Notes under the pieces: generated by a model
Databases searched by the model: none
Told to the model about the DNA's origin: nothing
The model's input: the letters and a program-made list of their open reading frames with translations, nothing else
IMG/VR virus record: IMGVR_UViG_3300028920_002946
Span: 32,001 to 96,000 of that record
Reading direction: 5' to 3' (one strand)
DNA: 64,000 nucleotides
Source: a virus
In this document: positions 1 to 64,000 of the stretch, piece after piece
How positions within the stretch are numbered: position 1 is the first letter of the stretch
Layout: each line of letters begins with the position of its first letter
Program-made: the position numbers and the translations under genes

Positions 1-3000
1 GTCGAGCGGAGTCGCAGGGCGACATCCTTCCGAAGCACGAAATCGCGCAAATCGGCCTTGGGGACATCTTGCTTAAAGTCCGGAAGGTATCCGTATTCGA
101 AGTAGCCCGGGTCGCGCGCATCGTCTCGCGTGTACCGCAGATTCGCGAAGAACCAGCTGCTCACGATGGGGTAGGAGTTTATCCTATCCACCAGGTCGAT
201 GAGCGACTCCCTGTCGGGCGCCAGCGGGTCGCCCGAACCCGCCAAAGGCACCGCGATGTCAGCGACATTCGCACTACGGAAGTGCATGTGGTTGTCTATC
301 ACCTCGTATTCCCGCCGGCCCTCCCCGTCCTCGTCGTCCCAGCAGTACAGGTCGAAGGCGACTATGTCCTGCCGCAGCCCGAGCGGGAACTTGTTGAGGG
401 ACGTGTCGTGCGCCGCCTCCGGCCCGTCCATGAGGAACCCGGCCGTGGCATCCTCGCTGTACCTCTGGGTGCCGACGCTCAGTTGGACGTCGAGGCCCTT
501 GCGGACGGAGAGCCTTTGCAATTCGTATCCGACGACGTAGCCGTACTTGTACTGCTCAACCCCGTTGTCGAACCGCACCCCGAAGTTCTTCTTGATCGGC
601 ACGTACGAGGCATGGATCTCGTAGCTTTTGAACTCTCCTTGGATCGCGGGGTCTCCTATGAGTTCCGCCTCGAACAGCTGCAGGGCGGCCCCCGGCGTCT
701 GGTTGCCCTCGCTGTCGAACCTCGCGGCGTTGATGGCCGACACGAGGTCGTTTATAGTGTCATGCTCGCGCAGATCTATCTGCAGGGCGGTTTCCGACAC
801 GCCCCTCCTGACGAGCCTGAGGTATTTCAGGATGGTGACGCTCGGGGGATCCATCTGCTTTATATCCTCGAACTCGGACTCGGTGAGGACATCGCCCGCG
901 TCTATCTTGTCGATGACCTCCTGCGGACCCATATACTCCTTCGTGTCGCCCTCGTCCATATCCACGAACTCTACGAACATGGACGCGTCCGGGCAGCGTA
1001 TGTTGATGACCTCGAAGAAGTCGGACGGCAGCGTCTCCCACTCCCCGGCGACGGGAAGCCCCTCTATGGCCCTCTTCGCGAGGTTGCCACCGTCGGTGTA
1101 CACGGGCCAAACCCAATAAGGGTTCTCGGGGTCGTCCTGGTTGTCCGTCGGGAACTTGTCCTCGATCATCTTGTCGAGGAACAGAATCCTCGGATCCGAC
1201 CCCCTATGGTCGGCGACGTTAGTCATCGATATGTAGTTCGGGTCAGACAGCGACAGGGCCGTCGTCGACCGCACCAGCAGTTCACAGCTGGCCGCGTCGT
1301 ACGGGTAGTGCGGGTACACAACCCCGACGAACATTGGCGTGAAACCATCGATGTCCGATGAGTTGATGAAGCCCGCGAGCGCATCCAAGCTGATGTAATC
1401 GCCCCCCTCGACGTCCTTCAATGAGAACGTGCGGAGATAAGGCGACACAACCGCATCCGGATCCGTAGGATCCGACAGGACGGCGTAGACAAGCATGGAG
1501 TCGCCCGCCACGGTCACCGATGCGGAGTCCACACGGTACCGCCCCGGATCCGAAACATCGAACCGAAGCGCGCGCGACTCCACAAGCCCGATCTCCAGCT
1601 TCCTCTGGCTCTCGTACATCGCCCTCGCGGTCCTCTGGTGCATGACCCCTATGCTAAGCCCCGTCACCCACCGGACATAATCGTTCTTCCAATCATCGTT
1701 GTTCTGGTAGTTGATGGCCTTGAACTCCTGCAGGGCGCCGTAGAACGACTCATACTTCGAGTACGCCGCCGACGCGTCCCGGTAGGATTGCGCTATCTGC
1801 GGCGTGGCGTCGTCCTCGTCGTGCACCCCGTCGGGCTTGATGACATCGAGGAGCGGGCCCCGGTCTCCGTAGCCCGCATACCCGCCGATGAGGAAGTACA
1901 GCGCGCGCTCGTACTTGACGAGCCGGGCGGCGAGCCAATCCGACACGCCCGCCGGCTCCCCCTCTTGGTAGTAGGCAAGATATCCCTTGTAGGCGCTCAC
2001 GTTGTCGAGCCGGATCCTGCCCATGGAGTACGCCCGCGCGATCTTGTCGTTGTAGTCGTACAGGTCGCGCAGGATGAGTTCCTCGAACTGCCATGCCTGC
2101 TTCTCCATGAGCAGCCAGCGGTAGACGTTGTCCGGGTCGTAGAAGTTCCTGTAGACCTGGTTGCCCACGAACCCGTACTCCTCCGAGACATCGGTGGCGA
2201 GCGGGTCGCCGTCATTGTCCAATTCGATGATGAGGCGCACCCACAGGTCACGATCCCTGGCCCTAAGGACGTACCCCTCGCGGTAGCCGCCCCTTTCGGA
2301 GACATCGTAGATGCGGTCAAACGACATATAGAAGTACTTCTCGAAGCCGTCCGTGTCCGCAAGTGCGAAATCGTTCTTGTAGAGCGCGTTCTGCGTCGAG
2401 GATATCTTGCGCTCCTCGATGAAGCTTAGATTCCTGAGATTGACCTCAAGTTCCTCAAGCTTCACGAACGCCAACGTGTCCTCGTCGTACCGCCCCGCCT
2501 GCAGGCGAACGTTCTTGTTGAGTTCGGGGATGCCGGGGAAAAGAAGGCGCAGGAAGTCGATCAAGGAGAACTTCCGTATCCTGTCCTTGTGCTTGACGTG
2601 ACCCTCGACCTCGCCGCCCTCGATGCGGGCGCCGTACATCCCCTCGTCGTCGAACATCGGGAACGCCTCGGCAGACGAGCGCGTGACCGACACGACGCGC
2701 CCCTCCCCGGGAAGCGCGGAATTGAATTGGTCCTCACTCGATGTCCGCTTGTCGTTCCTATCAATATTCACGCTGTATTGAAAGACACCGAGGGAGTTCT
2801 GCTTCAGCTTGTAGGTCTTGACGCCCTTCTCGGAGAGAGCCCTGTCGAGGGTAATCATCTCGTAGGTGTACCCCAGGCGCGACCCGTCGGGGCCGGATAT
2901 GATCGATTTGATCTCGTACTTGTTGTCATATCCCAACAGCCTCATCCTGTCGCCGACGGACACCCTCTTCAGCCAAGAGTATTTGTCGTCGTTCGCGCCG

Positions 3001-6000
3001 AAGGTCCTCTCGTCCTCCGGTATTTCGACGTTGTAGTAGGCGATCAGCCTGTCGTTGGTGTTGCGCAAAATCACGTGGTCGAGGTTCTGCGTCCAATAGG
3101 GGGTCACCGACTTTATTTTTCCGACGGTTTCCACCCTCCCGTCCGCATACTTGTACTGCACGTTGAAGCAGTAGACCTCGTTGTAGAGCCTGTACTCCGT
3201 GCCGAATCTGGGATAGTAGTGGGGGGCCTGCTTGTCGTAGCCCACAGGGAAGAACTTCGTGTACGTTGCAGGCACGCGCTCTATCTCCGCGTCCGTCGTC
3301 AAGGTGTAGTCGTCCGTGTCCTCCACGTACGCGTCCTGCAGGGTCAGCCTGCCGTCGACCTCCCCCACGGCGTTGCTGCGCGCGAACTTGAAGCCCATCC
3401 CGAGCTGGAGTTCGGCGCTGAAGGCCCGCAGGCGCCTCTTGTACCAATGGTAGAACTTGAGGAACAGCTCTTTCTTGATCTCCTCGTCCTGCAGTAGGTA
3501 TCGGTTGCCAACCACGCCCGCCGCCCAATTCGGCACCTGGTCGTCGGTGGGGGCGGTGTCCGACCCCTGCCCGTTGCCCGACCCCACGCGCTCCAGCAGT
3601 TCCTCGATCTGCGGGACGACGACAATCTCCGAGAAGTCCCTCTCCGTCAGCTTCTGGAGGTAGAATTGGTCGATGTTGAGATAGTCGAGGTAGACATCCA
3701 GCCTCGACCCCGCGGGCAGATTCGTGAAGTAGCGGCACGACACGTAGACCGACTCGCCCTCGTCCTCGGATCGCAGATCCCTGCCCATGTAGGACATCGC
3801 GAAGCGATCCAAATCCTCGATGGCCCCTTCCAGCGTCACGAGTCCAGCGTCGATGCTGTAGTCCTCGTCAAGAGTGAGGCGCCGGAAGTTCAGCGGCCCG
3901 AGTTCCTGCCACGACTCGAACCCCGTCGTCACGTGCACGTAGGACGGCAACCCCTCGTATCCGCCGTACGCGGCGCTCGGATACGTGTGCGACCAGTCCC
4001 CGTCTCCCACCAAACTGGCCGCGCCGGCGGAATCGACCGAGAACGGGAAATTGCCGGCGACAACCGACTCCACACGACCGATTCCCTCGTTGGCGAACTT
4101 GAAAAGGTCGCCGTAGTCCGAATAGGCCACGGTGGTGGTCTTGGTCTGCGACGCGCCCATCACATCGGTCACGGACTCCCTCAGCGTCACGCCGGAGGAT
4201 GTCACAACCATCGAGGCCGACCCGGTGTACCCGCCCGGCGCGGAGTATGAAACCCGTAGCACCCCGGTCGCCACATACGCGACCGCGGGTAGCGCGGTCG
4301 TCCCGATCGGGGCGAGGCGATATCGATCAAAATCGTCGCCGTCAAACAGATCCCTGTATGAGTCCGGCATCGTCACCGTGAAGGGATTGCCCCCCTCGAG
4401 GGACTCGACCCGGCCTATGGCATCCACCAAACCGTTCAGACCGTCATACTCCGAGTATTCCAGGACCGTCGTTTTCGTCTTGAACCCATCGACGGTCTCG
4501 ACGAGCGTCACAGACGACACCCCGGCCTCCATCGTGGCCGCGCCCGTGTGCGTCTCGGGGGCGGTGTACGACACCGACATGTAGGGCTGGGTCGGATCGG
4601 AGCCGAGGGGCACGGGCAGCGACGACTGTTGCACCCTGTAACCGGGCCTGCCGGACACCTTGTAGCCGGAGGGCAGCGCGGGGGTCACCCCCAGAGTCAT
4701 CGAGCCGCCGCCGGATTCGACGGAGGAAACGGATCTGACGATCCCGCCCTCCAAACGCAGAAGCGTGCCCGCGACAATGTTGCTCCCCAAGTTGCCCCGG
4801 AACGTAAGCGACGCGCCGTCCTCCGACCTGCTCAGCGGGTCGTTGGGCACGTCCTCCCAAACCACCCCGCGCTTGAAATAGACGGAGGGGTCGAGCATGT
4901 TCTCGGAGAAGGGCTCCAAGACTCCCACGGACGAATACTGCCTCCCGTCCCGATCCTCGACCGACACGCCCCCGACGCCCATATACTGCAGGGTGTTGGA
5001 GGGGGCGTCGGAAAACGCAAGGAGATCGCCGCCGACGAACCTCCACGTCAGATCCGCATCCCTCACCGTGAAGGACGACTGCCCGCGGTACGTGCGCAGG
5101 AGCGACCAGCGGAACAGCTCCGGACCCACAGTCAACGTGTAAGGCAGCCTTTGCGTTTGGAAGTCGTCGAACTCCTGCACCAAGTCGGCGCTGTAGGTGC
5201 CGCTCGCGAGGTAGTACTGCTCCGAGGACTCGCCCGACGGCGAAATCGTGAACGGGAGGTAGTCGGGGACCCTCGGGCCTATCGTCACGTTGTCGTTGTA
5301 CGTCGACTTGGTAGCCTGTATGGCGAGGGCCAAGTCATGGACGGTGGCGTAGTCGGATTTGCGGAACACGTACGGCACCGGGTTCGTCGTGCCGCCCACG
5401 GTCTCCGTGAGTGACACCGACTCAGGATCCACGAAGACGGTACCCGAACCCTCAAACCCCTCGGGCGCCTCGTAGCTGAGCGTGAATGCGGGTTCGGGCG
5501 TGTCATCGAGGATGGAGTTTCGCATGATGAGCGTGGTTTCGCCCACGCCGTAGACGGGCGTCCTCGAATACACCACCTCGGAGGGGGACCCCTCCTGCAG
5601 CGGGGGCTGTATGCTGATGACGGCCTGCCCGTCCTCGGCATCCACCGACATCACGCTGTAGACATATTTTCCGCCCACCATGAGAAGGGAGTCGACCTTG
5701 ATGCCCTGCAGTATCTCCAGCACCCCCCCGCTGAACGTCAAACTCTCCGCCCCGACAAGCGGCTCGCCGACCAAGGACGACGCGTCCGGCATCCGCTGCC
5801 ACGAGACGGGGCCGTCAAGGACGTGGAAGACCGGCGCGTTCAAGTCCTCGGGGAAGGATCCATGGACGGCGACCCTGGTGCCCTCGTCCCCGTACGCCGA
5901 TGACCGCACGCGGTAGTAGTAGACGGCGACCGGGTCGCGGTTCTCTATGCGCAGGACGGAGTCGGGCTTGATAGAGTCGGTGCGGTCGAAACCGTCGATA

Positions 6001-8075
6001 AGGAACTCGCTGCCGCCGGCGGGCAGCACGGGGTAGAATATCTGGATCGGCGCGTAGGGCAGCACCTCGGACTCGAAGCTGTAGGTGGCCACGACCGTGT
6101 CGTCGGGCAAGATCTCCAGCGTGTTTCGCTCCGCGTCCAGGGCGATCTGCCTGTTCTGGTCGGTGTACGCCGCGCCGCCGGTGTCCAGAGCCGCGCCCGA
6201 CCCCAGCACTTTCGCGTAGACGGGCGAGCCCATGAGTATGGACCCGCTGAAGGACACCCTGCCGGGGTCGCCGGGCTTCTTGAAGTAGTCCCGCACCGGG
6301 ATCGACACGACGGGGTTGTTGACCTTGAACAGGTACTGCCCGTCCTCGACGGCCTCCAAGGCGTCATCGATGACGGTCATGCGGTAGTTGCCAACCTCGC
6401 CCGGCTTGGACTGCAGTATGCAATGCATCTGCGACAGGGGCGTGTAGGTGGCCTCCAAGGACAAAACGTCCTCCGAGTAGACCGAGGGGTCGACCAGGGT
6501 GACCCTGCCGGTGAAATGGCTTATCTCGAAGTCCTCGCCCTCGGTCAAAACCGAACTCCCCGTTTCGACCCTCCCATATTGATCCGTCCTGCTCCACTTC
6601 TTGACGATGCTGACCGAGTCCGCGAGCACCGGGTACTTGGAGAGCCGCGGCGCGGCGCGGTCGATCTTCTCCACCTCGACATCCTCGCCCTCGACGTAAT
6701 AGCTGACCAGGACGGACTCGCCCTTTTTTAGCGGGGTGGTCATGCGGGCGGCTCCGGACGTGTACTCGATCATGTAGTCCACGCCGACAACCATGTTGTT
6801 CTCGTCCGTGTCCTCGTAGTAGACGATGTCCCCGTCCGGCACCCCGAACAGGCCCGTCACCCCCGGTATCACCAAGTCATCGGGGTTCCGGACATCCGCG
6901 GCTCCGACGCCCTTGATCACGCTGATGCCGTTCCATATCAGTTCCCGCGGGACGGCGACGTGGTCGCAGGGCTCCTCCCTGTTCGCATGGTCAATGAATA
7001 CCAGCGTGCCAGCGTCGTAGTCCATGAGGTACTCGGAGTACCTCGGGACGTCGCCCTGGCCCACGGACACGGAGTCCGTTCCGTAGATGATCCTCTGCAC
7101 CGGCTTGCGCGCGGCGGATCCGCTCGATTCGACCTCGACCGCCTTCGAAACGGCCACGATGCCGCCGACATCGCCGTTGATCCCGGTCACCTGCAGTTCG
7201 TCGCTCAGGGTGCCCAAGAACTTGATGTACGCCGACAGCCTCTCCTCGTACGGGGGGTAGGGGTAGGAGAACTCGGGCGAGTTGCTGTAGTTGACGACGT
7301 AGTCCTCGAACTCCGTCCTCCGCCGCACCTCCCCCTGCGCGTCGCCCCAATAGACCTGCAGGCTGGCGTGCGGGTACGGCAGGGGGCTGAGGCCGACATC
7401 GCTGTACTCCTGCGTGCTGCTCTCGATGACGGTCTTGTGGACGCTGCCGACGGTGAAGAGGTCGGGCAGCGACGGGCTGGCCCCCTTGTTGAACTGTATC
7501 TCGATGCCGGTCGAGAACTCGATGACCCCCGAATAGGCCACGTACGGCCCCATGGCGTCCGCGCCGGTCGGCGTCCACTCGCCCTTTTCCTTGTCGTAAT
7601 AGAACGGGACCCCCGTCTCCCCGCCCTCGTAGGCCTCGTACATCGCGCCGTCAAGTTTGGTCCTGCGCACGCTGCACTGCCCGGTGTAGAGATCCGGGCC
7701 GGATTCGGATGACTTCGCGTAGTTCTCCGTAAGATAGACGTCCTGGCCGTCGATCCCGGTGACCGTGTAGAATCTAGTGTCCCCGTCATGGCGTATGGAG
7801 TCCCCGTTCCCGGGGGCGTACGGCCCGGAGAACCCAGAGGCGACGAAGCTGCCGTCTGTGAAGTCGGCGGTGCCCTTGTAATCGTTCCTCTGGAGGGACG
7901 ACTCAATGAGGTACTGCGCCTCGACGCCGCGCTCGCCCGAGTGGGTGGTCGCCTCGTCACCGGGGTTCACCGACAGGCCGGCCGTGCTACGGGCGTTCTT
8001 GACGCCCGAGCGCGCGCCGCGCACGACGGTGGGCTCAAGATCGAGCGATTTCAATCTGAATACTTCCGATCCCAT
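1..8075 (-). CDS. Giant virion structural protein, at least 2691 aa, 3'-truncated by the window edge (baseplate wedge or tail-fibre-like, repeated beta-sandwich modules)
   Basis: ATG at 8075, immediately after the TAG of the upstream gene (8076-8078). Manual reading gives MGSEVFRLKSLDLEPTVVRG... at the start and ...KADLRDFVLRKDVALRLRS at the edge. The track lists no stop-terminated ORF in this frame, which is consistent with an open frame. Acidic/Tyr/Gly-rich with repeated DY-x-I-xx-xx-G-x-V-x-L modules; lies directly after the spike genes. Confidence 0.8.
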   Translation of the reverse strand, partial: MGSEVFRLKSLDLEPTVVRGARSGVKNARSTAGLSVNPGDEATTHSGERGVEAQYLIESSLQRNDYKGTADFTDGSFVASGFSGPYAPGNGDSIRHDGDTRFYTVTGIDGQDVYLTENYAKSSESGPDLYTGQCSVRRTKLDGAMYEAYEGGETGVPFYYDKEKGEWTPTGADAMGPYVAYSGVIEFSTGIEIQFNKGASPSLPDLFTVGSVHKTVIESSTQEYSDVGLSPLPYPHASLQVYWGDAQGEVRRRTEFEDYVVNYSNSPEFSYPYPPYEERLSAYIKFLGTLSDELQVTGINGDVGGIVAVSKAVEVESSGSAARKPVQRIIYGTDSVSVGQGDVPRYSEYLMDYDAGTLVFIDHANREEPCDHVAVPRELIWNGISVIKGVGAADVRNPDDLVIPGVTGLFGVPDGDIVYYEDTDENNMVVGVDYMIEYTSGAARMTTPLKKGESVLVSYYVEGEDVEVEKIDRAAPRLSKYPVLADSVSIVKKWSRTDQYGRVETGSSVLTEGEDFEISHFTGRVTLVDPSVYSEDVLSLEATYTPLSQMHCILQSKPGEVGNYRMTVIDDALEAVEDGQYLFKVNNPVVSIPVRDYFKKPGDPGRVSFSGSILMGSPVYAKVLGSGAALDTGGAAYTDQNRQIALDAERNTLEILPDDTVVATYSFESEVLPYAPIQIFYPVLPAGGSEFLIDGFDRTDSIKPDSVLRIENRDPVAVYYYRVRSSAYGDEGTRVAVHGSFPEDLNAPVFHVLDGPVSWQRMPDASSLVGEPLVGAESLTFSGGVLEILQGIKVDSLLMVGGKYVYSVMSVDAEDGQAVISIQPPLQEGSPSEVVYSRTPVYGVGETTLIMRNSILDDTPEPAFTLSYEAPEGFEGSGTVFVDPESVSLTETVGGTTNPVPYVFRKSDYATVHDLALAIQATKSTYNDNVTIGPRVPDYLPFTISPSGESSEQYYLASGTYSADLVQEFDDFQTQRLPYTLTVGPELFRWSLLRTYRGQSSFTVRDADLTWRFVGGDLLAFSDAPSNTLQYMGVGGVSVEDRDGRQYSSVGVLEPFSENMLDPSVYFKRGVVWEDVPNDPLSRSEDGASLTFRGNLGSNIVAGTLLRLEGGIVRSVSSVESGGGSMTLGVTPALPSGYKVSGRPGYRVQQSSLPVPLGSDPTQPYMSVSYTAPETHTGAATMEAGVSSVTLVETVDGFKTKTTVLEYSEYDGLNGLVDAIGRVESLEGGNPFTVTMPDSYRDLFDGDDFDRYRLAPIGTTALPAVAYVATGVLRVSYSAPGGYTGSASMVVTSSGVTLRESVTDVMGASQTKTTTVAYSDYGDLFKFANEGIGRVESVVAGNFPFSVDSAGAASLVGDGDWSHTYPSAAYGGYEGLPSYVHVTTGFESWQELGPLNFRRLTLDEDYSIDAGLVTLEGAIEDLDRFAMSYMGRDLRSEDEGESVYVSCRYFTNLPAGSRLDVYLDYLNIDQFYLQKLTERDFSEIVVVPQIEELLERVGSGNGQGSDTAPTDDQVPNWAAGVVGNRYLLQDEEIKKELFLKFYHWYKRRLRAFSAELQLGMGFKFARSNAVGEVDGRLTLQDAYVEDTDDYTLTTDAEIERVPATYTKFFPVGYDKQAPHYYPRFGTEYRLYNEVYCFNVQYKYADGRVETVGKIKSVTPYWTQNLDHVILRNTNDRLIAYYNVEIPEDERTFGANDDKYSWLKRVSVGDRMRLLGYDNKYEIKSIISGPDGSRLGYTYEMITLDRALSEKGVKTYKLKQNSLGVFQYSVNIDRNDKRTSSEDQFNSALPGEGRVVSVTRSSAEAFPMFDDEGMYGARIEGGEVEGHVKHKDRIRKFSLIDFLRLLFPGIPELNKNVRLQAGRYDEDTLAFVKLEELEVNLRNLSFIEERKISSTQNALYKNDFALADTDGFEKYFYMSFDRIYDVSERGGYREGYVLRARDRDLWVRLIIELDNDGDPLATDVSEEYGFVGNQVYRNFYDPDNVYRWLLMEKQAWQFEELILRDLYDYNDKIARAYSMGRIRLDNVSAYKGYLAYYQEGEPAGVSDWLAARLVKYERALYFLIGGYAGYGDRGPLLDVIKPDGVHDEDDATPQIAQSYRDASAAYSKYESFYGALQEFKAINYQNNDDWKNDYVRWVTGLSIGVMHQRTARAMYESQRKLEIGLVESRALRFDVSDPGRYRVDSASVTVAGDSMLVYAVLSDPTDPDAVVSPYLRTFSLKDVEGGDYISLDALAGFINSSDIDGFTPMFVGVVYPHYPYDAASCELLVRSTTALSLSDPNYISMTNVADHRGSDPRILFLDKMIEDKFPTDNQDDPENPYWVWPVYTDGGNLAKRAIEGLPVAGEWETLPSDFFEVINIRCPDASMFVEFVDMDEGDTKEYMGPQEVIDKIDAGDVLTESEFEDIKQMDPPSVTILKYLRLVRRGVSETALQIDLREHDTINDLVSAINAARFDSEGNQTPGAALQLFEAELIGDPAIQGEFKSYEIHASYVPIKKNFGVRFDNGVEQYKYGYVVGYELQRLSVRKGLDVQLSVGTQRYSEDATAGFLMDGPEAAHDTSLNKFPLGLRQDIVAFDLYCWDDEDGEGRREYEVIDNHMHFRSANVADIAVPLAGSGDPLAPDRESLIDLVDRINSYPIVSSWFFANLRYTRDDARDPGYFEYGYLPDFKQDVPKADLRDFVLRKDVALRLRS

Positions 8076-8693
8076 CTAGCTTACCTTCGTGGTGATGGAC
8101 GGCACCCCCGCTACCGCCAATGGACCCGTGGGAGGAACGGGCGCTATCGCCCCCGCGGCCACCACGGAAAACGTCGCGCTCGCCTTGAGGTGCGTGACAA
8201 CCCCGAACGACACGCTATCGCACACATTCCCGACGTTCCTTCCCATCATGTTCTTCAAAGTCATCTTTCCCTTCATGAGGGTGGACAGAGTCGAAGAGTT
8301 CAAGGCGGTGAACTTGCCCGTGCCGGCCCCGACGGCGCATCCCGCCGCCGTCCCGGTGAGCACCATGCCCATGAGCACCTGCGAAATCCCGGCGGAAACA
8401 CCATCGAACAGCTTTGAAAGATCCCTGCCCCTCAGATTCAATATGGTCGCCCTGCCGAGCATCGTTGCGGACATCGCCTTGCTCACGATACCCGCCACCG
8501 CGAGGCTCGTTATCGTGCCCGTGGGGCCGGCAGTCCCCGCCAACGTGCACGTCACCATGTTCGGGGACGTGACATGCGCGGCGACGGATGACCCTATGGC
8601 ATCCGCTATCGCGCCTATGTCACGCCCCTTGATGCCGCGCGGCGCGCAGTTGGCGACGATGGCGGCGGCTATCAGCTTCCCCGTGACAGGCAT
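8076..8693 (-). CDS. Spike-adjacent protein with three internal repeats (possible spike-tip/PAAR analogue)
   Basis: 205 aa, rich in small hydrophobic residues. GR[D/N]-x5-D recurs at aa 23, 89 and 151. Starts 2 bp after the spike gene. Confidence 0.55.
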   Translation of the reverse strand: MPVTGKLIAAAIVANCAPRGIKGRDIGAIADAIGSSVAAHVTSPNMVTCTLAGTAGPTGTITSLAVAGIVSKAMSATMLGRATILNLRGRDLSKLFDGVSAGISQVLMGMVLTGTAAGCAVGAGTGKFTALNSSTLSTLMKGKMTLKNMMGRNVGNVCDSVSFGVVTHLKASATFSVVAAGAIAPVPPTGPLAVAGVPSITTKVS

Positions 8694-8695
8694 CG

Positions 8696-10699
8696 CTACC
8701 CCGGCAGCCCCGCCGCCTTGACGGTCTTCGACCCGACCAGGGGCGCGCCCGTCACGTAGTCGAAATGGGTCTTCTCGGTTATCACGCCGCCCATCAGGCG
8801 CTCCTTGCTCTTCAGCTTGATGCTCCCCCCCTCCACGTTCACCGATCCCGCGAGACTCGCCTTCACGGTGGCTTTGAACTTCGACTTGGCCGTGAAAGAC
8901 CCGACCTTCGTGGACAGATCCACATTCCCCGACTTGATCGCCACCTTGTAGTCGCCAAGCTTTATCGAGGTTTCGCTGTCCCCTGCGGTTATCTTCGTTT
9001 CCCTGTCGCCGGCGCGTATCGTCTCCTTGATCTTCCCAAGCCTCACGGATGTCTCGCGCGACCCTACCTTGGTGATTGACTCGGTTATGTTACCCACAAT
9101 CGAGTTCACCTCAAGTTCGCTGTCGCCCGAGGTTACCGTTGTGAGACGGCTGCCGTACGTCTCCTGCTTCTCTTTGACGGCCCTCTCGGCATAGACGCTC
9201 GCGACGGCGACGTTCATGTCCTGCCCGACATTGAGCGTGTAGGCGCCGGCGACCCCCTCCCTGTGCATGCCGCCGACGCTCTTGAGGTCGGACGACTCGA
9301 TGAGCGCCTCGCGGTTCCCCCCGATTTCGACTCTCTCTCCGCCATCGACCTTCTCGATCTTGCGGTAGCGCCGCAATGTCTCCAGCAGTTCCTCGTCGTC
9401 GTCGAAGTCGTAGACATCCGGGTCGGCTGCGCCGTACATGTAGAAGGCCGTACCGCTGGTTCTGATGTCGATGCTGCGTCCCGCGTAGGGGTTGCCGATC
9501 CTGTCGTTGTGATCCCCGATGGACCAATGCAGGCCGCCCCTGGTGGACAGATCCCAAGACGCGCCGTACTTCGAGTCCCTGCCGTACACCTCTTTCTTGC
9601 TACCGTCGGCAAGGATCGACATGGACCGGCCCTTGCCGATCCCCCCGCCCGTCCCGCTGGGGGCGTACATGTAGAGGTGGCCCTCCTTGTCGATTCCTAT
9701 GAACCCGCCCTTTTCCGGGTTGCGGCGGTTGGGGGCGAATATGCTGACGGCCATGCCGTACCTCTGGGCATCGTCCGGGCTCATCGCGTCGAGGGAGAAC
9801 AAGCCCTCCCTGTCGTCAGCGGTCGAAAACAGATTCGCCTTGAGGATCTGCCCGTACGATTCCCTCGACGAGTTGTTCCCGACGAGGTTGCCCATGGCGA
9901 GAACGGCGGCCGGGTTTCGGTTGTTGTCAGAGAGGCCGGAGTTCACCTCGTTCTTCGGCGTCTCGTCCGTCACGAGATCCTCCACCTCTATCAGATACTC
10001 CGAGAAGTACCTGTTGCCGCCGGTTTCGAAGGGGAGCCTCGTGCGCTTGGCGCCGCCAGCCGTGATCTCGGTCTCGGCGAAGCTGCTCTCGTCCTCCCTC
10101 GTGCTGTCGTAGAGGTTCCTCGTGACGATGCCGCAGCTTTGCCACACGCCGCCCGAGAACATGAAGCTGCTCGCCGAGGACGAGATTGTGTGCCCCGCCA
10201 GGCCGTCCATGATAAACTCGACGTCGAGGTGCCTGGCGGCGTACCTCTCGTTGAGGGTGACCTCCGCGCCGTTCGAGGACGACATCGCGATGTCGCCGCG
10301 CTTGAGCTTCGGGAAGTTGAACACCAGCTCGTTCGACTGGGGCAGGTTTATCCCCTCGGGGTAGGTCTTGACGTTCTTCCCGTCAAGCGCGTAGATGTAG
10401 TCGGGAAGGTAGAAGATGGGGTACATCAGGTTGTACTCGTTGGCGAGTATCACCCTGCTCCCGATCTGCGGCATCGCGGCTATGTAGCTGTTGGTCCCGG
10501 CGTACGGGTGCGTTATGGGGATGCCCTCGAACGAGCCGTATCCCCCGTACGTCTGCACGTCCATGGTCTGACGGTCGTCGTCCACGGCCGTGACGACGGC
10601 CATCAGAAATGTGTTATCCTCCCTCTTGCGCATCCCGAGGGAGGGCTTCGTGTCGGGTCCGGGCGACCACCCGACTCTTTTCAGGTCATTGTAGGCCAT
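8696..10699 (-). CDS. Baseplate central spike (gp5/gpV/VgrG-like)
   Basis: N-terminal OB-fold-like AVVTAVDDDRQTMDV...MPQIGSRVIL. C-terminal beta-helix-type repeats (RVEIGGNREALIESSDLKSVGGMHREGVAGAYTLNVGQDMNVAV; ETSVRLGKIKETIRAGDRETKITAGD). Follows the hub gene. Confidence 0.8.
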   Translation of the reverse strand: MAYNDLKRVGWSPGPDTKPSLGMRKREDNTFLMAVVTAVDDDRQTMDVQTYGGYGSFEGIPITHPYAGTNSYIAAMPQIGSRVILANEYNLMYPIFYLPDYIYALDGKNVKTYPEGINLPQSNELVFNFPKLKRGDIAMSSSNGAEVTLNERYAARHLDVEFIMDGLAGHTISSSASSFMFSGGVWQSCGIVTRNLYDSTREDESSFAETEITAGGAKRTRLPFETGGNRYFSEYLIEVEDLVTDETPKNEVNSGLSDNNRNPAAVLAMGNLVGNNSSRESYGQILKANLFSTADDREGLFSLDAMSPDDAQRYGMAVSIFAPNRRNPEKGGFIGIDKEGHLYMYAPSGTGGGIGKGRSMSILADGSKKEVYGRDSKYGASWDLSTRGGLHWSIGDHNDRIGNPYAGRSIDIRTSGTAFYMYGAADPDVYDFDDDEELLETLRRYRKIEKVDGGERVEIGGNREALIESSDLKSVGGMHREGVAGAYTLNVGQDMNVAVASVYAERAVKEKQETYGSRLTTVTSGDSELEVNSIVGNITESITKVGSRETSVRLGKIKETIRAGDRETKITAGDSETSIKLGDYKVAIKSGNVDLSTKVGSFTAKSKFKATVKASLAGSVNVEGGSIKLKSKERLMGGVITEKTHFDYVTGAPLVGSKTVKAAGLPG

Positions 10700-10706
10700 G
10701 GCTCAC

Positions 10707-13226
10707 CTAGTTCTCCGTCGGCGTCTGGTTGCCGGAATCGGCCCCCACCTGTATCTCGACGGCCCTGTCAAGCTGCTGATCGTTGGCGATGTTTTTCGAG
10801 TCCGGCTTGGTCGTGTAGTAAAGTTCCGGATCGTTGTCCGGGTTCGGGGACTGCAAATCCAGGTCGTTCAGTTTGCGCCTCTGATCGACGCCCCTCTCGA
10901 ACTCCTCGGGGTCGGTTTCCTGCGGGTTCGACAGGGGGTTGATCGAGGAGGGCGGCTTGGAGGCGGATTCGGCGTTGCCGGACGTCGTGACGGACTGCCC
11001 CGTCCCGGAGGCGCCGAGCACGGCGTTCGTCTGCGCGTCCCGTGCATCGCGGGGGTTGCTGCTGTCCACCAGATCGCTCGCCCTCGTCACCTTGAGGTTC
11101 GCGCCGTACGGGAACGCCCCGATGTGCTTGTACCCCCTTTTGTCGCTGAAGGGCACCGTGTCGTCCGTTATCATGAGAAGCTCGTTCGAAATTATGGCCT
11201 GCGTCTCAGCCCTCTGGTCGTCTATCGGCACTGGGTTTTTGGCGGCGGCCTTTTCGTCCCCCTCCTGAAGCTTGGACACCTTCGTCTGGTTGTCGACGAC
11301 GTAGCCCCCGGTCTTGTTGGCCGCCACCCTCTTCACGCGCGCGTCCGACACCTTGTAGAAGCCCTGCGAAGGGGGGCCGGCGAGGAACCCGCTCGCCCTC
11401 TTGAAATCATCCTTGAGTATGTCGTTGACCATCATCTGGAGCTCCCCCTCCGGCAGGCTGCCCCCCTTGATGGCCTCCCTCAGCTCGATGACGGCCTCCT
11501 GCATCTTCTCGTCGGCGGTCTTCTCCGGCGCCTCCTTGTCCTCATCGTTTTTGGACTTGTCCTCGTTCACGACAAGGCCCAGATTGGTCTTGGGGTCGAA
11601 CCGAAGGACCTTCGACTTCAAAAGCGTGCCGGCGGTGCCCGTAACCGACCCGTCGTCCCACACCCTGTCCCTGCGGAACTCGAGCCCCAGGGTGGTAGTC
11701 GCGGAGGACCCGAAGGACACGGAGTGGCTCACCGATGTCACGTAATAGTAGGCGTCTATGTGCTTCACGTACACCGGGTAGCCCAGCCTCAACTCGGGGC
11801 GCAGCGGGGTGGAGAGGCTCCCCGTGTAGGCCCTGCCGTTGACCCTCGTCATCTCGGCGCAGGCTACGAGGCGCAGCGAGCGGGCGTCGTTGCCGTAGCG
11901 CATGGCGACGTGCTGAAACCTTATGCCGTAGCGCTTCACGCTGTCGACGTCGATGTGATACCCTATGTTCTCCAAGTCGGGTATCTCGTAACGCAGGGGC
12001 GCGGTGACCTCGAGGTAGTTCACGATTGCGTCGCTGTTCGTGTCCGCCCCGAAGGTGATGATGTCCTCCGGCTTGAACGTGTAGTAGGGCACGTCCTCGG
12101 CGTTCACGTCGAGGTTGTAGAGCGGCGGCTTGAACACCAGCCGGCCATTCGAATCGAGGAAGAACTCCATGTGCGTCTGTTCGCAGACCTGGTTGGCTAT
12201 CTCGAGCTTCGTGGTTTCCAGGGCCGTCGCGCCATCGCCGAAGAGGTTGAAGGCCCCGTAGGGCTGTATCCTCGCAAGTATGCCGTAGTCGAGGGTCAGG
12301 CGGGCGCGTATGCTCGACTGCCTGTCCATTCGGGCCGTGCTGCGGAAGGTGGACACCGACTCCCTCACCGACTCGATGGATATCGGGCCGCGGAGCCCGA
12401 ACATCTCCAGCGGCATCCTGTCGGGATCCGCTATGGGCGAGTCGGCATCGAACCCGAAGCGCCTGTTCCAATAGTCTATGATGTTCATCGAAAGCGCTGT
12501 GAAGGTCCTTTTCCGCTCCGCGCCGCTGAGCCCGCCGAAGTCCGGCGCGAACTCGGACTTGGAAAGCTTCGGGTAGATGAAGTTGTACGCCCGGCCGCTG
12601 TCGGAAACGAAGAAGGTGTCCATGAACAGCGCGTAGATGAGCTCCCACGGGGTCATGTTCTCGAAGACGGTCGGGAACCTGTTCATCCCCGGCGCACCAA
12701 ACAAGCTCTGTATGGCGGCCGGCTTCAGGGTCAGCTTCTGGTACTTCCACCAGGTCAGTATGTCGCCGCAGGTGATCGAGAACGTGTTGACCCCACCGCT
12801 GTAGCTCTCGGAAACGTTCGTGATCATGCCCCAGAACACGGGGTAGTACTGTGGTACGTACCCGGTGCTCTCGTCGAGGTAGCGCCCCTTCATGTATACC
12901 TTCACTTCCATCATGGGGGCGAAGTATGGCATCTTCGTGCCGTTCGGGAGGTTGATGTAGTAGTCCTCGTGCAGCCCCTTGTACTGCGGGGCGACAACGT
13001 CGAACGTGCATTTCGAGGCGCCGGGCGGCGACAGGGCTAGGCTCACATTAACGGAGGTGATGCCGCCCCTTATCTCGAGCCCCTTCAGCCCCTTCTTGCT
13101 CACGGGGGACAGCACGCGCGCGCCAAGTGCCCCGTTCACGGACACGAAGGCGTCCGGCGCGAGCCGCAGCAGCCCCCTATTGCGGAATTCGTTCGGCGTG
13201 AACAGGCCTGATCTTGTCTCTGCCAT
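10707..13226 (-). CDS. Baseplate hub protein (gp27/gpD-like) with low-complexity C-terminal extension
   Basis: PMMEVKVYMKGR...VFWGMITNVSESYSGG...ITCGD; EFFLDSNGRLVFKPP; RYGIR; PLRPELRLGYPVYV...YYVTSVSHS. Position between the tube initiators and the spike. Confidence 0.8.
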   Translation of the reverse strand: MAETRSGLFTPNEFRNRGLLRLAPDAFVSVNGALGARVLSPVSKKGLKGLEIRGGITSVNVSLALSPPGASKCTFDVVAPQYKGLHEDYYINLPNGTKMPYFAPMMEVKVYMKGRYLDESTGYVPQYYPVFWGMITNVSESYSGGVNTFSITCGDILTWWKYQKLTLKPAAIQSLFGAPGMNRFPTVFENMTPWELIYALFMDTFFVSDSGRAYNFIYPKLSKSEFAPDFGGLSGAERKRTFTALSMNIIDYWNRRFGFDADSPIADPDRMPLEMFGLRGPISIESVRESVSTFRSTARMDRQSSIRARLTLDYGILARIQPYGAFNLFGDGATALETTKLEIANQVCEQTHMEFFLDSNGRLVFKPPLYNLDVNAEDVPYYTFKPEDIITFGADTNSDAIVNYLEVTAPLRYEIPDLENIGYHIDVDSVKRYGIRFQHVAMRYGNDARSLRLVACAEMTRVNGRAYTGSLSTPLRPELRLGYPVYVKHIDAYYYVTSVSHSVSFGSSATTTLGLEFRRDRVWDDGSVTGTAGTLLKSKVLRFDPKTNLGLVVNEDKSKNDEDKEAPEKTADEKMQEAVIELREAIKGGSLPEGELQMMVNDILKDDFKRASGFLAGPPSQGFYKVSDARVKRVAANKTGGYVVDNQTKVSKLQEGDEKAAAKNPVPIDDQRAETQAIISNELLMITDDTVPFSDKRGYKHIGAFPYGANLKVTRASDLVDSSNPRDARDAQTNAVLGASGTGQSVTTSGNAESASKPPSSINPLSNPQETDPEEFERGVDQRRKLNDLDLQSPNPDNDPELYYTTKPDSKNIANDQQLDRAVEIQVGADSGNQTPTEN

Positions 13227-13232
13227 AACGGC

Positions 13233-14573
13233 TCACTCCGTGACAACCACCACCGCGCCGCCCGACCCGGCCCACATGGCAAGTTCGTCGCGAAGATCTT
13301 TGCCCTCCATGATGATGCATCCCCGCGAGGCGTTAAGGTTGCCCGGGCCGTATCCCCCATGGATGCGGAACACGCTCCGCCCGTATTGAAAGGTGTTGTT
13401 ATCACCGACGGGGGTCAGCGTAACGGTGGAGTCGGACGGGGCGCCATTGTTTCTGTCCCTCGTCTCCGGCTCTATGACCCAGACCCCCCTCGGTATGGGG
13501 CCGACCTCGACCACATACTCGAGCGTGGGATTGTTTATTCCCTCGCCCTTCCCGGAGTAGCAATCCTTCGTCCAGAGCACCTTGCCCGTCTTGTCGGTCA
13601 CCACGAACTCGCCCGTGGACTGAGAGTACGTGCATATGATTTCCGGGTCAAGATCCCCGGGGATGTCATGAACCTGCCGGGACACGACGGACGGATCCAC
13701 CGGCTCGTACGTCCGGGCGTTCCCGGGGGTCGACGGCAGCGGCGGCACGTTGTAGTACTTCTGCATCTGATCCTCGTTCATGCGCACGGTCTTGGCCAGC
13801 TCCATGTCGCCCCCCTGGATGCTGACCTGCACGTTGCCGACCTTCTCGTTCCCGTCCTTGCGGAGATGGCCGTCGAAGGAGTCGCCACGTAGCCCAGCCA
13901 CCACGAACTCGAAGTTGTAGTTGATGCGGTACGGCGTGCTCGCGGTGTCGTCCAGCGTGAACGTGTTGAACGCGCCCACGTGGTCGGCGCCGTCGTAGGA
14001 AACCATGACGAAGTCCATGACGTTGATGACCCTGCTGGTGCCGTCGTTCCAGAGGGTCTGGTCCGCTGTGTCCGTCAGGAAGTAGGCGCCGTTGCGTTTG
14101 AAGAACGACACGAGGGCCAGCAAGTTCGCGAACTCGAGGGAGTTCCGGCGGTTGTAGTTCGTGAGGCCGCCCGTGCGTATCCGCAGCCCGCGGACGGTGT
14201 TCGCGACCTCGTTCGGGTTGTAGTAGAACCCTGCCGAACTGCCGGAGACGGTCAGCGTCTGGAGCTGCTGGCCCCAATAGGTGGTCACCCAGCTCCTCCG
14301 CGTGTACGCGTTCTGGACGGCGTGGGTGTGGCCGTACTGTATGTCGCTCGGGTTGACCATCAGCGTGAGCGGGTATCGCGCCTCGCCCGTCTCGACGTTA
14401 TAAAGCGAGATTACGAACGGTATGTAGTTCGCCGGGGGCCGCATGGCGGACATGAAGGTCGTCGAGTACCCCGGATAGGTCGTGCCCGCCGGGTCGACGT
14501 GGTAGTCCCCGCCCTGGGATTTGATGAGTCCCTTCAGCGACTCCGTCGTGTCGAGATGGTACGGCACCGCCAT
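13233..14573 (-). CDS. Baseplate tube-initiator (gp48/gp54-like) fused to a C-terminal DUF2778/Tlde1-like L,D-transpeptidase-fold domain
   Basis: N-terminal LTLMVNPSDIQY...TRRSWV..YWG...LTVSGSS tube-like fold. C-terminal CTYSQSTG...YSGKG...GPIPRGVW...GRSVFRIHG-x9-SRGCII motif. Confidence 0.7.
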   Translation of the reverse strand: MAVPYHLDTTESLKGLIKSQGGDYHVDPAGTTYPGYSTTFMSAMRPPANYIPFVISLYNVETGEARYPLTLMVNPSDIQYGHTHAVQNAYTRRSWVTTYWGQQLQTLTVSGSSAGFYYNPNEVANTVRGLRIRTGGLTNYNRRNSLEFANLLALVSFFKRNGAYFLTDTADQTLWNDGTSRVINVMDFVMVSYDGADHVGAFNTFTLDDTASTPYRINYNFEFVVAGLRGDSFDGHLRKDGNEKVGNVQVSIQGGDMELAKTVRMNEDQMQKYYNVPPLPSTPGNARTYEPVDPSVVSRQVHDIPGDLDPEIICTYSQSTGEFVVTDKTGKVLWTKDCYSGKGEGINNPTLEYVVEVGPIPRGVWVIEPETRDRNNGAPSDSTVTLTPVGDNNTFQYGRSVFRIHGGYGPGNLNASRGCIIMEGKDLRDELAMWAGSGGAVVVVTE

Positions 14574-14574
14574 C

Positions 14575-15402
14575 TTACTTGCCCCCCGCTATCGATCCTT
14601 GCCGGTACGTGGTCTTCTCAGACTTGAACACCATCGTGTAGGTCATCCTGAAGGGGGAGGCGCTGTCCTCCGACAGGTCGAACGTGTCGAGGTAGCCCAT
14701 GCACGACAGGTAGTCGAAGACCAGGTTCACGTACAGCCTCTCCTTTATCAGCCCCTCCCGGGGGTGGTTGTTGATGAACCCGGCGTTGTCCGGGTCGCCG
14801 AGGAACCCCTCGACCACGGGGCTGACGTAGCCCTCCATCCGCAGCGTGCCGACGCTCCCCTCGTATGTCCTGTTGTCCTGTATGATGAATCCGTCGTAGG
14901 TGAAGACCGTCTTGAGCTCGCGCAGGAACTTGTAAGCCTCGGTGAGGCCGCGCCTCTCGGTCAGCAGGCCCGGGAACTTGCCGTTGAGGGCGTACCCGAA
15001 GAAACTAAACGACGACCCCGACAGGGTGAGAAGGTCGATCTCGTCGCCCCAATGTTCCTCCACCCAACGCGTCATGGTCTGATATCTGTTCGTCATCTTC
15101 GCCGAGTTCACCGTGATCTGCTCGGGGTTCGGGGACATCTTGATGGCGGTCACCACCAAGCCGCTCCTCATGACTATGCCGTAGGGCTGCATCGAGGAGT
15201 CCATCATGCGCAGGAACATCGGCATCTCGTTCGGCGTGCGGCGGAGCCAGGGGCGTATCTCCCGCTCCCTGGTGAGGCCGAGGTCGGCGTTCGACACCTT
15301 CCGCATCATAGCCCGGGACTCATCGAAGTATAGAAGCCCGCCCGTGACCGGATCCTCCATAAGGATCCGCTGCTGGCTCGGCGTCACGTCCTCTATCGAC
15401 AT
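14575..15402 (-). CDS. Baseplate tube-initiator/tube-cap protein (gp48/gp54-like paralogue)
   Basis: MSPNPEQITVNS...QTMTRWVEEHWGDEIDLLTLSGSS...YLDTFDLSEDSASPFRMTYTMVF parallels the neighbouring gene. Directly follows the tape measure gene. Confidence 0.7.
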   Translation of the reverse strand: MSIEDVTPSQQRILMEDPVTGGLLYFDESRAMMRKVSNADLGLTREREIRPWLRRTPNEMPMFLRMMDSSMQPYGIVMRSGLVVTAIKMSPNPEQITVNSAKMTNRYQTMTRWVEEHWGDEIDLLTLSGSSFSFFGYALNGKFPGLLTERRGLTEAYKFLRELKTVFTYDGFIIQDNRTYEGSVGTLRMEGYVSPVVEGFLGDPDNAGFINNHPREGLIKERLYVNLVFDYLSCMGYLDTFDLSEDSASPFRMTYTMVFKSEKTTYRQGSIAGGK

Positions 15403-15406
15403 GGCC

Positions 15407-18400
15407 CTATACCCTCATCTCGTCCTTGTACTTCATTCTGTTGACCACGTCCTCGACCGCCTCGACGAACACGCGGCGGTACTCCTCGGGCTTGCCCTCC
15501 ATCGGTGCGTTGAAGTTGAGGGTCACCCCGTTCATGGCCAGCCCCCCGGCCGCGCCGCCCCTCATGATGCCCGGGCCGTAGTTCATCAGCTGCCCGGCCC
15601 CCATGCCGAGGCCCTTCGCCAGGGAGGAGCTGTCTATGGCCATGTCGCCCCTCTTCAAGTTGACGAGGCCGCCCCTCTTCACGAGGAAGTCCTGCTCTTC
15701 ACCGAACAGTGCATCAGCCGCTTCATCGAAACCTATTTTCGACCTGTACCCCGCTTTGGTTTTTGCGCCGAGAGACTCAACAAGCCTATTGGCGAAATCG
15801 GGGTCGCGTTTATTGGCGGCGGTCCCCCCGTACGCGCCGGTGGCCGATTTTCCCAACTTTTTCAAATCAGCATTGAGTCCGCGCACTGCAAGGTTATACG
15901 CTTCGGCCGCGCCCTCACGGGCCCTCTCGAGCTGCATTTGGCTGTAGACGCCGCCTTCGGTGGCCTCCGGGGCTGACATGACCGCCCGATGCAGTTTCCC
16001 CAACTCCTTAATCTCCTCCTTTTGCTTATGCACGCTGGCGAGCTGCTCGTCGGCGGACATGCGCGCCTCGCGCCGCACCTCCTCGAGGATCGAGGGTATG
16101 AGGCTGTATTTTTTCTCGATTTCCGCTATCTGCTCGCGCCCCGTTGACAGAGAGGCGGACACGCTCTTTATGGCTTTTTCATCGGCGCCAGCCCTCTTCA
16201 TGGCTTCCAGGAGTTCGCCTCCGGTGTACTGCTGTATCTGAAGCTGCTTGTATCTGGCGGCCGCATGGGTCTCGGCGCTGACGAACCTCTCCTCCTGTTC
16301 CCCCCTCTTGCGTTTCGTAAGGAACCTGAAAAGCCCTATAAGCTCCTGGAGTATGCTTCCGGCCCTCTTGGCCGTCTCCGCCGTGGCCACCGATATGCTT
16401 GCCATGAAGTCGCTGCTCGCCAAGGCGAACTTCACGTTCTCCTTGCCTATGTCGAGGTACTTGGCGATGGGGGTGGTCTGCTTCACCAACTCCTCCATCC
16501 GCCGATCCGTGACCTCAGCCTCCTTGCCGGCGGTGACCACCGCAGCCACCCTACTCGCCCAATCCTTGACCTCGCCCTGCGATATCGCCTTGTATTCCTT
16601 CTCGCTCCATTTCGTGCCCGCTTTCTTGCCCGCCTGCTTGCCCGCTACGACTTCCTCGACCCTGTTGACCATGTGCATGAAAACCGGGCCGCCCTCCCTT
16701 ATCAAGGAGAGGATGCGCTCCAATTCGTCGGCGCCAATCCCCCCCGCTTTAAGCTTCCCACGGGCCTCCGAAAGCAAGTCCTCCAATGACTTGATGGGGC
16801 TGAGCTTCGGGTGGTTGAAGAACAAGTTCACGTCGCTCGCGACATCGCTCAAGGCGCTCCCCTGCACGGCATCGTTCATGATGGTTTCGAAATGCCCGAT
16901 CTCCTCCTCCATCAAGGAGAACGTGGCGTTCGCCCTCTTCATCGCCTTGTTGACCGTGTCGAGGTTCCATCCCATCGTCTTGCTCAACACCTCATACGCG
17001 GCGGCCTTGTCCTCAAAGAAGTCCACGTTGAACTTCTCCATGACCCTGTACGCCATCTTCATGACATCGTCCGAGAGCACGTCGAGCATGCCCGCCATGC
17101 CCGTCAAGTCGCCCCTCCTGGCGGCCTCCTGGAGATTCCTTTTGTCCATCTCGGCGGCGTGCAGGCGCGTCCTGGCCGCCTCCAGCTCCTTTTTGGCCCC
17201 CTCCGTCTTTGGGCCGCCCCCGCCCTCGAGTTCCCTGACGATGCTCTTCTGCTCCTGGATGGCCTGATCCATCTCGGCGACGCGCTGGTCCATCATCCTC
17301 TTGACCTCGTCCTCGCCGAGTATGTTGACCAGCTGCCGGCGCTGGTCCATCCCCATGCCCTTGATGCTCCCCATCAGCGTCTGGACGGTCTCGGAGGCGT
17401 CCTTGAAGCCCATGAGGCCCGTCTCCGAGAAGGTGCGCAGCATGTCCGAGGTGGACTTGAGGTAGTTCCCGTAGAAGGACAGCGACGTGCTGACGTTCTC
17501 GACTATCTGGTAGAACTTCTGCGAGTTCACGCCGGCCATCGCGGCGTCGTACGACAGGCCCTTGAAGGCGTCGCTCACGTCGTCGAGGCTGCTCCGGAGG
17601 TTCATCATCTGGCGGCTCATCATCTGCCCCATCTCGCTGAACGAAACCCCGAACTGCTTGCTCAGCTTGAAGCCCTCCTCTATGGCCTGGTTGTAGCCCC
17701 CGGCCCTCTTCGCGATGCCCTCGAGCGAAAGTCCGCCCGTGGACATGGCCTTGAAGAACCCCGTGATGTCCTTCTCCTGCAAACCGAGCCTCATGTTGCG
17801 GCCGACATCGAATATGGCCTTGTTGAAATCCGCCATGGACTTGCTGACATCCTTCATGAGGACGGTGGATCCCGCCATCGTCATCCAGGACTTGTTGAGA
17901 TCCTTCATGAACTTGTCGAGCTCGTTGACGGCGCTGACCGCGGCCCTGATGGTCCCGACGAGCATGCCTATCCAATTCAAGCCCTTGAGGGCATTGCCGA
18001 GCGCCTTGAGCCCGCCCGAAAGCTTCAGTATGCCCCCCCCGGCATCCTCCGCTATGGCCTTGAACTCCTTGAAGCCCTCGCGGACACTCTCCATCGACCC
18101 GTAGCCGCCCTTGAACGCCCCGCCCATGGCCCCCAGCGTCTTCGACTTGATGCCGACGGCCCCGACAAGGCCCCCCGCCACGCCCCCGAGAGCCTTCTCC
18201 CCGAAAACCTCCTTTCCCCACTTACCGTAGGCTTCCTTCCTCTCCCCGCGGGTGCCCGTCCTCATAGTGTGGAGGAGCTTCGTCCTCTCGCTGGCGTTCT
18301 TCATGGCCTTATCGTGCAGCTTGTCCTCGTAGGACATGAGCGCCTTGTACATCGACTCGCCGATGACCTTGCGCGCCTTGAGCTGGTCGAGCTCCGCGCG

Positions 18401-18766
18401 GAACACCTTGGATATCTGCTTGGTGTGGCTCACATATTCGGCGACCGACTTGGTGCTCGCCGAGGCCATATCGTCCATCCTCTTGCCGACTTTGTTGACC
18501 TCGTCCTGCACGTTCTGGATCACGCCCCTCAATTTTTCCCAAGCCCGCAGGGACCGCGTTGCGACCGTCTTTTTCTTCTCGAGCTTGTCGTATTCCCGGT
18601 TTATCCTCTCGACCTGCTTCGAATAATCTGCGGCGCTCCTGTCGAGCATGTTGAGCTTCTGGGCCAGCCTGGACTGCGCGTTGGTCACGTCCGAGATAAC
18701 GTTCCGATGCCGGGTCATGGCATCGGTCAGCTCATTAAGCTTCCGGGGATCCTGATAAATATTCAT
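15407..18766 (-). CDS. Tail tape measure protein
   Basis: 1119 aa, helical, Ala/Gly/Lys/Met-rich, with coiled-coil N-terminus and a VTLNFNA-type C-terminus. Follows the two chaperone genes. Confidence 0.85.
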   Translation of the reverse strand: MNIYQDPRKLNELTDAMTRHRNVISDVTNAQSRLAQKLNMLDRSAADYSKQVERINREYDKLEKKKTVATRSLRAWEKLRGVIQNVQDEVNKVGKRMDDMASASTKSVAEYVSHTKQISKVFRAELDQLKARKVIGESMYKALMSYEDKLHDKAMKNASERTKLLHTMRTGTRGERKEAYGKWGKEVFGEKALGGVAGGLVGAVGIKSKTLGAMGGAFKGGYGSMESVREGFKEFKAIAEDAGGGILKLSGGLKALGNALKGLNWIGMLVGTIRAAVSAVNELDKFMKDLNKSWMTMAGSTVLMKDVSKSMADFNKAIFDVGRNMRLGLQEKDITGFFKAMSTGGLSLEGIAKRAGGYNQAIEEGFKLSKQFGVSFSEMGQMMSRQMMNLRSSLDDVSDAFKGLSYDAAMAGVNSQKFYQIVENVSTSLSFYGNYLKSTSDMLRTFSETGLMGFKDASETVQTLMGSIKGMGMDQRRQLVNILGEDEVKRMMDQRVAEMDQAIQEQKSIVRELEGGGGPKTEGAKKELEAARTRLHAAEMDKRNLQEAARRGDLTGMAGMLDVLSDDVMKMAYRVMEKFNVDFFEDKAAAYEVLSKTMGWNLDTVNKAMKRANATFSLMEEEIGHFETIMNDAVQGSALSDVASDVNLFFNHPKLSPIKSLEDLLSEARGKLKAGGIGADELERILSLIREGGPVFMHMVNRVEEVVAGKQAGKKAGTKWSEKEYKAISQGEVKDWASRVAAVVTAGKEAEVTDRRMEELVKQTTPIAKYLDIGKENVKFALASSDFMASISVATAETAKRAGSILQELIGLFRFLTKRKRGEQEERFVSAETHAAARYKQLQIQQYTGGELLEAMKRAGADEKAIKSVSASLSTGREQIAEIEKKYSLIPSILEEVRREARMSADEQLASVHKQKEEIKELGKLHRAVMSAPEATEGGVYSQMQLERAREGAAEAYNLAVRGLNADLKKLGKSATGAYGGTAANKRDPDFANRLVESLGAKTKAGYRSKIGFDEAADALFGEEQDFLVKRGGLVNLKRGDMAIDSSSLAKGLGMGAGQLMNYGPGIMRGGAAGGLAMNGVTLNFNAPMEGKPEEYRRVFVEAVEDVVNRMKYKDEMRV

Positions 18767-18772
18767 CGGGGC

Positions 18773-19810
18773 CTACCTTATCACCCTCGTGCTCACCTTT
18801 TTCATGAATCGGTCGTCCTTCTCGTCCTTCTCGTAGCCCTCGTACGCGCTCATGTACCTCACGACGTGCGACTTCGGGGCGCTCGAGAGGGCCTCGATCT
18901 CCTCGGGGGTCGCCTGGCGCGAGTCCTCCTCATCCAGGGACGCGGGATCCACCCTCATGCCCTCGCGGAAGGCCCGCGCGCGCTCCTCGGCGCGCCGCTT
19001 CATCTCCTCCGCGCGCGACCGCTGCCTCTCCATCCACTTGTCGATGAAAAGATCATGTTTGTCCTTCTCGCCCCTCATCTGGCGGTACAGCTCGCGTACG
19101 ATGTCCTCCCTGCTACGGATGGGCATGGTCCACTCGGCCGCCCTCTTCTCCTCGTCGCGGCGCTTCTTGTCGTACCCCCACTTCCTTATCTCTGCCCGCA
19201 GGGACTCCAATTCGTCCCTCTGCTTGTCGTAGTTGCGGGAGATGACCCTCGCGCCCTTGTAGTTCAGGGAGGACGCCACCATGAGGGAGAGGTTGAACTG
19301 CTTGGCGTACTCGTGCTCCTCGTCCAGCTGCCTGTTCACGAGCGCCCAGTTCTCCTGGACTGCGTTCAGGCCCGCCACACGCGCGCCCGGGAAGCTGAGC
19401 AGGCCGTCCTCCTTGTAGACCCTCCACAGATAGCGGGATCTCTCGGTGTAGCAGAAGCCCTCGAGGAATCTGAGGACATCGTAGTAATGCCCGCTGAGGA
19501 ACTTGACCGCCGCGTTGAGGGACGACACGAGGCTCACGGGGGATCGCCTGTACATGCCCATGAGCGCCGGCACGGCCTCCGACCTCGCGTCCAGCATGGA
19601 CTCCCCGTCGATGGAGAACGTGCAGAACGCCAGCTTGCACGAAAGGTCGGCGACGGGATCCTTGGCGTCCCTGTACATGCCGAGCATGGACGACTCCCTG
19701 TCCGTCATGCTCTTTATGACCACGTAGGACCCGTCGATCCGCAACTCGGCCGTCAGAAAGCCCTGTGTGATGATCCTCTCGACGATCGGGTATGCCGTCT
19801 CCGCGTCCAC
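18773..19810 (-). CDS. Tail assembly chaperone (second)
   Basis: 345 aa, between the first chaperone and the tape measure. N-terminal similarity to the first chaperone (VIKSMTDRE...CTFSIDGE versus LQVLSLNEE...AIRTIDGE). Confidence 0.6.
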   Translation of the reverse strand: MDAETAYPIVERIITQGFLTAELRIDGSYVVIKSMTDRESSMLGMYRDAKDPVADLSCKLAFCTFSIDGESMLDARSEAVPALMGMYRRSPVSLVSSLNAAVKFLSGHYYDVLRFLEGFCYTERSRYLWRVYKEDGLLSFPGARVAGLNAVQENWALVNRQLDEEHEYAKQFNLSLMVASSLNYKGARVISRNYDKQRDELESLRAEIRKWGYDKKRRDEEKRAAEWTMPIRSREDIVRELYRQMRGEKDKHDLFIDKWMERQRSRAEEMKRRAEERARAFREGMRVDPASLDEEDSRQATPEEIEALSSAPKSHVVRYMSAYEGYEKDEKDDRFMKKVSTRVIR

Positions 19811-19812
19811 GC

Positions 19813-20415
19813 CTACGCCTTGGGCCTCTCGCTCGCATCGCTGTAGTCGTCGGGCAGCCTCTCAAGCTGTATGTCGGCGTCGGGCGAGGGGACGTTCGAT
19901 GCCCCGGTCTCCCCCGACTCCGGGCCTGCGGCCGCCTCGGGTGTCGCCTCCGCCCTGGACTGCGCCTCGTTAATCCTGGCCTCGCGTTCCTTCTCCCTCT
20001 GCTCGGGGGTCTTGTACCACGAGTAGGACAGCGACTTGTTTATCTCCTCCTCCTTCTGCTCGCGCAGATCGACGTACACGTCGAACAGGGTGTCCGTGAC
20101 CTTGTTCGGGAGCGTGTTCAGCAGCTCCTTGACGTAGACGGCCCTCTCCTTCGACGAGTTCGCGCCCCTCTCGCCGTCCTCAACCACCTCCGGCAGCTCC
20201 TCGCCGTCTATGGTCCGTATGGCGTAGGACAGCATGTTCTTCTGCATCTCGCTGTAGAAGGCCATGCCCTCCATATCCTCCGAGGGCGTGGCCTGGACCC
20301 TCTGCTCCTCGTTGAGGGACAGGACCTGCAGCCCGAACTTGACGCCGCCGATTTCGGCCTCCGTCCGGTACTGGAACTTCATCTGCAGCTTTTTGATGGA
20401 ATCTGGTATAGGCAT
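19813..20415 (-). CDS. Tail assembly chaperone
   Basis: 200 aa, acidic, directly downstream of the tube gene; LSYAIRTIDG...LPNKVTDTLFDVY. Confidence 0.6.
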   Translation of the reverse strand: MPIPDSIKKLQMKFQYRTEAEIGGVKFGLQVLSLNEEQRVQATPSEDMEGMAFYSEMQKNMLSYAIRTIDGEELPEVVEDGERGANSSKERAVYVKELLNTLPNKVTDTLFDVYVDLREQKEEEINKSLSYSWYKTPEQREKEREARINEAQSRAEATPEAAAGPESGETGASNVPSPDADIQLERLPDDYSDASERPKA

Positions 20416-20602
20416 GTGAATCTCCCCACGCGGAATCCGCCGCGCGCGAAAAAGTGAACAGAAGCTGTTCTGGGAGTTCGCAGCCTAGAGGTACTGCTCG
20501 GAAGGATGTGTATCTAATTATCTTATTTGTATATACAGGTGCAGCTATGGAGATTTGATTTTATGTAGATATCACGACCTGTCCGAAAGCGCCCCTATGC
20601 GC

Positions 20603-21298
20603 TTATCCCTGGGCCGCCGCCAAACCGGGAGTCGACGAAGTTATGATCCTGGACACCGAGCCGATGTTGAACAGATCGCTGTCATCGAACTCGTTGTAGT
20701 CGGCCGTCGGGCTCTGGATGATGTCCGTGACGTTGACAGTGCAGTTCTCCTGCACCAGCGCCGCGTCGGCCGCATAGCTGGAGTTCACGTCGGACAGCCA
20801 GCACCCCTCGTAGTAGGTGACGATAGCCGCCAAGTTTCCTTCAGCCGCGTAGTCCCCGTACGCTTCCGAGAAATTTGAGTTCTCGCTGAAGTTCGCCTGG
20901 AAGTTGTCCGACACGAGGCGGCTGATGACCAACTCCTGCACGATGTCGAACGGCCACTTGTGGTGCCTGAGCGACCGCACGATGCCGTCGATGCCCCCTT
21001 TGTACCCGAACACCTGGAAAATCATGCTCAGGTACTGCGCGGTCCTCGTAACGGCGAGTGTCATCGGCTCGGTCACGCCCGGCACAAGCTCGGCGACGTG
21101 GTCGCCGTAGCCGACGCCGCGCACGGGCTCGATGGCCCTCGTCTCAGAGGGGTCGAACGTCGCCACGACCCCTATCTGGGTCGCCACCGTCTGGTTGTCC
21201 GCCGGGGTCGCGTAGATCTTGTTCTTCTGACTGATGACCGACGCGGTCTCGGGCGTGACACCCAAACGGTGTATGTAAGTGTCCCTGTCTCTTGCCAT
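20603..21298 (-). CDS. Tail tube protein
   Basis: IGVVATFDPSETRAIEPVRGVGYGDHVAELVPG...YYEGCWLSDVNSSY...VQENCTVNVTDI, typical of myovirus tube fold. Downstream of the sheath gene. Confidence 0.8.
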   Translation of the reverse strand: MARDRDTYIHRLGVTPETASVISQKNKIYATPADNQTVATQIGVVATFDPSETRAIEPVRGVGYGDHVAELVPGVTEPMTLAVTRTAQYLSMIFQVFGYKGGIDGIVRSLRHHKWPFDIVQELVISRLVSDNFQANFSENSNFSEAYGDYAAEGNLAAIVTYYEGCWLSDVNSSYAADAALVQENCTVNVTDIIQSPTADYNEFDDSDLFNIGSVSRIITSSTPGLAAAQG

Positions 21299-21316
21299 GT
21301 GCTGGGCTCCTTTGGG

Positions 21317-22411
21317 TTACTGGAAGAGCTTCCCAAGCGTGTCGACATCGTCCTTGGTGAGTTCCACATCGGCCATCGGCGCTGTCAGCTCGATGCCTTT
21401 GAACACCATCGAGGACTCACTCCGGTCGCTGGCTTCCTTCTTCATCTCGCCGAGTTCCTCGAGCGCTTTGGCGGCCTGCTCGGCCCCCTTGGTGGCCTCC
21501 TCTTCCTTCTTCTCGGCCTTCTCCTCCTTGCGCTCCTCCTTCTGCTCCTGCGCCTTGGTCGGCTCGGCCTCGTCCTTCTTCGGCGCCGGCTCCTCGACCA
21601 CGGCCTCCTCGGCTACCTCCTCGGCCTCCCCGGCCTCGGCTTGCTTCGGCTCCTCGGCCTCCGCGGCCTCGGACTGCTTTGGCTCCTCGGCGGCCTCCTT
21701 GGAGGCCTCCTTGCGGACCTCGCCCTTGGACTTGGAGTACATGTCCGTGTCGAGGGCCTCGGCGACGTCAGGCGTCTGCTCCGGCTTCAAGGTCGAAGGC
21801 TTCTCGGCCTTCTTCTCCCCGTCCGGGGTCTGCTCCTTGGTGAGGTGCGCGTTGGTGTCGCAGCACTGCACCTTGTCCATGGCCTCCTTGCCGAGCACGT
21901 CGCCGACAAGGTTGCGGATGACCGCGTCTGTGGCCTCGCGGCTCCACGAGTTGACTGTTCCTTCCCTCTCGGGGGTCGCTTCATCAGACACGGTTTCCTC
22001 CTCCTCGCTTGCGCTCTTCAAGATCCCTTGTATCTTCGGATCCTGTAGTAGTTTCTGCACCTCAGGCTTTGTCAAGAGAGCCTGCATGACAGCGTGAGCC
22101 TTCTTTGGGTCACTCATCAGTGCGAGCTGCTGTTGCGGGTTCCTCGGCTCGAAAGCCGGGTCGACATGCTGGCGTCCCACCGTGGCTGGTCCCTTCGGGG
22201 CACTCATTTGGACACCGAATCCGCCGCCGAGTTGCGCCGCCTGCGCCTCGTCAGCGTCGAACCCCTCGCCCAGAAGGGTGGCGAACTTCTCGTCCGGCAT
22301 GAGTTCCAGGGCGCGGGACATGGCCAGAAGCTCGTTCCTCATCTGACTGTCGTTGGCAAACACGTCCGCGAGCCCACCGATTCTCTTCGAAAGTGCGATG
22401 CGATCCATCAT
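21317..22411 (-). CDS. Acidic hypothetical virion/prohead protein with N-terminal helical tag
   Basis: Start moved to ATG 22411 (SD GAGGAGA); MMDRIALSKRIGGLADVF. EAAEEPKQ-type repeats and KSAS/KEAS motifs. Confidence 0.65.
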   Translation of the reverse strand: MMDRIALSKRIGGLADVFANDSQMRNELLAMSRALELMPDEKFATLLGEGFDADEAQAAQLGGGFGVQMSAPKGPATVGRQHVDPAFEPRNPQQQLALMSDPKKAHAVMQALLTKPEVQKLLQDPKIQGILKSASEEEETVSDEATPEREGTVNSWSREATDAVIRNLVGDVLGKEAMDKVQCCDTNAHLTKEQTPDGEKKAEKPSTLKPEQTPDVAEALDTDMYSKSKGEVRKEASKEAAEEPKQSEAAEAEEPKQAEAGEAEEVAEEAVVEEPAPKKDEAEPTKAQEQKEERKEEKAEKKEEEATKGAEQAAKALEELGEMKKEASDRSESSMVFKGIELTAPMADVELTKDDVDTLGKLFQ

Positions 22412-22479
22412 TCTCTCCTCGTGATTGGTATTCTCGCTTCGGTATTTCACTCCCGGCCAGGGAGCCGAAGCCCCCTACC

Positions 22480-25428
22480 CTAGATCGAAGTGCTCATGTT
22501 GAGTGTGACAAGTATCCAATCAAGCTCCGGCACCGGCGAGTAGTAAGCCTCGACGTCCACCGTGCTTATGTCCGTTGCATTCGGCGTGACCTTGATCCCC
22601 TTGTACTCGACGATCAGCTCCGACTGCTTCAATGACTTGAAGTACGCACCCACCGTGTCCTTGATCTGCGGCAGGATCCTCGGCAGGTTCTTCGAGCCGA
22701 TGTACCTGCGCAGCACCCTGCGGAGGCCCTGCTGCACGAAGTGCTTGACCTCGACGATGCGCGGGTTCCTGGTGAGCTGGTTGCTGAGGTCCGTCGTCAG
22801 GTAGAACATGATGTCGATGACGGGGTTCCTCTCCTCCAGGACCGTGCAGCCCGCCTGCGCCACCTGCGCCGCCGTGACGTTGTCGAGCCTGCGGTACAGC
22901 CTCGTGAAGCCCGTCACGCTCTGCCCGGTGAGGGGCGTCGCGATGTCGTAGGCCGGCGAGACGTCCAGGCCCGCGACCGCCGCGGCCACGATCGACCCGT
23001 CCATGAGGTACTCGACGTCGTTGCCGTACACGTCCGTGATGGTGTACACCGCCGCGTCCGGATAGACCGCCGTGACCTTCTCGGTCTTCAGATTCTTCAC
23101 GCTGGAGATGACCGTGTCGGGATCCGTGCCGATCTCGAAGCCGATGATGCTCGTGCGCTCGTTGCGGTAGCGCTTGCTCGACTGGATCGCGTTCGATGTC
23201 TTCAGATACGAATGGATCTCCGAATCGGTGCTCAACGGCTGGATGAGCGCGGGCCTGAGGCCGTTGGCCAGAGGCTCGTTGAACTCGTCGATTCCGTCGA
23301 TGTAGTCCTGGACGCTCGCGTCCGTGCCGCCCGACACCTTCTGGATCTGCTTCACCGCTATGGCCCGGGCGCCGTTCTTGAACGCCAAGTCGCACGCGAC
23401 GGTGACTCGGTTGTTGACGTCGTAGGGGCCGTACAGCTTCTGCACCTGGCCCATGTCCGTGACGTACTTCACCGTGAAGTCGATCTTGTTCTTGTCGAAC
23501 GTGACGTAGTAGATGTCGCCCACGTCCGGCTCGTTGCCGGACTTGTTGTAGGTGTAGATGAGCACCGTGTCGTCAGTGTTGTCCTCGGCGCCGCCGTCTG
23601 TCGTCAAAACCGTGAGATTGACTCCCGGGATGACGCGCACGATGTTCGTGTTGGCGGTGATGTAGTACTTCGCCGGACTGGTCGCCGAGGTCGGGTCGCC
23701 CACGTAGTAGTAGACGTAGGTGCCCACGCCGGGCGCGAACCCGGTGTCGGCGAACGCCACCCTGAACCCGGTCGCCGGGTCGATGTAGGTCTTCCCGAGG
23801 TAGCCCTTGTTCTGGTTGTAGGTCGTGACCGAGCCGGTCTTCCCGTCCGTCGTGAAGGCGGGGCCGACCTTCGAACTGACCGTGAAGCCGCCCACGCCGT
23901 CGAAGGTGACCTTCACCCTCTCGACCTGCGCGAGGAGCGGGTCGACTTCGGTGTTGACCGCGCCCGCGCCCGCGTAAACCGGGGTCACCGTGCCGCCGGC
24001 GGCCTGCTGCACATCCAAGGCCCACCCGTTGAGGTTGGATTGGATCGTGTACTTGCCGACCGTGGCCGCCCCCGGGACCCTGTTCGTCAGAGTCCAGGTG
24101 TCGTCGCGGAGGTTGTTCTCGTGGTACGTGACGTAGACCTTCTCCTCCATCGCCTCCGAGGGGGCCGTCGCCAGCGTGATGGTCTGCCCGCTGATGCTCA
24201 GGACGGGCACAGCGCCGGCCGTCTTGGCGGCTGACCATGTGGCGCCCACGTAGGCGATGATGTCGTCGGGGTCCTCGGTCGCTTTCCCGGTATCGTCTCC
24301 GTTAACCGGCGCGCTCGGCAACGTGAATTCCTTGTTTGTGCCGGAGTTGATCTTGTTGCCGTTCGCGTCGTAGACCGGGTTGCCGGATCCGTCCGTCTTG
24401 TAGACGACCGGGGCGGCCACGCGGCCGTAAACGTATGTGTCGACAATCGACATGAACACATTGTCGTTGAGCGCATCGGATCCCACCGTGTAAACGCCCG
24501 CCTCCTGGCTGTAGGAGTTGCCCCAGTGGATGGCGGGGGAACCCGTGGCCGGGTCGGTGCTGAGCACGCAGTCGTTGCCGATGGAGTAGTCGTTCGTGTC
24601 CTGGCTCAGGCCGGCCTTGATCAGCCTGTTCACCTGCGCGGCGGGGAGCACGTCGAACGTGTCCTGCCAGGTGTTGGTGAAGTACCAGACGCGGACATCG
24701 TCATCGGTATCAGGGGCGGTTTCGAGCGCGAACATGCCGTCCGACCCGTCCAGGTCGGTGATGGTCGCCTCGATGTCGTTGACCGTGACCTTGATGATCT
24801 GGACGGTCGCCTCGACCTCGTCGCCCGGCGAGCCCGGGGTCGGGTCGTAAAGGATGACGACTGTCTTGCCGATGTCGGTGTCGGTCGCGGCGCGGCCGTC
24901 GTTGTCGCCCTTGACGATCCTGGCGTTCTTCACCTTGAACGACGTGTTGCTCCCGTCAGCCTGGTCGGAGAGATCCTCGTCCTCGACGTAGGTGTCGCGG
25001 CGCTTCATCCAGTAGTTCGCGCGCACGTCCGCCCCAGTCGGGGGTATCCTCTGCAGGGTGACCTCGCCGGTCAGCCCGTCGACCGAGTTGACCGCGACGG
25101 GCACGCTGTCGACGGTCACGATGACCGCCCGGGGGTCGTCGGAGACCGTGCCGGATCCGTCGCCGGTCACGATCGGGAAGTATTCGACGTTGAAGTTCTT
25201 GTTGGTCCCCGTGAACTTCGCCGATTCGTCCTCTTCGAGAATCAGATTGTCGGCGATCGCCGAAGATCCGCGCGGCACCTCGAAGTTGGAGATCCTCGTC
25301 TCCTCGGAGGATGTCCCGATGATAGCGGGGATCCTCACGTCACCGGCCGCGGTGACTCCCGGCGCCTCTAGCCTTGTCTCCACGATCACAGACGGGAAGA
25401 CAAAAACTTCAAGTGGTCCTATGGCCAT
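22480..25428 (-). CDS. Contractile tail sheath protein (enlarged by extra surface domains)
   Basis: 982 aa. N-terminal PSVIVET...IPAIIG. C-terminal sheath core (QVQKLYG...LAFKNGA...RTSIIG...VYPD...AAAVAG...TDLSNQLTRNPRIVEVKHFVQQGLR...YYSPVPELDWILVTL). Confidence 0.9.
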   Translation of the reverse strand: MAIGPLEVFVFPSVIVETRLEAPGVTAAGDVRIPAIIGTSSEETRISNFEVPRGSSAIADNLILEEDESAKFTGTNKNFNVEYFPIVTGDGSGTVSDDPRAVIVTVDSVPVAVNSVDGLTGEVTLQRIPPTGADVRANYWMKRRDTYVEDEDLSDQADGSNTSFKVKNARIVKGDNDGRAATDTDIGKTVVILYDPTPGSPGDEVEATVQIIKVTVNDIEATITDLDGSDGMFALETAPDTDDDVRVWYFTNTWQDTFDVLPAAQVNRLIKAGLSQDTNDYSIGNDCVLSTDPATGSPAIHWGNSYSQEAGVYTVGSDALNDNVFMSIVDTYVYGRVAAPVVYKTDGSGNPVYDANGNKINSGTNKEFTLPSAPVNGDDTGKATEDPDDIIAYVGATWSAAKTAGAVPVLSISGQTITLATAPSEAMEEKVYVTYHENNLRDDTWTLTNRVPGAATVGKYTIQSNLNGWALDVQQAAGGTVTPVYAGAGAVNTEVDPLLAQVERVKVTFDGVGGFTVSSKVGPAFTTDGKTGSVTTYNQNKGYLGKTYIDPATGFRVAFADTGFAPGVGTYVYYYVGDPTSATSPAKYYITANTNIVRVIPGVNLTVLTTDGGAEDNTDDTVLIYTYNKSGNEPDVGDIYYVTFDKNKIDFTVKYVTDMGQVQKLYGPYDVNNRVTVACDLAFKNGARAIAVKQIQKVSGGTDASVQDYIDGIDEFNEPLANGLRPALIQPLSTDSEIHSYLKTSNAIQSSKRYRNERTSIIGFEIGTDPDTVISSVKNLKTEKVTAVYPDAAVYTITDVYGNDVEYLMDGSIVAAAVAGLDVSPAYDIATPLTGQSVTGFTRLYRRLDNVTAAQVAQAGCTVLEERNPVIDIMFYLTTDLSNQLTRNPRIVEVKHFVQQGLRRVLRRYIGSKNLPRILPQIKDTVGAYFKSLKQSELIVEYKGIKVTPNATDISTVDVEAYYSPVPELDWILVTLNMSTSI

Positions 25429-25538
25429 CTCGCCTTCTCCTTTTTCATTCCTCGCTGGACTCTGCCCTGAAAGCTGTCTTTGTCATGTGATGTCGATGTG
25501 GGACAAGACTGATTTGGGATGTACATTTCATATGGTGC

Positions 25539-25552
25539 ATTAATAGACTATT
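25539..25552 (-). promoter_or_regulatory. Candidate late promoter (sheath operon)
   Basis: AATAGTCTATTAAT matches AATnnTCTnnT(A/C)AT; intergenic. Confidence 0.65.
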
Positions 25553-25564
25553 AGCCCAGCCTCT

Positions 25565-26014
25565 TCAGGCTTCGATGGCCCCCGGGCCGTCAAACTGCCC
25601 GAGGCCCTTTCGCTTCCTCTCCGCCCGGTGCTCGGACAACGCCTCGCTGAACTCCCTCCGGATCCCCTTGGACCTCTCGTCCCCCAAGGCCGCCATCGGC
25701 CTCAAGGTGCCGTCCTTGCCCCTCGGGACCTCAATCGGTACGGGCTTCAAACCGGCCCTTCTCTTGCCCTTCCGGCTCTCGAGGTACTCCCAGCGCCTGT
25801 CGGCGTCGGCGCCGATTGCCCTGTCAATCTCCTTGGGTGTCGTCAGGGTCTCGCCCGCGGCAACCTTGGACGCTATGCCGAAGGTCGTCGCCTCCACCCT
25901 CTTGGAGTCGGCCTTGCACTTCGGGCAGGGCCTCTCGTCGTCCCTCCTGTCGTAGGGGACAATCTCCTCGAACTCGTGTCTGCACCCGGCGCAGCGGTAG
26001 ACGTACAAAGGCAT
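25565..26014 (-). CDS. FmdB-family zinc-ribbon protein
   Basis: MPLYVYRCAGCRHEFE...RPCPKCKA. Start ATG 26014 with SD AAAGGGAG. Confidence 0.75.
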   Translation of the reverse strand: MPLYVYRCAGCRHEFEEIVPYDRRDDERPCPKCKADSKRVEATTFGIASKVAAGETLTTPKEIDRAIGADADRRWEYLESRKGKRRAGLKPVPIEVPRGKDGTLRPMAALGDERSKGIRREFSEALSEHRAERKRKGLGQFDGPGAIEA

Positions 26015-26075
26015 GTCGGCTCCCTTTCCATGTGGATTTATATATGTGGCGCACCCGCGCCGATAGACCAAACCT

Positions 26076-26089
26076 ATTAGCAGATTATT
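26076..26089 (-). promoter_or_regulatory. Candidate late promoter (FmdB gene)
   Basis: AATAATCTGCTAAT. Confidence 0.6.
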
Positions 26090-26095
26090 CCCGCC

Positions 26096-27547
26096 CTAGA
26101 CATACCGCGGGTAGCCCACTTTGGGGTACTTCACCTCGAACTCCGTCCCCATCGGCGTAAGCTGGAGCTCGAACACGCGGTTATCGGGTGTTACGACGTA
26201 TTTGTTGGTCTTCAAGTACTCGTAGAGATTCTCGTCGAAGTCGAGGATCTCCCACAGGACGGGCACGAACTTCTTCCATTCCGTCATCATCTGCATCGAG
26301 AGGGACTGTATGTAGTGCAGATCGTTGGTGTTCGAGTCATACACGTTCTCGGACTCGCCGGCCTGGTCGAACTCCTCGAGGGTAAGCCCCTCGTCCACGA
26401 GCAGATATCTGCGGTTGTCCCAGATCTCGTTGATGAGGAAGTCGGCCATCTCGGCGGACTCCTCGGGGTGCCGCGAGAACGCGTCGATGTCGAAGTTCAT
26501 GGTGTGGTGGCCGCTGTACACGCTCGCCGACACCTGCCTCTCGGGGTAGACTATGACCACGACCTTGTCGCCCACCTCGATCTGGCTGTTGAAGCACAGG
26601 ACGGCGCCGGGTATGCTGGTGTCGTCGTAATGGAGGGGGTCGGGTATCGGGAAAGGCCCCGTGGAGGCCCCCACGTACCTGTAATCGGCGTACAACGTGT
26701 ACTTCACGGGCAGCGGCTCCAAGAACGTGATCAAGCCGCTCTCCGTGACCGTGTAGTCCGTGCCCCTCTCGAGGTATATCTTGTCGTCCAACCGCCCCTT
26801 GGTGATGTACAGCTTGTCGAAGTCCCCGAAAAGGCCCCCGTGATCGAGCTGGGCGGTCATCTCAAGGCCCGTCGTGGACTCTATGACCTCCTCCTTGAGC
26901 ACCTGCAGGAGCCTGTCGACCATGAAGTGCGTGCCGGCCCCCGTGGAGCCGGGGTCGACTATCTGGATGTAATACCGCCCCGGGGGGCTCATGATGCCGC
27001 GGTAGTAGGACACCGTGAGCGTGTCGCCGACGACAGGCGGCGTGTCGAGCACTATCATCCCCCTGGAGCCGTCGAGGTAGTCCGCATGCACGACATCGCC
27101 GTTCAGGAGCAGGTCGACTTGGCGGAAGTTGTCCGCCACCGTGTCGTTGTTCCAGCCGGCGAGGATGGGCTTGTGCTGGGTGTAGAAGAACCTGTTCGTG
27201 CCGTGCGTGGGCGTCCCGGTTATCTGCGCCGAAAGATCCTCGTCCTCGACCCGCTCGCTCGTCTTCTCGCGGTTCTCCCACACCCACTGCATGAATTTGC
27301 CGCCGTAGTTCCCCGCCCGCGCGAGGGCCACGTAGCTCTTCATGGTGAAGGCGAAGTCGTCGGGGGACAGCTTGATGCGCGACGTTGTGGCGTTGCGCAG
27401 GACGATGCCGCGCTCCGGCCTCTCGGTGTACGGGAACTTGTGGTACACCTCCGTGCCCCGGTAGTTGACGTGCTCGTTGATGGCGCTGCGCAGCTCGTAC
27501 ATGACGCGGCGCTTAACGGCCGTCAGCAGGTTCACATCCATCATCAT
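26096..27547 (-). CDS. Tail terminator/completion protein with inserted Ig-like domains
   Basis: Directly upstream of the sheath block. C-terminal MNFDIDAFSRHPEESAEMADFL...YIQSLSMQMMTEW (gp15/gpU-like); two inserted beta-sandwich modules. Confidence 0.6.
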   Translation of the reverse strand: MMMDVNLLTAVKRRVMYELRSAINEHVNYRGTEVYHKFPYTERPERGIVLRNATTSRIKLSPDDFAFTMKSYVALARAGNYGGKFMQWVWENREKTSERVEDEDLSAQITGTPTHGTNRFFYTQHKPILAGWNNDTVADNFRQVDLLLNGDVVHADYLDGSRGMIVLDTPPVVGDTLTVSYYRGIMSPPGRYYIQIVDPGSTGAGTHFMVDRLLQVLKEEVIESTTGLEMTAQLDHGGLFGDFDKLYITKGRLDDKIYLERGTDYTVTESGLITFLEPLPVKYTLYADYRYVGASTGPFPIPDPLHYDDTSIPGAVLCFNSQIEVGDKVVVIVYPERQVSASVYSGHHTMNFDIDAFSRHPEESAEMADFLINEIWDNRRYLLVDEGLTLEEFDQAGESENVYDSNTNDLHYIQSLSMQMMTEWKKFVPVLWEILDFDENLYEYLKTNKYVVTPDNRVFELQLTPMGTEFEVKYPKVGYPRYV

Positions 27548-27591
27548 GGCGCCGCGCCTTCCCTGGCATGGGTTTACGATAGGGTCTGGGG

Positions 27592-27605
27592 ATTAACAGA
27601 GAATT
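27592..27605 (-). promoter_or_regulatory. Candidate late promoter (tail terminator)
   Basis: AATTCTCTGTTAAT; preceded by a GC hairpin GCGGGGCGC-N7-GCGCCCCGC at 27616-27640. Confidence 0.65.
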
Positions 27606-27710
27606 ACGGGACGAAGCGGGGCGCGGGTACTGCGCCCCGCGCCCCTTGTGCCCGGTGAAAGGAGTAAGTCCGGGCGTATGGGCCCCCAGCGGAGGGGAGG
27701 CCCGAAAAAC

Positions 27711-28247
27711 CTATCCAAGCACGAGCCTCATGAACAGCATCGGCAGGAGCGGATCCTCGGCCTTGGCGACCTCGGACGGCTTGACCCACACGCACCTGGC
27801 CAAGGACTCCAAGTGGGACCCGTCGCCCTCGGCCTCGACCTCCTCGGCCTTGGCCGCGTCCACCGCGAAGAGATGGTACACCGTGTCCACGGATTTGGTG
27901 CCCCGGCAGGTCCCCAGCTTTCTCAGGGCCCCGGCGGGGGCCTTGAGGCCGCCCTCCTCGCGCAATTCCATGACGGCCGTCCCCAAGATGTCCTGCTTGC
28001 CGCCCTTCTTCTCGACGCCCCCGGTGATGGAACTCATTGCCTCGTCCATGCCCCAGCATGGGGTGACCTCCATCCTGACCATCACCTCGACGAGGTTGCC
28101 CCCCGGATCGACCCTGTAGGGCATTATGGACACTATGTCGCCATCGCAGCGCTTTTCATGAAGGTAGGAATACCCGTTCACGCCCTTCTCGGGTAGCACC
28201 AATTCCCGTAGTTCCACCCAATCGTTGCCGTATAGCTTCCGTATCAT
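27711..28247 (-). CDS. NUDIX hydrolase
   Basis: Nudix box variant GGVEKKGGKQDILGTAVMELREEGGL. Start ATG 28247 with SD GAGGGG. Confidence 0.8.
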   Translation of the reverse strand: MIRKLYGNDWVELRELVLPEKGVNGYSYLHEKRCDGDIVSIMPYRVDPGGNLVEVMVRMEVTPCWGMDEAMSSITGGVEKKGGKQDILGTAVMELREEGGLKAPAGALRKLGTCRGTKSVDTVYHLFAVDAAKAEEVEAEGDGSHLESLARCVWVKPSEVAKAEDPLLPMLFMRLVLG

Positions 28248-28257
28248 GGACACCCCT

Positions 28258-29262
28258 CTATTCATTCATGGCGGCTATGAGCAACCCCTTCGCCACGTCG
28301 TTGAGCGGGTCCTTCGCCATGCGTATCTCACTGATTTCTATGGGGAAGGAGGCCCTGTCATGCTCGAACTCCCTCTTGAAGAACTCGAGGAAGTTTCGGG
28401 CGAGGGCCGTGCCGCCGCTGATGACCCACGGTATCGGGTCGGTCAGCTCGATCGAGCCGCTGTCCTTCTTGAACTCCCTCTTGATGGCGTCGATGACATG
28501 GTGTATCAGGTTGCGGTAGTACACCACGATGGCCTCGCGCTCGCGGACGTTCTTGGGGTCGCCCGCCCCGGGGTCGAGGAGGTCGACGCCCTTCTCCTTG
28601 ATCGACATGATGCGCGTGGCGGTCGTCCCGACGGCTTTGGCGGCGCTCCCGTCGATCCAGTCGCCCGATTCGGAGAGGCTGAAGCTCATGCCCACCATGG
28701 TGCGGTAGACCAAAGAGGTGTTCACCATGCCGGCGCCGAAGCTGCTCGCCAGGGCCGTGAAGCCCTCCGGGGCGCAGTTCGAGTAGACGATGGCGGCCGC
28801 CTCGTTCATCGATGTGGCCTTGTACCCCAGGGACTCGATGATCTTCTTGAACATGGCCTCGTGGTAGATGACATCCATGTCCCTGTCGATCGCCTTCGCC
28901 GGGATCGAGTAGAACACCTTCTCGTCGTCCACGGAGGGGTCCTTCAAGATGGTCCGCAGGAGGATGACGAGCATCTTCTCCGCGTCCCGCTCCCCGGCCG
29001 ACATGACCCCCTTGCTCAAGGGGCGCCGGGCCTCGCGCTTGAGGAGGTTGGCCACGCTCATCGCCGGCTCGCCCACGATGTAGACGGTGTCCCCCTCCTG
29101 CACGTAGTTCACGTTCGACATCTTGAGCATGTTCAGGGTGGAGGCCTCCGCCTCTATGTCCAGGAAGGCGTCCCTCACCGACTCCACATGCACATCCGAC
29201 TGGTCGGACCCCCTCGAGGCGCAAGCCAAAAAGCAGGTACCGCAATCCAATCCGCGTGCCAT
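28258..29262 (-). CDS. Actin-like ATPase (MreB/ParM/FtsA superfamily)
   Basis: Phosphate-1 GLDCGTCFL, connect-1 MNEAAAIVY, phosphate-2 SFGAGMVN, adenosine ISGGTA, connect-2 DPLNDVAKGLL. Confidence 0.85.
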   Translation of the reverse strand: MARGLDCGTCFLACASRGSDQSDVHVESVRDAFLDIEAEASTLNMLKMSNVNYVQEGDTVYIVGEPAMSVANLLKREARRPLSKGVMSAGERDAEKMLVILLRTILKDPSVDDEKVFYSIPAKAIDRDMDVIYHEAMFKKIIESLGYKATSMNEAAAIVYSNCAPEGFTALASSFGAGMVNTSLVYRTMVGMSFSLSESGDWIDGSAAKAVGTTATRIMSIKEKGVDLLDPGAGDPKNVREREAIVVYYRNLIHHVIDAIKREFKKDSGSIELTDPIPWVISGGTALARNFLEFFKREFEHDRASFPIEISEIRMAKDPLNDVAKGLLIAAMNE

Positions 29263-29276
29263 AACAATCTCCTTTC

Positions 29277-29963
29277 CTACGACTTACCCTTTTTCAGATC
29301 CTTCAAGGCCTTGAGGCTGTCGTCTATGTCGCTTCCGCCCTGCACCGTTCGCACATCGAGCTTGATGTGGGTGTTGGCGTCCTCGACGGAGACGGTCGGC
29401 ACGTAGACCTCCTCGGGCCTGGTCGGCCCCCCCGAACCTGATTCCCGGCCGTCCCCCGCCCGATCCAATATACTTTCCAAACGGTCGAGAATCGCAGTAT
29501 CCTTGGTGGAGGACTCCACCTTCTCGGCCAACTGCCTGAGGGACTCCTGCAGCGAGTCGCTCGCCCCCGATCCTGAAAGGCCCGATATCCTCTCCTCGAG
29601 CCTGCCTATGCGCTCCAGGAGGGCGTCCACGACACCCTGGTCGGTCTTGGGGCCGGACGACTCCCGCAGGGACGACTCCAGGGCCGTCATCCTCTCGAGG
29701 ACGAGGTCAAGCTTCGAGGTGTCCTGCGCCCGCCGCCGCGGGGCCGTCGACGTGGCGGGCAAATCGATCTCCCCGTCGATGTCGCCATACCGCTGAAGGA
29801 CGGTGATCCTGCCGGCCTTCTCGGCCCTCTTGAGGTCGTTCGACCTCGCGTACTGCGCGTTGGAGTAAATCTTCTGCTGCTTGTAATAAATCACGTCCCC
29901 GAGGTCGCTGACCTCCACCTTGTTCGGGTCGTTTCCTATTACAAGAATCATCCTGGCGGGCAT
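29277..29963 (-). CDS. Hypothetical protein (coiled-coil)
   Basis: 228-aa ORF in operon context with genome-like codon usage; no recognised motif. Confidence 0.6.
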   Translation of the reverse strand: MPARMILVIGNDPNKVEVSDLGDVIYYKQQKIYSNAQYARSNDLKRAEKAGRITVLQRYGDIDGEIDLPATSTAPRRRAQDTSKLDLVLERMTALESSLRESSGPKTDQGVVDALLERIGRLEERISGLSGSGASDSLQESLRQLAEKVESSTKDTAILDRLESILDRAGDGRESGSGGPTRPEEVYVPTVSVEDANTHIKLDVRTVQGGSDIDDSLKALKDLKKGKS

Positions 29964-30030
29964 CTTATCTGTTGCGCGCGCCCCGGAGGGCGGGCGTCAT
30001 GTCTATATGGGCGGAGGATCCCGCGGCCGC

Positions 30031-30753
30031 CTACAGGTACTTCTTGGCGAGGTCGTCGATGTCTGCGCTCGCCTTCTTCGGGAACTCGAACTTCGGCGTC
30101 TGATCCTTCGGGAGGCTCGGCTTGCCGTCGTCGGGCTTGTCCTTCTTCTTGGGCTTCTTCTTCGGTTCCTCAACCTCCCCTTCGGCCTCCTCCGAAACCT
30201 CCTCCGAAACCTCCTCCGGGGCTTCCTCGTCCCCGTCGCCCGGCGCGGATTCGTCCTCCTCCCCGTCGCCCTCGTAATCGAGGTTGATCTCCTCCTCCTC
30301 GTCCGGCTCGGCCATCTCCTCCTTCTGCTCGTCGACGGGCTTGAAGATTTCCCCCCCGGAGTCGTCCTCGTCGCCCTCAGGCTTCTTCTTCGGCGGCTTC
30401 GGCACACCCTGCCCCTCGGGGGCCGGGACCGGTGTCTCCTCGACTGCCCCGGCCGGGACGGCCAGCGGGTCGTCGCCCTCGGCGGCCTCCACGTAGAACC
30501 GCTCGCTCATTTCCGTCGGCACGTACCTCATGTCGCCCTGGCAGGCCGGGCAGCCGATGACCTCGTTCACCGTGACCGGCTCGACATCCGGGATGCCCTC
30601 TGCCGCGGCGGCCTTGGCGCGCCTCGCGTTGATGGAGGCGAGGCTGGCGGTGTGGTTGCAGGACGCGCAAACGAAGTAGGAACTCTCGGCGGCTTCCTTG
30701 TCGATGGCGTCCGCTATCTCAAGCAGCTTCTGCGCGGCGGTCTTGCGATCCAT
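30031..30753 (-). CDS. Hypothetical zinc-ribbon protein with N-terminal helical tag and acidic tail
   Basis: MDRKTAAQKLLEIADAIDKEAA, then CASC...CPAC, then an E/D/P-rich region. Late-promoter motif upstream. Confidence 0.7.
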   Translation of the reverse strand: MDRKTAAQKLLEIADAIDKEAAESSYFVCASCNHTASLASINARRAKAAAAEGIPDVEPVTVNEVIGCPACQGDMRYVPTEMSERFYVEAAEGDDPLAVPAGAVEETPVPAPEGQGVPKPPKKKPEGDEDDSGGEIFKPVDEQKEEMAEPDEEEEINLDYEGDGEEDESAPGDGDEEAPEEVSEEVSEEAEGEVEEPKKKPKKKDKPDDGKPSLPKDQTPKFEFPKKASADIDDLAKKYL

Positions 30754-30804
30754 TTGTCAACTCCCTTGAATCCGTGGGTATATGCCCTGCATATCGATGC
30801 CTGC

Positions 30805-30818
30805 ATGAATAGAAAATT
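30805..30818 (-). promoter_or_regulatory. Candidate late promoter (operon including the actin-like and NUDIX genes)
   Basis: AATTTTCTATTCAT. Confidence 0.6.
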
Positions 30819-30826
30819 AATAGACA

Positions 30827-32209
30827 TTAATAAACAATGTTCTCGAACGTTACCGTCCTGCCCTTCAGCTGGTACTGCTCCGGTATCTCCGGCTTGTCCG
30901 GGATGGTCGGGCTGGCGTCGGTCGGCCTGCCCGTCCTGTAGGCGTTCCAGGCCGGCGGCACGCCGTCCTCGCCGCCCGTTATCGGCACCTTGTACCGGAC
31001 ATCGTTGTGGTCCAGCGGCGCCAGGTTGAAGTGCTGCTGGAAAATCGCCCCGCGCGCCCCCTGGGGGTTCACGTGGGCTATCGAGTAGCGGTCGTTGTTC
31101 TGGCGGACCACGAAGTCCCTGTCGTTGATGAGCGGGTACGGCCCCGTCCACGTGGTCCAGTCGTAGTTCACGTGCAGGCCGACGTCCATCAGCTCCACGA
31201 TCTTCTCCGTCTCCGGGGGCGCCACGAGGATGTCGTACGGGCCGTAGTAGCCGCCGACATAGCCCGTGCCGTAGCACCTCAGGCAGCTGGCCCTCCCCGT
31301 GCGGTACTCCTGGTCCCAGCAGGAGCACCTCTGGCCGGCCCAGCGCCGGATGAACAACCTCACCCGCTCGCCGCCCTGCTCGAGGATGAACCTGTTCCTG
31401 CGGATGGACTCGGCCCAAATCCAGTCGATCCGCTCCATGTCGTAGGGGTTCACGGGCACGGTCTCGGCGAGCGGGGTCTCCCTGCCCTCCCCCGTGTCGG
31501 GGTCAACGGCCACCGACGTGACCCGGTAGTAGATCTTGCGGTTGATGTCGGTCTGGATCCAATTGTTGATGTACGTGTACGTGACGCGTATCTCGCCCCC
31601 GCGCGCGAGGTCGGGCAGGATGGGGTCGTCCAATCGGTTCGTCGTGTGGTTGTAGACCTTGTTCTTGATGAGGAATATCTCGCCCGTCTCGCCCATGACC
31701 CTGAACGCCGGCACGACCTGCCAATCGGACGACGAGGTTTCCTTGATCCGGACAATGACGCTGTCGATGCCGTCGGCGACCTTGCCGTTCGTCCCCGGGA
31801 TGACGATGGGCTGGTGGTACGTCTTCACTATCCAGTCGCCCGTGGCGTTCGTCCCGGCGATGAAGCGGCCGCCGGCGACGGGGTCCTCGTCCACCACCTC
31901 GACCTCGCGCGTCTGGTCCCTGTAGAACATGACGCCGACGGGCGTCGCGTTCAGCTTCTCGTAGGGCGCGTCCGGGGCGTCGAACGCGCGGTACACGTTG
32001 ACCCCCTCGAAGTCCAGGCCGTTGTTCTCGGCGTATATGGACGGGTCGTCCCACCGCACGTCGAGCACGCCTATCATGTAGGGGCTCGTGACCATGAGGT
32101 TCTTGGGCGCGAGCGGCAGCGACAGGGGCGTGTCGTCGTTCGTGCGGTACGGCAGCCTGTAGTCCGGCGCGCCGTAGTTGTAGATGAAGTTGTGCGGGCC
32201 CTCTGCCAT
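30827..32209 (-). CDS. Neck/head-closure protein (gp14-like) with N-terminal FN3/Ig-like extension
   Basis: IRRNRFILEQGGERVRLFIRRWAGQRCSC...CLRCYGTGYVGGY...WTGPYPLINDRDFVV...QQHFNL...GRTVTFENIVY. Confidence 0.65.
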   Translation of the reverse strand: MAEGPHNFIYNYGAPDYRLPYRTNDDTPLSLPLAPKNLMVTSPYMIGVLDVRWDDPSIYAENNGLDFEGVNVYRAFDAPDAPYEKLNATPVGVMFYRDQTREVEVVDEDPVAGGRFIAGTNATGDWIVKTYHQPIVIPGTNGKVADGIDSVIVRIKETSSSDWQVVPAFRVMGETGEIFLIKNKVYNHTTNRLDDPILPDLARGGEIRVTYTYINNWIQTDINRKIYYRVTSVAVDPDTGEGRETPLAETVPVNPYDMERIDWIWAESIRRNRFILEQGGERVRLFIRRWAGQRCSCWDQEYRTGRASCLRCYGTGYVGGYYGPYDILVAPPETEKIVELMDVGLHVNYDWTTWTGPYPLINDRDFVVRQNNDRYSIAHVNPQGARGAIFQQHFNLAPLDHNDVRYKVPITGGEDGVPPAWNAYRTGRPTDASPTIPDKPEIPEQYQLKGRTVTFENIVY

Positions 32210-32218
32210 GGCCTCCCC

Positions 32219-34636
32219 CTACTCTATCCCCGTCCACCCGGGCATCCCGGTGGCCCCTATCACGCCGTACCCGTGCCTCTCCGTGTGCGTGGACGACACC
32301 CCCGTGGCCCCCGACACCGCCCCGCCCGAGAACCACAGGTCCGACAGCACGGTCGTGCCCGTCTCCGTCGTCCGGGCGAAGAACCACCACGGGCCCGTCC
32401 ACAGGGAGGGCAGTTCCATGGCGACCGTCCGCCGCGGCACCGAGCCGCCCACCGTCACGCGGGCCAGATCGCCCTGCAGCGACACGTTGAGGTTCACCGC
32501 GCCGTACGTGCTGCCCGTCGTGCCGAACAGCCAGTCGTAGTCCGCGCCGCTCGTGCCGATGCGCAGCGTCACCGTGTCGTTGACCGTGTCCACGATGGCC
32601 CCGGCCCGGTTGTCGCCGTTGTCGGCGCCGAGGTACAGGGTGTCCGCCCCCACGTCGCCGCGCACCTTCAGGTCGAAGTCGGGCGTCACCTCGTACTCGC
32701 CGACGATGTCGATCTCGTTCGTGGCGGTCAGGCTCCTCGCGACCGTGTACGTCCCCGTCCCGGTGTAGCCCCCGTCCGAGAACCTCGCCACGGCCGGGCT
32801 GGCCAGCGCCTGCGTCGCCGACTGCGGCACCCCCACGAGGGTGGCCCCGCTCGCGCCCTGGAAGGACGGGTAGTACCCGGGCCTGACGGCGACGTACCGG
32901 GCGCCCGAGGCGAGGGCGGCCTGTATCGACCTGTACGGCCCGGTCTCCGAGCCGTCGTTCGAGTCGTCGCCGTCCGGGGACACGAAGACCGCCCCCGTCT
33001 CGTAGACGGAGAGGTCGGGGTGCACGATGATCGTGTCGACCGTCCGGCCGCCCTGCACCAGCAGGAGCCCGTCGGTCACGGTCATCCCCCGGCTTCTGTA
33101 CACCCCTCGCCTCGCCGCACCCGTGTACCCCGTCCAGGACCCTCCCCCCGTGGACCCCGACAGGGCCGGCACCTCGTGGGTGCCCGCGTCCAAGGGGCCG
33201 CCGTCGGAGTGGCTGTACGCGTAGTCCGGCGTCCAAAACGGCCCCGTCTCCGTGCCTTGGTAGATGACGTCGTAGCCCCGATCCGAGAACCAGCTGCCCG
33301 TCGACCCCTCGTTTGGGTTGCGCTCGTGGGCGCCGACGTCGCCGTAGCCGTCCAGCACGTACCTGTGGGCGCCCGCGATGTCGACATCCCTCCCGAAGGG
33401 GGTCACGTTGCCGCGCGTGTCCGGCCCGATGCTTGTCCACCCGCCCGCCGTGAGGCCCACCCCCATCTCGCCGAGTATGTCCGTCCACCGCCCCGGGTCG
33501 CCCGCGTCGATGTCCGGCGACCCGGACTCGAGCCTGTAGTCCCCCACCGAGGCGTCCGCGTACATGGGCGCCCCCGTGAAGTTGCCCGCATCATCTGTCG
33601 GGACGGCGCCGGTATAACCAACGTCGGCATGCCAGAAGTTGTTGTATCGGATGTTTATGGGCTGGTTGAAGTAGACGCCCAGGCTGATGTTGTCGACGTC
33701 GTTGCCCGTGATGTTGTTGGAGTCCACCCTGCTGTCGGGGGACACGGTGACCCCAAATATCTTCACCGTGTTTGAGGTGGCCGCGTAGCCCGCCTCGGAG
33801 TACATGACTCGCACGACATCCCCCACGGCGAACTCGTCCTCCAGCCGCAGGCCCTCCCACTTCACGATAGAACCGCTGCCGACGACTATGTAGTCCTCGC
33901 CGTACGCGAACGACGGCCCGTTCACCACGTTCATGGCCACGTCGTACTGCCCGTTCTGGTCGACGGAGGCCCAGCCGGGCAGCGCTATGACCATGTTCGT
34001 GATGTTCGCCGCGGTCAGGGTGCGGTAGATGACCCGCATGTCCTGGTCGAGCTGCGCGGGGGGCGGCGCCCCGTCCTTGGCGTATATGGTGTTGCGCCAC
34101 AGGTCTATCCAGTCGACGGTCTCGACATCCACGGCCTTGTATCCGTCGTCGAAGACATTCTGGGCGATGGACACCTCCTCGGCGTCCCTGAGGTAGATGC
34201 CGGAAAGGTGCCGCACCATCCTGTTTCGCAGGATGGACACATAGGCCGCGTTGTCGATGATGACCGGGTTGTCCACGTCCTCGAAGACGCAGTCGACGAC
34301 GGACACCCCGCCGATGTGGTCGCCGCCCATGGGGGGCTCGTTGTCGAGGGTGATGCCCGTGTCGAGGTTCTCGAAGTGGAGGTGCTCGAAGGTGCCCTGG
34401 CAGTCGTCGACGGTGAGCGTGCCGACCCGCGGCCTGGCGCCCGGGGTGCCGATGACGCTCACGCTCCTGGACACCGCGAGGTCGCCGTAGGACGCCCCGT
34501 CCCCCGGCTGCACGGACATGACGCCCCCGTCGGAAACAAGCGAGTACCCCTGCGCCAGCGTCCGCACCGGCTTGAGGAGGCTGCCCTCGCTCGAGTCGGA
34601 GCCGTTGAGGGAGTCAATGTAGACGACGGGACGCAT
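32219..34636 (-). CDS. Virion surface protein with right-handed parallel beta-helix (pectin-lyase-like) and DUF1565-like modules
   Basis: Two YID/FVS..G.DS..GS...P..[T/S][L/I]..[G/A] starts; beta-helix repeats; DYRLESGSPDIDAG. Contains 9 GxTG motifs. Confidence 0.75.
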   Translation of the reverse strand: MRPVVYIDSLNGSDSSEGSLLKPVRTLAQGYSLVSDGGVMSVQPGDGASYGDLAVSRSVSVIGTPGARPRVGTLTVDDCQGTFEHLHFENLDTGITLDNEPPMGGDHIGGVSVVDCVFEDVDNPVIIDNAAYVSILRNRMVRHLSGIYLRDAEEVSIAQNVFDDGYKAVDVETVDWIDLWRNTIYAKDGAPPPAQLDQDMRVIYRTLTAANITNMVIALPGWASVDQNGQYDVAMNVVNGPSFAYGEDYIVVGSGSIVKWEGLRLEDEFAVGDVVRVMYSEAGYAATSNTVKIFGVTVSPDSRVDSNNITGNDVDNISLGVYFNQPINIRYNNFWHADVGYTGAVPTDDAGNFTGAPMYADASVGDYRLESGSPDIDAGDPGRWTDILGEMGVGLTAGGWTSIGPDTRGNVTPFGRDVDIAGAHRYVLDGYGDVGAHERNPNEGSTGSWFSDRGYDVIYQGTETGPFWTPDYAYSHSDGGPLDAGTHEVPALSGSTGGGSWTGYTGAARRGVYRSRGMTVTDGLLLVQGGRTVDTIIVHPDLSVYETGAVFVSPDGDDSNDGSETGPYRSIQAALASGARYVAVRPGYYPSFQGASGATLVGVPQSATQALASPAVARFSDGGYTGTGTYTVARSLTATNEIDIVGEYEVTPDFDLKVRGDVGADTLYLGADNGDNRAGAIVDTVNDTVTLRIGTSGADYDWLFGTTGSTYGAVNLNVSLQGDLARVTVGGSVPRRTVAMELPSLWTGPWWFFARTTETGTTVLSDLWFSGGAVSGATGVSSTHTERHGYGVIGATGMPGWTGIE

Positions 34637-34639
34637 CCG

Positions 34640-35461
34640 CTACACCCCCAGGGCCGCCGCGTCCGCGGCCATCAGTTCGCGCACCCAGGCGGGGTGCAGG
34701 TACAGGTCGCTCGCGTAGCGCCAGTTGTACAGCCCGACCGCCTGCCCGGCCTTGTCGAGGTACGGCACCCACACGTAGCCCGAGCCGCTCCTCGTGGCGT
34801 AGGACCGGGGGCGCGAGTACAGGATGCCGTCGGAGTCCGCGCCGGACCTCGCCGGGCACTCGACGCCGTCCACGTAGAAGGTGATGCGCCCGTCGGTGCC
34901 GCACACCCAGCAGAGCATGTGCCAGCCCTCGTCCGCCAGGCTCACCCCTGTGGTCGCCTCGACGAGGTTGGACTGCGAACCCTTGAATCCGAGCCGGTGG
35001 TCGCCAGCCGCGGCGTCCCACTGCAGTTCGAAGCACACGGCCTGGTCGGCGCCGCGCACGTCGCCATCGGGGTCCGACACCGCAAGCGGGATGATCGAGT
35101 ACCCCTCCGGGCCGAAGATCGGGTTCCTGACCCACCCCATGCACGTCAGCGCCCCGCAGTACTTCACCGACGGCCCCGAGAGCGACACCGCCGGGGACTC
35201 CGAGTGCGACGCGGACACGTAGGTGTCCACCACGCCCGTGGCGACCCCGTCCCCGTCCCCGTTGGAGGCCGTGAGGACGACGTCGAAGCTGTCCACGCCC
35301 GTGTAGAGGTGCGACGGGCTCGCGTCGCCGCCGGTGGTCCCGTCCCCGAACTCCCACAGGTAGGATGTCGGGAGGCCCGTGCTCAGGTCCGTGAACTGGA
35401 CGGTGAGCGGGATCTCGCCGTAGTCGGGCGCCCCGGTGAATCCGGCAATGGGTGCCGCCAT
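34640..35461 (-). CDS. PKD-domain surface protein (possible LamG-like C-terminus)
   Basis: PLTVQFTDLSTGLPTSYLWEFGDG...PSHLYTG...VVLTASN (PKD), followed by WHMLCWV...ITFYVDGVE. Confidence 0.75.
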   Translation of the reverse strand: MAAPIAGFTGAPDYGEIPLTVQFTDLSTGLPTSYLWEFGDGTTGGDASPSHLYTGVDSFDVVLTASNGDGDGVATGVVDTYVSASHSESPAVSLSGPSVKYCGALTCMGWVRNPIFGPEGYSIIPLAVSDPDGDVRGADQAVCFELQWDAAAGDHRLGFKGSQSNLVEATTGVSLADEGWHMLCWVCGTDGRITFYVDGVECPARSGADSDGILYSRPRSYATRSGSGYVWVPYLDKAGQAVGLYNWRYASDLYLHPAWVRELMAADAAALGV

Positions 35462-35481
35462 CTCAGCCGCCTTTCAGCCTA

Positions 35482-35790
35482 TCAAGAGCCGGTTTCGCCA
35501 TAGTTGTACACCACGCGCAGCGTCAGCGGCCCGGTCACGCCGTGGGACGTGTCGTTCATGACATCCTTGACATCCGAGTTCGCCAGGTCGAGGGCGATGA
35601 GGCCCGTCCAGCCGTGGTGCGTGACGCCGAAGTCCACGCCGTTGCGCTGGGCCGGCCCGTCGGTGGGGTCGAGGGCGACGTCGTAGTTGCCGTCCGGCCC
35701 CGTGGTCGGTGGGTACTTCAGGACGAGGTAGTCGTTGCTGCCCGGGCCGACCTGCCCCGTGATGCTGTAGAATTCGACCTCGATCGCCAT
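35482..35790 (-). CDS. Small structural protein homologous to an internal module of the beta-helix protein
   Basis: NYDVALDPTDGPAQRNGVDF versus QYDVAMNVVNGPSFAYGEDY. Strong SD AAAGGGAG; late-promoter motif upstream; 3 GxTG motifs. Confidence 0.7.
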   Translation of the reverse strand: MAIEVEFYSITGQVGPGSNDYLVLKYPPTTGPDGNYDVALDPTDGPAQRNGVDFGVTHHGWTGLIALDLANSDVKDVMNDTSHGVTGPLTLRVVYNYGETGS

Positions 35791-35832
35791 GTTATCTCCC
35801 TTTCAAGGGGCGCCATACATCATAGCGCGTCT

Positions 35833-35846
35833 ATTAAGAGAGAATT
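35833..35846 (-). promoter_or_regulatory. Candidate late promoter (surface protein/neck operon)
   Basis: AATTCTCTCTTAAT, 13 bp after the stop of LAGLIDADG-MTase A. Confidence 0.65.
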
Positions 35847-35859
35847 ATGGCATCCCCGG

Positions 35860-38115
35860 TTACTTCCGCCAAACGTAGAGGGGTTCCCCCTCCTTCTGCC
35901 TGCTGCGGGTGTTCCAATACCGGGTGGGCAGCCCCTCGAGGCGCGTGCGCGGAAGGGCGCAATGCAAATTGCGCGGGAGATTGAGGACCAGGTAGCCGCC
36001 CGGCTCCAAAGCCGATTCGGCATACTGGAAAATCAGCCCCATAAGATCCCTCCACTCCCCGCGGCCCATTTTCCTGCCGTACACCTCCAAATCGATGTAC
36101 GGGGGCGAGGTAAACACAAGATGGCACCTTTCGGGGGCGCCCTCCAATGAGAACCCGCCGTGAACGAGGTCGCACCGGGCCGCGGACACGAAATCCCTCA
36201 TGGCGCACAAACCCTTGTGGGTCTTGCCCCAAGGCTCGAACCCCACGTAGGACCTCCCGCTGGAAACGGCCCCCAGCATCCGGCCGCCCCATCCCGCGCA
36301 CGGGTCAACGACAACGCCCCCAGGGGGGCTGTAGCGCTCGACGACAGCCTTGGCCACCACGCTCGGAAACGCGGTGACGCCCCCGCTGTACTGTATCAAC
36401 GCGTTCCGGACGAATTTGGGAAGTATGCTTTTCTTGGACTTCAGGCAATACTGCAGGGTCGAATGAAGCGTGGAGTGCCCGGAGAAGGTGTCAGCCGGCG
36501 AAACCCCGCGATATGTGGCCTCGCTCATATGGGGCATGTAGTGCTTGAACAACTCATCACCCACGTTTGCATACCTCAAGACCGTATCGGACTTCCACAG
36601 GTATCTGCTCTGAAACGACTCTATCAACTTCCAGGATCGGCGAAGATACTCGTCCCCGTACCGGGGAGCCGGGAACCCCTTGGAATGATAGTAGGCAACC
36701 GCGTCGTGCAGCACCTCCGGATTCAAGTCAACCACGTACTTGTTTACAAAAGACAAATCCAGGTCGGTGTTGACGGCGGGCTTGAACAACTCCGGAAAAT
36801 AGGTTTCCCAATAGGAGCCCAAATAACCCTCATCGGACGACTTGTACCAAAAGCCGGGCAGTATATACTCACCGGGCACAGGCTCGATGCGCAACGTCCT
36901 TCTGGCGGCGTTCTTGAAGAAGAATCGATTCTCCAACGACCCTATAATGGACTTCCCGGCAGTGACTATGTCCCCTTGTGAACCGTCATCCATGAAATAG
37001 CACGCCCGGCCGAGGTCATTCAATTCGGCGGCGATCATCTCGAAATTCCTGGACCCATCCGGGTTCAGATACCTGCAGTATTCATCGAACCCCGGGCACG
37101 AGAGGCCTATCTGCTCCTCGGACACTATCACACAGTCCTCATAGGCCTGGCCCTTCCTCGGCACCGTAACCACATTGGACAGATGATCCCGCAGTATCTG
37201 CGCCTTCACGTAGAGGTAGCTCAGCTGCGCCAAGGAATGGTTGACCACAAAGCGGCCGTTGAAGTCCAAATGGCCGTCGCCCATCAGCCATCCAAGCAGC
37301 ATCTGATGCACATCCTCGTCGCGGGGGGGCGTCTCCATCGGGGGGCGCCCCACGAGAAGATCCCGTATGGCCTCCAAGTCGCCGCTCCAGGCGACCCTTC
37401 TTTCAGGCAGCGCTATGCCCGCCTGCGCGATCCTGCGATGAAGGACGGTTTCCGAAACCCCCCTCTCCCGGCTGAGGGCCGCAACGCTGCCGGCCTTTTT
37501 CAAGGACTCCTCAAACTCCTCGTCGCTTCCGGAGTTGGCGATGCCCCTGGCCCTGTGTATCCGGTGCCACCTCGGGCCATCGAGGCCGATGCTCTTGATG
37601 TGGATCAAGAGGTCATCATCGTTTACACGGACGCCGTGGATGCGCTCTATCTCACCCGCCATGTCGACAACGCGCATGTCGCGGGACAGCATATCCTCCA
37701 CATCGCTCTTCTTGACATGCCCCCTGAGCCATGTCCGGTTATCCAATGACTTGATGCCGAACCTCCGGAGCCACCACCCAGCCGTATGTCTCGTAAGGGC
37801 CAGCCCGAATTCCTCATTCAAGGCCAAGGCGACCTGTTCGTAGCCGAACTTCTTGGTCTCGCACAGATACCGGGCCCGGTCTTTCATCGCCGCCGTCCAC
37901 GACGACTCCCCGAGAACCTGGGAAGCGGCGGCGCGCTTGGGCTGGATAAGGCCCTTTTTCTTGAGGAGGGAGATCTGCCTCTTGACCCAACGAGGCGTCT
38001 GACCGAGACGCTCAGCCATCTCGGCATTCTTCATCGATGAGTAGTTTTCGACGATAAACTTGAGGTTCTCGGGGGTCTTGCGGTCGGCGGTGACGCCCCT
38101 CTTTGGCGTGCTCAT
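35860..38115 (-). CDS. HTH-LAGLIDADG endonuclease-DNA amino-methyltransferase fusion (copy A)
   Basis: HTH repeats; LAGLIDADG helices MLLGWLMGDG and RACYFMDDGS; NHSLAQLSYL; MTase motif I VVDPCAGWGGRMLGA and motif IV FTSPPY. Start moved to ATG 38115 because of the promoter position. Confidence 0.8.
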   Translation of the reverse strand: MSTPKRGVTADRKTPENLKFIVENYSSMKNAEMAERLGQTPRWVKRQISLLKKKGLIQPKRAAASQVLGESSWTAAMKDRARYLCETKKFGYEQVALALNEEFGLALTRHTAGWWLRRFGIKSLDNRTWLRGHVKKSDVEDMLSRDMRVVDMAGEIERIHGVRVNDDDLLIHIKSIGLDGPRWHRIHRARGIANSGSDEEFEESLKKAGSVAALSRERGVSETVLHRRIAQAGIALPERRVAWSGDLEAIRDLLVGRPPMETPPRDEDVHQMLLGWLMGDGHLDFNGRFVVNHSLAQLSYLYVKAQILRDHLSNVVTVPRKGQAYEDCVIVSEEQIGLSCPGFDEYCRYLNPDGSRNFEMIAAELNDLGRACYFMDDGSQGDIVTAGKSIIGSLENRFFFKNAARRTLRIEPVPGEYILPGFWYKSSDEGYLGSYWETYFPELFKPAVNTDLDLSFVNKYVVDLNPEVLHDAVAYYHSKGFPAPRYGDEYLRRSWKLIESFQSRYLWKSDTVLRYANVGDELFKHYMPHMSEATYRGVSPADTFSGHSTLHSTLQYCLKSKKSILPKFVRNALIQYSGGVTAFPSVVAKAVVERYSPPGGVVVDPCAGWGGRMLGAVSSGRSYVGFEPWGKTHKGLCAMRDFVSAARCDLVHGGFSLEGAPERCHLVFTSPPYIDLEVYGRKMGRGEWRDLMGLIFQYAESALEPGGYLVLNLPRNLHCALPRTRLEGLPTRYWNTRSRQKEGEPLYVWRK

Positions 38116-38121
38116 GGCATA

Positions 38122-38150
38122 AATATACAGCGACCCAAGAGCCGTGTCAA
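38122..38150 (-). promoter_or_regulatory. Sigma70-type promoter for LAGLIDADG-MTase A (leaderless)
   Basis: Minus strand reads TTGACA-cggctcttgggtcgctg (17 nt)-TATATT-tatgcc-ATG; no SD. Confidence 0.8.
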
Positions 38151-38171
38151 CTAGGGCCTTACATTTTTTCG

Positions 38172-39053
38172 TTACATGGAGCCAATCCAATTACGCCTCG
38201 ATTGAACTCCGGGTTTGGAATAAGGCCCCAAAGCCGAACTGATTCCTATACCGTAACGCGGCTGCTTCAGACCGCGGACGATTTTTATCGATTCCTTGGC
38301 CTGCTCCGCGGCCTCCTTGAACTCGGTCAGGAAGTTGTTCTTCATCGACTCGTACTTCGACGACTTCTCGAGATCCAGGGAGACCCCCGATATGCTGTAG
38401 CCGTATTCGTCGGCGATCCAGTTGAGGGCCACGGCCGCGCAGGCCATGGCGGCCGCGCGCATCAGCACGGTAGTTCTCCACCTGATGGGCATGTCCGTGA
38501 GGCTGACCCCCGTGACGGGCGGGTAGGAGTTGAACAGGTCCACCGCCATGAGGAGGTACTCGTAGAGCTCCTCGTCCTCCCATATGTACCCGAACACCTG
38601 CGTCTGCGCCTGCAGGAACTTCTCGTGGGACGGCGGCCGGAAGCGGTAGTTGCGGTCGGGGTTGTTGTCCCGCAGGATGATGCGCAGCCTGCGGACCATG
38701 AGGTCGGCCGTCTCGTCGCCGGTGACGCTGACCGTGACGCAGTCCTTCACCACGTTGAAGGCCTGGACGGCCTCCACGAGCGGAGAGGTCGGGGTCTCGC
38801 GGAAGTTCCAGCGCACGAGCCAGTCGCCGATGTTCGAGTCCAGGGGCAGCGTGGCATCCACGTAGTACTGCCCGGTGCCGGAGGTCGCCGGCACCCTGTC
38901 CGGCGCCCCTATGAGCACCTCCACGCCCGTGGTGTCGTCGAAGAGGGAGTACCGGATGTAGGCCGGGTCCGTCGGGACCCCGGAGCCGTTCCTTACGGTG
39001 ATTTTCAGGTCGTCCTGCGCGAGGGTCTGCCCCGGCTTGAAGGCAACTGACAT
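38172..39053 (-). CDS. Head-tail adaptor/neck protein (gp13/gp15-like) with N-terminal Ig-like domain
   Basis: RRLRIILRDNNPDRNYRFRPP...IWEDEELYEYLLMAVDLFN..PP...YSISGVSLDLEKSSKYESM. Confidence 0.6.
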   Translation of the reverse strand: MSVAFKPGQTLAQDDLKITVRNGSGVPTDPAYIRYSLFDDTTGVEVLIGAPDRVPATSGTGQYYVDATLPLDSNIGDWLVRWNFRETPTSPLVEAVQAFNVVKDCVTVSVTGDETADLMVRRLRIILRDNNPDRNYRFRPPSHEKFLQAQTQVFGYIWEDEELYEYLLMAVDLFNSYPPVTGVSLTDMPIRWRTTVLMRAAAMACAAVALNWIADEYGYSISGVSLDLEKSSKYESMKNNFLTEFKEAAEQAKESIKIVRGLKQPRYGIGISSALGPYSKPGVQSRRNWIGSM

Positions 39054-39109
39054 CTCGAACTCCTTGCTGCTGGCGCCTCCTACGTTAACCCGATGGTATC
39101 AAAAGGGTA

Positions 39110-39589
39110 TTACGGGGTTACAATCAAGGAGGCCGCGAGATCGCGCCAGGGGTCGGTGACGGTGATGGTGCCGGACAGGCTGTGGTATGTCGCGGTGACA
39201 TCCAGGCTGCCCTCGTAAACGCCCGCGCATGCGACGGTGAACATCCTCTCGATGGCCTGGACGCCGGACGCGGCGGACACGCGGTATTTCCAGCGCAGGC
39301 GGTAAGTGCCGGTTGGCCAGTCGTCCGCTATGATGAAGTTGGCCCTGAACAGGCCCGTCCGGAGTTCCTCGGCGCGTCTGTTCAGGGATCCGATGCGCTG
39401 CGGGACGCCCGTGGATGGATCCACCCAGGCGACATCGTAGCGTATCCAGTAGGGCGAGTAGGCGTTGGAAATCCCGTCGGGGTGATAGACCGAGTTGGAC
39501 CAGAACGATACGTTGAGGTCGTCCCTCTCCAGCCTGTAGCCTTGGTAGTAAACGCCCGTCTCGCCCATGTCGCCGGCTCCCTCGTACAT
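39110..39589 (-). CDS. Ig-like structural protein
   Basis: Similar to the adaptor N-terminus (PYWIRYDV...PQRIG...TGLFRANF.I..D...G.Y.LRWKY versus PAYIRYSL...EVLIG...TGQYYVDA.L..D...GDWLVRWNF). Confidence 0.6.
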   Translation of the reverse strand: MYEGAGDMGETGVYYQGYRLERDDLNVSFWSNSVYHPDGISNAYSPYWIRYDVAWVDPSTGVPQRIGSLNRRAEELRTGLFRANFIIADDWPTGTYRLRWKYRVSAASGVQAIERMFTVACAGVYEGSLDVTATYHSLSGTITVTDPWRDLAASLIVTP

Positions 39590-39643
39590 GAAGGGCCGGC
39601 GGCGTCACCGCCGTCGGCCCGAGTTCCCCTCTCAGGGCAACCC

Positions 39644-39793
39644 CTAGCTCTTGACGGAGCTCTTGACCTCGCCCGAAATCAGCCCGCTCTGGGTCACTGC
39701 GACCTTGGACGCATCCTTCTTGTCCTTGTTCTGCAGATGCGGGTATGCGTTGGGCTTGGCCTTGTTCTCATAGATTCCGGATCCGTTTGGCAT
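39644..39793 (-). CDS. Small hypothetical protein (49 aa, not in ORF track)
   Basis: AAAGGAGG SD 5 nt before ATG; MPNGSGIYENKAKPNAYPHLQNKDKKDASKVAVTQSGLISGEVKSSVKS*. Confidence 0.6.
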   Translation of the reverse strand: MPNGSGIYENKAKPNAYPHLQNKDKKDASKVAVTQSGLISGEVKSSVKS

Positions 39794-39826
39794 AAGTGCC
39801 TCCTTTATTGCGTGCTGAATCGCGGC

Positions 39827-40228
39827 CTATTCCCCGGGGCCGCCCGGTTTTGGTACCTCGTACGGGTTGGCCAGCATAGAGAAGCTGTCCAGCGTGAACT
39901 CCATGCCGGGTGCGTCGAAGTGGCGCAGGTCGATTGTCTTGACCGGCTCGCCCTCGCCGAAGAAGACAAGACGGTGCTTGACAGGCTGCCCGTCCAGCCG
40001 GAGCAGCTGCACGTCGTTGACCTTCACCTTCAACTCGCGCGCGATGCGGCTGTAGTCCGGGTCGGAGATGAATTTCTTCTTCTGACCCGGCGTGAGGTAC
40101 ACTTTTCTCTCCGTACCGGAGACGGCCGCCTCGATGGCGTTGCTGACGGCGTCGATGTCCGCGGCCTCCTTGAGGAGGCCCTTGGACTCCAGATCCGACG
40201 CGATGCGGTCGAGTCTCTCGGTGATCAT
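39827..40228 (-). CDS. Hypothetical protein with N-terminal LESKG helical tag
   Basis: MITERLDRIASDLESKGLLKEAADIDAVSNAIEAA, followed by an unrelated ~95-aa domain; 4-nt overlap with the upstream gene. Confidence 0.75.
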   Translation of the reverse strand: MITERLDRIASDLESKGLLKEAADIDAVSNAIEAAVSGTERKVYLTPGQKKKFISDPDYSRIARELKVKVNDVQLLRLDGQPVKHRLVFFGEGEPVKTIDLRHFDAPGMEFTLDSFSMLANPYEVPKPGGPGE

Positions 40229-40686
40229 TCCCCGTCCTCCGGCTCGTCTATGTCGAGCACGAGTTCTATTTCGAAGTCGATGGTGCCTTTCCCCTCGTCG
40301 ACATCCGGCATGTAGTCCACCTGGTCCTCCCAGATGTAGTCGTCGAAGTCCTCGTCAAGGTCGCTGGTGTCGAGGTCGGAGTACGTCTTCTTGAGGTAGG
40401 GGATCAGCTTCGGGTTGATCTCCTTCTTGAGATCCCCCTCGTGCTCCTCCACCCAGTCCATGATGGCGGCGTTGAGGACGCGGTAGCTCTCGGGGATCGC
40501 CCCGTCGAACGACAGCCTCATCTTCGCCCACACGTCGACCTGGGCGAACATGTCCCGCTCGCCGTCCGCGACGGCCTCGACGGTCGTCTCGTCGACGCTC
40601 TCGAAGCCGAGGAACTCGACGTCCTTGAGCCGGAGGTTGCGCGAGGCCGCCACCTTCATGGCCTGTACAGCTGAAAGCCTGAGCAT
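40225..40686 (-). CDS. Acidic hypothetical protein
   Basis: 153 aa, operon-coupled; N-terminal AMKVAASR motif. Confidence 0.65.
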   Translation of the reverse strand: MLRLSAVQAMKVAASRNLRLKDVEFLGFESVDETTVEAVADGERDMFAQVDVWAKMRLSFDGAIPESYRVLNAAIMDWVEEHEGDLKKEINPKLIPYLKKTYSDLDTSDLDEDFDDYIWEDQVDYMPDVDEGKGTIDFEIELVLDIDEPEDGE

Positions 40687-40694
40687 CGTCGAAC

Positions 40695-40922
40695 CTACCT
40701 GTAGGTTTTACCGAACTCGCCGTCGTCGGTGTTGGTGAAGTTGGCCCCGTCGATCCCCGTCACGCCCTGGTCCCAGTCGGTCGGCTGCAGGGGGGCCTCG
40801 TACACCTCACCCATGATGCCGGTGTACCCCACGGCGATGTCGATGTCGGTCGATATCTTGTACGGCCCCATGGCGGGGGAAACCGACCCTATGGTGCCCT
40901 GGTTCGTCTTTTCCGTTGCCAC
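40695..40922 (-). CDS. Small hypothetical protein with GxTG motifs
   Basis: 75 aa; contains GYTG and GVTG; fills the gap in a tightly packed operon. Confidence 0.6.
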   Translation of the reverse strand: MATEKTNQGTIGSVSPAMGPYKISTDIDIAVGYTGIMGEVYEAPLQPTDWDQGVTGIDGANFTNTDDGEFGKTYR

Positions 40923-40940
40923 TTTGCGGCCCCCGTCCGG

Positions 40941-41225
40941 TTATCCCCTGCGCACGTCGCTTCCCATGATGCTCGCGCAGAGGCTCTTGAGAGACTTGAT
41001 GTTGTCCGCGTGGGAGAGGGCGTCGATGGGCGCCTGCCTCATGAAGTACGCGTCCTTGAGCTTCTGGAGGATTTCGTTGTTCTCGAAATGGAAGAACACC
41101 TTCCTGGTATCCCTCGTCGTCCTCTTGATCTTGTTGCCCGCCGTGGTGAGGAAGGCGGCCAGGTACAGGTCGCAGGTCTTGTAGCCGTCCTCCGTGGCTA
41201 TCAGGTCGCCGTGGATGTTTCCCAT
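40941..41225 (-). CDS. DUF5659-like small protein
   Basis: YKTCDLYLAAFL...G......RKVFFHF....L...YF.....IDAL.....IKSLK pattern, recalled for DUF5659. Confidence 0.6.
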   Translation of the reverse strand: MGNIHGDLIATEDGYKTCDLYLAAFLTTAGNKIKRTTRDTRKVFFHFENNEILQKLKDAYFMRQAPIDALSHADNIKSLKSLCASIMGSDVRRG

Positions 41226-41280
41226 GCTGTTCCCCTATCGCTATCTTCGATTTGGCCCCGGAACGGCCCATTTAAGCGAA

Positions 41281-41311
41281 AGGTTGCCGAGGCTCCGAAC
41301 CCCGACAACCT
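41281..41311 (-). terminator. Stem-loop (terminator-like) after the 147-aa gene
   Basis: Minus strand AGGTTGTCGGGG-ttcggag-CCTCGGCAACCT (with G-U pairs), followed by TTC; weak U-tract. Confidence 0.4.
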
Positions 41312-41341
41312 CGCGATGTCACTCCTGATGTCGGACGACCA

Positions 41342-41785
41342 CTACAGGTCGCTGTTGCCGTAGTAGTAGCCGGTCTCGCCCGAGGCGGGCGCGCCCGTGA
41401 CGCCGGACTGGTCGTTGGCCAGATTCGCCATCACCGCATCGGTGAAGAGGCCGGAGCCGGTGTCGCCGATGTCCTGCCGCGGCCACTCGTCGGCCAAGGT
41501 GAACGTGCCCTCGGTGAGCACCAGCGGCGCGCCGTTGTGCCCGGTGAACACTGCCGAACTCGCGGCCGTCGAAAAGTACTTGAGGACCCCCTGCAGCATG
41601 CTGAACTGCACCTCGTCCGTGATCTCGAGCACGATCGTCTGTCCCCAGACGATGTATTGGTCCTGCCCGATGTTGTATCCGCCCTCCTGGCCGCCGCCGA
41701 GGCCGAGCCTCTTCGTGCAGTCCCTCAGGTAGATCTTGCCGACGTTCGTGCCGAAGTATTCGACCTTGAGCTGATTGTCTGCCAT
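41342..41785 (-). CDS. Hypothetical structural protein with GxTG-rich C-terminus
   Basis: 147 aa; GDTG, GVTG and GETG in the last ~45 aa. SD AAGGAGG; late-promoter motif upstream. Confidence 0.7.
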   Translation of the reverse strand: MADNQLKVEYFGTNVGKIYLRDCTKRLGLGGGQEGGYNIGQDQYIVWGQTIVLEITDEVQFSMLQGVLKYFSTAASSAVFTGHNGAPLVLTEGTFTLADEWPRQDIGDTGSGLFTDAVMANLANDQSGVTGAPASGETGYYYGNSDL

Positions 41786-41860
41786 CTCATCCTCCTTGGA
41801 TGTGCCTCTCTCTGTTGCTGTTGTTGGCCCCGTGCGGGGCCTGACGTTATTTCAATCCCT

Positions 41861-41874
41861 ATTACTAGATAATT
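41861..41874 (-). promoter_or_regulatory. Candidate late promoter
   Basis: AATTATCTAGTAAT. Confidence 0.65.
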
Positions 41875-41877
41875 ACA

Positions 41878-43173
41878 CTACATAATCATAGCGTGGCTGT
41901 TCCAGAAGGCCTCCGACTGCGACAGCTCCTCGGGGGTGTGCTGGTGGCCTGACCCGCCGCCCTTGATGCCCTTGATGTTTCTTCTGATGGTCTCCGGCGC
42001 CATGGGCGTGCCCGCCGGGGTCGGTTCCGCGTTGAAGGTGATGATGTCCCAGTCCGCCCCTGTCGGCCTGCCGTCCGGCTCCTTCTCGAGCTGTGCCTTG
42101 GAGTACAGCACGACATCGACGTGGTCGGAGGGGATGGGTTGGACGTCCTTGGCCTCGAAATACCTCTGCTCGTACTCCTCCTCGAAGTCGCGCCTCTTCG
42201 TCGTCCTGGTCTTGAGGAGGGGTTCGTTCTGGGGCGTTATCTTGGCGATGGGGCACTTGATGTTCGGATCCTTCACCCTTGCTATCCTCACGAAGTCCGC
42301 ATAGCCCAATTTGGCCTGCCCCGTGCGGATCTGCCTCTCGGCCTCCTTGCGGAGGCTCTCCATCTGCGCGCGCGAGAGTTTCGTGCCGACGAAGTCCGGC
42401 TTCGCCTGCCTGAGCGCGAACTTGTTGATGCCCACCGCCGCCTCCGCATCCTGCTGCGCGGCTGCTGCCTCTATGGTGTTCGAGACGATGTCCAGCTCCT
42501 CGGCCTCCCGGACCAGGCCCTTCGACTCCAACCTTCCAGCTATTTTGTCGATAGCCTCGGCGCATGCATATTTCAAGCCGCTGTATTTGTCCGCCAGGGA
42601 TTCCGAGCCGCCATACTTCTCCATCTGCTCGGTCTCCTCCTGTTTGTCCCATGCGGCGCGCTGCTGCTGCGCCCGCTGCACCATGGCCTTGACCTCGTTG
42701 GGGCCGAGCCTCTTGGCCGTCTGGAACATCTGCTCCACCTTCGCGGCGGGAAGACGACTTAAGATGTTCTGCGTCCAGCGGCCCATCCCGCCGGGCTGCT
42801 CGAAACCGGGCACCACCAGCCAATCGCGGAGTTGCTTACCCTTAAGGCCGACTGCGACCTCGTAGGCATCGTAATCCCCGGGATTGGGGAGATCCTTCTG
42901 TGGGATGCAGTTATGCTTCTGCGAAGCCTGTATCGAGAATGAAAGGCCGTTGGGAAGGTCTATCGGCTCGTTCATCTGAGGGTCGTCGGTTCTTCTTTTG
43001 AGTCTTCTGATGAACTCGTAGTTCGCCTTGCGCGCCTGCGGGGCGCGGGGGTCGATAGCATACGCTTCAACCGTATTGGACACGGTGTCCAGCTCCTCGG
43101 CTTCCTTAAGGAAACCCTTCGACTCGAGGGAGTTGGCGATCCCGTCAATCTTCGAAGCTATCCTGTCGTACAT
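41878..43173 (-). CDS. Two-cargo tagged protein: tag + unknown domain + tag + DUF3228-like domain
   Basis: Two LESKG tags. C-terminal FALRQ...GT...GYADF...ITPQNEPLL...VVLYSKAQL..E......DWDII...PMAPETIRRN.....GGSG......SEAFWNSHAMI matches the DUF3228 pattern as recalled. Confidence 0.75.
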   Translation of the reverse strand: MYDRIASKIDGIANSLESKGFLKEAEELDTVSNTVEAYAIDPRAPQARKANYEFIRRLKRRTDDPQMNEPIDLPNGLSFSIQASQKHNCIPQKDLPNPGDYDAYEVAVGLKGKQLRDWLVVPGFEQPGGMGRWTQNILSRLPAAKVEQMFQTAKRLGPNEVKAMVQRAQQQRAAWDKQEETEQMEKYGGSESLADKYSGLKYACAEAIDKIAGRLESKGLVREAEELDIVSNTIEAAAAQQDAEAAVGINKFALRQAKPDFVGTKLSRAQMESLRKEAERQIRTGQAKLGYADFVRIARVKDPNIKCPIAKITPQNEPLLKTRTTKRRDFEEEYEQRYFEAKDVQPIPSDHVDVVLYSKAQLEKEPDGRPTGADWDIITFNAEPTPAGTPMAPETIRRNIKGIKGGGSGHQHTPEELSQSEAFWNSHAMIM

Positions 43174-43176
43174 CGG

Positions 43177-43896
43177 TCACCCCAAGTATGAGTTGGTTTC
43201 GTACTTGCCGGACGGCATCTTGAACCACGACACCACGAGCTTCGCGTTCTCGATCGGCGTGCGCATGCCGTCCCTCGGCACTTCCCCCAGAGACGCCACG
43301 TCCATGATCGCGCGCCCCTCCCTGCCGGTAAGGAACCCCTCCCACTTCGTGCCGTCCTCGGCTATCGCGACGAGGCCGTTGTCCTCGAGTGCCTTGAATA
43401 TCTCGTCCAACGGTATCTGCGGCCGGTATTCCTTCGACACCTGGCTCAGGATACTGTTGACGCGCTTGCGGCGCGGATCCGATGCCTTCAACATAGGCTT
43501 CGTCTCGCCGGCGTCGATGGTGTTCGCGACGATATCCACCTGCTCGGCCTCGGCGAGGAGCCCCTTGGACTCGAGGTCGTTCGCGATTCTGTCCAAGGCG
43601 CGAGCCACGGACGCTTGAACCGCTTGCGCGGGCCCGCCGATCATGTTCAGCATCTCCGGCGTGATCGGCTTATCGTAAAAGGTGTCAGCTTCATCCTTCG
43701 CGATCTCCCTCGCTTGGGCCACAGACGTTACCACGGAACTGCGTGACACACCGTATCTCGCGTATGTGGTGCCCTCGGCCTCGCGTATTTTGTCCAAGAC
43801 TTGGGCGACGCTGTCGGCAAGTTGTTTGCTGGCGAAGACACCAATAGTCCTAGAACCCTCGTAGTCTCGGGAGAGATAGACCTCATAGATATCCAT
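43177..43896 (-). CDS. Hypothetical protein with internal LESKG tag separating two domains
   Basis: ARALDRIANDLESKGLLAEAEQVDIVANTIDA in the middle of the protein. Confidence 0.75.
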   Translation of the reverse strand: MDIYEVYLSRDYEGSRTIGVFASKQLADSVAQVLDKIREAEGTTYARYGVSRSSVVTSVAQAREIAKDEADTFYDKPITPEMLNMIGGPAQAVQASVARALDRIANDLESKGLLAEAEQVDIVANTIDAGETKPMLKASDPRRKRVNSILSQVSKEYRPQIPLDEIFKALEDNGLVAIAEDGTKWEGFLTGREGRAIMDVASLGEVPRDGMRTPIENAKLVVSWFKMPSGKYETNSYLG

Positions 43897-43910
43897 GGTC
43901 GATCTCCGGC

Positions 43911-44345
43911 CTACGGCGTGACATCCAAGACGCCGGCGATGCTCGGGTCGGTATCCTTCTCGACCTTGATCGGGCGCCAGATGTCGGTGTCGGGGTCGAA
44001 CCCGTAGATCTTCTGGCGAAGGGTCGGATCGATCTCGTCGAGGCGCGGCACGATTATCACCGGGCCGGCCGCCCCCTCCGCTCCCGCCGGCGTGACACCC
44101 TTGAGCCAGAGATAGACGGGCGTGATGCTGTTGAAGGGCCTCGGGAAAGCCACAACCACGTGGTGCTTGCTGTAGTACGCGTCGGCCACGTTGGGGATGT
44201 CCCCGATCAGCAAGGCATCATCGATGCCGAAGTTGCTGGCCCTGTACAGGTTCCAACGCGCGTAGGAGCCATCGAGGTTGAGGTCCCAGAAGACCTCCGT
44301 CTTGTCCCCGTTGAATGCGATCTGGACGGTCGGGGCAACAGCCAT
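43911..44345 (-). CDS. Hypothetical beta-rich (FN3/Ig-like) structural protein
   Basis: 144 aa; VFWD...WNLYRA...YLWLKGV; late-promoter motif upstream. Confidence 0.6.
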   Translation of the reverse strand: MAVAPTVQIAFNGDKTEVFWDLNLDGSYARWNLYRASNFGIDDALLIGDIPNVADAYYSKHHVVVAFPRPFNSITPVYLWLKGVTPAGAEGAAGPVIIVPRLDEIDPTLRQKIYGFDPDTDIWRPIKVEKDTDPSIAGVLDVTP

Positions 44346-44404
44346 GTGGGGCCACCTTTATTGTCTGTTCGAGGGGGCGAAGCGCCCTCCGCAAGGCATG
44401 CCGG

Positions 44405-44418
44405 ATGAAAAGATTATT
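44405..44418 (-). promoter_or_regulatory. Candidate late promoter (tagged-protein operon)
   Basis: AATAATCTTTTCAT. Confidence 0.6.
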
Positions 44419-44422
44419 CGAG

Positions 44423-45301
44423 TCAGCGGCCCGGGTTGCCGCGGCGGTCGCCGCGCTTGAAGTCCCGCACCCTCTTGAAGGCGCGCCCGAGGTGCCTGCG
44501 GTACTCCTCCGTGTCCGCCACGTCGATGTGCTCGCGGACGTACCCCATGATGGCCCTGAAGGCCGTCACCGTGGACTCGACGTCCGACATCGCCGCGTGC
44601 CACCCCTCTATCTTCACCCCCAGGGCCTGCAGGACCCTCTCCAGCGTCGCCGAGGGCCTCCCCTCGGCGTTGCGTATGCCCGACAGCACCTTGGCCGCTG
44701 TGGCGTCCCCAGAGGCCTCCAGCGCCTCGAGCATGGGGTAGAAGAAGAACCTGGCGAACAGCATGGTGTCCCAGACGCCGCGGTTGGGGATCCTCCCCAC
44801 CTTCGTGGCGACCATGCGCAAATCGAACTCCGGGTTGTGGCCCACGAGCAGGGCGTTGTGCCTCGCGCAGAAGTCCTTGAACTCCCGCAGAACCTCCATC
44901 TCGGGCCGGGCCTCGAGGCCGCTCTCCTCGTACCTGGTCATCTTGAGCACGTCCTCGACCGTCATGTGCCGCTTGTCGGCGGGCGTATTCTCGCCAACCT
45001 TCTGCTGCTCGATCTGCCTCCGCGTCTGATCCGTGAGCGCTGCCCGGGCGTGCATCGAGTCGATCTTCTTAAGGTCGGGGCCGCGGACGGCGACGGCGGC
45101 CACCTCGGTCACTTGGTGCGTGTGCTGGTCGAGGCCGGTCGTCTCCGTGTCGAAGAAGATGAAGGTCTCACTCGACAGGCGGTCGAGAAGCTCCCTGAGA
45201 GGCCCAAGATACTTCGCCTTGCCCGTGCCCGCCATCCTCTCCAGATAGGCTTCCACGACCCTCAGGCGCCTGCTCCCCATCCTGTGCATGCTCATCGACA
45301 T
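44423..45301 (-). CDS. DEDDh 3'-5' exonuclease (DnaQ/epsilon-like)
   Basis: ExoI FFDTETTG, ExoII LVGHNPEFD, WDTM, ExoIII HAAMSD. Confidence 0.9.
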   Translation of the reverse strand: MSMSMHRMGSRRLRVVEAYLERMAGTGKAKYLGPLRELLDRLSSETFIFFDTETTGLDQHTHQVTEVAAVAVRGPDLKKIDSMHARAALTDQTRRQIEQQKVGENTPADKRHMTVEDVLKMTRYEESGLEARPEMEVLREFKDFCARHNALLVGHNPEFDLRMVATKVGRIPNRGVWDTMLFARFFFYPMLEALEASGDATAAKVLSGIRNAEGRPSATLERVLQALGVKIEGWHAAMSDVESTVTAFRAIMGYVREHIDVADTEEYRRHLGRAFKRVRDFKRGDRRGNPGR

Positions 45302-45315
45302 ACACAGATAAGGGC

Positions 45316-45329
45316 ATTAGTAGGAAATT
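45316..45329 (-). promoter_or_regulatory. Candidate late promoter (exonuclease), 1 mismatch
   Basis: AATTTCCTACTAAT. Confidence 0.5.
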
Positions 45330-45486
45330 ACTTCCGGATGGGTTCGACGATTTTGCAGAGGTAGCACTCCGTCCAATTCACGGACATATCCTCGTAGAGA
45401 GCGCGGGCGTCGAGTTCGTCCCCGAACGGAATCACCTCGACGGGCGCGTCATCGCGCTTGCGGATCACGATCCACTTGGGTTCCAC
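45328..45486 (-). CDS. Small hypothetical protein (52 aa, GTG start, not in ORF track)
   Basis: (M)EPKWIVIRKRDDAPVEVIPFGDELDARALYEDMSVNWTECYLCKIVEPIRK*; GC3-rich codons; no clear SD. Confidence 0.45.
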   Translation of the reverse strand: MEPKWIVIRKRDDAPVEVIPFGDELDARALYEDMSVNWTECYLCKIVEPIRK

Positions 45487-45505
45487 GGGATCTCGAATGC
45501 GAAAT

Positions 45506-45577
45506 TAATATTAGTTAATATTAAAACGGCTGCCATCGGCATCCGACGGTGCAAAACTAATATTAGTTAATATTAAA
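45506..45577. repeat. Two exact 20-bp AT-only-type direct repeats TAATATTAGTTAATATTAAA, 52-bp period
   Basis: Copies at 45506-45525 and 45558-45577. Each holds two TAATATTA palindromes; the second copy overlaps the MT-A70 stop codon. Confidence 0.85.
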
Positions 45578-46133
45578 TCAGAGACAGGTCCACATCACAG
45601 TCAATCTCGTCACCCCACACATCCCATCCGACAGACTTCTGCCTAGCGAACAGCTCTATTCGCGGAACATCGCCGCAAACATCAACAATCTTTCCCCGTA
45701 TGTCATCAGGCTTTTTAGAATGACCGCCTCTTTGATGCATAAACACATTAGGAATTCTACTCACGGTATCAACCGTAAACCTTCCTCGAGTACCAAACAG
45801 AATATGCTCAGTCGCACCCCTGAAATAAAATCCCATGCCATTGTTAATGACATTTCCTTGCTTATCAACCTTCACCCAGGTAAGAGTTGTTTTGTAACTG
45901 AATCCCCAAGCACTCATAACCTCAAAACCATACACTATCTTAGGATTCGTAACCCACAGAAAAAGGGCGCTGTTGTCGTCCGCTATCTCCGAAACAGGTA
46001 GCCGACAGATCTTCTCAACCGTCATCGTACCGTAATGGGCCTGCGGATTTCCCCCACGAGCGGCTTTTCTCCGCTTCTTCATCTTACCGTAATCCCAAGG
46101 GGGGTCGGCGTAAATAACGCTATACCTCTTCAC
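45573..46133 (-). CDS. MT-A70-family N6-adenine methyltransferase
   Basis: VIYADPPW, LFLWVT, WGFSY...WVK, MGFYFRGATEHILFG, HSKKP, RIELFAR, GWDVWGDE. GTG start overlaps the upstream TGA (GTGA). GC is about 42-47% in sampled lines. Confidence 0.9.
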   Translation of the reverse strand: MKRYSVIYADPPWDYGKMKKRRKAARGGNPQAHYGTMTVEKICRLPVSEIADDNSALFLWVTNPKIVYGFEVMSAWGFSYKTTLTWVKVDKQGNVINNGMGFYFRGATEHILFGTRGRFTVDTVSRIPNVFMHQRGGHSKKPDDIRGKIVDVCGDVPRIELFARQKSVGWDVWGDEIDCDVDLSLI

Positions 46134-49100
46134 CCCTTGAACTTCTCGATCCACCCGTCCGCGATCTTCTCCCACGAGTACTCCTTCATCTTCGCCTGCG
46201 CCTTGTCAGCCCACTCTCTTCGATAGTTGGCATCCGTGAGTAGCTTGATCGACTCCTCCACAAATCTATCCGTGTACTCCTTCGGATAGTCGGCGTCCAT
46301 GGGCAGGCCGTCGCCCGGAATGAGTATCCCGGACGGCCCAACGGTCGTCTTGAGGCCCGCGCGGTCGGTGGAGAGTATCGCATTGTGGGACAGGCCGTTC
46401 TCGACGGCGCCTATGCAAAATGTCTCGTCAAACCAACAGGGATAAAGCCAGACGTTGGCCCTCTTCTGATGCTCCGCCAATGTGGCCTTGTCGATGCGAT
46501 CAAGATACTCGACGCCCGGCTGCTCCATCGCCGCCTTGATCTTCTGGATGAAAGCCATGCCCCTCTGGTCGTTCCTGCGCTTCACGGCCGACTCCCAGTT
46601 GTAGAAGCCGTAGGCCACCTTCAGCTTGAAGTCCGGGACGGCCTTCCGTATCTCCGGCATCATCTGCAGCAGCTGATACAGGCCCCTGTCCGGACTCGAC
46701 GAATACACGGAGCAGTTCTCCTTCGCGGAGTCGTCGACGTCATTGTACAGATCCTGCACGACGCCGTTGGCGGTGAGGAACATCTTCTCGGGCGGCAGCT
46801 GCTTGTGGTGGCCGCAGAGGAACTCCTTGTGCCAATCGGAGAGGTAGGCGTACCCCTGCACCTTCCACGCCATCACATCGTAGTTGGGGTCGGGGTTCAG
46901 CCATATGTCGTGCACCATGACGTAGTTGCGCCCGCTGTGCAAACTCTGCCTCATGGGCTCGCAGCTACGGGACGATATGAAGTAGTCGATGTAAAGGTAC
47001 TGTATGTCCTCCATCATCTTCGTGTGATCCACGTACCGCACGGCGCCGTAATCGACGCCCCCCTCGACGACCGGGTCGAGGGCCACATCGTCCTTCGAGT
47101 CGGCGAGGAGGTCGTTGTAGACGGTGGCCTCGTAGCCCTTCCTCACGAACGCGCGCGCGAGGTACGCGGCCCACGTCTCCGACCCCGCCATCCCCTCGTC
47201 CACCCTCCGGCGGTTCCACGGCTCCCACGCGGGTCCCGTCCAGATGGCGATGCGCTTCCTCTCCCACTTCCGCTTGAGCATGACATGGTTCTCGCGGTCC
47301 TCGGCGTCGTAGCTCTCGCGGTCCTCGTCCTGGTAGGCGCCGCGGCTCACGCCCCCGAAGTGGAACACGAAGGAGCCGATCGACTGCCCGCACGCGAACC
47401 CGGCCTTCCCAAGCCGCATGCACAGGTCGAGATCCTCGCAGCCGTTCTTGAACCGGGTGTCGAACAGCCCAACCTCGTTGATGGCGCTGCGCGCGAATAT
47501 GGTGGCGTAGGCCGCGACCCACTCCTGCGGCTGGAAGATGTCCCTGTGCCTCCTGTTGGAGGCCTCCATGAACTCGTACAGCTCGTCGATGTGCGGGGTG
47601 ATCTCCTCCAGCTTCATGCCGGGGTGCAGCTCGACCCCCGCCCTCTCCAGGCGCATCGGGTAGGTCGGCTTCCCCGGGGCGCCGTGAAGCCATGACCTGT
47701 CGCAGTTCGACAGGACGCCGCAGGACGCCAGCCGGTGCACGGTTTCCATGTGCCTGACCATGTTGCCGAGCCAGCCCTTGGACACGACGACGTCGGAGTT
47801 CATGATGACGAAGAACTTGCTGCGCGAACTGCGTACCCCCGCGTTGCAGGCCTCCGAGAAGGTCTTTCGGGCCCCCTCCTCGCCGAGGACCGTTATCCCC
47901 TTCAGCGTCCTCAGATACTCCCACACCTCCGGCCCGCTCCCCGCGTCGCTGACGACGATGTGGAACGGGTGCACCGTGTTGAGGCGTATGGAACTGAGGC
48001 ACAGCTTGAGGTACTCGAGGTTGTTGTAGTTCGGGATCACGAGGTCGACGACATCCCGCGCCTTCTCCACGCTCGCGGGTGCCTCCGCGTGCTCCAGCCT
48101 GATGGTGCCATTCACGAGGCTGTCGAAGAGGTTGATGTAGTTCTGGACGTTGTTCTCGAGCCTGTAGGGGGCGACCGACCTCTTCGCGGCCTTGCCCACC
48201 CGGCGTCGCTCGCCCACGTCCCCCAGCTTGCGGAGGGCCTCGCCCCACTCCTCCTTCGTCTCGGCGATGAAGCCGTTCTCGCCGTGGGCGATGATCTCCT
48301 TGTAGGCCTGCAGCGGGCTCGCGATGACGGGCATCCCGAAGGCCATGGCGGTCGTCGCCTTCACGCTGCTCTTGCCGGGCTGCACGTCGACCCTCTGCGG
48401 GCAGAGGGCCACGTCGCAGGCGGCGAGGTCGTCCGGCCACGTGTCCGGGTCCCACTTGATGTCGGCGTTGTCCCACTCGGAGATCACCACCAGGTCGTAT
48501 CCGGCCGACTCGATGGTGTCCCGGAGGTGGTCGGTGACGAGGAAGGAGTTGCCGCCCATCCCCATGAACACGGCCTTCGGCCTCTCCCCCTTGATCTCCT
48601 TGTATTGGTGGGGCTTCCGCGGTTCGCGCTCCTCGACGCTGTCCTTGAGCACGACCGTGTGCAGGAACCCCCGCTCCCGCGTCATCTCCGCCAGCTTCGT
48701 CGAGCAGCAGAGGATGGCGTCGGCCTCGTGCATGCACTCGTCCTCGAGGGGGAACCCGAAGATGCCCTCGCAGTGGTCGAAGCATATCCTGCGGTTCTTG
48801 GCCTTCATGGCCCGCATCAAGTCCAGTTCGGCGGGGCCAAAGCTCGTGAACACGACGACGTTCGCCGTGCCGACGGCCTCCTCGACATCCTCCGCCGACA
48901 TGTTCTGGTACCCCACCACCCTGCGGCTCTCCACCCTCTTGCCCCGAAGCTTCTCGTCGATGATGAGTCGACGCAGTCTCGTGGAGGGGTTGGTGGCGTC
49001 GTCGTTGGGCAGCAGCCACACGACGGACGTCTTGCGGTGCTTGCGCAGTCGAAGGTCGGCGTGCAGTCCGTTGTTGGCGAGCACCTCCACCATGAGATCG

Positions 49101-50257
49101 CGGTTGCGCAGGAGGTTGCCGAGGGCGTCGAGATCCCCCTGCTCGATCGTCGACCCGCCGGTGCCCTTGCGGGTCTCCTCCTCGATGGCCGCCTTCAGCG
49201 CGCGGGCCTCCCTGCTCTCCGGCTTCTTCGATATCGCGTGGTCGACATGCTTGAGCGCCTCGCCCAAGCTCCTCCTCTTGAGCATGATCGTCGCCAGCTT
49301 CATCGAGGGGATGTACCCGTAATAGTCGACCAGCTGGGACATGCCCCCGGAGAGGGTCTTGGTGAGGGCCTCCCTGTAGTACGTGACGGCCTCGTCCTCG
49401 CGCCCCTCCTCCTCGGCTATGAGGCCCAGGACGACATGGTTCTCGGCGTATATGCCGTTGAACCGTATCCCGAGCATCGCGTAGTTGCGGGCCGCCTCCT
49501 TGTTGCCCTGCTTCATGTAGTAGTTGGCGAGCCGGATGCAGCCGACGGTGAGGTTGTCCACGAAGCCCTCGCCCCTCGCCACGAACTTCTCGAGGACGGG
49601 GACGGCCTCCTCCCACTTGCCGATGTCCGCCAGCTCCTTGCCGTAGTAGAAGGCGATCCTGGCGGACGCGGCGCCCGTGTCGTACTCCTGCTTGAGCAAG
49701 GTCAGGTTGCGCTTGGGGTCGTACGGCCGGTTGCGGTAGTGGTCGATCTTGATGTCGAGGCGGCTGATCCGCATCGACCCGTCCATGTTGAGGTACTCGT
49801 GGATGGGATCGTGCCAGCGTATCTTGGGCGTGTTGCGGACGAGCCGCTCCCTCGGGAGAATGAGGACGGGTCGGTCCTTGTCGTCGTGCGAGTAGACGTA
49901 GTCCATGAGGACCACGTCGATCTCCGGCAGCTTCTCGACGAGGGCGTTGATCTTGTCGTGTTCGGACTCCTTGACCACGTCGTCGGAGTCCAGCCAGAGG
50001 ATGTGCGCCGCCTCGCTCTGCTCGAACGAGTAGTTGCGGGCCTTCGAGAAGTCGTCGCACCACTCGAAGAAGGCGACCTTCGTGGCGTACTTCTCGGCGA
50101 CCTTCACGACCTCCTCGTCGCGCATCCTGGTGGCGTGCGTGATGACCACCTCGTCGAAGTTGATTCCCTGCACGCTCTTGAGGCACCGCTCGAGGATGTC
50201 GGCCTCGCCGGATCCCACTATCAGGTTCAGTCCCAGCTTCTTCGTGTGCTCCGCCAT
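46130..50257 (-). CDS. Multi-domain glycosyltransferase: GT2 + TPR + GT4-like + GT2 + GT4-like
   Basis: DFSKARN...ILWLDSDD and TPR helices; AILCCS...AMAFGMPVIAS...HGENGF; VIPNYN...VVSDAGS...FSEACNAG...IMNSDV; GSETWA...YSSSPDRGL...WLYPCWFDETFCIGAVE. Confidence 0.9.
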   Translation of the reverse strand: MAEHTKKLGLNLIVGSGEADILERCLKSVQGINFDEVVITHATRMRDEEVVKVAEKYATKVAFFEWCDDFSKARNYSFEQSEAAHILWLDSDDVVKESEHDKINALVEKLPEIDVVLMDYVYSHDDKDRPVLILPRERLVRNTPKIRWHDPIHEYLNMDGSMRISRLDIKIDHYRNRPYDPKRNLTLLKQEYDTGAASARIAFYYGKELADIGKWEEAVPVLEKFVARGEGFVDNLTVGCIRLANYYMKQGNKEAARNYAMLGIRFNGIYAENHVVLGLIAEEEGREDEAVTYYREALTKTLSGGMSQLVDYYGYIPSMKLATIMLKRRSLGEALKHVDHAISKKPESREARALKAAIEEETRKGTGGSTIEQGDLDALGNLLRNRDLMVEVLANNGLHADLRLRKHRKTSVVWLLPNDDATNPSTRLRRLIIDEKLRGKRVESRRVVGYQNMSAEDVEEAVGTANVVVFTSFGPAELDLMRAMKAKNRRICFDHCEGIFGFPLEDECMHEADAILCCSTKLAEMTRERGFLHTVVLKDSVEEREPRKPHQYKEIKGERPKAVFMGMGGNSFLVTDHLRDTIESAGYDLVVISEWDNADIKWDPDTWPDDLAACDVALCPQRVDVQPGKSSVKATTAMAFGMPVIASPLQAYKEIIAHGENGFIAETKEEWGEALRKLGDVGERRRVGKAAKRSVAPYRLENNVQNYINLFDSLVNGTIRLEHAEAPASVEKARDVVDLVIPNYNNLEYLKLCLSSIRLNTVHPFHIVVSDAGSGPEVWEYLRTLKGITVLGEEGARKTFSEACNAGVRSSRSKFFVIMNSDVVVSKGWLGNMVRHMETVHRLASCGVLSNCDRSWLHGAPGKPTYPMRLERAGVELHPGMKLEEITPHIDELYEFMEASNRRHRDIFQPQEWVAAYATIFARSAINEVGLFDTRFKNGCEDLDLCMRLGKAGFACGQSIGSFVFHFGGVSRGAYQDEDRESYDAEDRENHVMLKRKWERKRIAIWTGPAWEPWNRRRVDEGMAGSETWAAYLARAFVRKGYEATVYNDLLADSKDDVALDPVVEGGVDYGAVRYVDHTKMMEDIQYLYIDYFISSRSCEPMRQSLHSGRNYVMVHDIWLNPDPNYDVMAWKVQGYAYLSDWHKEFLCGHHKQLPPEKMFLTANGVVQDLYNDVDDSAKENCSVYSSSPDRGLYQLLQMMPEIRKAVPDFKLKVAYGFYNWESAVKRRNDQRGMAFIQKIKAAMEQPGVEYLDRIDKATLAEHQKRANVWLYPCWFDETFCIGAVENGLSHNAILSTDRAGLKTTVGPSGILIPGDGLPMDADYPKEYTDRFVEESIKLLTDANYRREWADKAQAKMKEYSWEKIADGWIEKFKG

Positions 50258-50287
50258 TCCTCTCTCTTCCTGTGCGGGTTCGGGGTG

Positions 50288-50608
50288 CTACAAGGTGTAT
50301 CCGACGACCGTCATGGTCTCATAGTCCGGGATGCCCTCGCCGTAGACCCTCGTCAGCTCCCCGAGGAGGCCACCCCGCGATCTGCAGACGGGGTCGTGCT
50401 CCATGTCCAGCAGCCACTGCGGGATGTCCTCCAGACTGCATCTGTGGATAAAGGACACCGTGGCCACCTTTATCGTGTTCCCCCCGAGCGCCCTGATCCC
50501 GACCTCCGTGCCGATTTGGAGATCCGACCATTTCGTCCCCCGGCGGATCGTGACCTGTGTCTTGCCCTCCTCGTGCACGTTGTTGCCGTCGAACAATAGC
50601 ACCCTCAT
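50288..50608 (-). CDS. ASCH-domain-like protein
   Basis: EEGKTQVTIRRG (GxKxxTxR variant)...LQIG; 106 aa. Confidence 0.55.
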   Translation of the reverse strand: MRVLLFDGNNVHEEGKTQVTIRRGTKWSDLQIGTEVGIRALGGNTIKVATVSFIHRCSLEDIPQWLLDMEHDPVCRSRGGLLGELTRVYGEGIPDYETMTVVGYTL

Positions 50609-50617
50609 ACCACCTCC

Positions 50618-51061
50618 TCAAGCCTTGTCGGCCTTGTCCTTCGCGGCTTTCCACTTCTTGTCGTTCACGCCGCTTTCCTTCGATGTGTGCCTCTCCTCGT
50701 ACACCTTCCTGGCGTACGAAAGGCTGTCCTTGCCTTTCTCCTTCGCAAGCTTCGCGGCGTCCGACCAGCTCCCCGTGACCTCGCCGCCGACGTTCGGGAC
50801 GAGGGGCGTCCCCTCGGACCCGTAGCGCTCCATCTGCCTCAGCTCCAGCTTCGCGTTCCTCTTCATCCTCTGGCGCTTCTCGCGCCACCCCATGGTCTCC
50901 GTGGAGCCGAGGACGAAGCCCGCCCCGCCGGATATGAGGCGCACCATCTCCACCTCCTCGCCCTCGCAGGCGGGGCAGTACACGACGGGATCCGACTTGA
51001 TGCTGTGGACGACTTCCTGGATTGTGCCGCATTTCGGGCACTCGTACTCGTAGGTGGGCAT
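50618..51061 (-). CDS. FmdB-family zinc-ribbon protein (second copy)
   Basis: MPTYEYECPKCG...VYCPACEG..MVRLISGGAGFVL. Confidence 0.8.
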   Translation of the reverse strand: MPTYEYECPKCGTIQEVVHSIKSDPVVYCPACEGEEVEMVRLISGGAGFVLGSTETMGWREKRQRMKRNAKLELRQMERYGSEGTPLVPNVGGEVTGSWSDAAKLAKEKGKDSLSYARKVYEERHTSKESGVNDKKWKAAKDKADKA

Positions 51062-51103
51062 ATGGTTCCCTATCTGGAATGTGTATCTACCTGATATGCC
51101 CCG

Positions 51104-51117
51104 ATTAGGAGAATATC
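51104..51117 (-). promoter_or_regulatory. Candidate late promoter (FmdB-ASCH-GT-MTase operon), 1 mismatch
   Basis: GATATTCTCCTAAT. Confidence 0.5.
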
Positions 51118-51167
51118 AGGCCCTTCCAGCCGTATACACTCTAATTTACTAGATGGAACCTGAAATC

Positions 51168-51470
51168 TTAAAGCTCCGGCGCGCGGATTCGCACGACCAT
51201 GTCGCCGTCGTGGCTGAGCAGGCGCATCTCGCGGTCGGTGGGGAGGTTGCGGTACTTGAGGTACACGGTGCGGAGCCTTCCGATGCCCTCGGGGATGTAG
51301 TCGAACTCGACCTCCTCCGGCATCGCCAGGACGATGGCCTTGACCATCTTGGGCGTCGCGTACAGGATGCCCGGTATGTGGTCCCTCGACTCCATCAAGT
51401 CGAAGGCGCCGAGTATCGCGGCTCTGACATCCGCGCCGTCCCATTCGAAGTCGACAACATCGAAGGCCAT
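51168..51470 (-). CDS. Hypothetical protein (100 aa)
   Basis: ATG at 51470 overlaps the upstream TGA (ATGA); MAFDVVDFEWDG... It is the real tail of the spurious 51168..53768 track ORF. Confidence 0.65.
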   Translation of the reverse strand: MAFDVVDFEWDGADVRAAILGAFDLMESRDHIPGILYATPKMVKAIVLAMPEEVEFDYIPEGIGRLRTVYLKYRNLPTDREMRLLSHDGDMVVRIRAPEL

Positions 51471-52930
51471 CAGAGGTTCTCGTTCTGGTTGGGCTCCGAG
51501 GACGGCCCGCCCCCCGGCTCCCCGTGCTCCGCGCCCTCGCCGGCGGACTCCTGGGTCTCCTCGGGGGGCTGGTTCGGGAGAACGGCCCGCGTGCCGGGCC
51601 TCTTGTAGGTCGGGCCCTCCGGCTCCCGCCCGTTTTCGGGCTGGACGACCTTGCTCATGAGCTCGTACGCCCTCTCCACCAGGCGCGGGCTCGGGGGCTT
51701 GCCCTCCATCGCGTCCTTGACCAGAAGGTAGAATATCTCCTCGGGATGCTCGACGAGCGTCTCGAGGACCCGGATCTTGGCCGCGTCGTCGCGGTCGGTG
51801 TATGTCTCGCGGAACCACTGGTCGAGCTGGACGTTCTGCTGGCGGTTCCTGAAGAAGTTCGTGTAGTAGAACCTCGGGAGCCTGGGCCTGCGCGAGGACA
51901 GCCTGCGCTTGATCTCGTCCAGGTCGAACGGGAACCCCATGAGGCGCTCCCACTCCCTGGCGTTCATGACCTTCGCCGGGGGCCCCACGCGGGGATACCG
52001 CCTGTAGTGCATCAGTATCCGAAGGTTCCGGGACTCCAGCCAGTTGTAGCACGCCAGGACATGCTTGCAGACCCTGAAGTTCAGACCCCTGCCCGGGTTC
52101 GCGCGGCCCCCCTTGAAGCTGGACACCATGTCCTGCGGCACCGGCGGGACGAGCGACGGCCTGAACCCCGGCATCCACATGTACTTGCCGTTCACGGCGT
52201 AGTACTGCGCGCCGAAGAAGAGGAAGGACGGGCAGGAGCAGCTCAGCTGGACCGGGTACTGCAGATAGCTCCGCGGCCTCGCCCGGCCCTTGGGGCGCAG
52301 GAACTGCATCGTCACCGTGCGGATGTCCGGGCTCGACTGCGACTGGCAGCGGAACCGGAACAGGCCCTTGAGCATCGAATCCTGCTCCGAGTCCATGAGC
52401 GTGACGCTGACCCTCCCGGCGCGCCGGATCTTCTGGTCGTTCTTGTAGTGGTAGTCGTGGTTCACGACCTCGTCGAGCGTGGCGGCCTCCCTCCCCATCG
52501 ACGCGAACTTGCGGTCGATGCTGATGGCGGGCCTCTGCTCGCTCGGGTCGGCCGTCCAATCCTTGTCCCTCGCCTTGAACCACTCCTCGAGCACGCCCTG
52601 CGGCCCGTACCTGTTCGGGCTGTTGAAGATGCCGTACTCGGCGTCCGGCTCGTAGGGCCAGTCGTTCGAGAAGGGCGGGGAGCCCCTCATGTCCTTGGGC
52701 TTGTCGCTGGGGTCGCGGTAGTCGTACGGGTTGTACGCCGTGAAGGTGGGCCGGGGGCGCTCGCCCCTGCGCCGCATGTCGCGCAGCATCTCGGAGACGA
52801 CCTCGGGCTCTTTCGCCTTGCTGCCCTCGTTCCTCTCCTCCATGTACTCCAGCCACGACAGGTCGTCCGTCGGCCCCTGGTCCTCCAGGTACCGGGAAAC
52901 GACCTCCATGGGTGCTGCGGCGAGCGCCAT
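51470..52930 (-). CDS. SWIM-type zinc-finger protein
   Basis: LSCSCPSFLF...RVCKHVLA (CxC-xn-CxH). Confidence 0.7.
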   Translation of the reverse strand: MALAAAPMEVVSRYLEDQGPTDDLSWLEYMEERNEGSKAKEPEVVSEMLRDMRRRGERPRPTFTAYNPYDYRDPSDKPKDMRGSPPFSNDWPYEPDAEYGIFNSPNRYGPQGVLEEWFKARDKDWTADPSEQRPAISIDRKFASMGREAATLDEVVNHDYHYKNDQKIRRAGRVSVTLMDSEQDSMLKGLFRFRCQSQSSPDIRTVTMQFLRPKGRARPRSYLQYPVQLSCSCPSFLFFGAQYYAVNGKYMWMPGFRPSLVPPVPQDMVSSFKGGRANPGRGLNFRVCKHVLACYNWLESRNLRILMHYRRYPRVGPPAKVMNAREWERLMGFPFDLDEIKRRLSSRRPRLPRFYYTNFFRNRQQNVQLDQWFRETYTDRDDAAKIRVLETLVEHPEEIFYLLVKDAMEGKPPSPRLVERAYELMSKVVQPENGREPEGPTYKRPGTRAVLPNQPPEETQESAGEGAEHGEPGGGPSSEPNQNENL

Positions 52931-52939
52931 TGCGGCCCC

Positions 52940-53998
52940 CTACAGTATGTCGGAGACGTCCAAATCGTCCCCGAGGTCTATGCCCTCGTCCGCCGACCCG
53001 GACGTCAGCTTGCTCCTCATGGCCCCCTTGGACATATCCTCCTCGGGGCGCCTCGTCACCTTGGCGACCTCCCGGGCCTCCGGGTTGCCGACCACCTCCA
53101 CCTGCGGGCTGTTCGGGGCGGAAACCGTCCCCTTCTTGCTCGCGGGCGTGGAGGCCTTCTTCGCAACCGTGTTCTGCTGCACCACCTGGCGCTTTCGGGC
53201 CTCGGCGTTCTGCTTCGCGCGCGCCTTGGGGCCGCGGTCGGTGACCTTCGCCACCTCCACGCCGCCGGCCTCGCCCTCGACCACCAGGTGCTTGCGCCCC
53301 TTCTCGGCGGGCTCGGGCGGCGGGGCGGTCTCCTTGACCACCCTCTGGCCCTCCACCACCGGAAGGTGGCCCTCCTCGATGTCCTCGGCGAGGGTTATCG
53401 CCCCGTCGGACGACTCGGCAGCCTGCCGCGTGCTCTCGGAAACGGTAGCCGCCACGCGAGCGTCCCCGTTTTGGGCGCGGATTTCGCCGCGGATGTCGTC
53501 CATGTCGCTCTGGACCACGGTATCCTTGTCGGAGTAGCTCTGGCTCTCGTACTCGCGCACGATCTGCCCGAGGTCGTCCGTCTCGACGCGCGCCGCGCCG
53601 GCGCCGCGCCCCGTGCGGCCCTTGTAGAAGTTCTGCTCGATCGCGGGGTCGCTCTGCTCGACCTGCCTGCCGCCCATGGCGTTGTACGTCCTCGCCGGGT
53701 TCACGACAGGCCGATCGTGCATGTCGGGATCCTCCGCCTCCTCGTCGCCGTCGGCCTCCTGCAGCCACTCGCCCTCGCGGACGGCGACCTTGAGGGAGGA
53801 CGACGACCCGCGCACGTCGCCCACCTGGAAGTTGACCCCGTCGTAGTCGATCATGTCGCCGGGGCCGACCTCGAGATTCTGCTTGCCGCCCTCATAGCTG
53901 ATGCTGAACGGCTGCGTCACGATGTACCTCTTCATCCTGTTGGCCACGTGGCCCTCCTTTTGGATAGGGATGTCCTTTGTTCTGTATATGGCGCTCAC
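52940..53998 (-). CDS. Hypothetical low-complexity protein
   Basis: 352 aa, charged, probably largely disordered; 4-nt overlap with the upstream gene. Confidence 0.65.
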   Translation of the reverse strand: MSAIYRTKDIPIQKEGHVANRMKRYIVTQPFSISYEGGKQNLEVGPGDMIDYDGVNFQVGDVRGSSSSLKVAVREGEWLQEADGDEEAEDPDMHDRPVVNPARTYNAMGGRQVEQSDPAIEQNFYKGRTGRGAGAARVETDDLGQIVREYESQSYSDKDTVVQSDMDDIRGEIRAQNGDARVAATVSESTRQAAESSDGAITLAEDIEEGHLPVVEGQRVVKETAPPPEPAEKGRKHLVVEGEAGGVEVAKVTDRGPKARAKQNAEARKRQVVQQNTVAKKASTPASKKGTVSAPNSPQVEVVGNPEAREVAKVTRRPEEDMSKGAMRSKLTSGSADEGIDLGDDLDVSDIL

Positions 53999-55236
53999 GC
54001 CGCGGATCCCCGCAGCGGTATCTCCTCCACGTCCTTGTCCGAGTTCTTGAAGACCACCTTGTCCACCTTGAACGTCCTGCCCCTGAAGGAGTCGTCGCCC
54101 AGCACCCTGTCGCCCCTGCCCTTCTTCACGTAGGCGATGGTGATGTGCGGGACGTACGTCGGGTAGGAGTTCTCGTTCGGGACCGCCTTCTCTATGGCGT
54201 AGTGCAGGTCCTGCAGCTCCGGGGACTCGGCGTCTATCTTCACCACGTCCTGCTTGTCCGAGTCCTTGAAGACGGTCACCAGGCCGAGCCTGACCTCGAA
54301 CGGCCCCACCTTCCCGACCTCCGACCGCAGCGTGTCCGTGACCCTCCTGGGCTTCAGCCCGTAAAGCAGGGTGATGTGCATCTCGTCCTCCCTGCCGGCC
54401 GTCCCGTCGTCGTCCTCCTTCAAGTCGGCGTCGGGGACGTTCTTTTTGCCCCAGGCGATGATCTGGTCGCCCAGATCCTTCGGGAGGTCCACCTGCGTGG
54501 TGGAGTGGTCGTACTCCCCCTCGCTGTTCGCCTTCTTGTTGCGCGGGAGCGCGGGCTTTCTCGGCCTCTTGCCGTCGCGCACGTCGCGCAGGAACTTGAA
54601 CAGCGCGTCAAGGCTGTCGAACTCCTCGTAGGAGCCGCCGGAGCCTATGTCGTCCAGGAACCTCTTCTCCCTCTCCGAACCCTTGCCCCCGCGGTAGAAC
54701 AGCACGTGGTCGACGTTCAGGACGCAGGCGAGCTCGTCGTATATGTTCTCCTCCGGCTCCCAGTCCTCGTCCGTGGGGTCGATGAAGGCGAAGTCGCCCC
54801 CGAACTCCTCGACGACGGCCCTGCGCCATTTGTCGCCGTCCGAACACCGGCCGCCCAGGAAGACGGACGGCTTGTCTGACTCGATGGCCTTGAACATCCT
54901 CCCGCGGAGATCCGACGCGAACTTGGCCACGACCGACTCGGGGGAGGCACCCTCGTGCATGGGCACGTACTCCCCGCCGACGTACCTGAACTTGGGGTTC
55001 AAGGACTCCATCCTATCCCAGGGATAGGCTTCCAAGACACCCTTGAAGTCCGGCCCCAGGTCGTTGATCGAGATGACGCGCGCCGGATCCCCGCGCATCG
55101 GGGGGAGCCTGACGCTCCTGCCGTCCCTCAAATCCTGGATGACCCGTTTGACATCGCCCCCGGGCAGACACTCGAAACAGAGATCCACGGTTTTCCCGCC
55201 GTGGGAGGCCCATGGGGCGGCGGTGCGGTCAGTCAT
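53995..55236 (-). CDS. Nucleoside 2-deoxyribosyltransferase-like domain fused to a 2H phosphoesterase (Acb1/gp57B-like)
   Basis: SVFLGG.C...WRR...FIDP...W......YDEL..V..VDHVLFY (NDT-like). Two 2H motifs, EMHITLLYG and VPHITIAY. ATG 55236 with SD GAGGGGAGG. Confidence 0.8.
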   Translation of the reverse strand: MTDRTAAPWASHGGKTVDLCFECLPGGDVKRVIQDLRDGRSVRLPPMRGDPARVISINDLGPDFKGVLEAYPWDRMESLNPKFRYVGGEYVPMHEGASPESVVAKFASDLRGRMFKAIESDKPSVFLGGRCSDGDKWRRAVVEEFGGDFAFIDPTDEDWEPEENIYDELACVLNVDHVLFYRGGKGSEREKRFLDDIGSGGSYEEFDSLDALFKFLRDVRDGKRPRKPALPRNKKANSEGEYDHSTTQVDLPKDLGDQIIAWGKKNVPDADLKEDDDGTAGREDEMHITLLYGLKPRRVTDTLRSEVGKVGPFEVRLGLVTVFKDSDKQDVVKIDAESPELQDLHYAIEKAVPNENSYPTYVPHITIAYVKKGRGDRVLGDDSFRGRTFKVDKVVFKNSDKDVEEIPLRGSAA

Positions 55237-55307
55237 CAAGCCCTCCCCTCTCCGGGGACTCCCGCTTTGTAGACAATATAATGGCTCGGAGCCCCATTCT
55301 TAACCCT

Positions 55308-55517
55308 TCAAAGTTCGATAAGGGCTTGGGCGGCGCACCTGACGGCCTCGGAGGCGCATTTCCTGGACTTCTTGCCCTTCTTCTTGTCCCTCCGGCGCCA
55401 CATGCTCAGGCAGATGGCGACCGACTGGTCCTGCGGCCTGTCCTCCTCCTTGCGCATGGTGTGCATGCACTCGTCCATGAAGGCCGGCTGGCTCTTGAAC
55501 CTCTTGGGGTCGGGCAT
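55308..55517 (-). CDS. Small basic protein (phage head-associated F-x-x-x-C-M...Q-x-x-A-I-C-x-S-x-W motif)
   Basis: PAFMDECMHTM.......DQSVAICLSMW; SD GGAGGA. Confidence 0.6.
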   Translation of the reverse strand: MPDPKRFKSQPAFMDECMHTMRKEEDRPQDQSVAICLSMWRRRDKKKGKKSRKCASEAVRCAAQALIEL

Positions 55518-55526
55518 CTCGTCCTC

Positions 55527-55805
55527 CTACTGCGTCTTGTCCACGGGCACGTCGTCCGTCCTCGGCGCCGGCGCCCCCTTGCCGTTGCGCGTCTCGCCGA
55601 AGTGCTGGGCCGCCTTGGCGCCCAGAGTCAGGGCGACGAGCATCGCCTCCTCGGCGCCCATGCTCACAAACCCCCCGCCGTTCACCATCGCGACGACGTT
55701 GTGCGCCACAAAGACGCCCATGATGGACGTCACGACCATGGCCGTGGCGACCCTCATCATGCTGACCTTGCCGTTCGCATCGCCCTTCAACACGTGACCC
55801 ATCAT
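55527..55805 (-). CDS. Two-TM membrane protein, holin-like
   Basis: SMMRV + hydrophobic helix; second helix ending GAKAAQHFGE. Confidence 0.5.
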   Translation of the reverse strand: MMGHVLKGDANGKVSMMRVATAMVVTSIMGVFVAHNVVAMVNGGGFVSMGAEEAMLVALTLGAKAAQHFGETRNGKGAPAPRTDDVPVDKTQ

Positions 55806-57247
55806 CTCTGGCCCCCCTTGATGACCTCCCCGACCTCCAGAAGCTTCTGCATCATCAGGCCGCTCGGTATCATGACCTCCCTCACGGCCTCCTCGAGGTC
55901 GGAGGGGTCCTGCATGTCAGCCTTCGCCTTCCTCAGCAGCGCCGCGGCGCCCTCGAACACCCTGATGTACTTGTCGTACATCTCGTCGAACAGGTTCTTG
56001 GTGTTCGTGACCTCGGCCTTGGAGTCCGCGATGTGCTCCGGCAGCGACTTGATGCGGACGCCGTCGCCCTGCCTGAAGATGCCGGCCGCCACCTTGCCCT
56101 CGAGGCGCGACGCCAGGGCCTCGTAGCCCCTCCCGCGTAGGTTGGCGGCGCACCTCCGCACGAGGGAGGAGGCCGAGGAGGCGACGATGCGCTTGTGGCC
56201 GCGCTCGTACTTGTCGATCAGCTCGTAGATGACATCCCTTTTCGCCGTGTCCCTCTCGGACATCGCCTGCGACTCCAGGAACCGCAGCGTCGGGTCAGCC
56301 CGCGCCGGGATCCCCTTCCGCAGGGCGCCGGCGGGGGACGGCTGCGAAAGCCAATGCTTCCCCTCCGCAGCCTGGCGGCCCGCCGGGGAAACCTCGCCGG
56401 CCTTGGCCGCGTCTATCAGCTCCCGGAACCACCGCTTGCGCTCGGGGTCGGTTTCCCTCTGCATCTCCCTCGTGAGGTAGTCCGACACGAGGACGCCGAC
56501 GACGCGCGGCGAATAGGTGGCAGGCGACTCCCGGCCCGTCCCCGGCTCGATTTCGGTGTACGGCTCGCCCCTCCGCAGCATGGGAGCGCCGTACGGCACC
56601 TCGCGGGGCTCCCTTCCCGGCGGCGCGCCCCGGCCCCTCGGCCTCCTCGCCGGCGGGGTCCACAGCGGGGGCAGCGAGGCGGCCACCTCCTTCACGAGGG
56701 AGGCGTATTTCTCAAGGCCCCTCTGTTCCAGATCGCCCATCAGATCCTCGAGCGAGGGCGCGGGCCCGGCCGCGCTGCGGTCCGCCCTCTCCTCCGTCCA
56801 ATTTCTCCTGTCCCCGAGGTAGTCTTCGATGTACCCCTTGGCGGCCTCGGAGAGCCACCCCTTGATTTCGGCGTCCGACTTGAACGCGCCCAGCTCGCGG
56901 AAGGTGACATTCCCCCCGCCGGCCTCGTCGACCGACAGGAGGGCCCTGTCAGGCGGGACCCCGGCCGCCTTGGCCTTTTCGGTCAGCGACGCGAGGCTCG
57001 GTGCGGGGATGTCCACCCTGTCCAGAACGTCGCCGGCGCCGGCGCCCCCGGCGCCCGCATAGAGCCTCATCCCCTTGTTTCCGAACCGACCGACGCCCGG
57101 GCCGATATTCCTGTCCCGCGCCGAGTCATAAAGGTTGGCCACGAGGGCGTTCTCCGGGAAATCCACCACATCGTAACGGCCCGTCGGCTTCGGCGTCGGC
57201 GGCTCCGGAACATCGTGGGGGGACCAGACGGCTGCGCGCTCGCTCAT
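55802..57247 (-). CDS. Multi-segment hypothetical protein with degenerate LESKG-like tags
   Basis: GDLEQRGLEKYASLVKEVAASL and SLVRRCAANLRGRGYEALASRLEGKVAA. Confidence 0.65.
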   Translation of the reverse strand: MSERAAVWSPHDVPEPPTPKPTGRYDVVDFPENALVANLYDSARDRNIGPGVGRFGNKGMRLYAGAGGAGAGDVLDRVDIPAPSLASLTEKAKAAGVPPDRALLSVDEAGGGNVTFRELGAFKSDAEIKGWLSEAAKGYIEDYLGDRRNWTEERADRSAAGPAPSLEDLMGDLEQRGLEKYASLVKEVAASLPPLWTPPARRPRGRGAPPGREPREVPYGAPMLRRGEPYTEIEPGTGRESPATYSPRVVGVLVSDYLTREMQRETDPERKRWFRELIDAAKAGEVSPAGRQAAEGKHWLSQPSPAGALRKGIPARADPTLRFLESQAMSERDTAKRDVIYELIDKYERGHKRIVASSASSLVRRCAANLRGRGYEALASRLEGKVAAGIFRQGDGVRIKSLPEHIADSKAEVTNTKNLFDEMYDKYIRVFEGAAALLRKAKADMQDPSDLEEAVREVMIPSGLMMQKLLEVGEVIKGGQR

Positions 57248-57260
57248 GAGTCTTCACCTT

Positions 57261-57980
57261 TCATGCGGGAAAGTATCCCCCGATCCTGTCGTCGAAATAC
57301 TTGACCTTCCGCGGCGGCAGAAACGACTTCAGCCCGCCCACGTAGTAGGAGAAGGAGTCCGCCCAGTCGTCCCACGGGTTGCGGCGGGCGTAGAACCTCG
57401 TGTACCCGGCGTCCGGGTCGTACCACCACTCGCCCGTCATCTCGGGGGCGCCTCGCTCCCTTATGCGGAGCCTCCTCAGCCCCGGCGCGGGCTTCTCGGA
57501 CCATTTCGAAAGCCCCGTCCAATCCGGCCGCTTGCTCAGTTCCAGCCCGCCGGCCCCCCGCGCCTCGTCCCAGCCGTGCCCCAGCTCGTGGAACAGCGTC
57601 TGGTCGAACTTGTCGAGGCTCGCGCCCGCGTCGGGATCCACCTCGAAGAGGCCGTCGTCCAGCAGCCTGCTGTTCAACACCAGGGCGCCGTTGCTGTAGA
57701 CACCGTGGTTGGGGAAGTACTCGCGCGACTCGCCCATGTCCTCGAAGCCGATCGACGTGACGCCGCAGTCCCGCACGAGCGTTGGCGGCAGCCTCGATAT
57801 GCTCTCCCCCAAATGGCGCAGGCAATCAATGCCGGGGTGGCCGGTAACGGTGATGCCGTACCTGCCCTTGAGCATGGACAGTATCTCGCCGCGGTCGACG
57901 GAGTCGTCGAGGTCCGCCGCGACGCGCCTCAGCTTCCTGGCGATTTTGACGGTAAGCAAATGTCCCTCCACAGACACCAT
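57261..57980 (-). CDS. Zincin metallopeptidase (lethal-factor/MPTase-like)
   Basis: TLFHELGHGWD (HExxH) and FYARRNPWDDWADSF. An alternative TTG start at 57959 follows a GGAGGG SD. Confidence 0.75.
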   Translation of the reverse strand: MVSVEGHLLTVKIARKLRRVAADLDDSVDRGEILSMLKGRYGITVTGHPGIDCLRHLGESISRLPPTLVRDCGVTSIGFEDMGESREYFPNHGVYSNGALVLNSRLLDDGLFEVDPDAGASLDKFDQTLFHELGHGWDEARGAGGLELSKRPDWTGLSKWSEKPAPGLRRLRIRERGAPEMTGEWWYDPDAGYTRFYARRNPWDDWADSFSYYVGGLKSFLPPRKVKYFDDRIGGYFPA

Positions 57981-57998
57981 ATGTGCTATGGACGGAAC

Positions 57999-58012
57999 AT
58001 TAACAGAGTATT
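57999..58012 (-). promoter_or_regulatory. Candidate late promoter (metallopeptidase operon)
   Basis: AATACTCTGTTAAT. Confidence 0.65.
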
Positions 58013-58048
58013 GGATTTAGGGCAGTAGGCGGCACCCCGCCGGCGCGG

Positions 58049-58276
58049 TCAGTACCCCTGTTGCTGGCTTCTGCCGTACGGGTAGAAAAACGTCGTGCCT
58101 GCGCCCTGCAGGTTGCGCTGGTGCTGGAAGTCTATGTCGCGGACAAGATTCCCCGAAACGTTGATGACGGCGTCGCCGTCGGCGCCGCCCATGTCGGAGT
58201 CGCGGAGGTTGTAGAGGCCCCCGGTCCCGCCCGTGCTCTGGTTCGCGCCCTCCTGCCCGACCCTTCTGTCTGACAT
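58049..58276 (-). CDS. Small hypothetical protein (75 aa)
   Basis: ATG 58276 with SD GGAG; own late-promoter motif at 58316. Confidence 0.55.
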   Translation of the reverse strand: MSDRRVGQEGANQSTGGTGGLYNLRDSDMGGADGDAVINVSGNLVRDIDFQHQRNLQGAGTTFFYPYGRSQQQGY

Positions 58277-58315
58277 GTCGCCGACTCCTATGCTGTGTGG
58301 CACATAGGATCCGGC

Positions 58316-58329
58316 ATGAGAAGAATATT
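58316..58329 (-). promoter_or_regulatory. Candidate late promoter
   Basis: AATATTCTTCTCAT, 22 bp after the stop of LAGLIDADG-MTase B. Confidence 0.6.
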
Positions 58330-58351
58330 ACCTGAAAGGAAGTCCGCGGGA

Positions 58352-60946
58352 CTACCGGAACATACCCAGGAACGAGTCCCTCAAGCCCTTGTCCCGGGCG
58401 GCCGCGAAGAGACTCGCCTTGAGGTGCGCGTACGGTTTGCCCGCGTTGAAGAGGCGCTTCATCCTCGATGCAGGATTGCCTGTCGCACTTTCATAGGCGC
58501 CGAACCCCAACGCATCGCCCGCCAAATCGCAAGCATCAAAATACTCCCGTATCCTGTCGACGGGCTTCTTCACGACCCGCCCCGGCTTAAACCCGCACGA
58601 TTCAACGAACTTGTTCCATGAGCCGAATCTGCGCTCCAACACGTGTGCGGGCACGCCGTTGATGCCGTGCCCCTCATAATTGCCCCGTGCAAGCCCGATG
58701 GACGGCGCATTTTCCTTGAACCAACAAACCGCGCCGTCCAAGTCATACCTTTCACGGAAGACACGACGTCCCCTTCTTCTCCTCACCCCTCGAGGCGGGC
58801 GCTGTGTGTGCCTGTCAGGGGGCTCCCAAGTGATAGGGGGGGCCTCGTCAACCGAACAGAAGGACAGAATATCCTCATGGGCCCCGCCATTGAAGTTTCT
58901 GACAGGAACGGCAAACTTCTCAAACAGATGAAACCCCACAGACTTGCAGAGTCGTATGGTGTCCTCTATCAAAGGCGCGCAGGAGCGCTCCGAAAGACAC
59001 ACGGAGAACACCCCGCCGGGCGCAAGCGACCCTATGCAGTTGCGGACGGTGGGATCCCAATAACCCTCTATCCACCGCCGATAGTCGGGGAACTTCGCCA
59101 CACTCTGGGTGCTCTCGTCGCTGTACCTTTCGTAATCGAAGTACGGGGGGCTCGAGAAGGCGACGCTAAAGGCCCCGGGTTTGGGGCCGAAACCCTCCGA
59201 TCCGGATTTGACCACATCAAACCTCCCCCCGACCACGGGACGAAGAAACGACCCGAAGCGCTCCAAGTTGGAGGCCGTCTCCGAACAGGGTTCGACGCAC
59301 ACATAGTCCATGCCCAGAGACATGGCCCCGAGCATGCGGGACCCGTACCCGCCGCTGTAGTCCAGCACCCGCCCGTTGGCGCCATACCTGTAGAACACAA
59401 ACCTCGCCACGGAGGGCTTGAAATTGCTCACGCATAGCCGCATGGCCTTGAATCCCCTGCGCATCGAAGCCTCGCCCACGCGGTCCGCATGCTCAAGGCG
59501 GTTTCTGACATAGCCCCGCATGAAGGACTCGTCCCGCCACAAATCAACAGGCGAGGCGTGGCCCTTGCGGCTCGCGGAGTACATGTTCGGAAAAAAGCCC
59601 TCGCACAGTATCATGCCCGCCGAACTATGAGCCAAAACGCCCCCCTCGTCCCTGATAATCGATGAACGCTTGAAAGACGAAGCCAGATACTCGGCCCTCT
59701 TCGCGCTGAGGGACATATAGGGAAACGGTTTGCCCCAATATCTTCTGAACAGGGTGTCCTCCATCGCCGACTTCACGGGATCCGGGGACAGCCGATAGAA
59801 TTTCGGGCGCGGGTCGCCGACGAGCGCGGACACCCGGGCGACCTCCTCCGCGGACAGGAAATCCTCGGGTATCTTGTAGTACATGTCGGGGGTGGCGACC
59901 CCAAGCACGATGCGGAAAAAATCGCGGTAGTGGCTTTTCGACACTGTCACGTTATGGCCCGAAAGGGAAAACCCCCATCCGTATCTGTCCTCCAACCAAC
60001 CGACGAAGCGCTCAATCTGCGAGCGGTCGCCGCAGAAGTTGGCTATGGACATCTGCCTCCTCTCGTCGTCGTAACTGCCGTCGTCCAGGAACCAATAGCC
60101 CAAAATGCGGTCATCCCAATTCTCCTCGATGAACTTAAGAGGGACTGCCTTGCCCGGCACACCATCGGTGTAGAAGGCTTCTCGAAACTCCGCGAAAGCG
60201 GGATGCGTGACCGTATTAATTCTGAACTCATTTCTATCGTGATCCTTCATAATTCTATTTGAGTAGGGCTCAAGGGCAACCATCTTGCTTCTTAAGTAGT
60301 CTTTTTGTTTTGCCGAGTGAGTTTCATAATATCTCGGTGACCTGTCGATGCCGCCGTCGCCGAGGAGGCCCCCTATGATGAGGAAACGCTGCTCTTTGGT
60401 AAGAGCGGGATATTGACCCTGTCGCCAATCCTCCTTTGGCCCTATGCCCCTCTGACGTAGAACAGGAAGCCAAACGGTCTTCGACAACCCCACCTTCTCC
60501 GAAAAAGCGTCGTTCGTCATGGAGTGGTACATGGATCGCAATTCATCGGTCGACATGGAAACCAGACGTTCGGACGCGTTCCGCGTCTTTGAAAATTTGT
60601 CCGTAGCGAGCAGACCTATCCTTTTTCGTCGGTATGCCACACCCGGGCCTGTCAAGCCGAAACGACGCCCAATTTCCTCGTCGGAAAGTCCCTGCTCGCA
60701 AAATCCCTTGAGGACATCATCCGTCAATAGCTTTCTCAGCCCCTTTTTCTTGCCCGTGTACGCAACACGGACATCAGAGCGACCAACGCTCTTGGGGTTT
60801 GTGGGAATGCCGTATTTCCTCAAGAGCTTAAAAACGGCGTCCTCAGTCACTCCGACCAACGAACCTATCTCCCGGCACCGAAGACCGTGTGTGGAGTACA
60901 GCTGCCTAAGACTCTCTTCATCGAGTTTGTCAAACGAATAGTTCAT
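58352..60946 (-). CDS. HTH-LAGLIDADG endonuclease-DNA amino-methyltransferase fusion (copy B) with C-terminal homing-endonuclease-associated repeat
   Basis: Three HTH repeats; LIIGGLLGDG, THSAKQKDYL, LGYWFLDDGS; MTase VLDYSGGYGSRMLGA and FSSPPYFDYE; C-terminal HVLERRFGSWNKFVESCG. Start moved to ATG 60946. Confidence 0.8.
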   Translation of the reverse strand: MNYSFDKLDEESLRQLYSTHGLRCREIGSLVGVTEDAVFKLLRKYGIPTNPKSVGRSDVRVAYTGKKKGLRKLLTDDVLKGFCEQGLSDEEIGRRFGLTGPGVAYRRKRIGLLATDKFSKTRNASERLVSMSTDELRSMYHSMTNDAFSEKVGLSKTVWLPVLRQRGIGPKEDWRQGQYPALTKEQRFLIIGGLLGDGGIDRSPRYYETHSAKQKDYLRSKMVALEPYSNRIMKDHDRNEFRINTVTHPAFAEFREAFYTDGVPGKAVPLKFIEENWDDRILGYWFLDDGSYDDERRQMSIANFCGDRSQIERFVGWLEDRYGWGFSLSGHNVTVSKSHYRDFFRIVLGVATPDMYYKIPEDFLSAEEVARVSALVGDPRPKFYRLSPDPVKSAMEDTLFRRYWGKPFPYMSLSAKRAEYLASSFKRSSIIRDEGGVLAHSSAGMILCEGFFPNMYSASRKGHASPVDLWRDESFMRGYVRNRLEHADRVGEASMRRGFKAMRLCVSNFKPSVARFVFYRYGANGRVLDYSGGYGSRMLGAMSLGMDYVCVEPCSETASNLERFGSFLRPVVGGRFDVVKSGSEGFGPKPGAFSVAFSSPPYFDYERYSDESTQSVAKFPDYRRWIEGYWDPTVRNCIGSLAPGGVFSVCLSERSCAPLIEDTIRLCKSVGFHLFEKFAVPVRNFNGGAHEDILSFCSVDEAPPITWEPPDRHTQRPPRGVRRRRGRRVFRERYDLDGAVCWFKENAPSIGLARGNYEGHGINGVPAHVLERRFGSWNKFVESCGFKPGRVVKKPVDRIREYFDACDLAGDALGFGAYESATGNPASRMKRLFNAGKPYAHLKASLFAAARDKGLRDSFLGMFR

Positions 60947-60953
60947 GATAGGT

Positions 60954-60982
60954 AATATAGCATTTGGAGATGCTACTGTCAA
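60954..60982 (-). promoter_or_regulatory. Sigma70-type promoter for LAGLIDADG-MTase B (leaderless)
   Basis: Minus strand reads TTGACA-gtagcatctccaaatgc (17 nt)-TATATT-acctatc-ATG. The TTG that the track took as a start is the -35 box. Confidence 0.8.
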
Positions 60983-61041
60983 TAGTTCTTTTCCCTATTT
61001 CCCAAATGCATATGTTTGCGCTAACGACCCTATAAGTAGAC

Positions 61042-61072
61042 AAAAAAGAGTCGGGGACGAATCCCCGACTCT
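61042..61072 (-). terminator. Rho-independent terminator after the major capsid gene
   Basis: 11-bp stem AGAGTCGGGGA/TCCCCGACTCT, TTCG tetraloop on the minus strand, followed by a T-tract. Confidence 0.9.
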
Positions 61073-61094
61073 CTAATCTGCAACTCGACTGCTA

Positions 61095-61976
61095 CTAGCG
61101 AGCAATCTTCACGCGGCACAGCGCCAGCGGGTTGTAGCAACCAATCCCAAGGTGTTCGAAAATGCTGAACCCTATCCTTCTTGCCCGGGGATCGTCTGCG
61201 CTCAGAACTGTGAGTTCTGTACGGACGGGAATACGCCCGAAGAACTCCGGCTCCGCGCACACGTAGGCGTACCCACGCGCGACCTTACGAGAGACGATGA
61301 CCTGCGCGCCCCAGAGGGTGGCGAGCATGCCGCTCTTCAGCAGCGTGGCCTGGCTCTCGAGGTCGAGGACATCGCGGCCCCACTTCCTCAGGTCGGCGAA
61401 GTCCAGCGCGTTCATGAACACGCGGGCGACCCTGAGGTCGTGCGTCTCGATGCGCGCGTAGGCGTCGATGAGGTTGGAGGGGGTGAGCGGCGCCACGGCG
61501 TTGACCTGGGCGTTGGTGTAGCTGCTGTCCAGGTTGTCGAAACCGTTCGCAGCGACGGCGTCCATGACGTCGAAGATGCGTCCGTCCTCAGCGGCCTGGA
61601 TCTGCGCCTTGCCGAGGTCCTGGGCGCGCTCGATGATGTCGAAGCGGCGCTCCTTGACCTGGGTCAGCGGGATCTCAGGGTTCGAGGCGAGCTCGAAGAG
61701 CGGGAAGGTCACCCTGCGGCCCTTGACCACGGCCAGGATGTTCTCGCCCTCTTCGCCGACCACGAATGCGGTGACGTTGGGGTCCTTGTCGTAGATGGGC
61801 AGTGCGCCATCCGGGAGCTGCTCGACCAGGAATGCCTTCCTGGCGACCGACGTGTAGTCTCTCCGCAGACGGAGAGGCTGGATCATCGACGCAGCGATCT
61901 TCGCACGGCCGGAGGCCGTCTTCAGATACTCGTTGATGATTTGCTGCTTGACCTCGTTGCTGATAGTGTCAGGCAT
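61095..61976 (-). CDS. Major capsid protein (HK97 fold)
   Basis: MIQPLRLRRDYTSVARKAFLVEQLPDGALPIYDKD...FPLFELASNP.I.LTQVK.RRF...QAAED...LWGA.VIVS; strong SD CAGGAGG; followed by a terminator; scaffold-decoration-MCP gene order. Confidence 0.9.
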   Translation of the reverse strand: MPDTISNEVKQQIINEYLKTASGRAKIAASMIQPLRLRRDYTSVARKAFLVEQLPDGALPIYDKDPNVTAFVVGEEGENILAVVKGRRVTFPLFELASNPEIPLTQVKERRFDIIERAQDLGKAQIQAAEDGRIFDVMDAVAANGFDNLDSSYTNAQVNAVAPLTPSNLIDAYARIETHDLRVARVFMNALDFADLRKWGRDVLDLESQATLLKSGMLATLWGAQVIVSRKVARGYAYVCAEPEFFGRIPVRTELTVLSADDPRARRIGFSIFEHLGIGCYNPLALCRVKIAR

Positions 61977-62043
61977 GTTCCTTCCTCCTGTGTGTCACCC
62001 GATCCCCACGAGGGGCGGGATAGTGGTCTTTTCCTCTCCGCCC

Positions 62044-62580
62044 CTAGATGCGCATCTGGACGGCCATGAACGGATCCGACGTCGACGGGGCGATCAGGCA
62101 GATGCCCACGACGACGCTGCCGCCGGACTCCCTCGTCAGCAGGCCGTTCGGGGACACGTACAGCCGGTCGCCAGCCAGATATGTCTGCGCGGCGGCCGCC
62201 TCGGTGTGCGTCTCGTACAGGTCGGTCGTGAACACCGAACTCGCACCGTGCAGGTACGGGCACTTGCCGCTGGCCACGCCCGAGCTGGACTCGAACGGGT
62301 AGCCGACGGCGTTGTTCAGCACGACCCCGATCACGTCGTAGTCGGCTTTCGCCGCCTTGACGGCCACGCCGCTGTCGCCGACGGACACGACCGATCCCGC
62401 CAGCAGACCCTTCGGGGTGTCGGCGCTGAGGCGCGTGTTGGCCATCGCCTGGGCGTTGGTGGCGGGGCGGTTGTCCTGGGTGAGGTCATCCTCGTTCAGG
62501 TTCATCAGCGTGTTGAGGTTCCCGCGAGACAGGACGTTCATGCCTCTGTCAGGGACGATCCCACTTGCTTCTCCGATCAT
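62044..62580 (-). CDS. Capsid decoration/cement protein
   Basis: 178 aa beta-rich protein between scaffold and MCP; G.VV...SG..PYLHG...F.TD.YE...Y..GD.LYVS.NGLLT. Confidence 0.7.
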   Translation of the reverse strand: MIGEASGIVPDRGMNVLSRGNLNTLMNLNEDDLTQDNRPATNAQAMANTRLSADTPKGLLAGSVVSVGDSGVAVKAAKADYDVIGVVLNNAVGYPFESSSGVASGKCPYLHGASSVFTTDLYETHTEAAAAQTYLAGDRLYVSPNGLLTRESGGSVVVGICLIAPSTSDPFMAVQMRI

Positions 62581-62667
62581 GCGAAGCCTCCTGTTTTTTC
62601 ACCCAATCCCCAACCCGGGGCGGGTAGTCGTTCACATGCGCCCCCTCGCGGGGGCGCGGAGTTCCCT

Positions 62668-63879
62668 CTACTGCTGGAAGAGGTGGTTGATGTCCGGCGG
62701 CGTCCCGGCCATCAGGACCGAGTCCAGGTCGGCCGCGGCGCCCTCGCTGGCCTGCTTCCTCACCAGGCCGCTGAGCTTCGACGCGCCCTTCTTGTCCGCC
62801 GAGGCGGTCACGTTCGAGAAGATCTGGCTGAGGATGTCGTCGCTGGCGTCCTTGCCCTCGTCCTCGTCCTCGCCGAAGGAGATGTCCATCTCGTCGTCGT
62901 CCTTCTTCTCCTCCTTCTTCTCTTCCTTCTCCTCCTTCTTCCCGTCGCCCTCGTCGTCCTTGCCGTCGTCGCCCGTCATCGGGCACTCGTCGGTGCCGCC
63001 GCGCGGGCCGGTGCCGTCGGGTATACCGGGACCCTTCTTCGATCCGGCGGTCTTCTCGGCAGTCTCCTCATCGGCGGCCTCGGACTCCTTCGGCTCCTCC
63101 TCCTCCGACGCGTTGCTGATGTTCATCTCCGGGTCGTTGGTGTTGATGGAGGACACGCCCTTCTTGGCGGCTTCCTTCACGATCTCCTGCGCCAGTTCCA
63201 TGGCCATCGAGGCGAGCTTCTTCTGCAGGAACGGGGGAAGTTCCTCCTTCTCCTTTTCCTCCTTCTTCGCCTCCTTGTCGTCGGACGCCTCCGCCTCGGC
63301 GGGGGCCTCGGCGGCTGCCTCGGCGGGGGCCTCGGCGGCTGCCTCGTCGGGGGCCTCGGCGGCCTCCTCCGCGTCATCGGCGGACTTCTCGGCGGCGGCG
63401 GCGATCTCGCGGGCCAGCTTCTCCTGGCGGGCGAGCGTGCCGTTCAGGCAGTCGTCGGGCATGTGCATGAACGCGGCCGACTGGGCCTCGATGTCCTTCT
63501 TCGAGGCGCCGGGGAGCGCGCGCTGTGACGCGACGATGGCCCGCACGGCCTTTTCCTCGAGCCTGCGGACGTTCGCGATCGCCTCGGCGGCGTCCTTCTC
63601 GGTGTCGCCGGCGTACTTGTGCTTGTCGATGAGGGGCGCGTGGCCGGTCTCCTCGCGCTTGCTGTCGTCCGCGGCCGGGTTCTTCGTGTTCGGGTCCTCG
63701 GCCCAGGCGGAGGGGTCGCCCTTGGCGTACTCCTCGCGGGACGGATCGTTCCTCTCGTGATCCGTGTCGTTCATGTCGTAGACATCGTTGTCGATGCCGG
63801 AGCCCTTGGACTCCTTGGTTGCGCCGCGGCCCTGCACCGTGAGATCCTCGGCGACGCGGGTAGTCAGTCGTTGCCTCAT
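62668..63879 (-). CDS. Prohead scaffold/core protein
   Basis: 403 aa, highly acidic and Ala/Lys-rich coiled coil, upstream of decoration and MCP genes; 24-bp tandem repeat x3 at 63293-63364 (EAPAEAAA). Confidence 0.7.
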   Translation of the reverse strand: MRQRLTTRVAEDLTVQGRGATKESKGSGIDNDVYDMNDTDHERNDPSREEYAKGDPSAWAEDPNTKNPAADDSKREETGHAPLIDKHKYAGDTEKDAAEAIANVRRLEEKAVRAIVASQRALPGASKKDIEAQSAAFMHMPDDCLNGTLARQEKLAREIAAAAEKSADDAEEAAEAPDEAAAEAPAEAAAEAPAEAEASDDKEAKKEEKEKEELPPFLQKKLASMAMELAQEIVKEAAKKGVSSINTNDPEMNISNASEEEEPKESEAADEETAEKTAGSKKGPGIPDGTGPRGGTDECPMTGDDGKDDEGDGKKEEKEEKKEEKKDDDEMDISFGEDEDEGKDASDDILSQIFSNVTASADKKGASKLSGLVRKQASEGAAADLDSVLMAGTPPDINHLFQQ

Positions 63880-63957
63880 GCTGTTCCTCCTGTGTCCTGT
63901 AGGAAGTCTCCCTCACGGGGGGACCGGACCATGTACATTCGACACTAATTTTCCTAC

Positions 63958-63971
63958 ATGAATAGATTATT
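63958..63971 (-). promoter_or_regulatory. Candidate late promoter (scaffold-decoration-MCP operon)
   Basis: AATAATCTATTCAT. Confidence 0.65.
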
Positions 63972-64000
63972 AGAATTGCGCCGCCGGATTCTATCCGCCG

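Follow-up and report, generated by a model that had tools for sequence, protein, structure and literature searches.

Tagged genes of the window

The window, a stretch of 64,000 nucleotides of viral DNA (positions 32,001 to 96,000 of IMG/VR record IMGVR_UViG_3300028920_002946), carries four copies of a short tag, all on the minus strand and spread over three genes encoding proteins of 431, 239 and 133 aa. When the 182.7-kb contig, translated in all six frames, was searched with a hidden Markov model (HMM) built from the copies, each copy scored 75-83 bits (E about 1e-22 to 1e-24), which thereby confirmed the first-pass annotation's four copies in three genes; its description of them as near-identical did not stand, pairwise identity of the compared copies being 45-67% over the 33-aa core. 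Two more copies lie beyond the window on the same contig (~183 kb), for a total of six copies in five genes. The relevant features are as follows.

44405-44418, minus strand: late-promoter-like motif AATNNTCTNNTMAT, heading the operon 43911-44345, 43177-43896, 41878-43173
43624-43896, minus strand: N-terminal domain of the 239-aa protein, aa 1-91, identified by BLASTP to relative G001
43492-43623, minus strand: tag copy D, internal in the 239-aa protein (ORF 43177-43896), HMM 81.2 bits
43180-43491, minus strand: cargo of the 239-aa protein, aa 136-239, common to P0046 and P0052
43042-43173, minus strand: tag copy B, N-terminus of the 431-aa protein (ORF 41878-43173), HMM 82.8 bits
42580-43041, minus strand: cargo 1 of the 431-aa protein, aa 45-198, 'PNGLxFSIQ' domain, aligning with the post-tag domain of P0039
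42448-42579, minus strand: tag copy C, internal in the 431-aa protein, HMM 82.1 bits
41884-42429, minus strand: cargo 2 of the 431-aa protein, DUF3228, aa 249-430 (Pfam PF11539, E 1.2e-27)
41861-41874, minus strand: late-promoter-like motif AATNNTCTNNTMAT, intergenic, heading the operon from 41342-41785 down to 39827-40228
40109-40228, minus strand: tag copy A, N-terminus of the 133-aa protein (ORF 39827-40228), HMM 75.4 bits
39827-40108, minus strand: cargo of the 133-aa protein, a singleton once tags are masked
61095-61976, minus strand: major capsid protein (phrog_2522, E 3.6e-54)
L001:9040-9549, plus strand: extra tagged protein, 169 aa, outside the window
L001:1736-2230, plus strand: extra tagged protein, 165 aa, outside the window

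The 431-aa protein consists of two fused tag-and-cargo units, each of which is found alone in relatives, in agreement with the earlier suggestion that tags can be chained. AlphaFold2 predicts a helix-turn-helix hairpin for both of its tags, at residues 2-40 (copy B: helix 2-18, turn, helix 22-40; pLDDT 68-81 per 10-residue block) and 193-241 (copy C: helix 193-217, turn, helix 221-241), and gives a weak model of cargo 1, with pLDDT below 50 across much of its length. For the DUF3228 cargo, Foldseek matches were 2pd0 and 4fbd, apicomplexan structural-genomics proteins without known function, and DUF3228 was mentioned in no paper of the collection searched; in relatives the tag lies directly before this domain in every case. 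Residues 1-91 of the 239-aa protein and the N-terminal part of G001's DUF3228 protein are homologous (BLASTP E 3e-9), and modules flanking the tag have therefore been swapped between genomes. P0052, which shares its cargo with the 239-aa protein, bears its tag N-terminally. Pfam and PHROG searches gave no match for the cargo of the 133-aa protein; the G001 gene in the syntenic place is also tagged, but is only 38% identical over 85 aa. After tag masking the five tagged proteins of this contig (G000) cluster apart, as would be expected from the first reading that a different domain stands beside each copy. The proteins 57247, 57261-57980, 30753 and 22411 had also been credited with degenerate copies. 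This is unsupported: the six-copy HMM matched none of the four at E<10, and an HMM of 166 metagenome tags matched none at E<100.

The contig has 13 occurrences of the late-promoter-like motif where 0.1 would be expected, 12 of them minus-strand copies within the virion module, and the four window copies of the tag are in late-motif operons between capsid and sheath genes. The proposal that all copies are under the late motif thus holds for these four, and not for the two outside the window, which have none nearby. In G001 the motif is weakly recognisable (6 copies versus 1.9 expected).

Sequence and conservation of the tag

The logo of 166 tags describes a 33-residue acidic helix-turn-helix (mean net charge -4) with about 14 near-invariant residues, about eight of them polar, and the consensus [IL]-x-x-x-L-D-x-[IV]-A-x-x-L-E-x-K-G-[LFY]-x-K-E-A-x-x-[LIV]-D-x-[IV]-[SA]-N-T-[IL]-E. 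Its C-terminal end reads N-T-[IL]-E-[AK], and conservation drops abruptly past position 38. Codon identity between copies is 36-45% at third positions versus 67-74% at positions 1 and 2, and the longest run of identical DNA is 8-16 nt; because third positions are saturated, conservation acts on the protein, and a DNA- or RNA-level element as the explanation of the repeat was ruled out by these codon-position identities. No curated family gave a significant match covering the tag: no Pfam family covers it in 150 members, PHROGs gave no match for the tagged proteins of this contig, and the best match of a PDB sequence search was at E 0.3. A search of the ESM Atlas was uninformative on the tag. 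A SAP-type (helix-extension-helix) DNA-binding motif was considered and rejected, having no Pfam match and the opposite charge.

Distribution and cargos

A scan of metagenomes with the six-copy profile returned 676 protein cluster representatives at E<=1e-3 (103 at E<=1e-10). Among the top 150, which hold 177 copies, the tag is N-terminal in 111 cases, internal in 50 and C-terminal in 16, and many proteins bear two or three tags, some directly adjacent. With tags masked, these 150 fall into about 91 cargo groups, so that the portability claimed for the tag is well borne out. Among the cargos are an NT5C nucleotidase, a kinase-like AAA_33 domain and the membrane domain TMEM65; over the cargos as a set, net charge does not differ from the proteome background, and transmembrane content likewise gave no signal. 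The 98%-complete 467-kb relative G001 has 12 tagged genes, C-terminal tags among them.

The tag is confined to one clade of uncultured, phage-G-like megaphages, whose tag-bearing members span 30 to 62% GC, and in 50,697 deposited phage genomes a tblastn search with the tagged proteins turned up nothing meaningful. A single-protein scan of metagenome-assembled genomes returned two contigs, the first a 5-kb contig with two tagged genes that is probably phage DNA. The second was a false positive in which the tag is absent by HMM.

About half of the tagged genes are outside virion modules, with neighbours encoding NAMPT, NAD synthetase, a patatin-like lipase, a DnaJ-like protein and an amidase. 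Relatives also carry tagged genes within the head cluster: the one at 276217-276672 in G001 immediately precedes the gene for the protease, and in L052 one lies just upstream of a scaffold-like gene.

Homology to a head-cluster protein

The head-assembly cluster of this contig runs on past the window end. There it includes the gene of an acidic protein, P0160, between the portal gene and the gene of a protease-containing protein; the prohead-protease domain is found in a 964-aa protein of the cluster. A late motif lies just upstream of P0160, at contig position 100916.

L103:6699-7847 (contig 99699-100847), minus strand: P0160, 382 aa, with a tag-like helix-loop-helix; beyond the window end

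P0160 has a net charge of -26, is mostly helical or disordered, and shares the motif AGSKKGPG[VI]PDGTGP with a 403-aa acidic protein at the canonical scaffold position. Alignment of the tag with the P0160 family by hhalign gave E 6.8e-6 (probability 85%) and E 4e-5 (probability 70%), and the alignment spans the whole tag with one 7-residue loop insertion. In the reciprocal search, an HMM of the P0160 segment ranked the five tagged ORFs 2-6 of 3353 six-frame ORFs, after P0160 itself, and the tag profile also matches the P0160 homologues of G001 and G002. Residues 276-317 of P0160 were modelled by AlphaFold2 as a hairpin (pLDDT 75-85 per 10-residue block), in a segment that ends about 65 residues short of the C-terminus. 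By these profile comparisons the tag is homologous to a conserved helix-loop-helix of P0160, from which it derives or with which it shares ancestry; it is this homology that is new here.

The P0160 family is present in the tag-bearing genomes G000, G001 and G002, and a profile search found no P0160 in the tagless relatives LR745208.1, Tunturi_5 and phage G, which have a related capsid protein. P0160 itself gave no Pfam, PHROG or fold match, and its model found nothing in BFVD by Foldseek. On position and composition alone, it looks like a core or scaffold protein. Subtraction of the tagless LR745208.1 from G001 in search of a gene for the tag's partner did not single one out, since only 69 of 608 proteins are shared and 115 candidates were left.

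Interpretation of the tag

It had been proposed from the first reading that the tag loads a set of proteins into the prohead. The homology to P0160 and the co-occurrence of the two give independent support to prohead targeting, and we hold this link with moderate confidence; the tag probably loads tagged proteins into the capsid. Of the original proposal, portability and chaining are borne out and the link to the prohead is strengthened; the tag differs from the short N-terminal peptide of T4 in being a folded 33-aa hairpin, by prediction, that occurs at any position in a protein. P0160 would be a prohead core or scaffold-type protein whose helix-loop-helix docks to a conserved partner in the assembling prohead, candidates being the scaffold, the capsid interior, the portal or further copies of the hairpin, and proteins with a streamlined copy of the hairpin would co-assemble into the prohead. 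Tag and following domain act as a cassette that is gained, lost, swapped and fused head to tail, the last of which yields internal tags. We infer the role of P0160, its binding partner, packaging, and any cleavage or ejection alike.

Several observations sit uneasily with capsid loading: about half of the tagged genes are outside virion modules, the two tag copies beyond the window have no late motif nearby, the NT5C nucleotidase, AAA_33 and TMEM65 cargos look unlike capsid passengers, cargo net charge does not stand out from the proteome, and the tag is acidic, unlike the P22 scaffold element.

The tag could instead be a general docking or oligomerisation module by which phage enzymes are complexed during infection, with nothing packaged, an explanation we consider unlikely though worth weighing; in it, tags would pair as four-helix bundles or bind a cytoplasmic hub perhaps including P0160. 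The logo and the AlphaFold2 models suggest that a lone amphipathic 33-aa hairpin would hardly be stable by itself, and such a module would suit the many proteins with two or three tags, the occurrence of tags at any position in a protein, the nucleotide-metabolism enzymes among the cargos, and the NAD-salvage, DnaJ-like and patatin-like genes that adjoin tagged genes. However, the one relative that could be detected for the tag is part of a head-assembly cluster protein, related phages have tagged genes inserted within the head cluster, and self-association would be compatible with incorporation into the prohead.

It seems improbable that the tag serves to be recognised by a chaperone, protease or host factor, for instance as a client mark for the DnaJ-like protein or as a degron. 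The DnaJ-like gene has a tagged gene directly upstream of it in seven or more related contigs, and the near-invariant polar face suggests a single conserved partner. These contigs are syntenic, however, and the adjacency may therefore reflect only one event; the reading also leaves the tag's homology to the head-cluster protein unexplained, and the GC range, which implies very different hosts, favours a partner encoded by the phage. Finally, a mere conserved junction for cassette recombination, with no binding function of its own, would fit the exchange of tag-flanking modules between G000 and G001 but is very improbable given the saturated third codon positions, the short runs of identical DNA and conservation on the protein that includes the near-invariant polar residues.

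Comparison with known systems

Capsid loading by the tag would have a precedent in the T4 capsid-targeting sequence, a portable element that sends unrelated non-essential proteins (IPII, IPIII, Alt) into the prohead scaffolding core and also works on fused foreign proteins (PMC9958956, PMC7411985); there too the cargo genes are dispersed and variable. The T4 sequence, about 10-20 residues long, sits at the N-terminus and is cleaved off by gp21, whereas the tag is a predicted folded hairpin with a 33-aa core, repeatable, homologous to a segment of a head-cluster protein, and placed internally or C-terminally in 66 of the 177 copies. In P22 a scaffold helix-turn-helix, residues 268-303, has been engineered as a tag that loads fused cargo, including multi-enzyme polyproteins, into procapsids (PMC9962691). 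The hairpins predicted in the 431-aa protein and P0160 are likewise amphipathic helix-turn-helices of about 35 aa (about 36 residues in P22), and the tag, with its relative in a head-assembly protein, resembles a natural version of the P22 arrangement. The P22 element binds the acidic coat N-arm through basic residues and is C-terminal, in contrast to the acidic tag and to a parent segment well before the P0160 C-terminus. No sequence kinship between the tag and P22 was detected, since the tagged proteins (DUF3228 apart) and P0160 match no PHROG or Pfam family.

Among giant myoviruses that pack many proteins, SPN3US has targeting propeptides at both N- and C-termini (PMC7411985), and a role in directing proteins into the prohead core has been put forward for such propeptides of SPN3US and phiKZ (PMC7411985, PMC13282480). 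These include ejection and inner-body proteins and a protease C-terminal propeptide, and the propeptides are 64-130 residues long and specific to each protein or paralogue family; the tag, in contrast, is one short module common to about a hundred unrelated cargos. Encapsulin and bacterial-microcompartment peptides are short portable tags, about 10-18 residues, that dock diverse cargo to the shell interior of cellular compartments and sit at either terminus or between domains, and encapsulin shells have the HK97 capsid fold, as in tailed phages. The phage-borne tag is much longer than these peptides and unrelated to them in sequence.

Significance

The selection of proteins for packing beside the DNA in giant phages is known chiefly from T4. 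The tag provides a sequence-searchable marker that points to several hundred candidate packaged megaphage proteins, nearly all without known function; the naming of P0160 as candidate parent narrows the search for the receptor, and a compact natural label for loading cargo into large HK97-fold capsids is suggested. If capsid loading proves wrong, the tag would still be an undescribed and unusually conserved docking module that organises about 12 proteins per genome.

In its broadest form, which we put forward only tentatively, a clade of ~460-kb, phage-G-like megaphages may have made a head-core docking hairpin into a universal capsid address label, with its cassettes shuffled by recombination and chained, so that each phage would carry a different, fast-evolving set of at least 12 pre-packaged proteins. 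If so, these proteins would enter the host along with the DNA, and the tag would be a parallel in nature to cargo loading as engineered with P22 and encapsulins.

The tag module and its copies

Four copies of the tag, a 33-residue acidic helix-turn-helix module, were quoted in the first-pass annotation, and all were found in the genes stated there, scoring 75-83 bits each with an HMM of the copies run on a six-frame translation of the contig. The three genes are:

41878-43173, minus strand, 431-aa protein
43177-43896, minus strand, 239-aa protein
39827-40228, minus strand, 133-aa protein

The same HMM revealed two extra copies outside the window, in a 169-aa protein (locus L001:9040-9549) and a 165-aa protein (L001:1736-2230). 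The window copies had been described as near-identical, but share 45-67% identity over the 33-aa core. "Degenerate copies" proposed in other proteins appear unsupported, as none was reported by the copy HMM (E<10) or by an HMM of 166 metagenomic tags (E<100). When the tag copies of this genome are compared codon by codon, identity is 67-74% at positions 1 and 2 but only 36-45% at position 3, and no stretch of identical DNA exceeds 8-16 nt; the copies are therefore old and under selection at the protein level.

A logo of the 166 tags defined the 33-residue core, in which L10, D11, A14, L17, E18, K20, G21, K24, E25, A26, D30, N34, T35 and E37 are each 77-100% conserved; conservation drops sharply right after position 38, and mean net charge is -4. 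AlphaFold2 modeling of the 431-aa protein with 13 homologues gave helix-turn-helix hairpins for both of its tags (2-18/22-40 and 193-217/221-241; block-mean pLDDT 65-81), with the confident DUF3228 domain standing apart from them.

Genome setting

The source virus contig is 182,677 bp, with the window at its positions 32001-96000, and all real genes in the window are on the minus strand. Identical proteins are encoded on a 463,769-bp contig, and the 183-kb record is therefore part of a genome close to 460 kb in size. Landmarks around the tags are:

61095-61976, minus strand, major capsid protein (phrog_2522, E 3.6e-54)
22480-25428, tail-sheath homologue (marginal Pfam match, E 1.2e-5, 25.7 bits vs cut-off 26.9)
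41861-41874 and 44405-44418, late motif copies heading the two operons that contain the four window tags

Tail proteins are located below the sheath homologue. With the capsid gene on the other side, the tags fall in the late region that runs from head to tail genes in a myovirus. The late motif, AATNNTCTNNTMAT, occurs 13 times (0.1 expected), with 12 copies on the minus strand, within the virion module. The claim that all tags lie under this motif held for the four window copies; no such motif was found near the two outside copies.

Capsid protein identity is 72% with the uncultured 485-kb phage LR745208.1, 48% with Tunturiibacter phage Tunturi_5 and 39% with Bacillus phage G. With the tag-bearing relative G001 it is 93% (GC content about 62% in this phage, 49% in G001), and most other proteins shared by the two are 40-70% identical; by these comparisons, unusually strong constraint is acting on the capsid protein. 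Other minus-strand genes of the window include a 94-aa protein (40941-41225) that matches DUF5659 (E 5.5e-9) and shares a late operon with one tag copy (copy A), and a 414-aa protein (53995-55239) having a nucleoside 2-deoxyribosyltransferase-like region and a 2H phosphoesterase domain, the latter matching 2_5_RNA_ligase2 (E 2.7e-12) and Acb1 (E 3.1e-6). A tail-region protein (13233-14573, minus strand) has a Tlde1 domain at its C-terminus (Pfam E 4.2e-11) and could be a virion enzyme that acts on the cell wall.

Cargos and distribution of the tag

The scan of metagenomes suggested in the first-pass annotation, a profile search of 1.84 billion proteins, yielded 676 representatives of 50%-identity clusters at E<=1e-3, including 103 at E<=1e-10. 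The best 150 representatives contain 177 tags, with 111 N-terminal, 50 internal and 16 C-terminal. Once tags are masked, these 150 proteins sort into 91 groups, of which 77 have a single member. Few of the cargos match Pfam: DUF3228 is found in six proteins, NT5C in three, and TMEM65, AAA_33 and a few domains of unknown function in one each. One candidate tagged protein, P0010, consists of TPR repeats and was rejected as a false positive. The proposal that tag units can be chained into multi-cargo proteins was borne out by the 431-aa protein, in which two tag-plus-cargo units found separately in relatives are joined: tag plus 'PNGL' domain in protein P0039, and tag plus DUF3228 standing alone in proteins P0040, P0047 and P0074 and at locus L060. 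In the 239-aa protein, the N-terminal domain shows homology to the N-terminus of the G001 DUF3228 protein (E 3e-9), and tags have therefore been sites of module exchange.

The tag is covered by no Pfam or PHROGs family, a PDB sequence search gave no relative, tblastn against 50,697 deposited phage genomes did not turn it up, and no description of the module was found among family models or in the literature. In IMG/VR it occurs on three contigs, among them G001 (466,729 bp, 98% complete), which has 12 tagged genes, five in a tandem run. Seventy-eight metagenome loci (GC 30 to 62%) bear it, often as neighboring tagged genes, and most have other proteins in common with this genome or G001. Profile searches did not find it in LR745208.1, Tunturi_5 or phage G, and on these searches the tag thus characterizes a single subclade of the phage-G-like megaphages, which points to a phage-encoded partner. 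A 5.3-kb contig from a metagenome-assembled Muribaculaceae bin (locus L101, CAZMCS010000070.1) encodes two tagged proteins (204 aa and 680 aa) and probably represents megaphage DNA that ended up in a bacterial bin.

A tag-like segment in a head-cluster protein

A weak tag-profile match in G001 led to P0160, an acidic protein encoded in the head cluster. The genes concerned are:

L103:6699-7847 (contig 99699-100847), minus strand, P0160, 382 aa, lying between the genes for the portal and the 964-aa protein
L103:2991-5885 (contig 95991-98885, just past the window end), minus strand, 964-aa protein with a head-maturation-protease domain (phrog_18299, aa 528-664)
window 62668-63879, minus strand, 403-aa protein

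An alignment of 18 P0160 homologues has a conserved segment, SVVGAIDEIAEMVEKEARDKEDLDLFRIAFQLDCVSDYLSG (aa 277-318), that hhalign aligned over the full length of the tag, with a single insertion of 7 residues in the loop (six-copy tag alignment, E 6.8e-6, probability 85%; 20-protein tag alignment, E 4e-5, probability 70%). When an HMM of this segment was run against all 3353 six-frame ORFs of the contig, P0160 came first and precisely the five tagged ORFs took ranks 2-6 (chance probability about 3e-16). By eye, the segment keeps about thirteen of sixteen conserved tag positions; distant family members have a shorter loop and match the tag more closely, and in some homologues a second element, resembling half a tag, precedes an inserted domain. 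In the AlphaFold2 model the segment forms a hairpin (276-298/301-317, block pLDDT 75-85), and the remainder of P0160 is mostly disordered or helical. The family is present in this genome, G001 and G002 (another tag-bearing relative), and went undetected in profile searches of the three tagless relatives.

P0160 has a net charge of -26 and the late motif directly upstream of its gene; its position and composition suggest a head-core or scaffold-type protein. The 403-aa protein (net -46) has its gene where a scaffold gene canonically lies, with the protease gene on one side and those for decoration and capsid proteins on the other. The two have in common the motif AGSKKGPG[VI]PDGTGP, in longer form AGSKKGPG[VI]PDGTGP(F/R)GGTDEC, which in P0110, a metagenomic protein, also comes directly after the tag and could be an assembly or cleavage signal. 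The 964-aa protein also contains a Hint domain from about aa 104 (Pfam Hom_end_hint, E 6.4e-9), and the prohead protease gene thus appears to be interrupted by an intein.

Proposed prohead targeting

The best-supported reading is that the tag would be a pared-down version of the hairpin by which a head-core or scaffold-type protein docks, and that tagged proteins would enter the prohead along with that protein. Gene placement agrees: the late operons that hold the four window copies lie between the capsid gene and the sheath gene, and in relatives tagged genes are inserted inside the head cluster. We regard this reading as evenly poised, because roughly half of tagged genes lie outside virion modules, next to genes for NAD salvage or for patatin-like, DnaJ-like or amidase proteins, because the cargos include membrane proteins and enzymes of nucleotide metabolism, and because the role of P0160 is itself surmised. 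A general docking or oligomerization role of the tag, in which P0160 could also take part, is thus a live alternative. This phage itself encodes:

L104:7606-8616, plus strand, DnaJ-like protein (J domain and zinc-finger domain)
L161:857-1840, minus strand, patatin-like phospholipase
L104:15269-17692, plus strand, weak NAMPT-like match (phrog_448, E 7.2e-5) adjoining NAD synthetase

In relatives, tagged genes recur next to genes of each of these three kinds.

Precedents for prohead targeting are the T4 capsid-targeting sequence and the SPN3US propeptides, one of them C-terminal (PMC9958956, PMC7411985), and with the helix-turn-helix of the P22 scaffold (residues 268-303) the mechanism has been put to deliberate use (PMC9962691). 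Unlike a short N-terminal targeting peptide, the tag is predicted to be folded, is position-independent and chainable, and resembles a segment of the head-cluster protein P0160. If it is a capsid-targeting device, the tag would be a folded, position-independent and chainable variant of known targeting elements.

Follow-up and report, generated by a model that had tools for sequence, protein, structure and literature searches.

A predicted mobile cassette joining a LAGLIDADG nuclease to an amino-methyltransferase behind the major capsid gene of an uncultured phage

Among selfish nucleases, homing endonucleases and restriction-modification systems are regarded as two distinct kinds. The former are thought to escape self-cleavage because insertion, or a polymorphism of the host, destroys their target, and the latter escape it by methylation. 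Seg and Mob of the T-even phages are free-standing homing endonucleases of the GIY-YIG or HNH type that move by intronless homing, and we know of no free-standing homing endonuclease in T-even phages with a fused DNA-modification domain. LAGLIDADG and helix-turn-helix (HTH) domains also meet in WhiA, where the catalytic residues have been lost, and Mom of phage Mu is a classical anti-restriction modification. Do homing enzymes, too, use modification as self-immunity?

Prior description is marginal, and consists of nine actinophage methylases, the Taj_79 group, which fall into one cluster, carry a LAGLIDADG domain inserted inside the methylase, and show no evidence of transfer (PMC9957025). Their authors also weighed a reading in the manner of restriction-modification, and stated that LAGLIDADG was undescribed in such systems (PMC9957025). 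A literature search for the family presented here yielded nothing beyond that paper, most subscription journals lying outside the search, in which absence is no proof. A hidden HNH insertion, “ShiLan,” has also been reported (PMC11855218), as has gp210 of the jumbo phage PhiPA3, an intron-encoded HNH nickase that damages a co-infecting relative (PMC11620839). Finally, an engineered LAGLIDADG meganuclease is reported to be inhibited when bases within its target are methylated (PMC3827243).

This article deals with a stretch of 64,000 nucleotides (the window) from an uncultured phage of about 470 kb, and with one of its genes, which joins HTH modules, a LAGLIDADG nuclease and a methyltransferase. 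Together with its own promoter, this single gene likely forms a free-standing homing cassette of about 2.7 kb, whose methyltransferase would mark the DNA of the carrier. The family is a natural system for asking the question raised above. For genome engineering, it is also an interesting source of numerous diverged I-SceI-type scaffolds that bear additional DNA-binding modules, and the cassette can serve to trace gene flow between uncultured phages of about 470 kb.

The gene and the boundaries of its cassette

The initial annotation had listed this gene, copy B, as an HTH-LAGLIDADG-methyltransferase fusion at 58352-60982, and both the reading frame and its domains have been borne out. An intact minus-strand gene of 864 codons occupies 58352-60946 of the window in one uninterrupted frame, while the open reading frame at 58352-60982 has 876 codons if read from a TTG. 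The true start is almost certainly the ATG at 60946, giving 864 amino acids, because the TTG at 60982 belongs to a -35 hexamer and because the database representative P0002 (100% identity to residues 13-876 of the TTG reading) begins at this ATG. The predicted promoter, TTGACA-17-TATATT, matches the consensus at 11 of 12 positions and has a TG-extended -10; a like layout is found in the unrelated cassette of locus L065 (TTGCAA-17-TATAAT, 6 nt, ATG). From the capsid side onward, the elements are:

61095-61976, minus strand: major capsid protein (MCP) gene, the conserved upstream neighbour (phrog_2522, E 3.6e-54; Pfam Phage_capsid)
61038-61074, minus strand: intrinsic terminator of the MCP gene, bounding the cassette on the left (stem 61074-61045, followed by a T run)
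60954-60982, minus strand: predicted sigma-70-type promoter of copy B, whose -10 ends 7 nt before the ATG (leaderless-like)
58352-60946, minus strand: fusion gene copy B, 864 codons plus stop (P0002 identity; AF2 model)
58304-58351, minus strand: right boundary, a short spacer that runs to the conserved motif ATATTCTTCTCATG ahead of the next gene, d0

Copy B lies between the MCP terminator and the promoter motif of d0. The MCP is 63-93% identical to those of 80 related IMG/VR loci. Its predicted terminator has a 13-pair stem with 7 GC pairs and a loop of 4, and relatives with an empty site have a terminator of their own at the equivalent place after the MCP. The gene had been placed 60 bp past this terminator, a distance that holds for the TTG (about 56 bp) but not for the real ATG (about 92 bp). 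On the other side, d0 is an ORF at 58049-58303 from a GTG start, with an ATG at 58275, and the same motif precedes it in the empty-site locus L006. Copy B is free-standing: it is a gene of its own in an intergenic gap, outside any intron or intein, and sporadic among close relatives. Its GC3 is 0.705 versus 0.84-0.94 in the flanking genes, and the low-GC patch noted earlier at 60241-60300 (24/60) is exact.

Could the fusion be an assembly or frameshift artefact joining two genes? The chance of this is negligible. No point favouring such a reading was found, and the full-length AF2 model (mean pLDDT 89) is confident across the domain borders. The single 864-codon frame, together with the recurrence of the HTH-LAGLIDADG-methyltransferase architecture in dozens of independent contigs and in the representatives of 88 of the top 150 clusters at 50% identity, rules the artefact out, and the fusion is genuine.

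Architecture of the fusion protein

Copy B is made of three HTH modules, a LAGLIDADG domain, an SPPY amino-methyltransferase, a disordered basic linker and a helical C-terminal domain, encoded in this order as follows:

60413-60946, minus strand: three HTH DNA-binding modules (residues 1-178; three three-helix units in the AF2 model)
59843-60409, minus strand: monomeric two-motif LAGLIDADG nuclease domain (Pfam, PDB sequence matches, Foldseek)
60356-60358, minus strand: catalytic Asp197 in GLLGDGG, the first LAGLIDADG motif
60080-60082, minus strand: catalytic Asp289 in WFLDDGS, the second LAGLIDADG motif
58847-59770, minus strand: amino-methyltransferase module, helical N-subdomain plus Rossmann domain (alignment A1, AF2, VIA)
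59336-59362, minus strand: motif I, DYSGGYGSR, D529-R537 (alignment A1)
59141-59152, minus strand: motif IV, SPPY, residues 599-602 (alignment A1)
58751-58831, minus strand: disordered basic linker RPPRGVRRRRGRR (pLDDT < 50, residues 706-732)
58355-58741, minus strand: helical C-terminal domain with an FGSWNKF motif, a homing-endonuclease-associated repeat, DUF7487-like

The HTH region has a weak Pfam match to GcrA, and matches the HTH parts of HNH homing endonucleases in PHROG (phrog_8446, E 4.5e-5; phrog_7545, E 8.4e-5). The next domain matches Pfam LAGLIDADG_2 (E 1.1e-13, profile positions 3-150 of 168) and phrog_11023 (E 2e-17). A PDB sequence search with copy B retrieves I-WcaI and I-SceI, on which Foldseek superposes the domain over about 220 columns (TM 0.64-0.70, normalised to the target). 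To judge from sequence and model, this is a single chain with two LAGLIDADG motifs and the pseudo-dimeric alpha/beta fold of I-SceI. The first catalytic Asp is kept in 133 and the second in 135 of 139 family domains, and both are invariant in alignment A2. With both Asp residues present, the nuclease of copy B is apparently active.

This conservation bears on another reading, in which the LAGLIDADG domain has been domesticated for DNA binding as in WhiA, making the protein a site-directed methyltransferase or regulator devoid of nuclease activity. The combination of HTH and LAGLIDADG is indeed the WhiA architecture, the second lobe of copy A, the paralogue described below, is shortened, and the cassette promoter is of an early type. 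Yet the catalytic residues persist, both fold and sequence are closest to the active I-SceI and I-WcaI, and the pattern of presence and absence is that of a selfish element, all of which makes domestication very improbable.

In the methyltransferase, motif I precedes motif IV. Pfam gives no match above threshold for this part of copy B, and NCBIfam no match for copy B, but the module aligns with that of copy A and with 28 stand-alone methyltransferases (alignment A1). Pfam N6_N4_Mtase is found in copy A (E 4.3e-6, 27.3 bits against a cutoff of 26.7), and more clearly in several relatives. P600, P601, G533 and E584 are invariant among the fusions, and S599 nearly so. The AF2 model of the module (pLDDT 93) gave only generic Rossmann matches when searched alone with Foldseek. 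Its best VIA fold matches are the amino-methyltransferases Trm11, Trm14, TrmN and METTL5 (Z 16-18), that is, tRNA and rRNA m2G and m6A enzymes acting on RNA, not DNA; this wide VIA search ranked amino-methyltransferases first, but did not separate DNA from RNA enzymes. Sequence and model thus describe a class I Rossmann amino-methyltransferase with complete catalytic motifs, apparently active.

As for the C-terminal domain, the RRFGSWNKF repeat reported at the outset is there as a motif, in one clear copy only, but the Pfam HNH_repeat family to which it would belong is not reached (20.8 bits versus a threshold of 26, E 4.9e-4). A profile of the domain matches separate ORFs in relatives, which Pfam names DUF7487.

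Presence, absence and replacement at the capsid locus

Copy B is predicted to be, and quite probably is, a mobile nuclease-methyltransferase cassette, since among close relatives it is either missing or represented by a different version. In its closest relatives (L005 and L006, with MCPs 93% and 90% identical), the MCP is directly followed by the next genes and the site is empty. The site is also empty in L066, while the complete relatives G001 and G003, of about 467 kb, have no family member genome-wide. With such empty alleles, the cassette is not fixed among its relatives. L009 and L024 share flanks of about 91% nucleotide identity and MCPs of 96%, but their fusions are 28% identical; the L009 fusion is instead 45-47% identical to those of L036 and L037, whose MCPs are 77-78% identical to that of L009. 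This incongruence between backbone and cassette demonstrates cassette replacement. Together, the empty sites, the absence from G001 and G003 and the replacement in L009 uphold the initial view of a mobile element resembling a homing endonuclease.

The MCP site is home to five or six lineages at the least, and in L017, L035, L036 and L039 cassettes from different lineages stand there in tandem. Other loci have alternatives such as a LAGLIDADG-Mom fusion (L014) or LAGLIDADG-ParB_N fusions (L007, L020). LAGLIDADG genes without any modification domain stand at the site in L031, L034 and L041, and the nuclease can therefore persist alone. In a scan of IMG/VR for fusions and methyltransferases, based on alignment A2, all 17 fusions (17/17) came directly after an MCP homologue. 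The MCP gene itself is interrupted by a group I intron in L027, and at the same codon L024 has an insert of about 1.1 kb with HTH-LAGLIDADG ORFs, a presumed intron. The LAGLIDADG ORF of this insert is only weakly similar to copy B (E 0.004), and direct descent of the free-standing form from the intron form is therefore not claimed.

The patchiness could also come from deletions only, in an old, vertically inherited and fast-evolving resident gene, repeatedly lost and no longer moving. This would suit the position behind the MCP, which is kept across phages with MCP identities of 55-93% and GC contents of 0.32-0.65. Within a lineage, fusion identity also follows MCP identity without ever exceeding it (87% for an MCP identity of 99%, 47% for 94%), and both the A-type and B-type sites are occupied in the window phage and in G002. 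It is however hard to reconcile with the L024-like backbone and L036/L037-type cassette of L009, with arrays of different lineages and unrelated cassette types at the same point, with a GC3 well below that of the neighbours, or with catalytic residues kept in about 96% of copies, so that purely vertical descent is unlikely. To return to the mobile cassette, “actively spreading,” as first proposed, is upheld as to mobility and conjectural as to the present day: none of 865 phage pairs has a fusion more alike than the MCP, which would be a sign of recent transfer, and the closest relative of the copy B fusion is 45% identical. A megablast of the region against GenBank phages returned no match.

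The window holds a paralogue at a second site:

35860-38190, minus strand: copy A, HTH-LAGLIDADG-methyltransferase paralogue, with a shortened second LAGLIDADG lobe

The two copies have the same domain order and are highly diverged (25% identity over 513 aa, E 2e-19), just as had been described. From this divergence, copies A and B may be expected to differ in specificity. The copy A site is empty in the nearest relative, G001 (locus L087), and A-type copies are present in L094 and L099. In the tree, A-type and B-type copies fall into two clades of their own, each fully supported and tied to one site (100/100 for the A-type). These clades agree with the two independent insertions put forward initially; as the window phage and G002 have both sites in common, common descent with a later loss in G001 is just as parsimonious as two gains.

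The methyltransferase and comparison with known systems

How might such a cassette work? In a mixed infection, the nuclease, guided by the HTH modules and the C-terminal domain, would cleave cassette-free relatives at a long target situated at the 3′ end of the MCP locus or close to it. Repair by recombination from the carrier genome would then copy the cassette in (intronless homing), and the cut would also harm the competitor phage. Because the cassette sits beyond the MCP terminator, the target probably survives in the carrier. The fused methyltransferase would mark carrier DNA (as N4-cytosine or N6-adenine) and the nuclease would spare what is marked, on the principle of a single-chain restriction-modification enzyme; the mark may also protect from host restriction.

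The two enzymes of the fusion have co-diversified as a unit: in 37 of 48 fusions, a single neighbour is the closest by both the LAGLIDADG and the methyltransferase domain. Among 66 MCP genes, no conserved synonymous stretch hinting at the target was found, either at the 3′ end or at the intron codon. Self-immunity as the role of the methyltransferase is a tentative proposal, standing a little short of an even chance. Counted for it were the 37/48 co-diversification, the Mom and ParB_N fusions at the MCP site and the meganuclease inhibition (PMC3827243); counted against the cassette explanation as a whole were the LAGLIDADG-only genes, the stand-alone methyltransferases, the RNA-enzyme fold matches, the lack of a conserved MCP target stretch and the 0/865 pairs.

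The methyltransferase might instead be cargo, an orphan anti-restriction enzyme with its own short motif, unrelated to the nuclease target, which would travel along with the nuclease and help the recipient phage against host restriction. Stand-alone homologues are common in unrelated phages: there are 76 such ORFs in the IMG/VR scan and others in Vibrio, Bacteroides and Staphylococcus phages, those of Vibrio being annotated as N4-cytosine methylases, a name that rests on the SPPY pattern only. They adjoin nucleotide-metabolism genes, not nucleases, and interleave with the fused enzymes in the tree; they also share the helical N-subdomain of the fused enzymes, so the methyltransferase has an autonomous role. 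Mom, the partner in L014, is itself a classical anti-restriction modification, and nucleases without any such partner exist at the MCP site. Cargo, on the other hand, would not need an in-frame fusion, kept nonetheless in most of the top clusters, nor co-diversification with the nuclease, nor a methyltransferase of its own in each tandem cassette. This second role is a serious possibility, if one below even chances.

More generally, one may tentatively picture, with rather more doubt than belief, a homing element constructed on the plan of a restriction-modification enzyme, in which a modification domain (methyltransferase, Mom-family or ParB_N) makes the carrier's target uncuttable. If this is true, the nuclease could aim at an invariant sequence of the MCP locus without the carrier having to mutate it, and the cassette would be both a selfish gene and a weapon against co-infecting relatives. 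It would then be the first LAGLIDADG-based system of modification-dependent immunity, and would link homing endonucleases with restriction-modification.

Among known systems, copy B resembles Seg and Mob as a stand-alone intergenic gene beside conserved genes, with a patchy distribution, extra DNA-binding domains and its own promoter, but its nuclease is a LAGLIDADG and a methyltransferase is fused to it. I-SceI and I-WcaI are the best sequence and fold matches for residues 180-368, both Asp included; they are intron-encoded organellar enzymes of about 230 aa, whereas copy B is free-standing in a phage and adds N-terminal HTH modules, a methyltransferase and a C-terminal domain. WhiA likewise combines LAGLIDADG and HTH, but the catalytic residues are kept in copy B. 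PhiPA3 gp210 is also a homing endonuclease of a very large phage, and a model for the proposed competitive benefit, although it is an intron-encoded HNH enzyme without a methyltransferase. In the Taj_79 group, too, one frame joins a LAGLIDADG nuclease to a phage methyltransferase, which in copy B is a putative DNA enzyme; here, however, the nuclease precedes the methyltransferase, and the family is large, with empty sites and replacements. A tblastn search with copy B gave no actinophage match, and the methyltransferase family therefore differs from that group. Lastly, Type IIG/IIC/IIB enzymes (MmeI, BpuSI, BsaXI) also unite a nuclease and an amino-methyltransferase in one polypeptide, with motif I before motif IV, and BpuSI and BsaXI appear low in the Foldseek list for copy B. 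These are PD-(D/E)xK nucleases with short sites and a shared recognition domain, serving cellular defence. Since its nuclease is a LAGLIDADG and not a PD-(D/E)xK, copy B is not placed among single-chain restriction-modification enzymes, and it is in logic alone that the two may be alike.

The copy B gene and its product

The source record (182,677 bp, an IMG/VR virus) has an estimated completeness of 39%, and is thus a piece of a phage genome of roughly 470 kb. All genes around copy B, the fusion gene behind the capsid gene, lie on the minus strand, where the open reading frame of the initial annotation (58352-60982) is indeed found. The TTG given as its start is the -35 hexamer of a promoter close to consensus (TTGACA-17-TATATT, the -10 being TG-extended), and the true start is most likely the ATG at 60946, seven bases past the -10 box. 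P0002, the identical database cluster representative, begins at the same ATG. The neighbouring features are:

61095-61976, minus strand: major capsid protein (MCP) gene, upstream of copy B (phrog_2522, E 3.6e-54)
61074-61045, minus strand: strong intrinsic terminator between the MCP gene and copy B
48 bases beyond the copy B stop codon, minus strand: d0, a small downstream gene

In two unrelated cassettes (window 60946-60982 and relative locus L065:2240-2285), a -10 box stands 6-7 nt before the ATG without a ribosome-binding site, which suggests leaderless transcripts. The motif ATATTCTTCTCATG precedes d0 in both the window and a relative. The conserved motif AATAyTCT(T/G)yTnAT, found just upstream of d0 and the next gene, d1 (window ~58309-58322 and ~58000-58013; relatives L005 ~9046 and L006 ~1378), is unlike the sigma-70-type cassette promoter and is a candidate phage-specific, perhaps late, promoter. 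GC3 is 0.705 in copy B and 0.77 in its paralogue, copy A, against 0.84-0.96 in flanking genes, and the spacer carrying the copy B promoter has 42% GC; this composition is compatible with acquisition from a relative of lower GC, or with weaker selection on codons. Elsewhere in the window, the minus-strand gene at 53995-55239 encodes a 414-aa protein that combines nucleoside 2-deoxyribosyltransferase-like and 2',5' RNA ligase/Acb1-like phosphoesterase domains (Pfam E 2.7e-12 and 3.1e-6), and could be an anti-CBASS or cyclic-nucleotide-degrading enzyme.

A full-length AlphaFold2 model of the copy B protein, built with 36 homologues as input, is confident (mean pLDDT 89) and contains:

Residues 1-178: three three-helix HTH modules
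Residues 180-368: alpha/beta domain (LAGLIDADG_2, E 1.1e-13)
Residues about 381-697 (393-700 by sequence profile): helical subdomain and Rossmann fold
Residues 706-732: disordered arginine-rich linker
Residues 736-863: helical C-terminal domain

The nuclease domain belongs to the I-SceI-type LAGLIDADG family, its best fold matches being I-WcaI and I-SceI. Unlike WhiA, where LAGLIDADG serves as a binding module, copy B retains the metal-binding aspartates in its two motifs, GLLGDGG and WFLDDGS; of 139 family domains, 133 and 135, respectively, have them conserved, which argues for an active nuclease. In the Rossmann part, motif I (DYSGGYGSR) comes before motif IV (SPPY), and across the fusions the residues of these motifs vary little or not at all. 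Modelled alone (pLDDT 93), this part is closest to the exocyclic-amino methyltransferases Trm11, Trm14, TrmN and METTL5 (Z 16-18). For the C-terminal homing-endonuclease repeat proposed initially, there is only a match to HNH_repeat below threshold; a profile from this domain matches separate ORFs in relatives, called DUF7487 by Pfam.

Occupancy of the two insertion sites

The comparison covered 80 IMG/VR loci around MCP homologues (63-93% identical), all metagenomic. The two closest by MCP, L005 (93%) and L006 (90%), show MCP, terminator, d0 and d1 with nothing inserted, and copy B is an insertion. About 68 loci have enough downstream sequence: directly after MCP, 25 carry a LAGLIDADG-methyltransferase gene, 11 LAGLIDADG without methyltransferase, 4 methyltransferase only and 4 an HTH match only, while 24 have no family member. 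Two complete genomes have no family member at all: G001 (466,729 bp, estimated 98% complete; L005 lies on this contig) and G003 (469,617 bp, with terminal repeats). In the fragment G002, both sites occupied in the window phage carry one. The second site holds:

35860-38190, minus strand: copy A, with the same domain order as copy B

The two copies, the only LAGLIDADG genes in the 182-kb record, align at 25% identity over 513 residues (E 2e-19). In copy A, the second LAGLIDADG lobe is shortened (about 25 residues fewer than in B after motif 2) and only the first 117 residues of the domain align to the family profile; the nuclease part of this copy may be in decay, with its methyltransferase motifs retained. 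The copy A site is empty in G001 (L087), and A-type genes occur there only in L094 and L099. Upstream, about 1.5 kb of sequence, possibly another intron or inserted element, divides the homologue of window 38172-39053 in two relatives (L099:3731-5209, L163:8660-10138).

At the MCP site the cassette is replaced among relatives, not merely lost. L009 and L024 have flanks about 91% identical in nucleotides and MCPs 96% identical, whereas their cassettes share no nucleotide similarity and their proteins are 28% identical; the L009 fusion is closer to its counterparts in L036 and L037 (45-47% identity), phages whose MCPs reach only 77-78% identity. In a maximum-likelihood tree built from methyltransferase domains, this site holds five or six deep, well-supported lineages, with separate A-type (100/100) and B-type (100/99) clades. 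Two tandem cassettes of different lineages stand in L017, L035, L036 and L039. Between L065 and L066 (flanks about 93% identical), a 3.1-kb insertion difference at the same point encodes an unrelated ROS/MucR-DUF7487 protein, with the promoter-then-ATG layout of copy B. Other post-MCP occupants are:

L007:8890-10647 and L020:8876-10627: LAGLIDADG-ParB_N fusion, the ParB N-terminal domain replacing the methyltransferase
L014:10220-12178: LAGLIDADG-Mom fusion (Mom-family domain, Pfam 32.7 bits, above cut-off)
L041: RRXRR-DUF7487 gene
L031, L034 and L041: plain LAGLIDADG genes

In L027 a group I intron (L027:2954-3261; Rfam RF00028, 61 bits) interrupts the MCP gene itself after codon ~31; in the window that gene is unbroken. 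Inserts of about 1.0-1.1 kb lie at the same codon in L024 (6917-8038) and in L029 and L038 (6974-8000); that of L024 carries HTH-LAGLIDADG ORFs split over two frames and has no intron match in Rfam. Given this variety, the capsid locus is a hotspot of homing-type elements in this phage clade. Upstream of MCP, a head-decoration-like gene (homologue of window 62044-62580) is tandemly duplicated (L041:2882-4061, L070/L075:6765-7819).

Tempo, family and role of the methyltransferase

The fusion evolves much faster than MCP: within lineages, MCP versus fusion identities are 99% vs 87%, 98% vs 81% and 93-94% vs 45-52%. The initial picture of an actively spreading family holds for mobility, through empty sites and replacement, but not for very recent transfer, since in no pair compared does fusion identity exceed MCP identity. 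A full HMMER search against 1.84 billion representatives gave 154 matches at E <=1e-30 and 1,692 at E <=1e-10; both domains occur in 88 of the best 150 clusters (methyltransferase only in 37), as expected of a family rather than a one-off fusion. When IMG/VR was scanned with the family alignment, an MCP homologue (55-82% identical) directly preceded the fusion in 17/17 fusion loci, from phages of 0.32 to 0.64 GC, and 76 methyltransferase-only ORFs lay in unrelated contexts.

The sequence comparisons show copy B to be a mobile, apparently active nuclease-methyltransferase cassette. Its site specificity and the parallel with free-standing homing endonucleases of phages lead us to infer that the fusion would home by cleaving, near the capsid gene, the allele that lacks it. 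The reading that we favour, tentatively and at somewhat less than even chance, is that the fused methyltransferase confers self-immunity. The cassette does not disrupt the capsid gene, this nuclease also occurs joined to other domains linked with modification, and base methylation within the target reportedly inhibits an engineered LAGLIDADG enzyme (PMC3827243). Nuclease and methyltransferase also diversify in step: in 37/48 cases both domains have the same nearest neighbour. The main rival, possible though far from assured, makes the methyltransferase an anti-restriction cargo, consistent with the LAGLIDADG-only genes at the same post-MCP site and with many stand-alone homologues. These, of about 330-390 aa, come from phages of Vibrio, Bacteroides and Staphylococcus; one bears the annotation N4-cytosine methylase, given for its SPPY pattern. 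The substrate of the copy B enzyme may be DNA. Self-immunity and anti-restriction are compatible.

Comparison with known systems

In its behaviour the copy B gene resembles Seg and Mob, free-standing genes of T-even phages, and a competitive benefit to its carrier, as demonstrated for PhiPA3 gp210 (PMC11620839), is plausible. Nine actinophage methylases hold an inserted LAGLIDADG nuclease domain, and LAGLIDADG enzymes are undescribed in restriction-modification systems according to the same authors (PMC9957025); a literature search covering few subscription journals found no other published LAGLIDADG-methylase combination. As tblastn with copy B gave no actinophage match, its methyltransferase appears to be of a different family. 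Nor is the cassette a Type IIG enzyme, since the nuclease class of those differs from LAGLIDADG. Set beside these systems, the cassette would embody, if this proves true, a new hybrid logic, a proposal to be held with considerable doubt.
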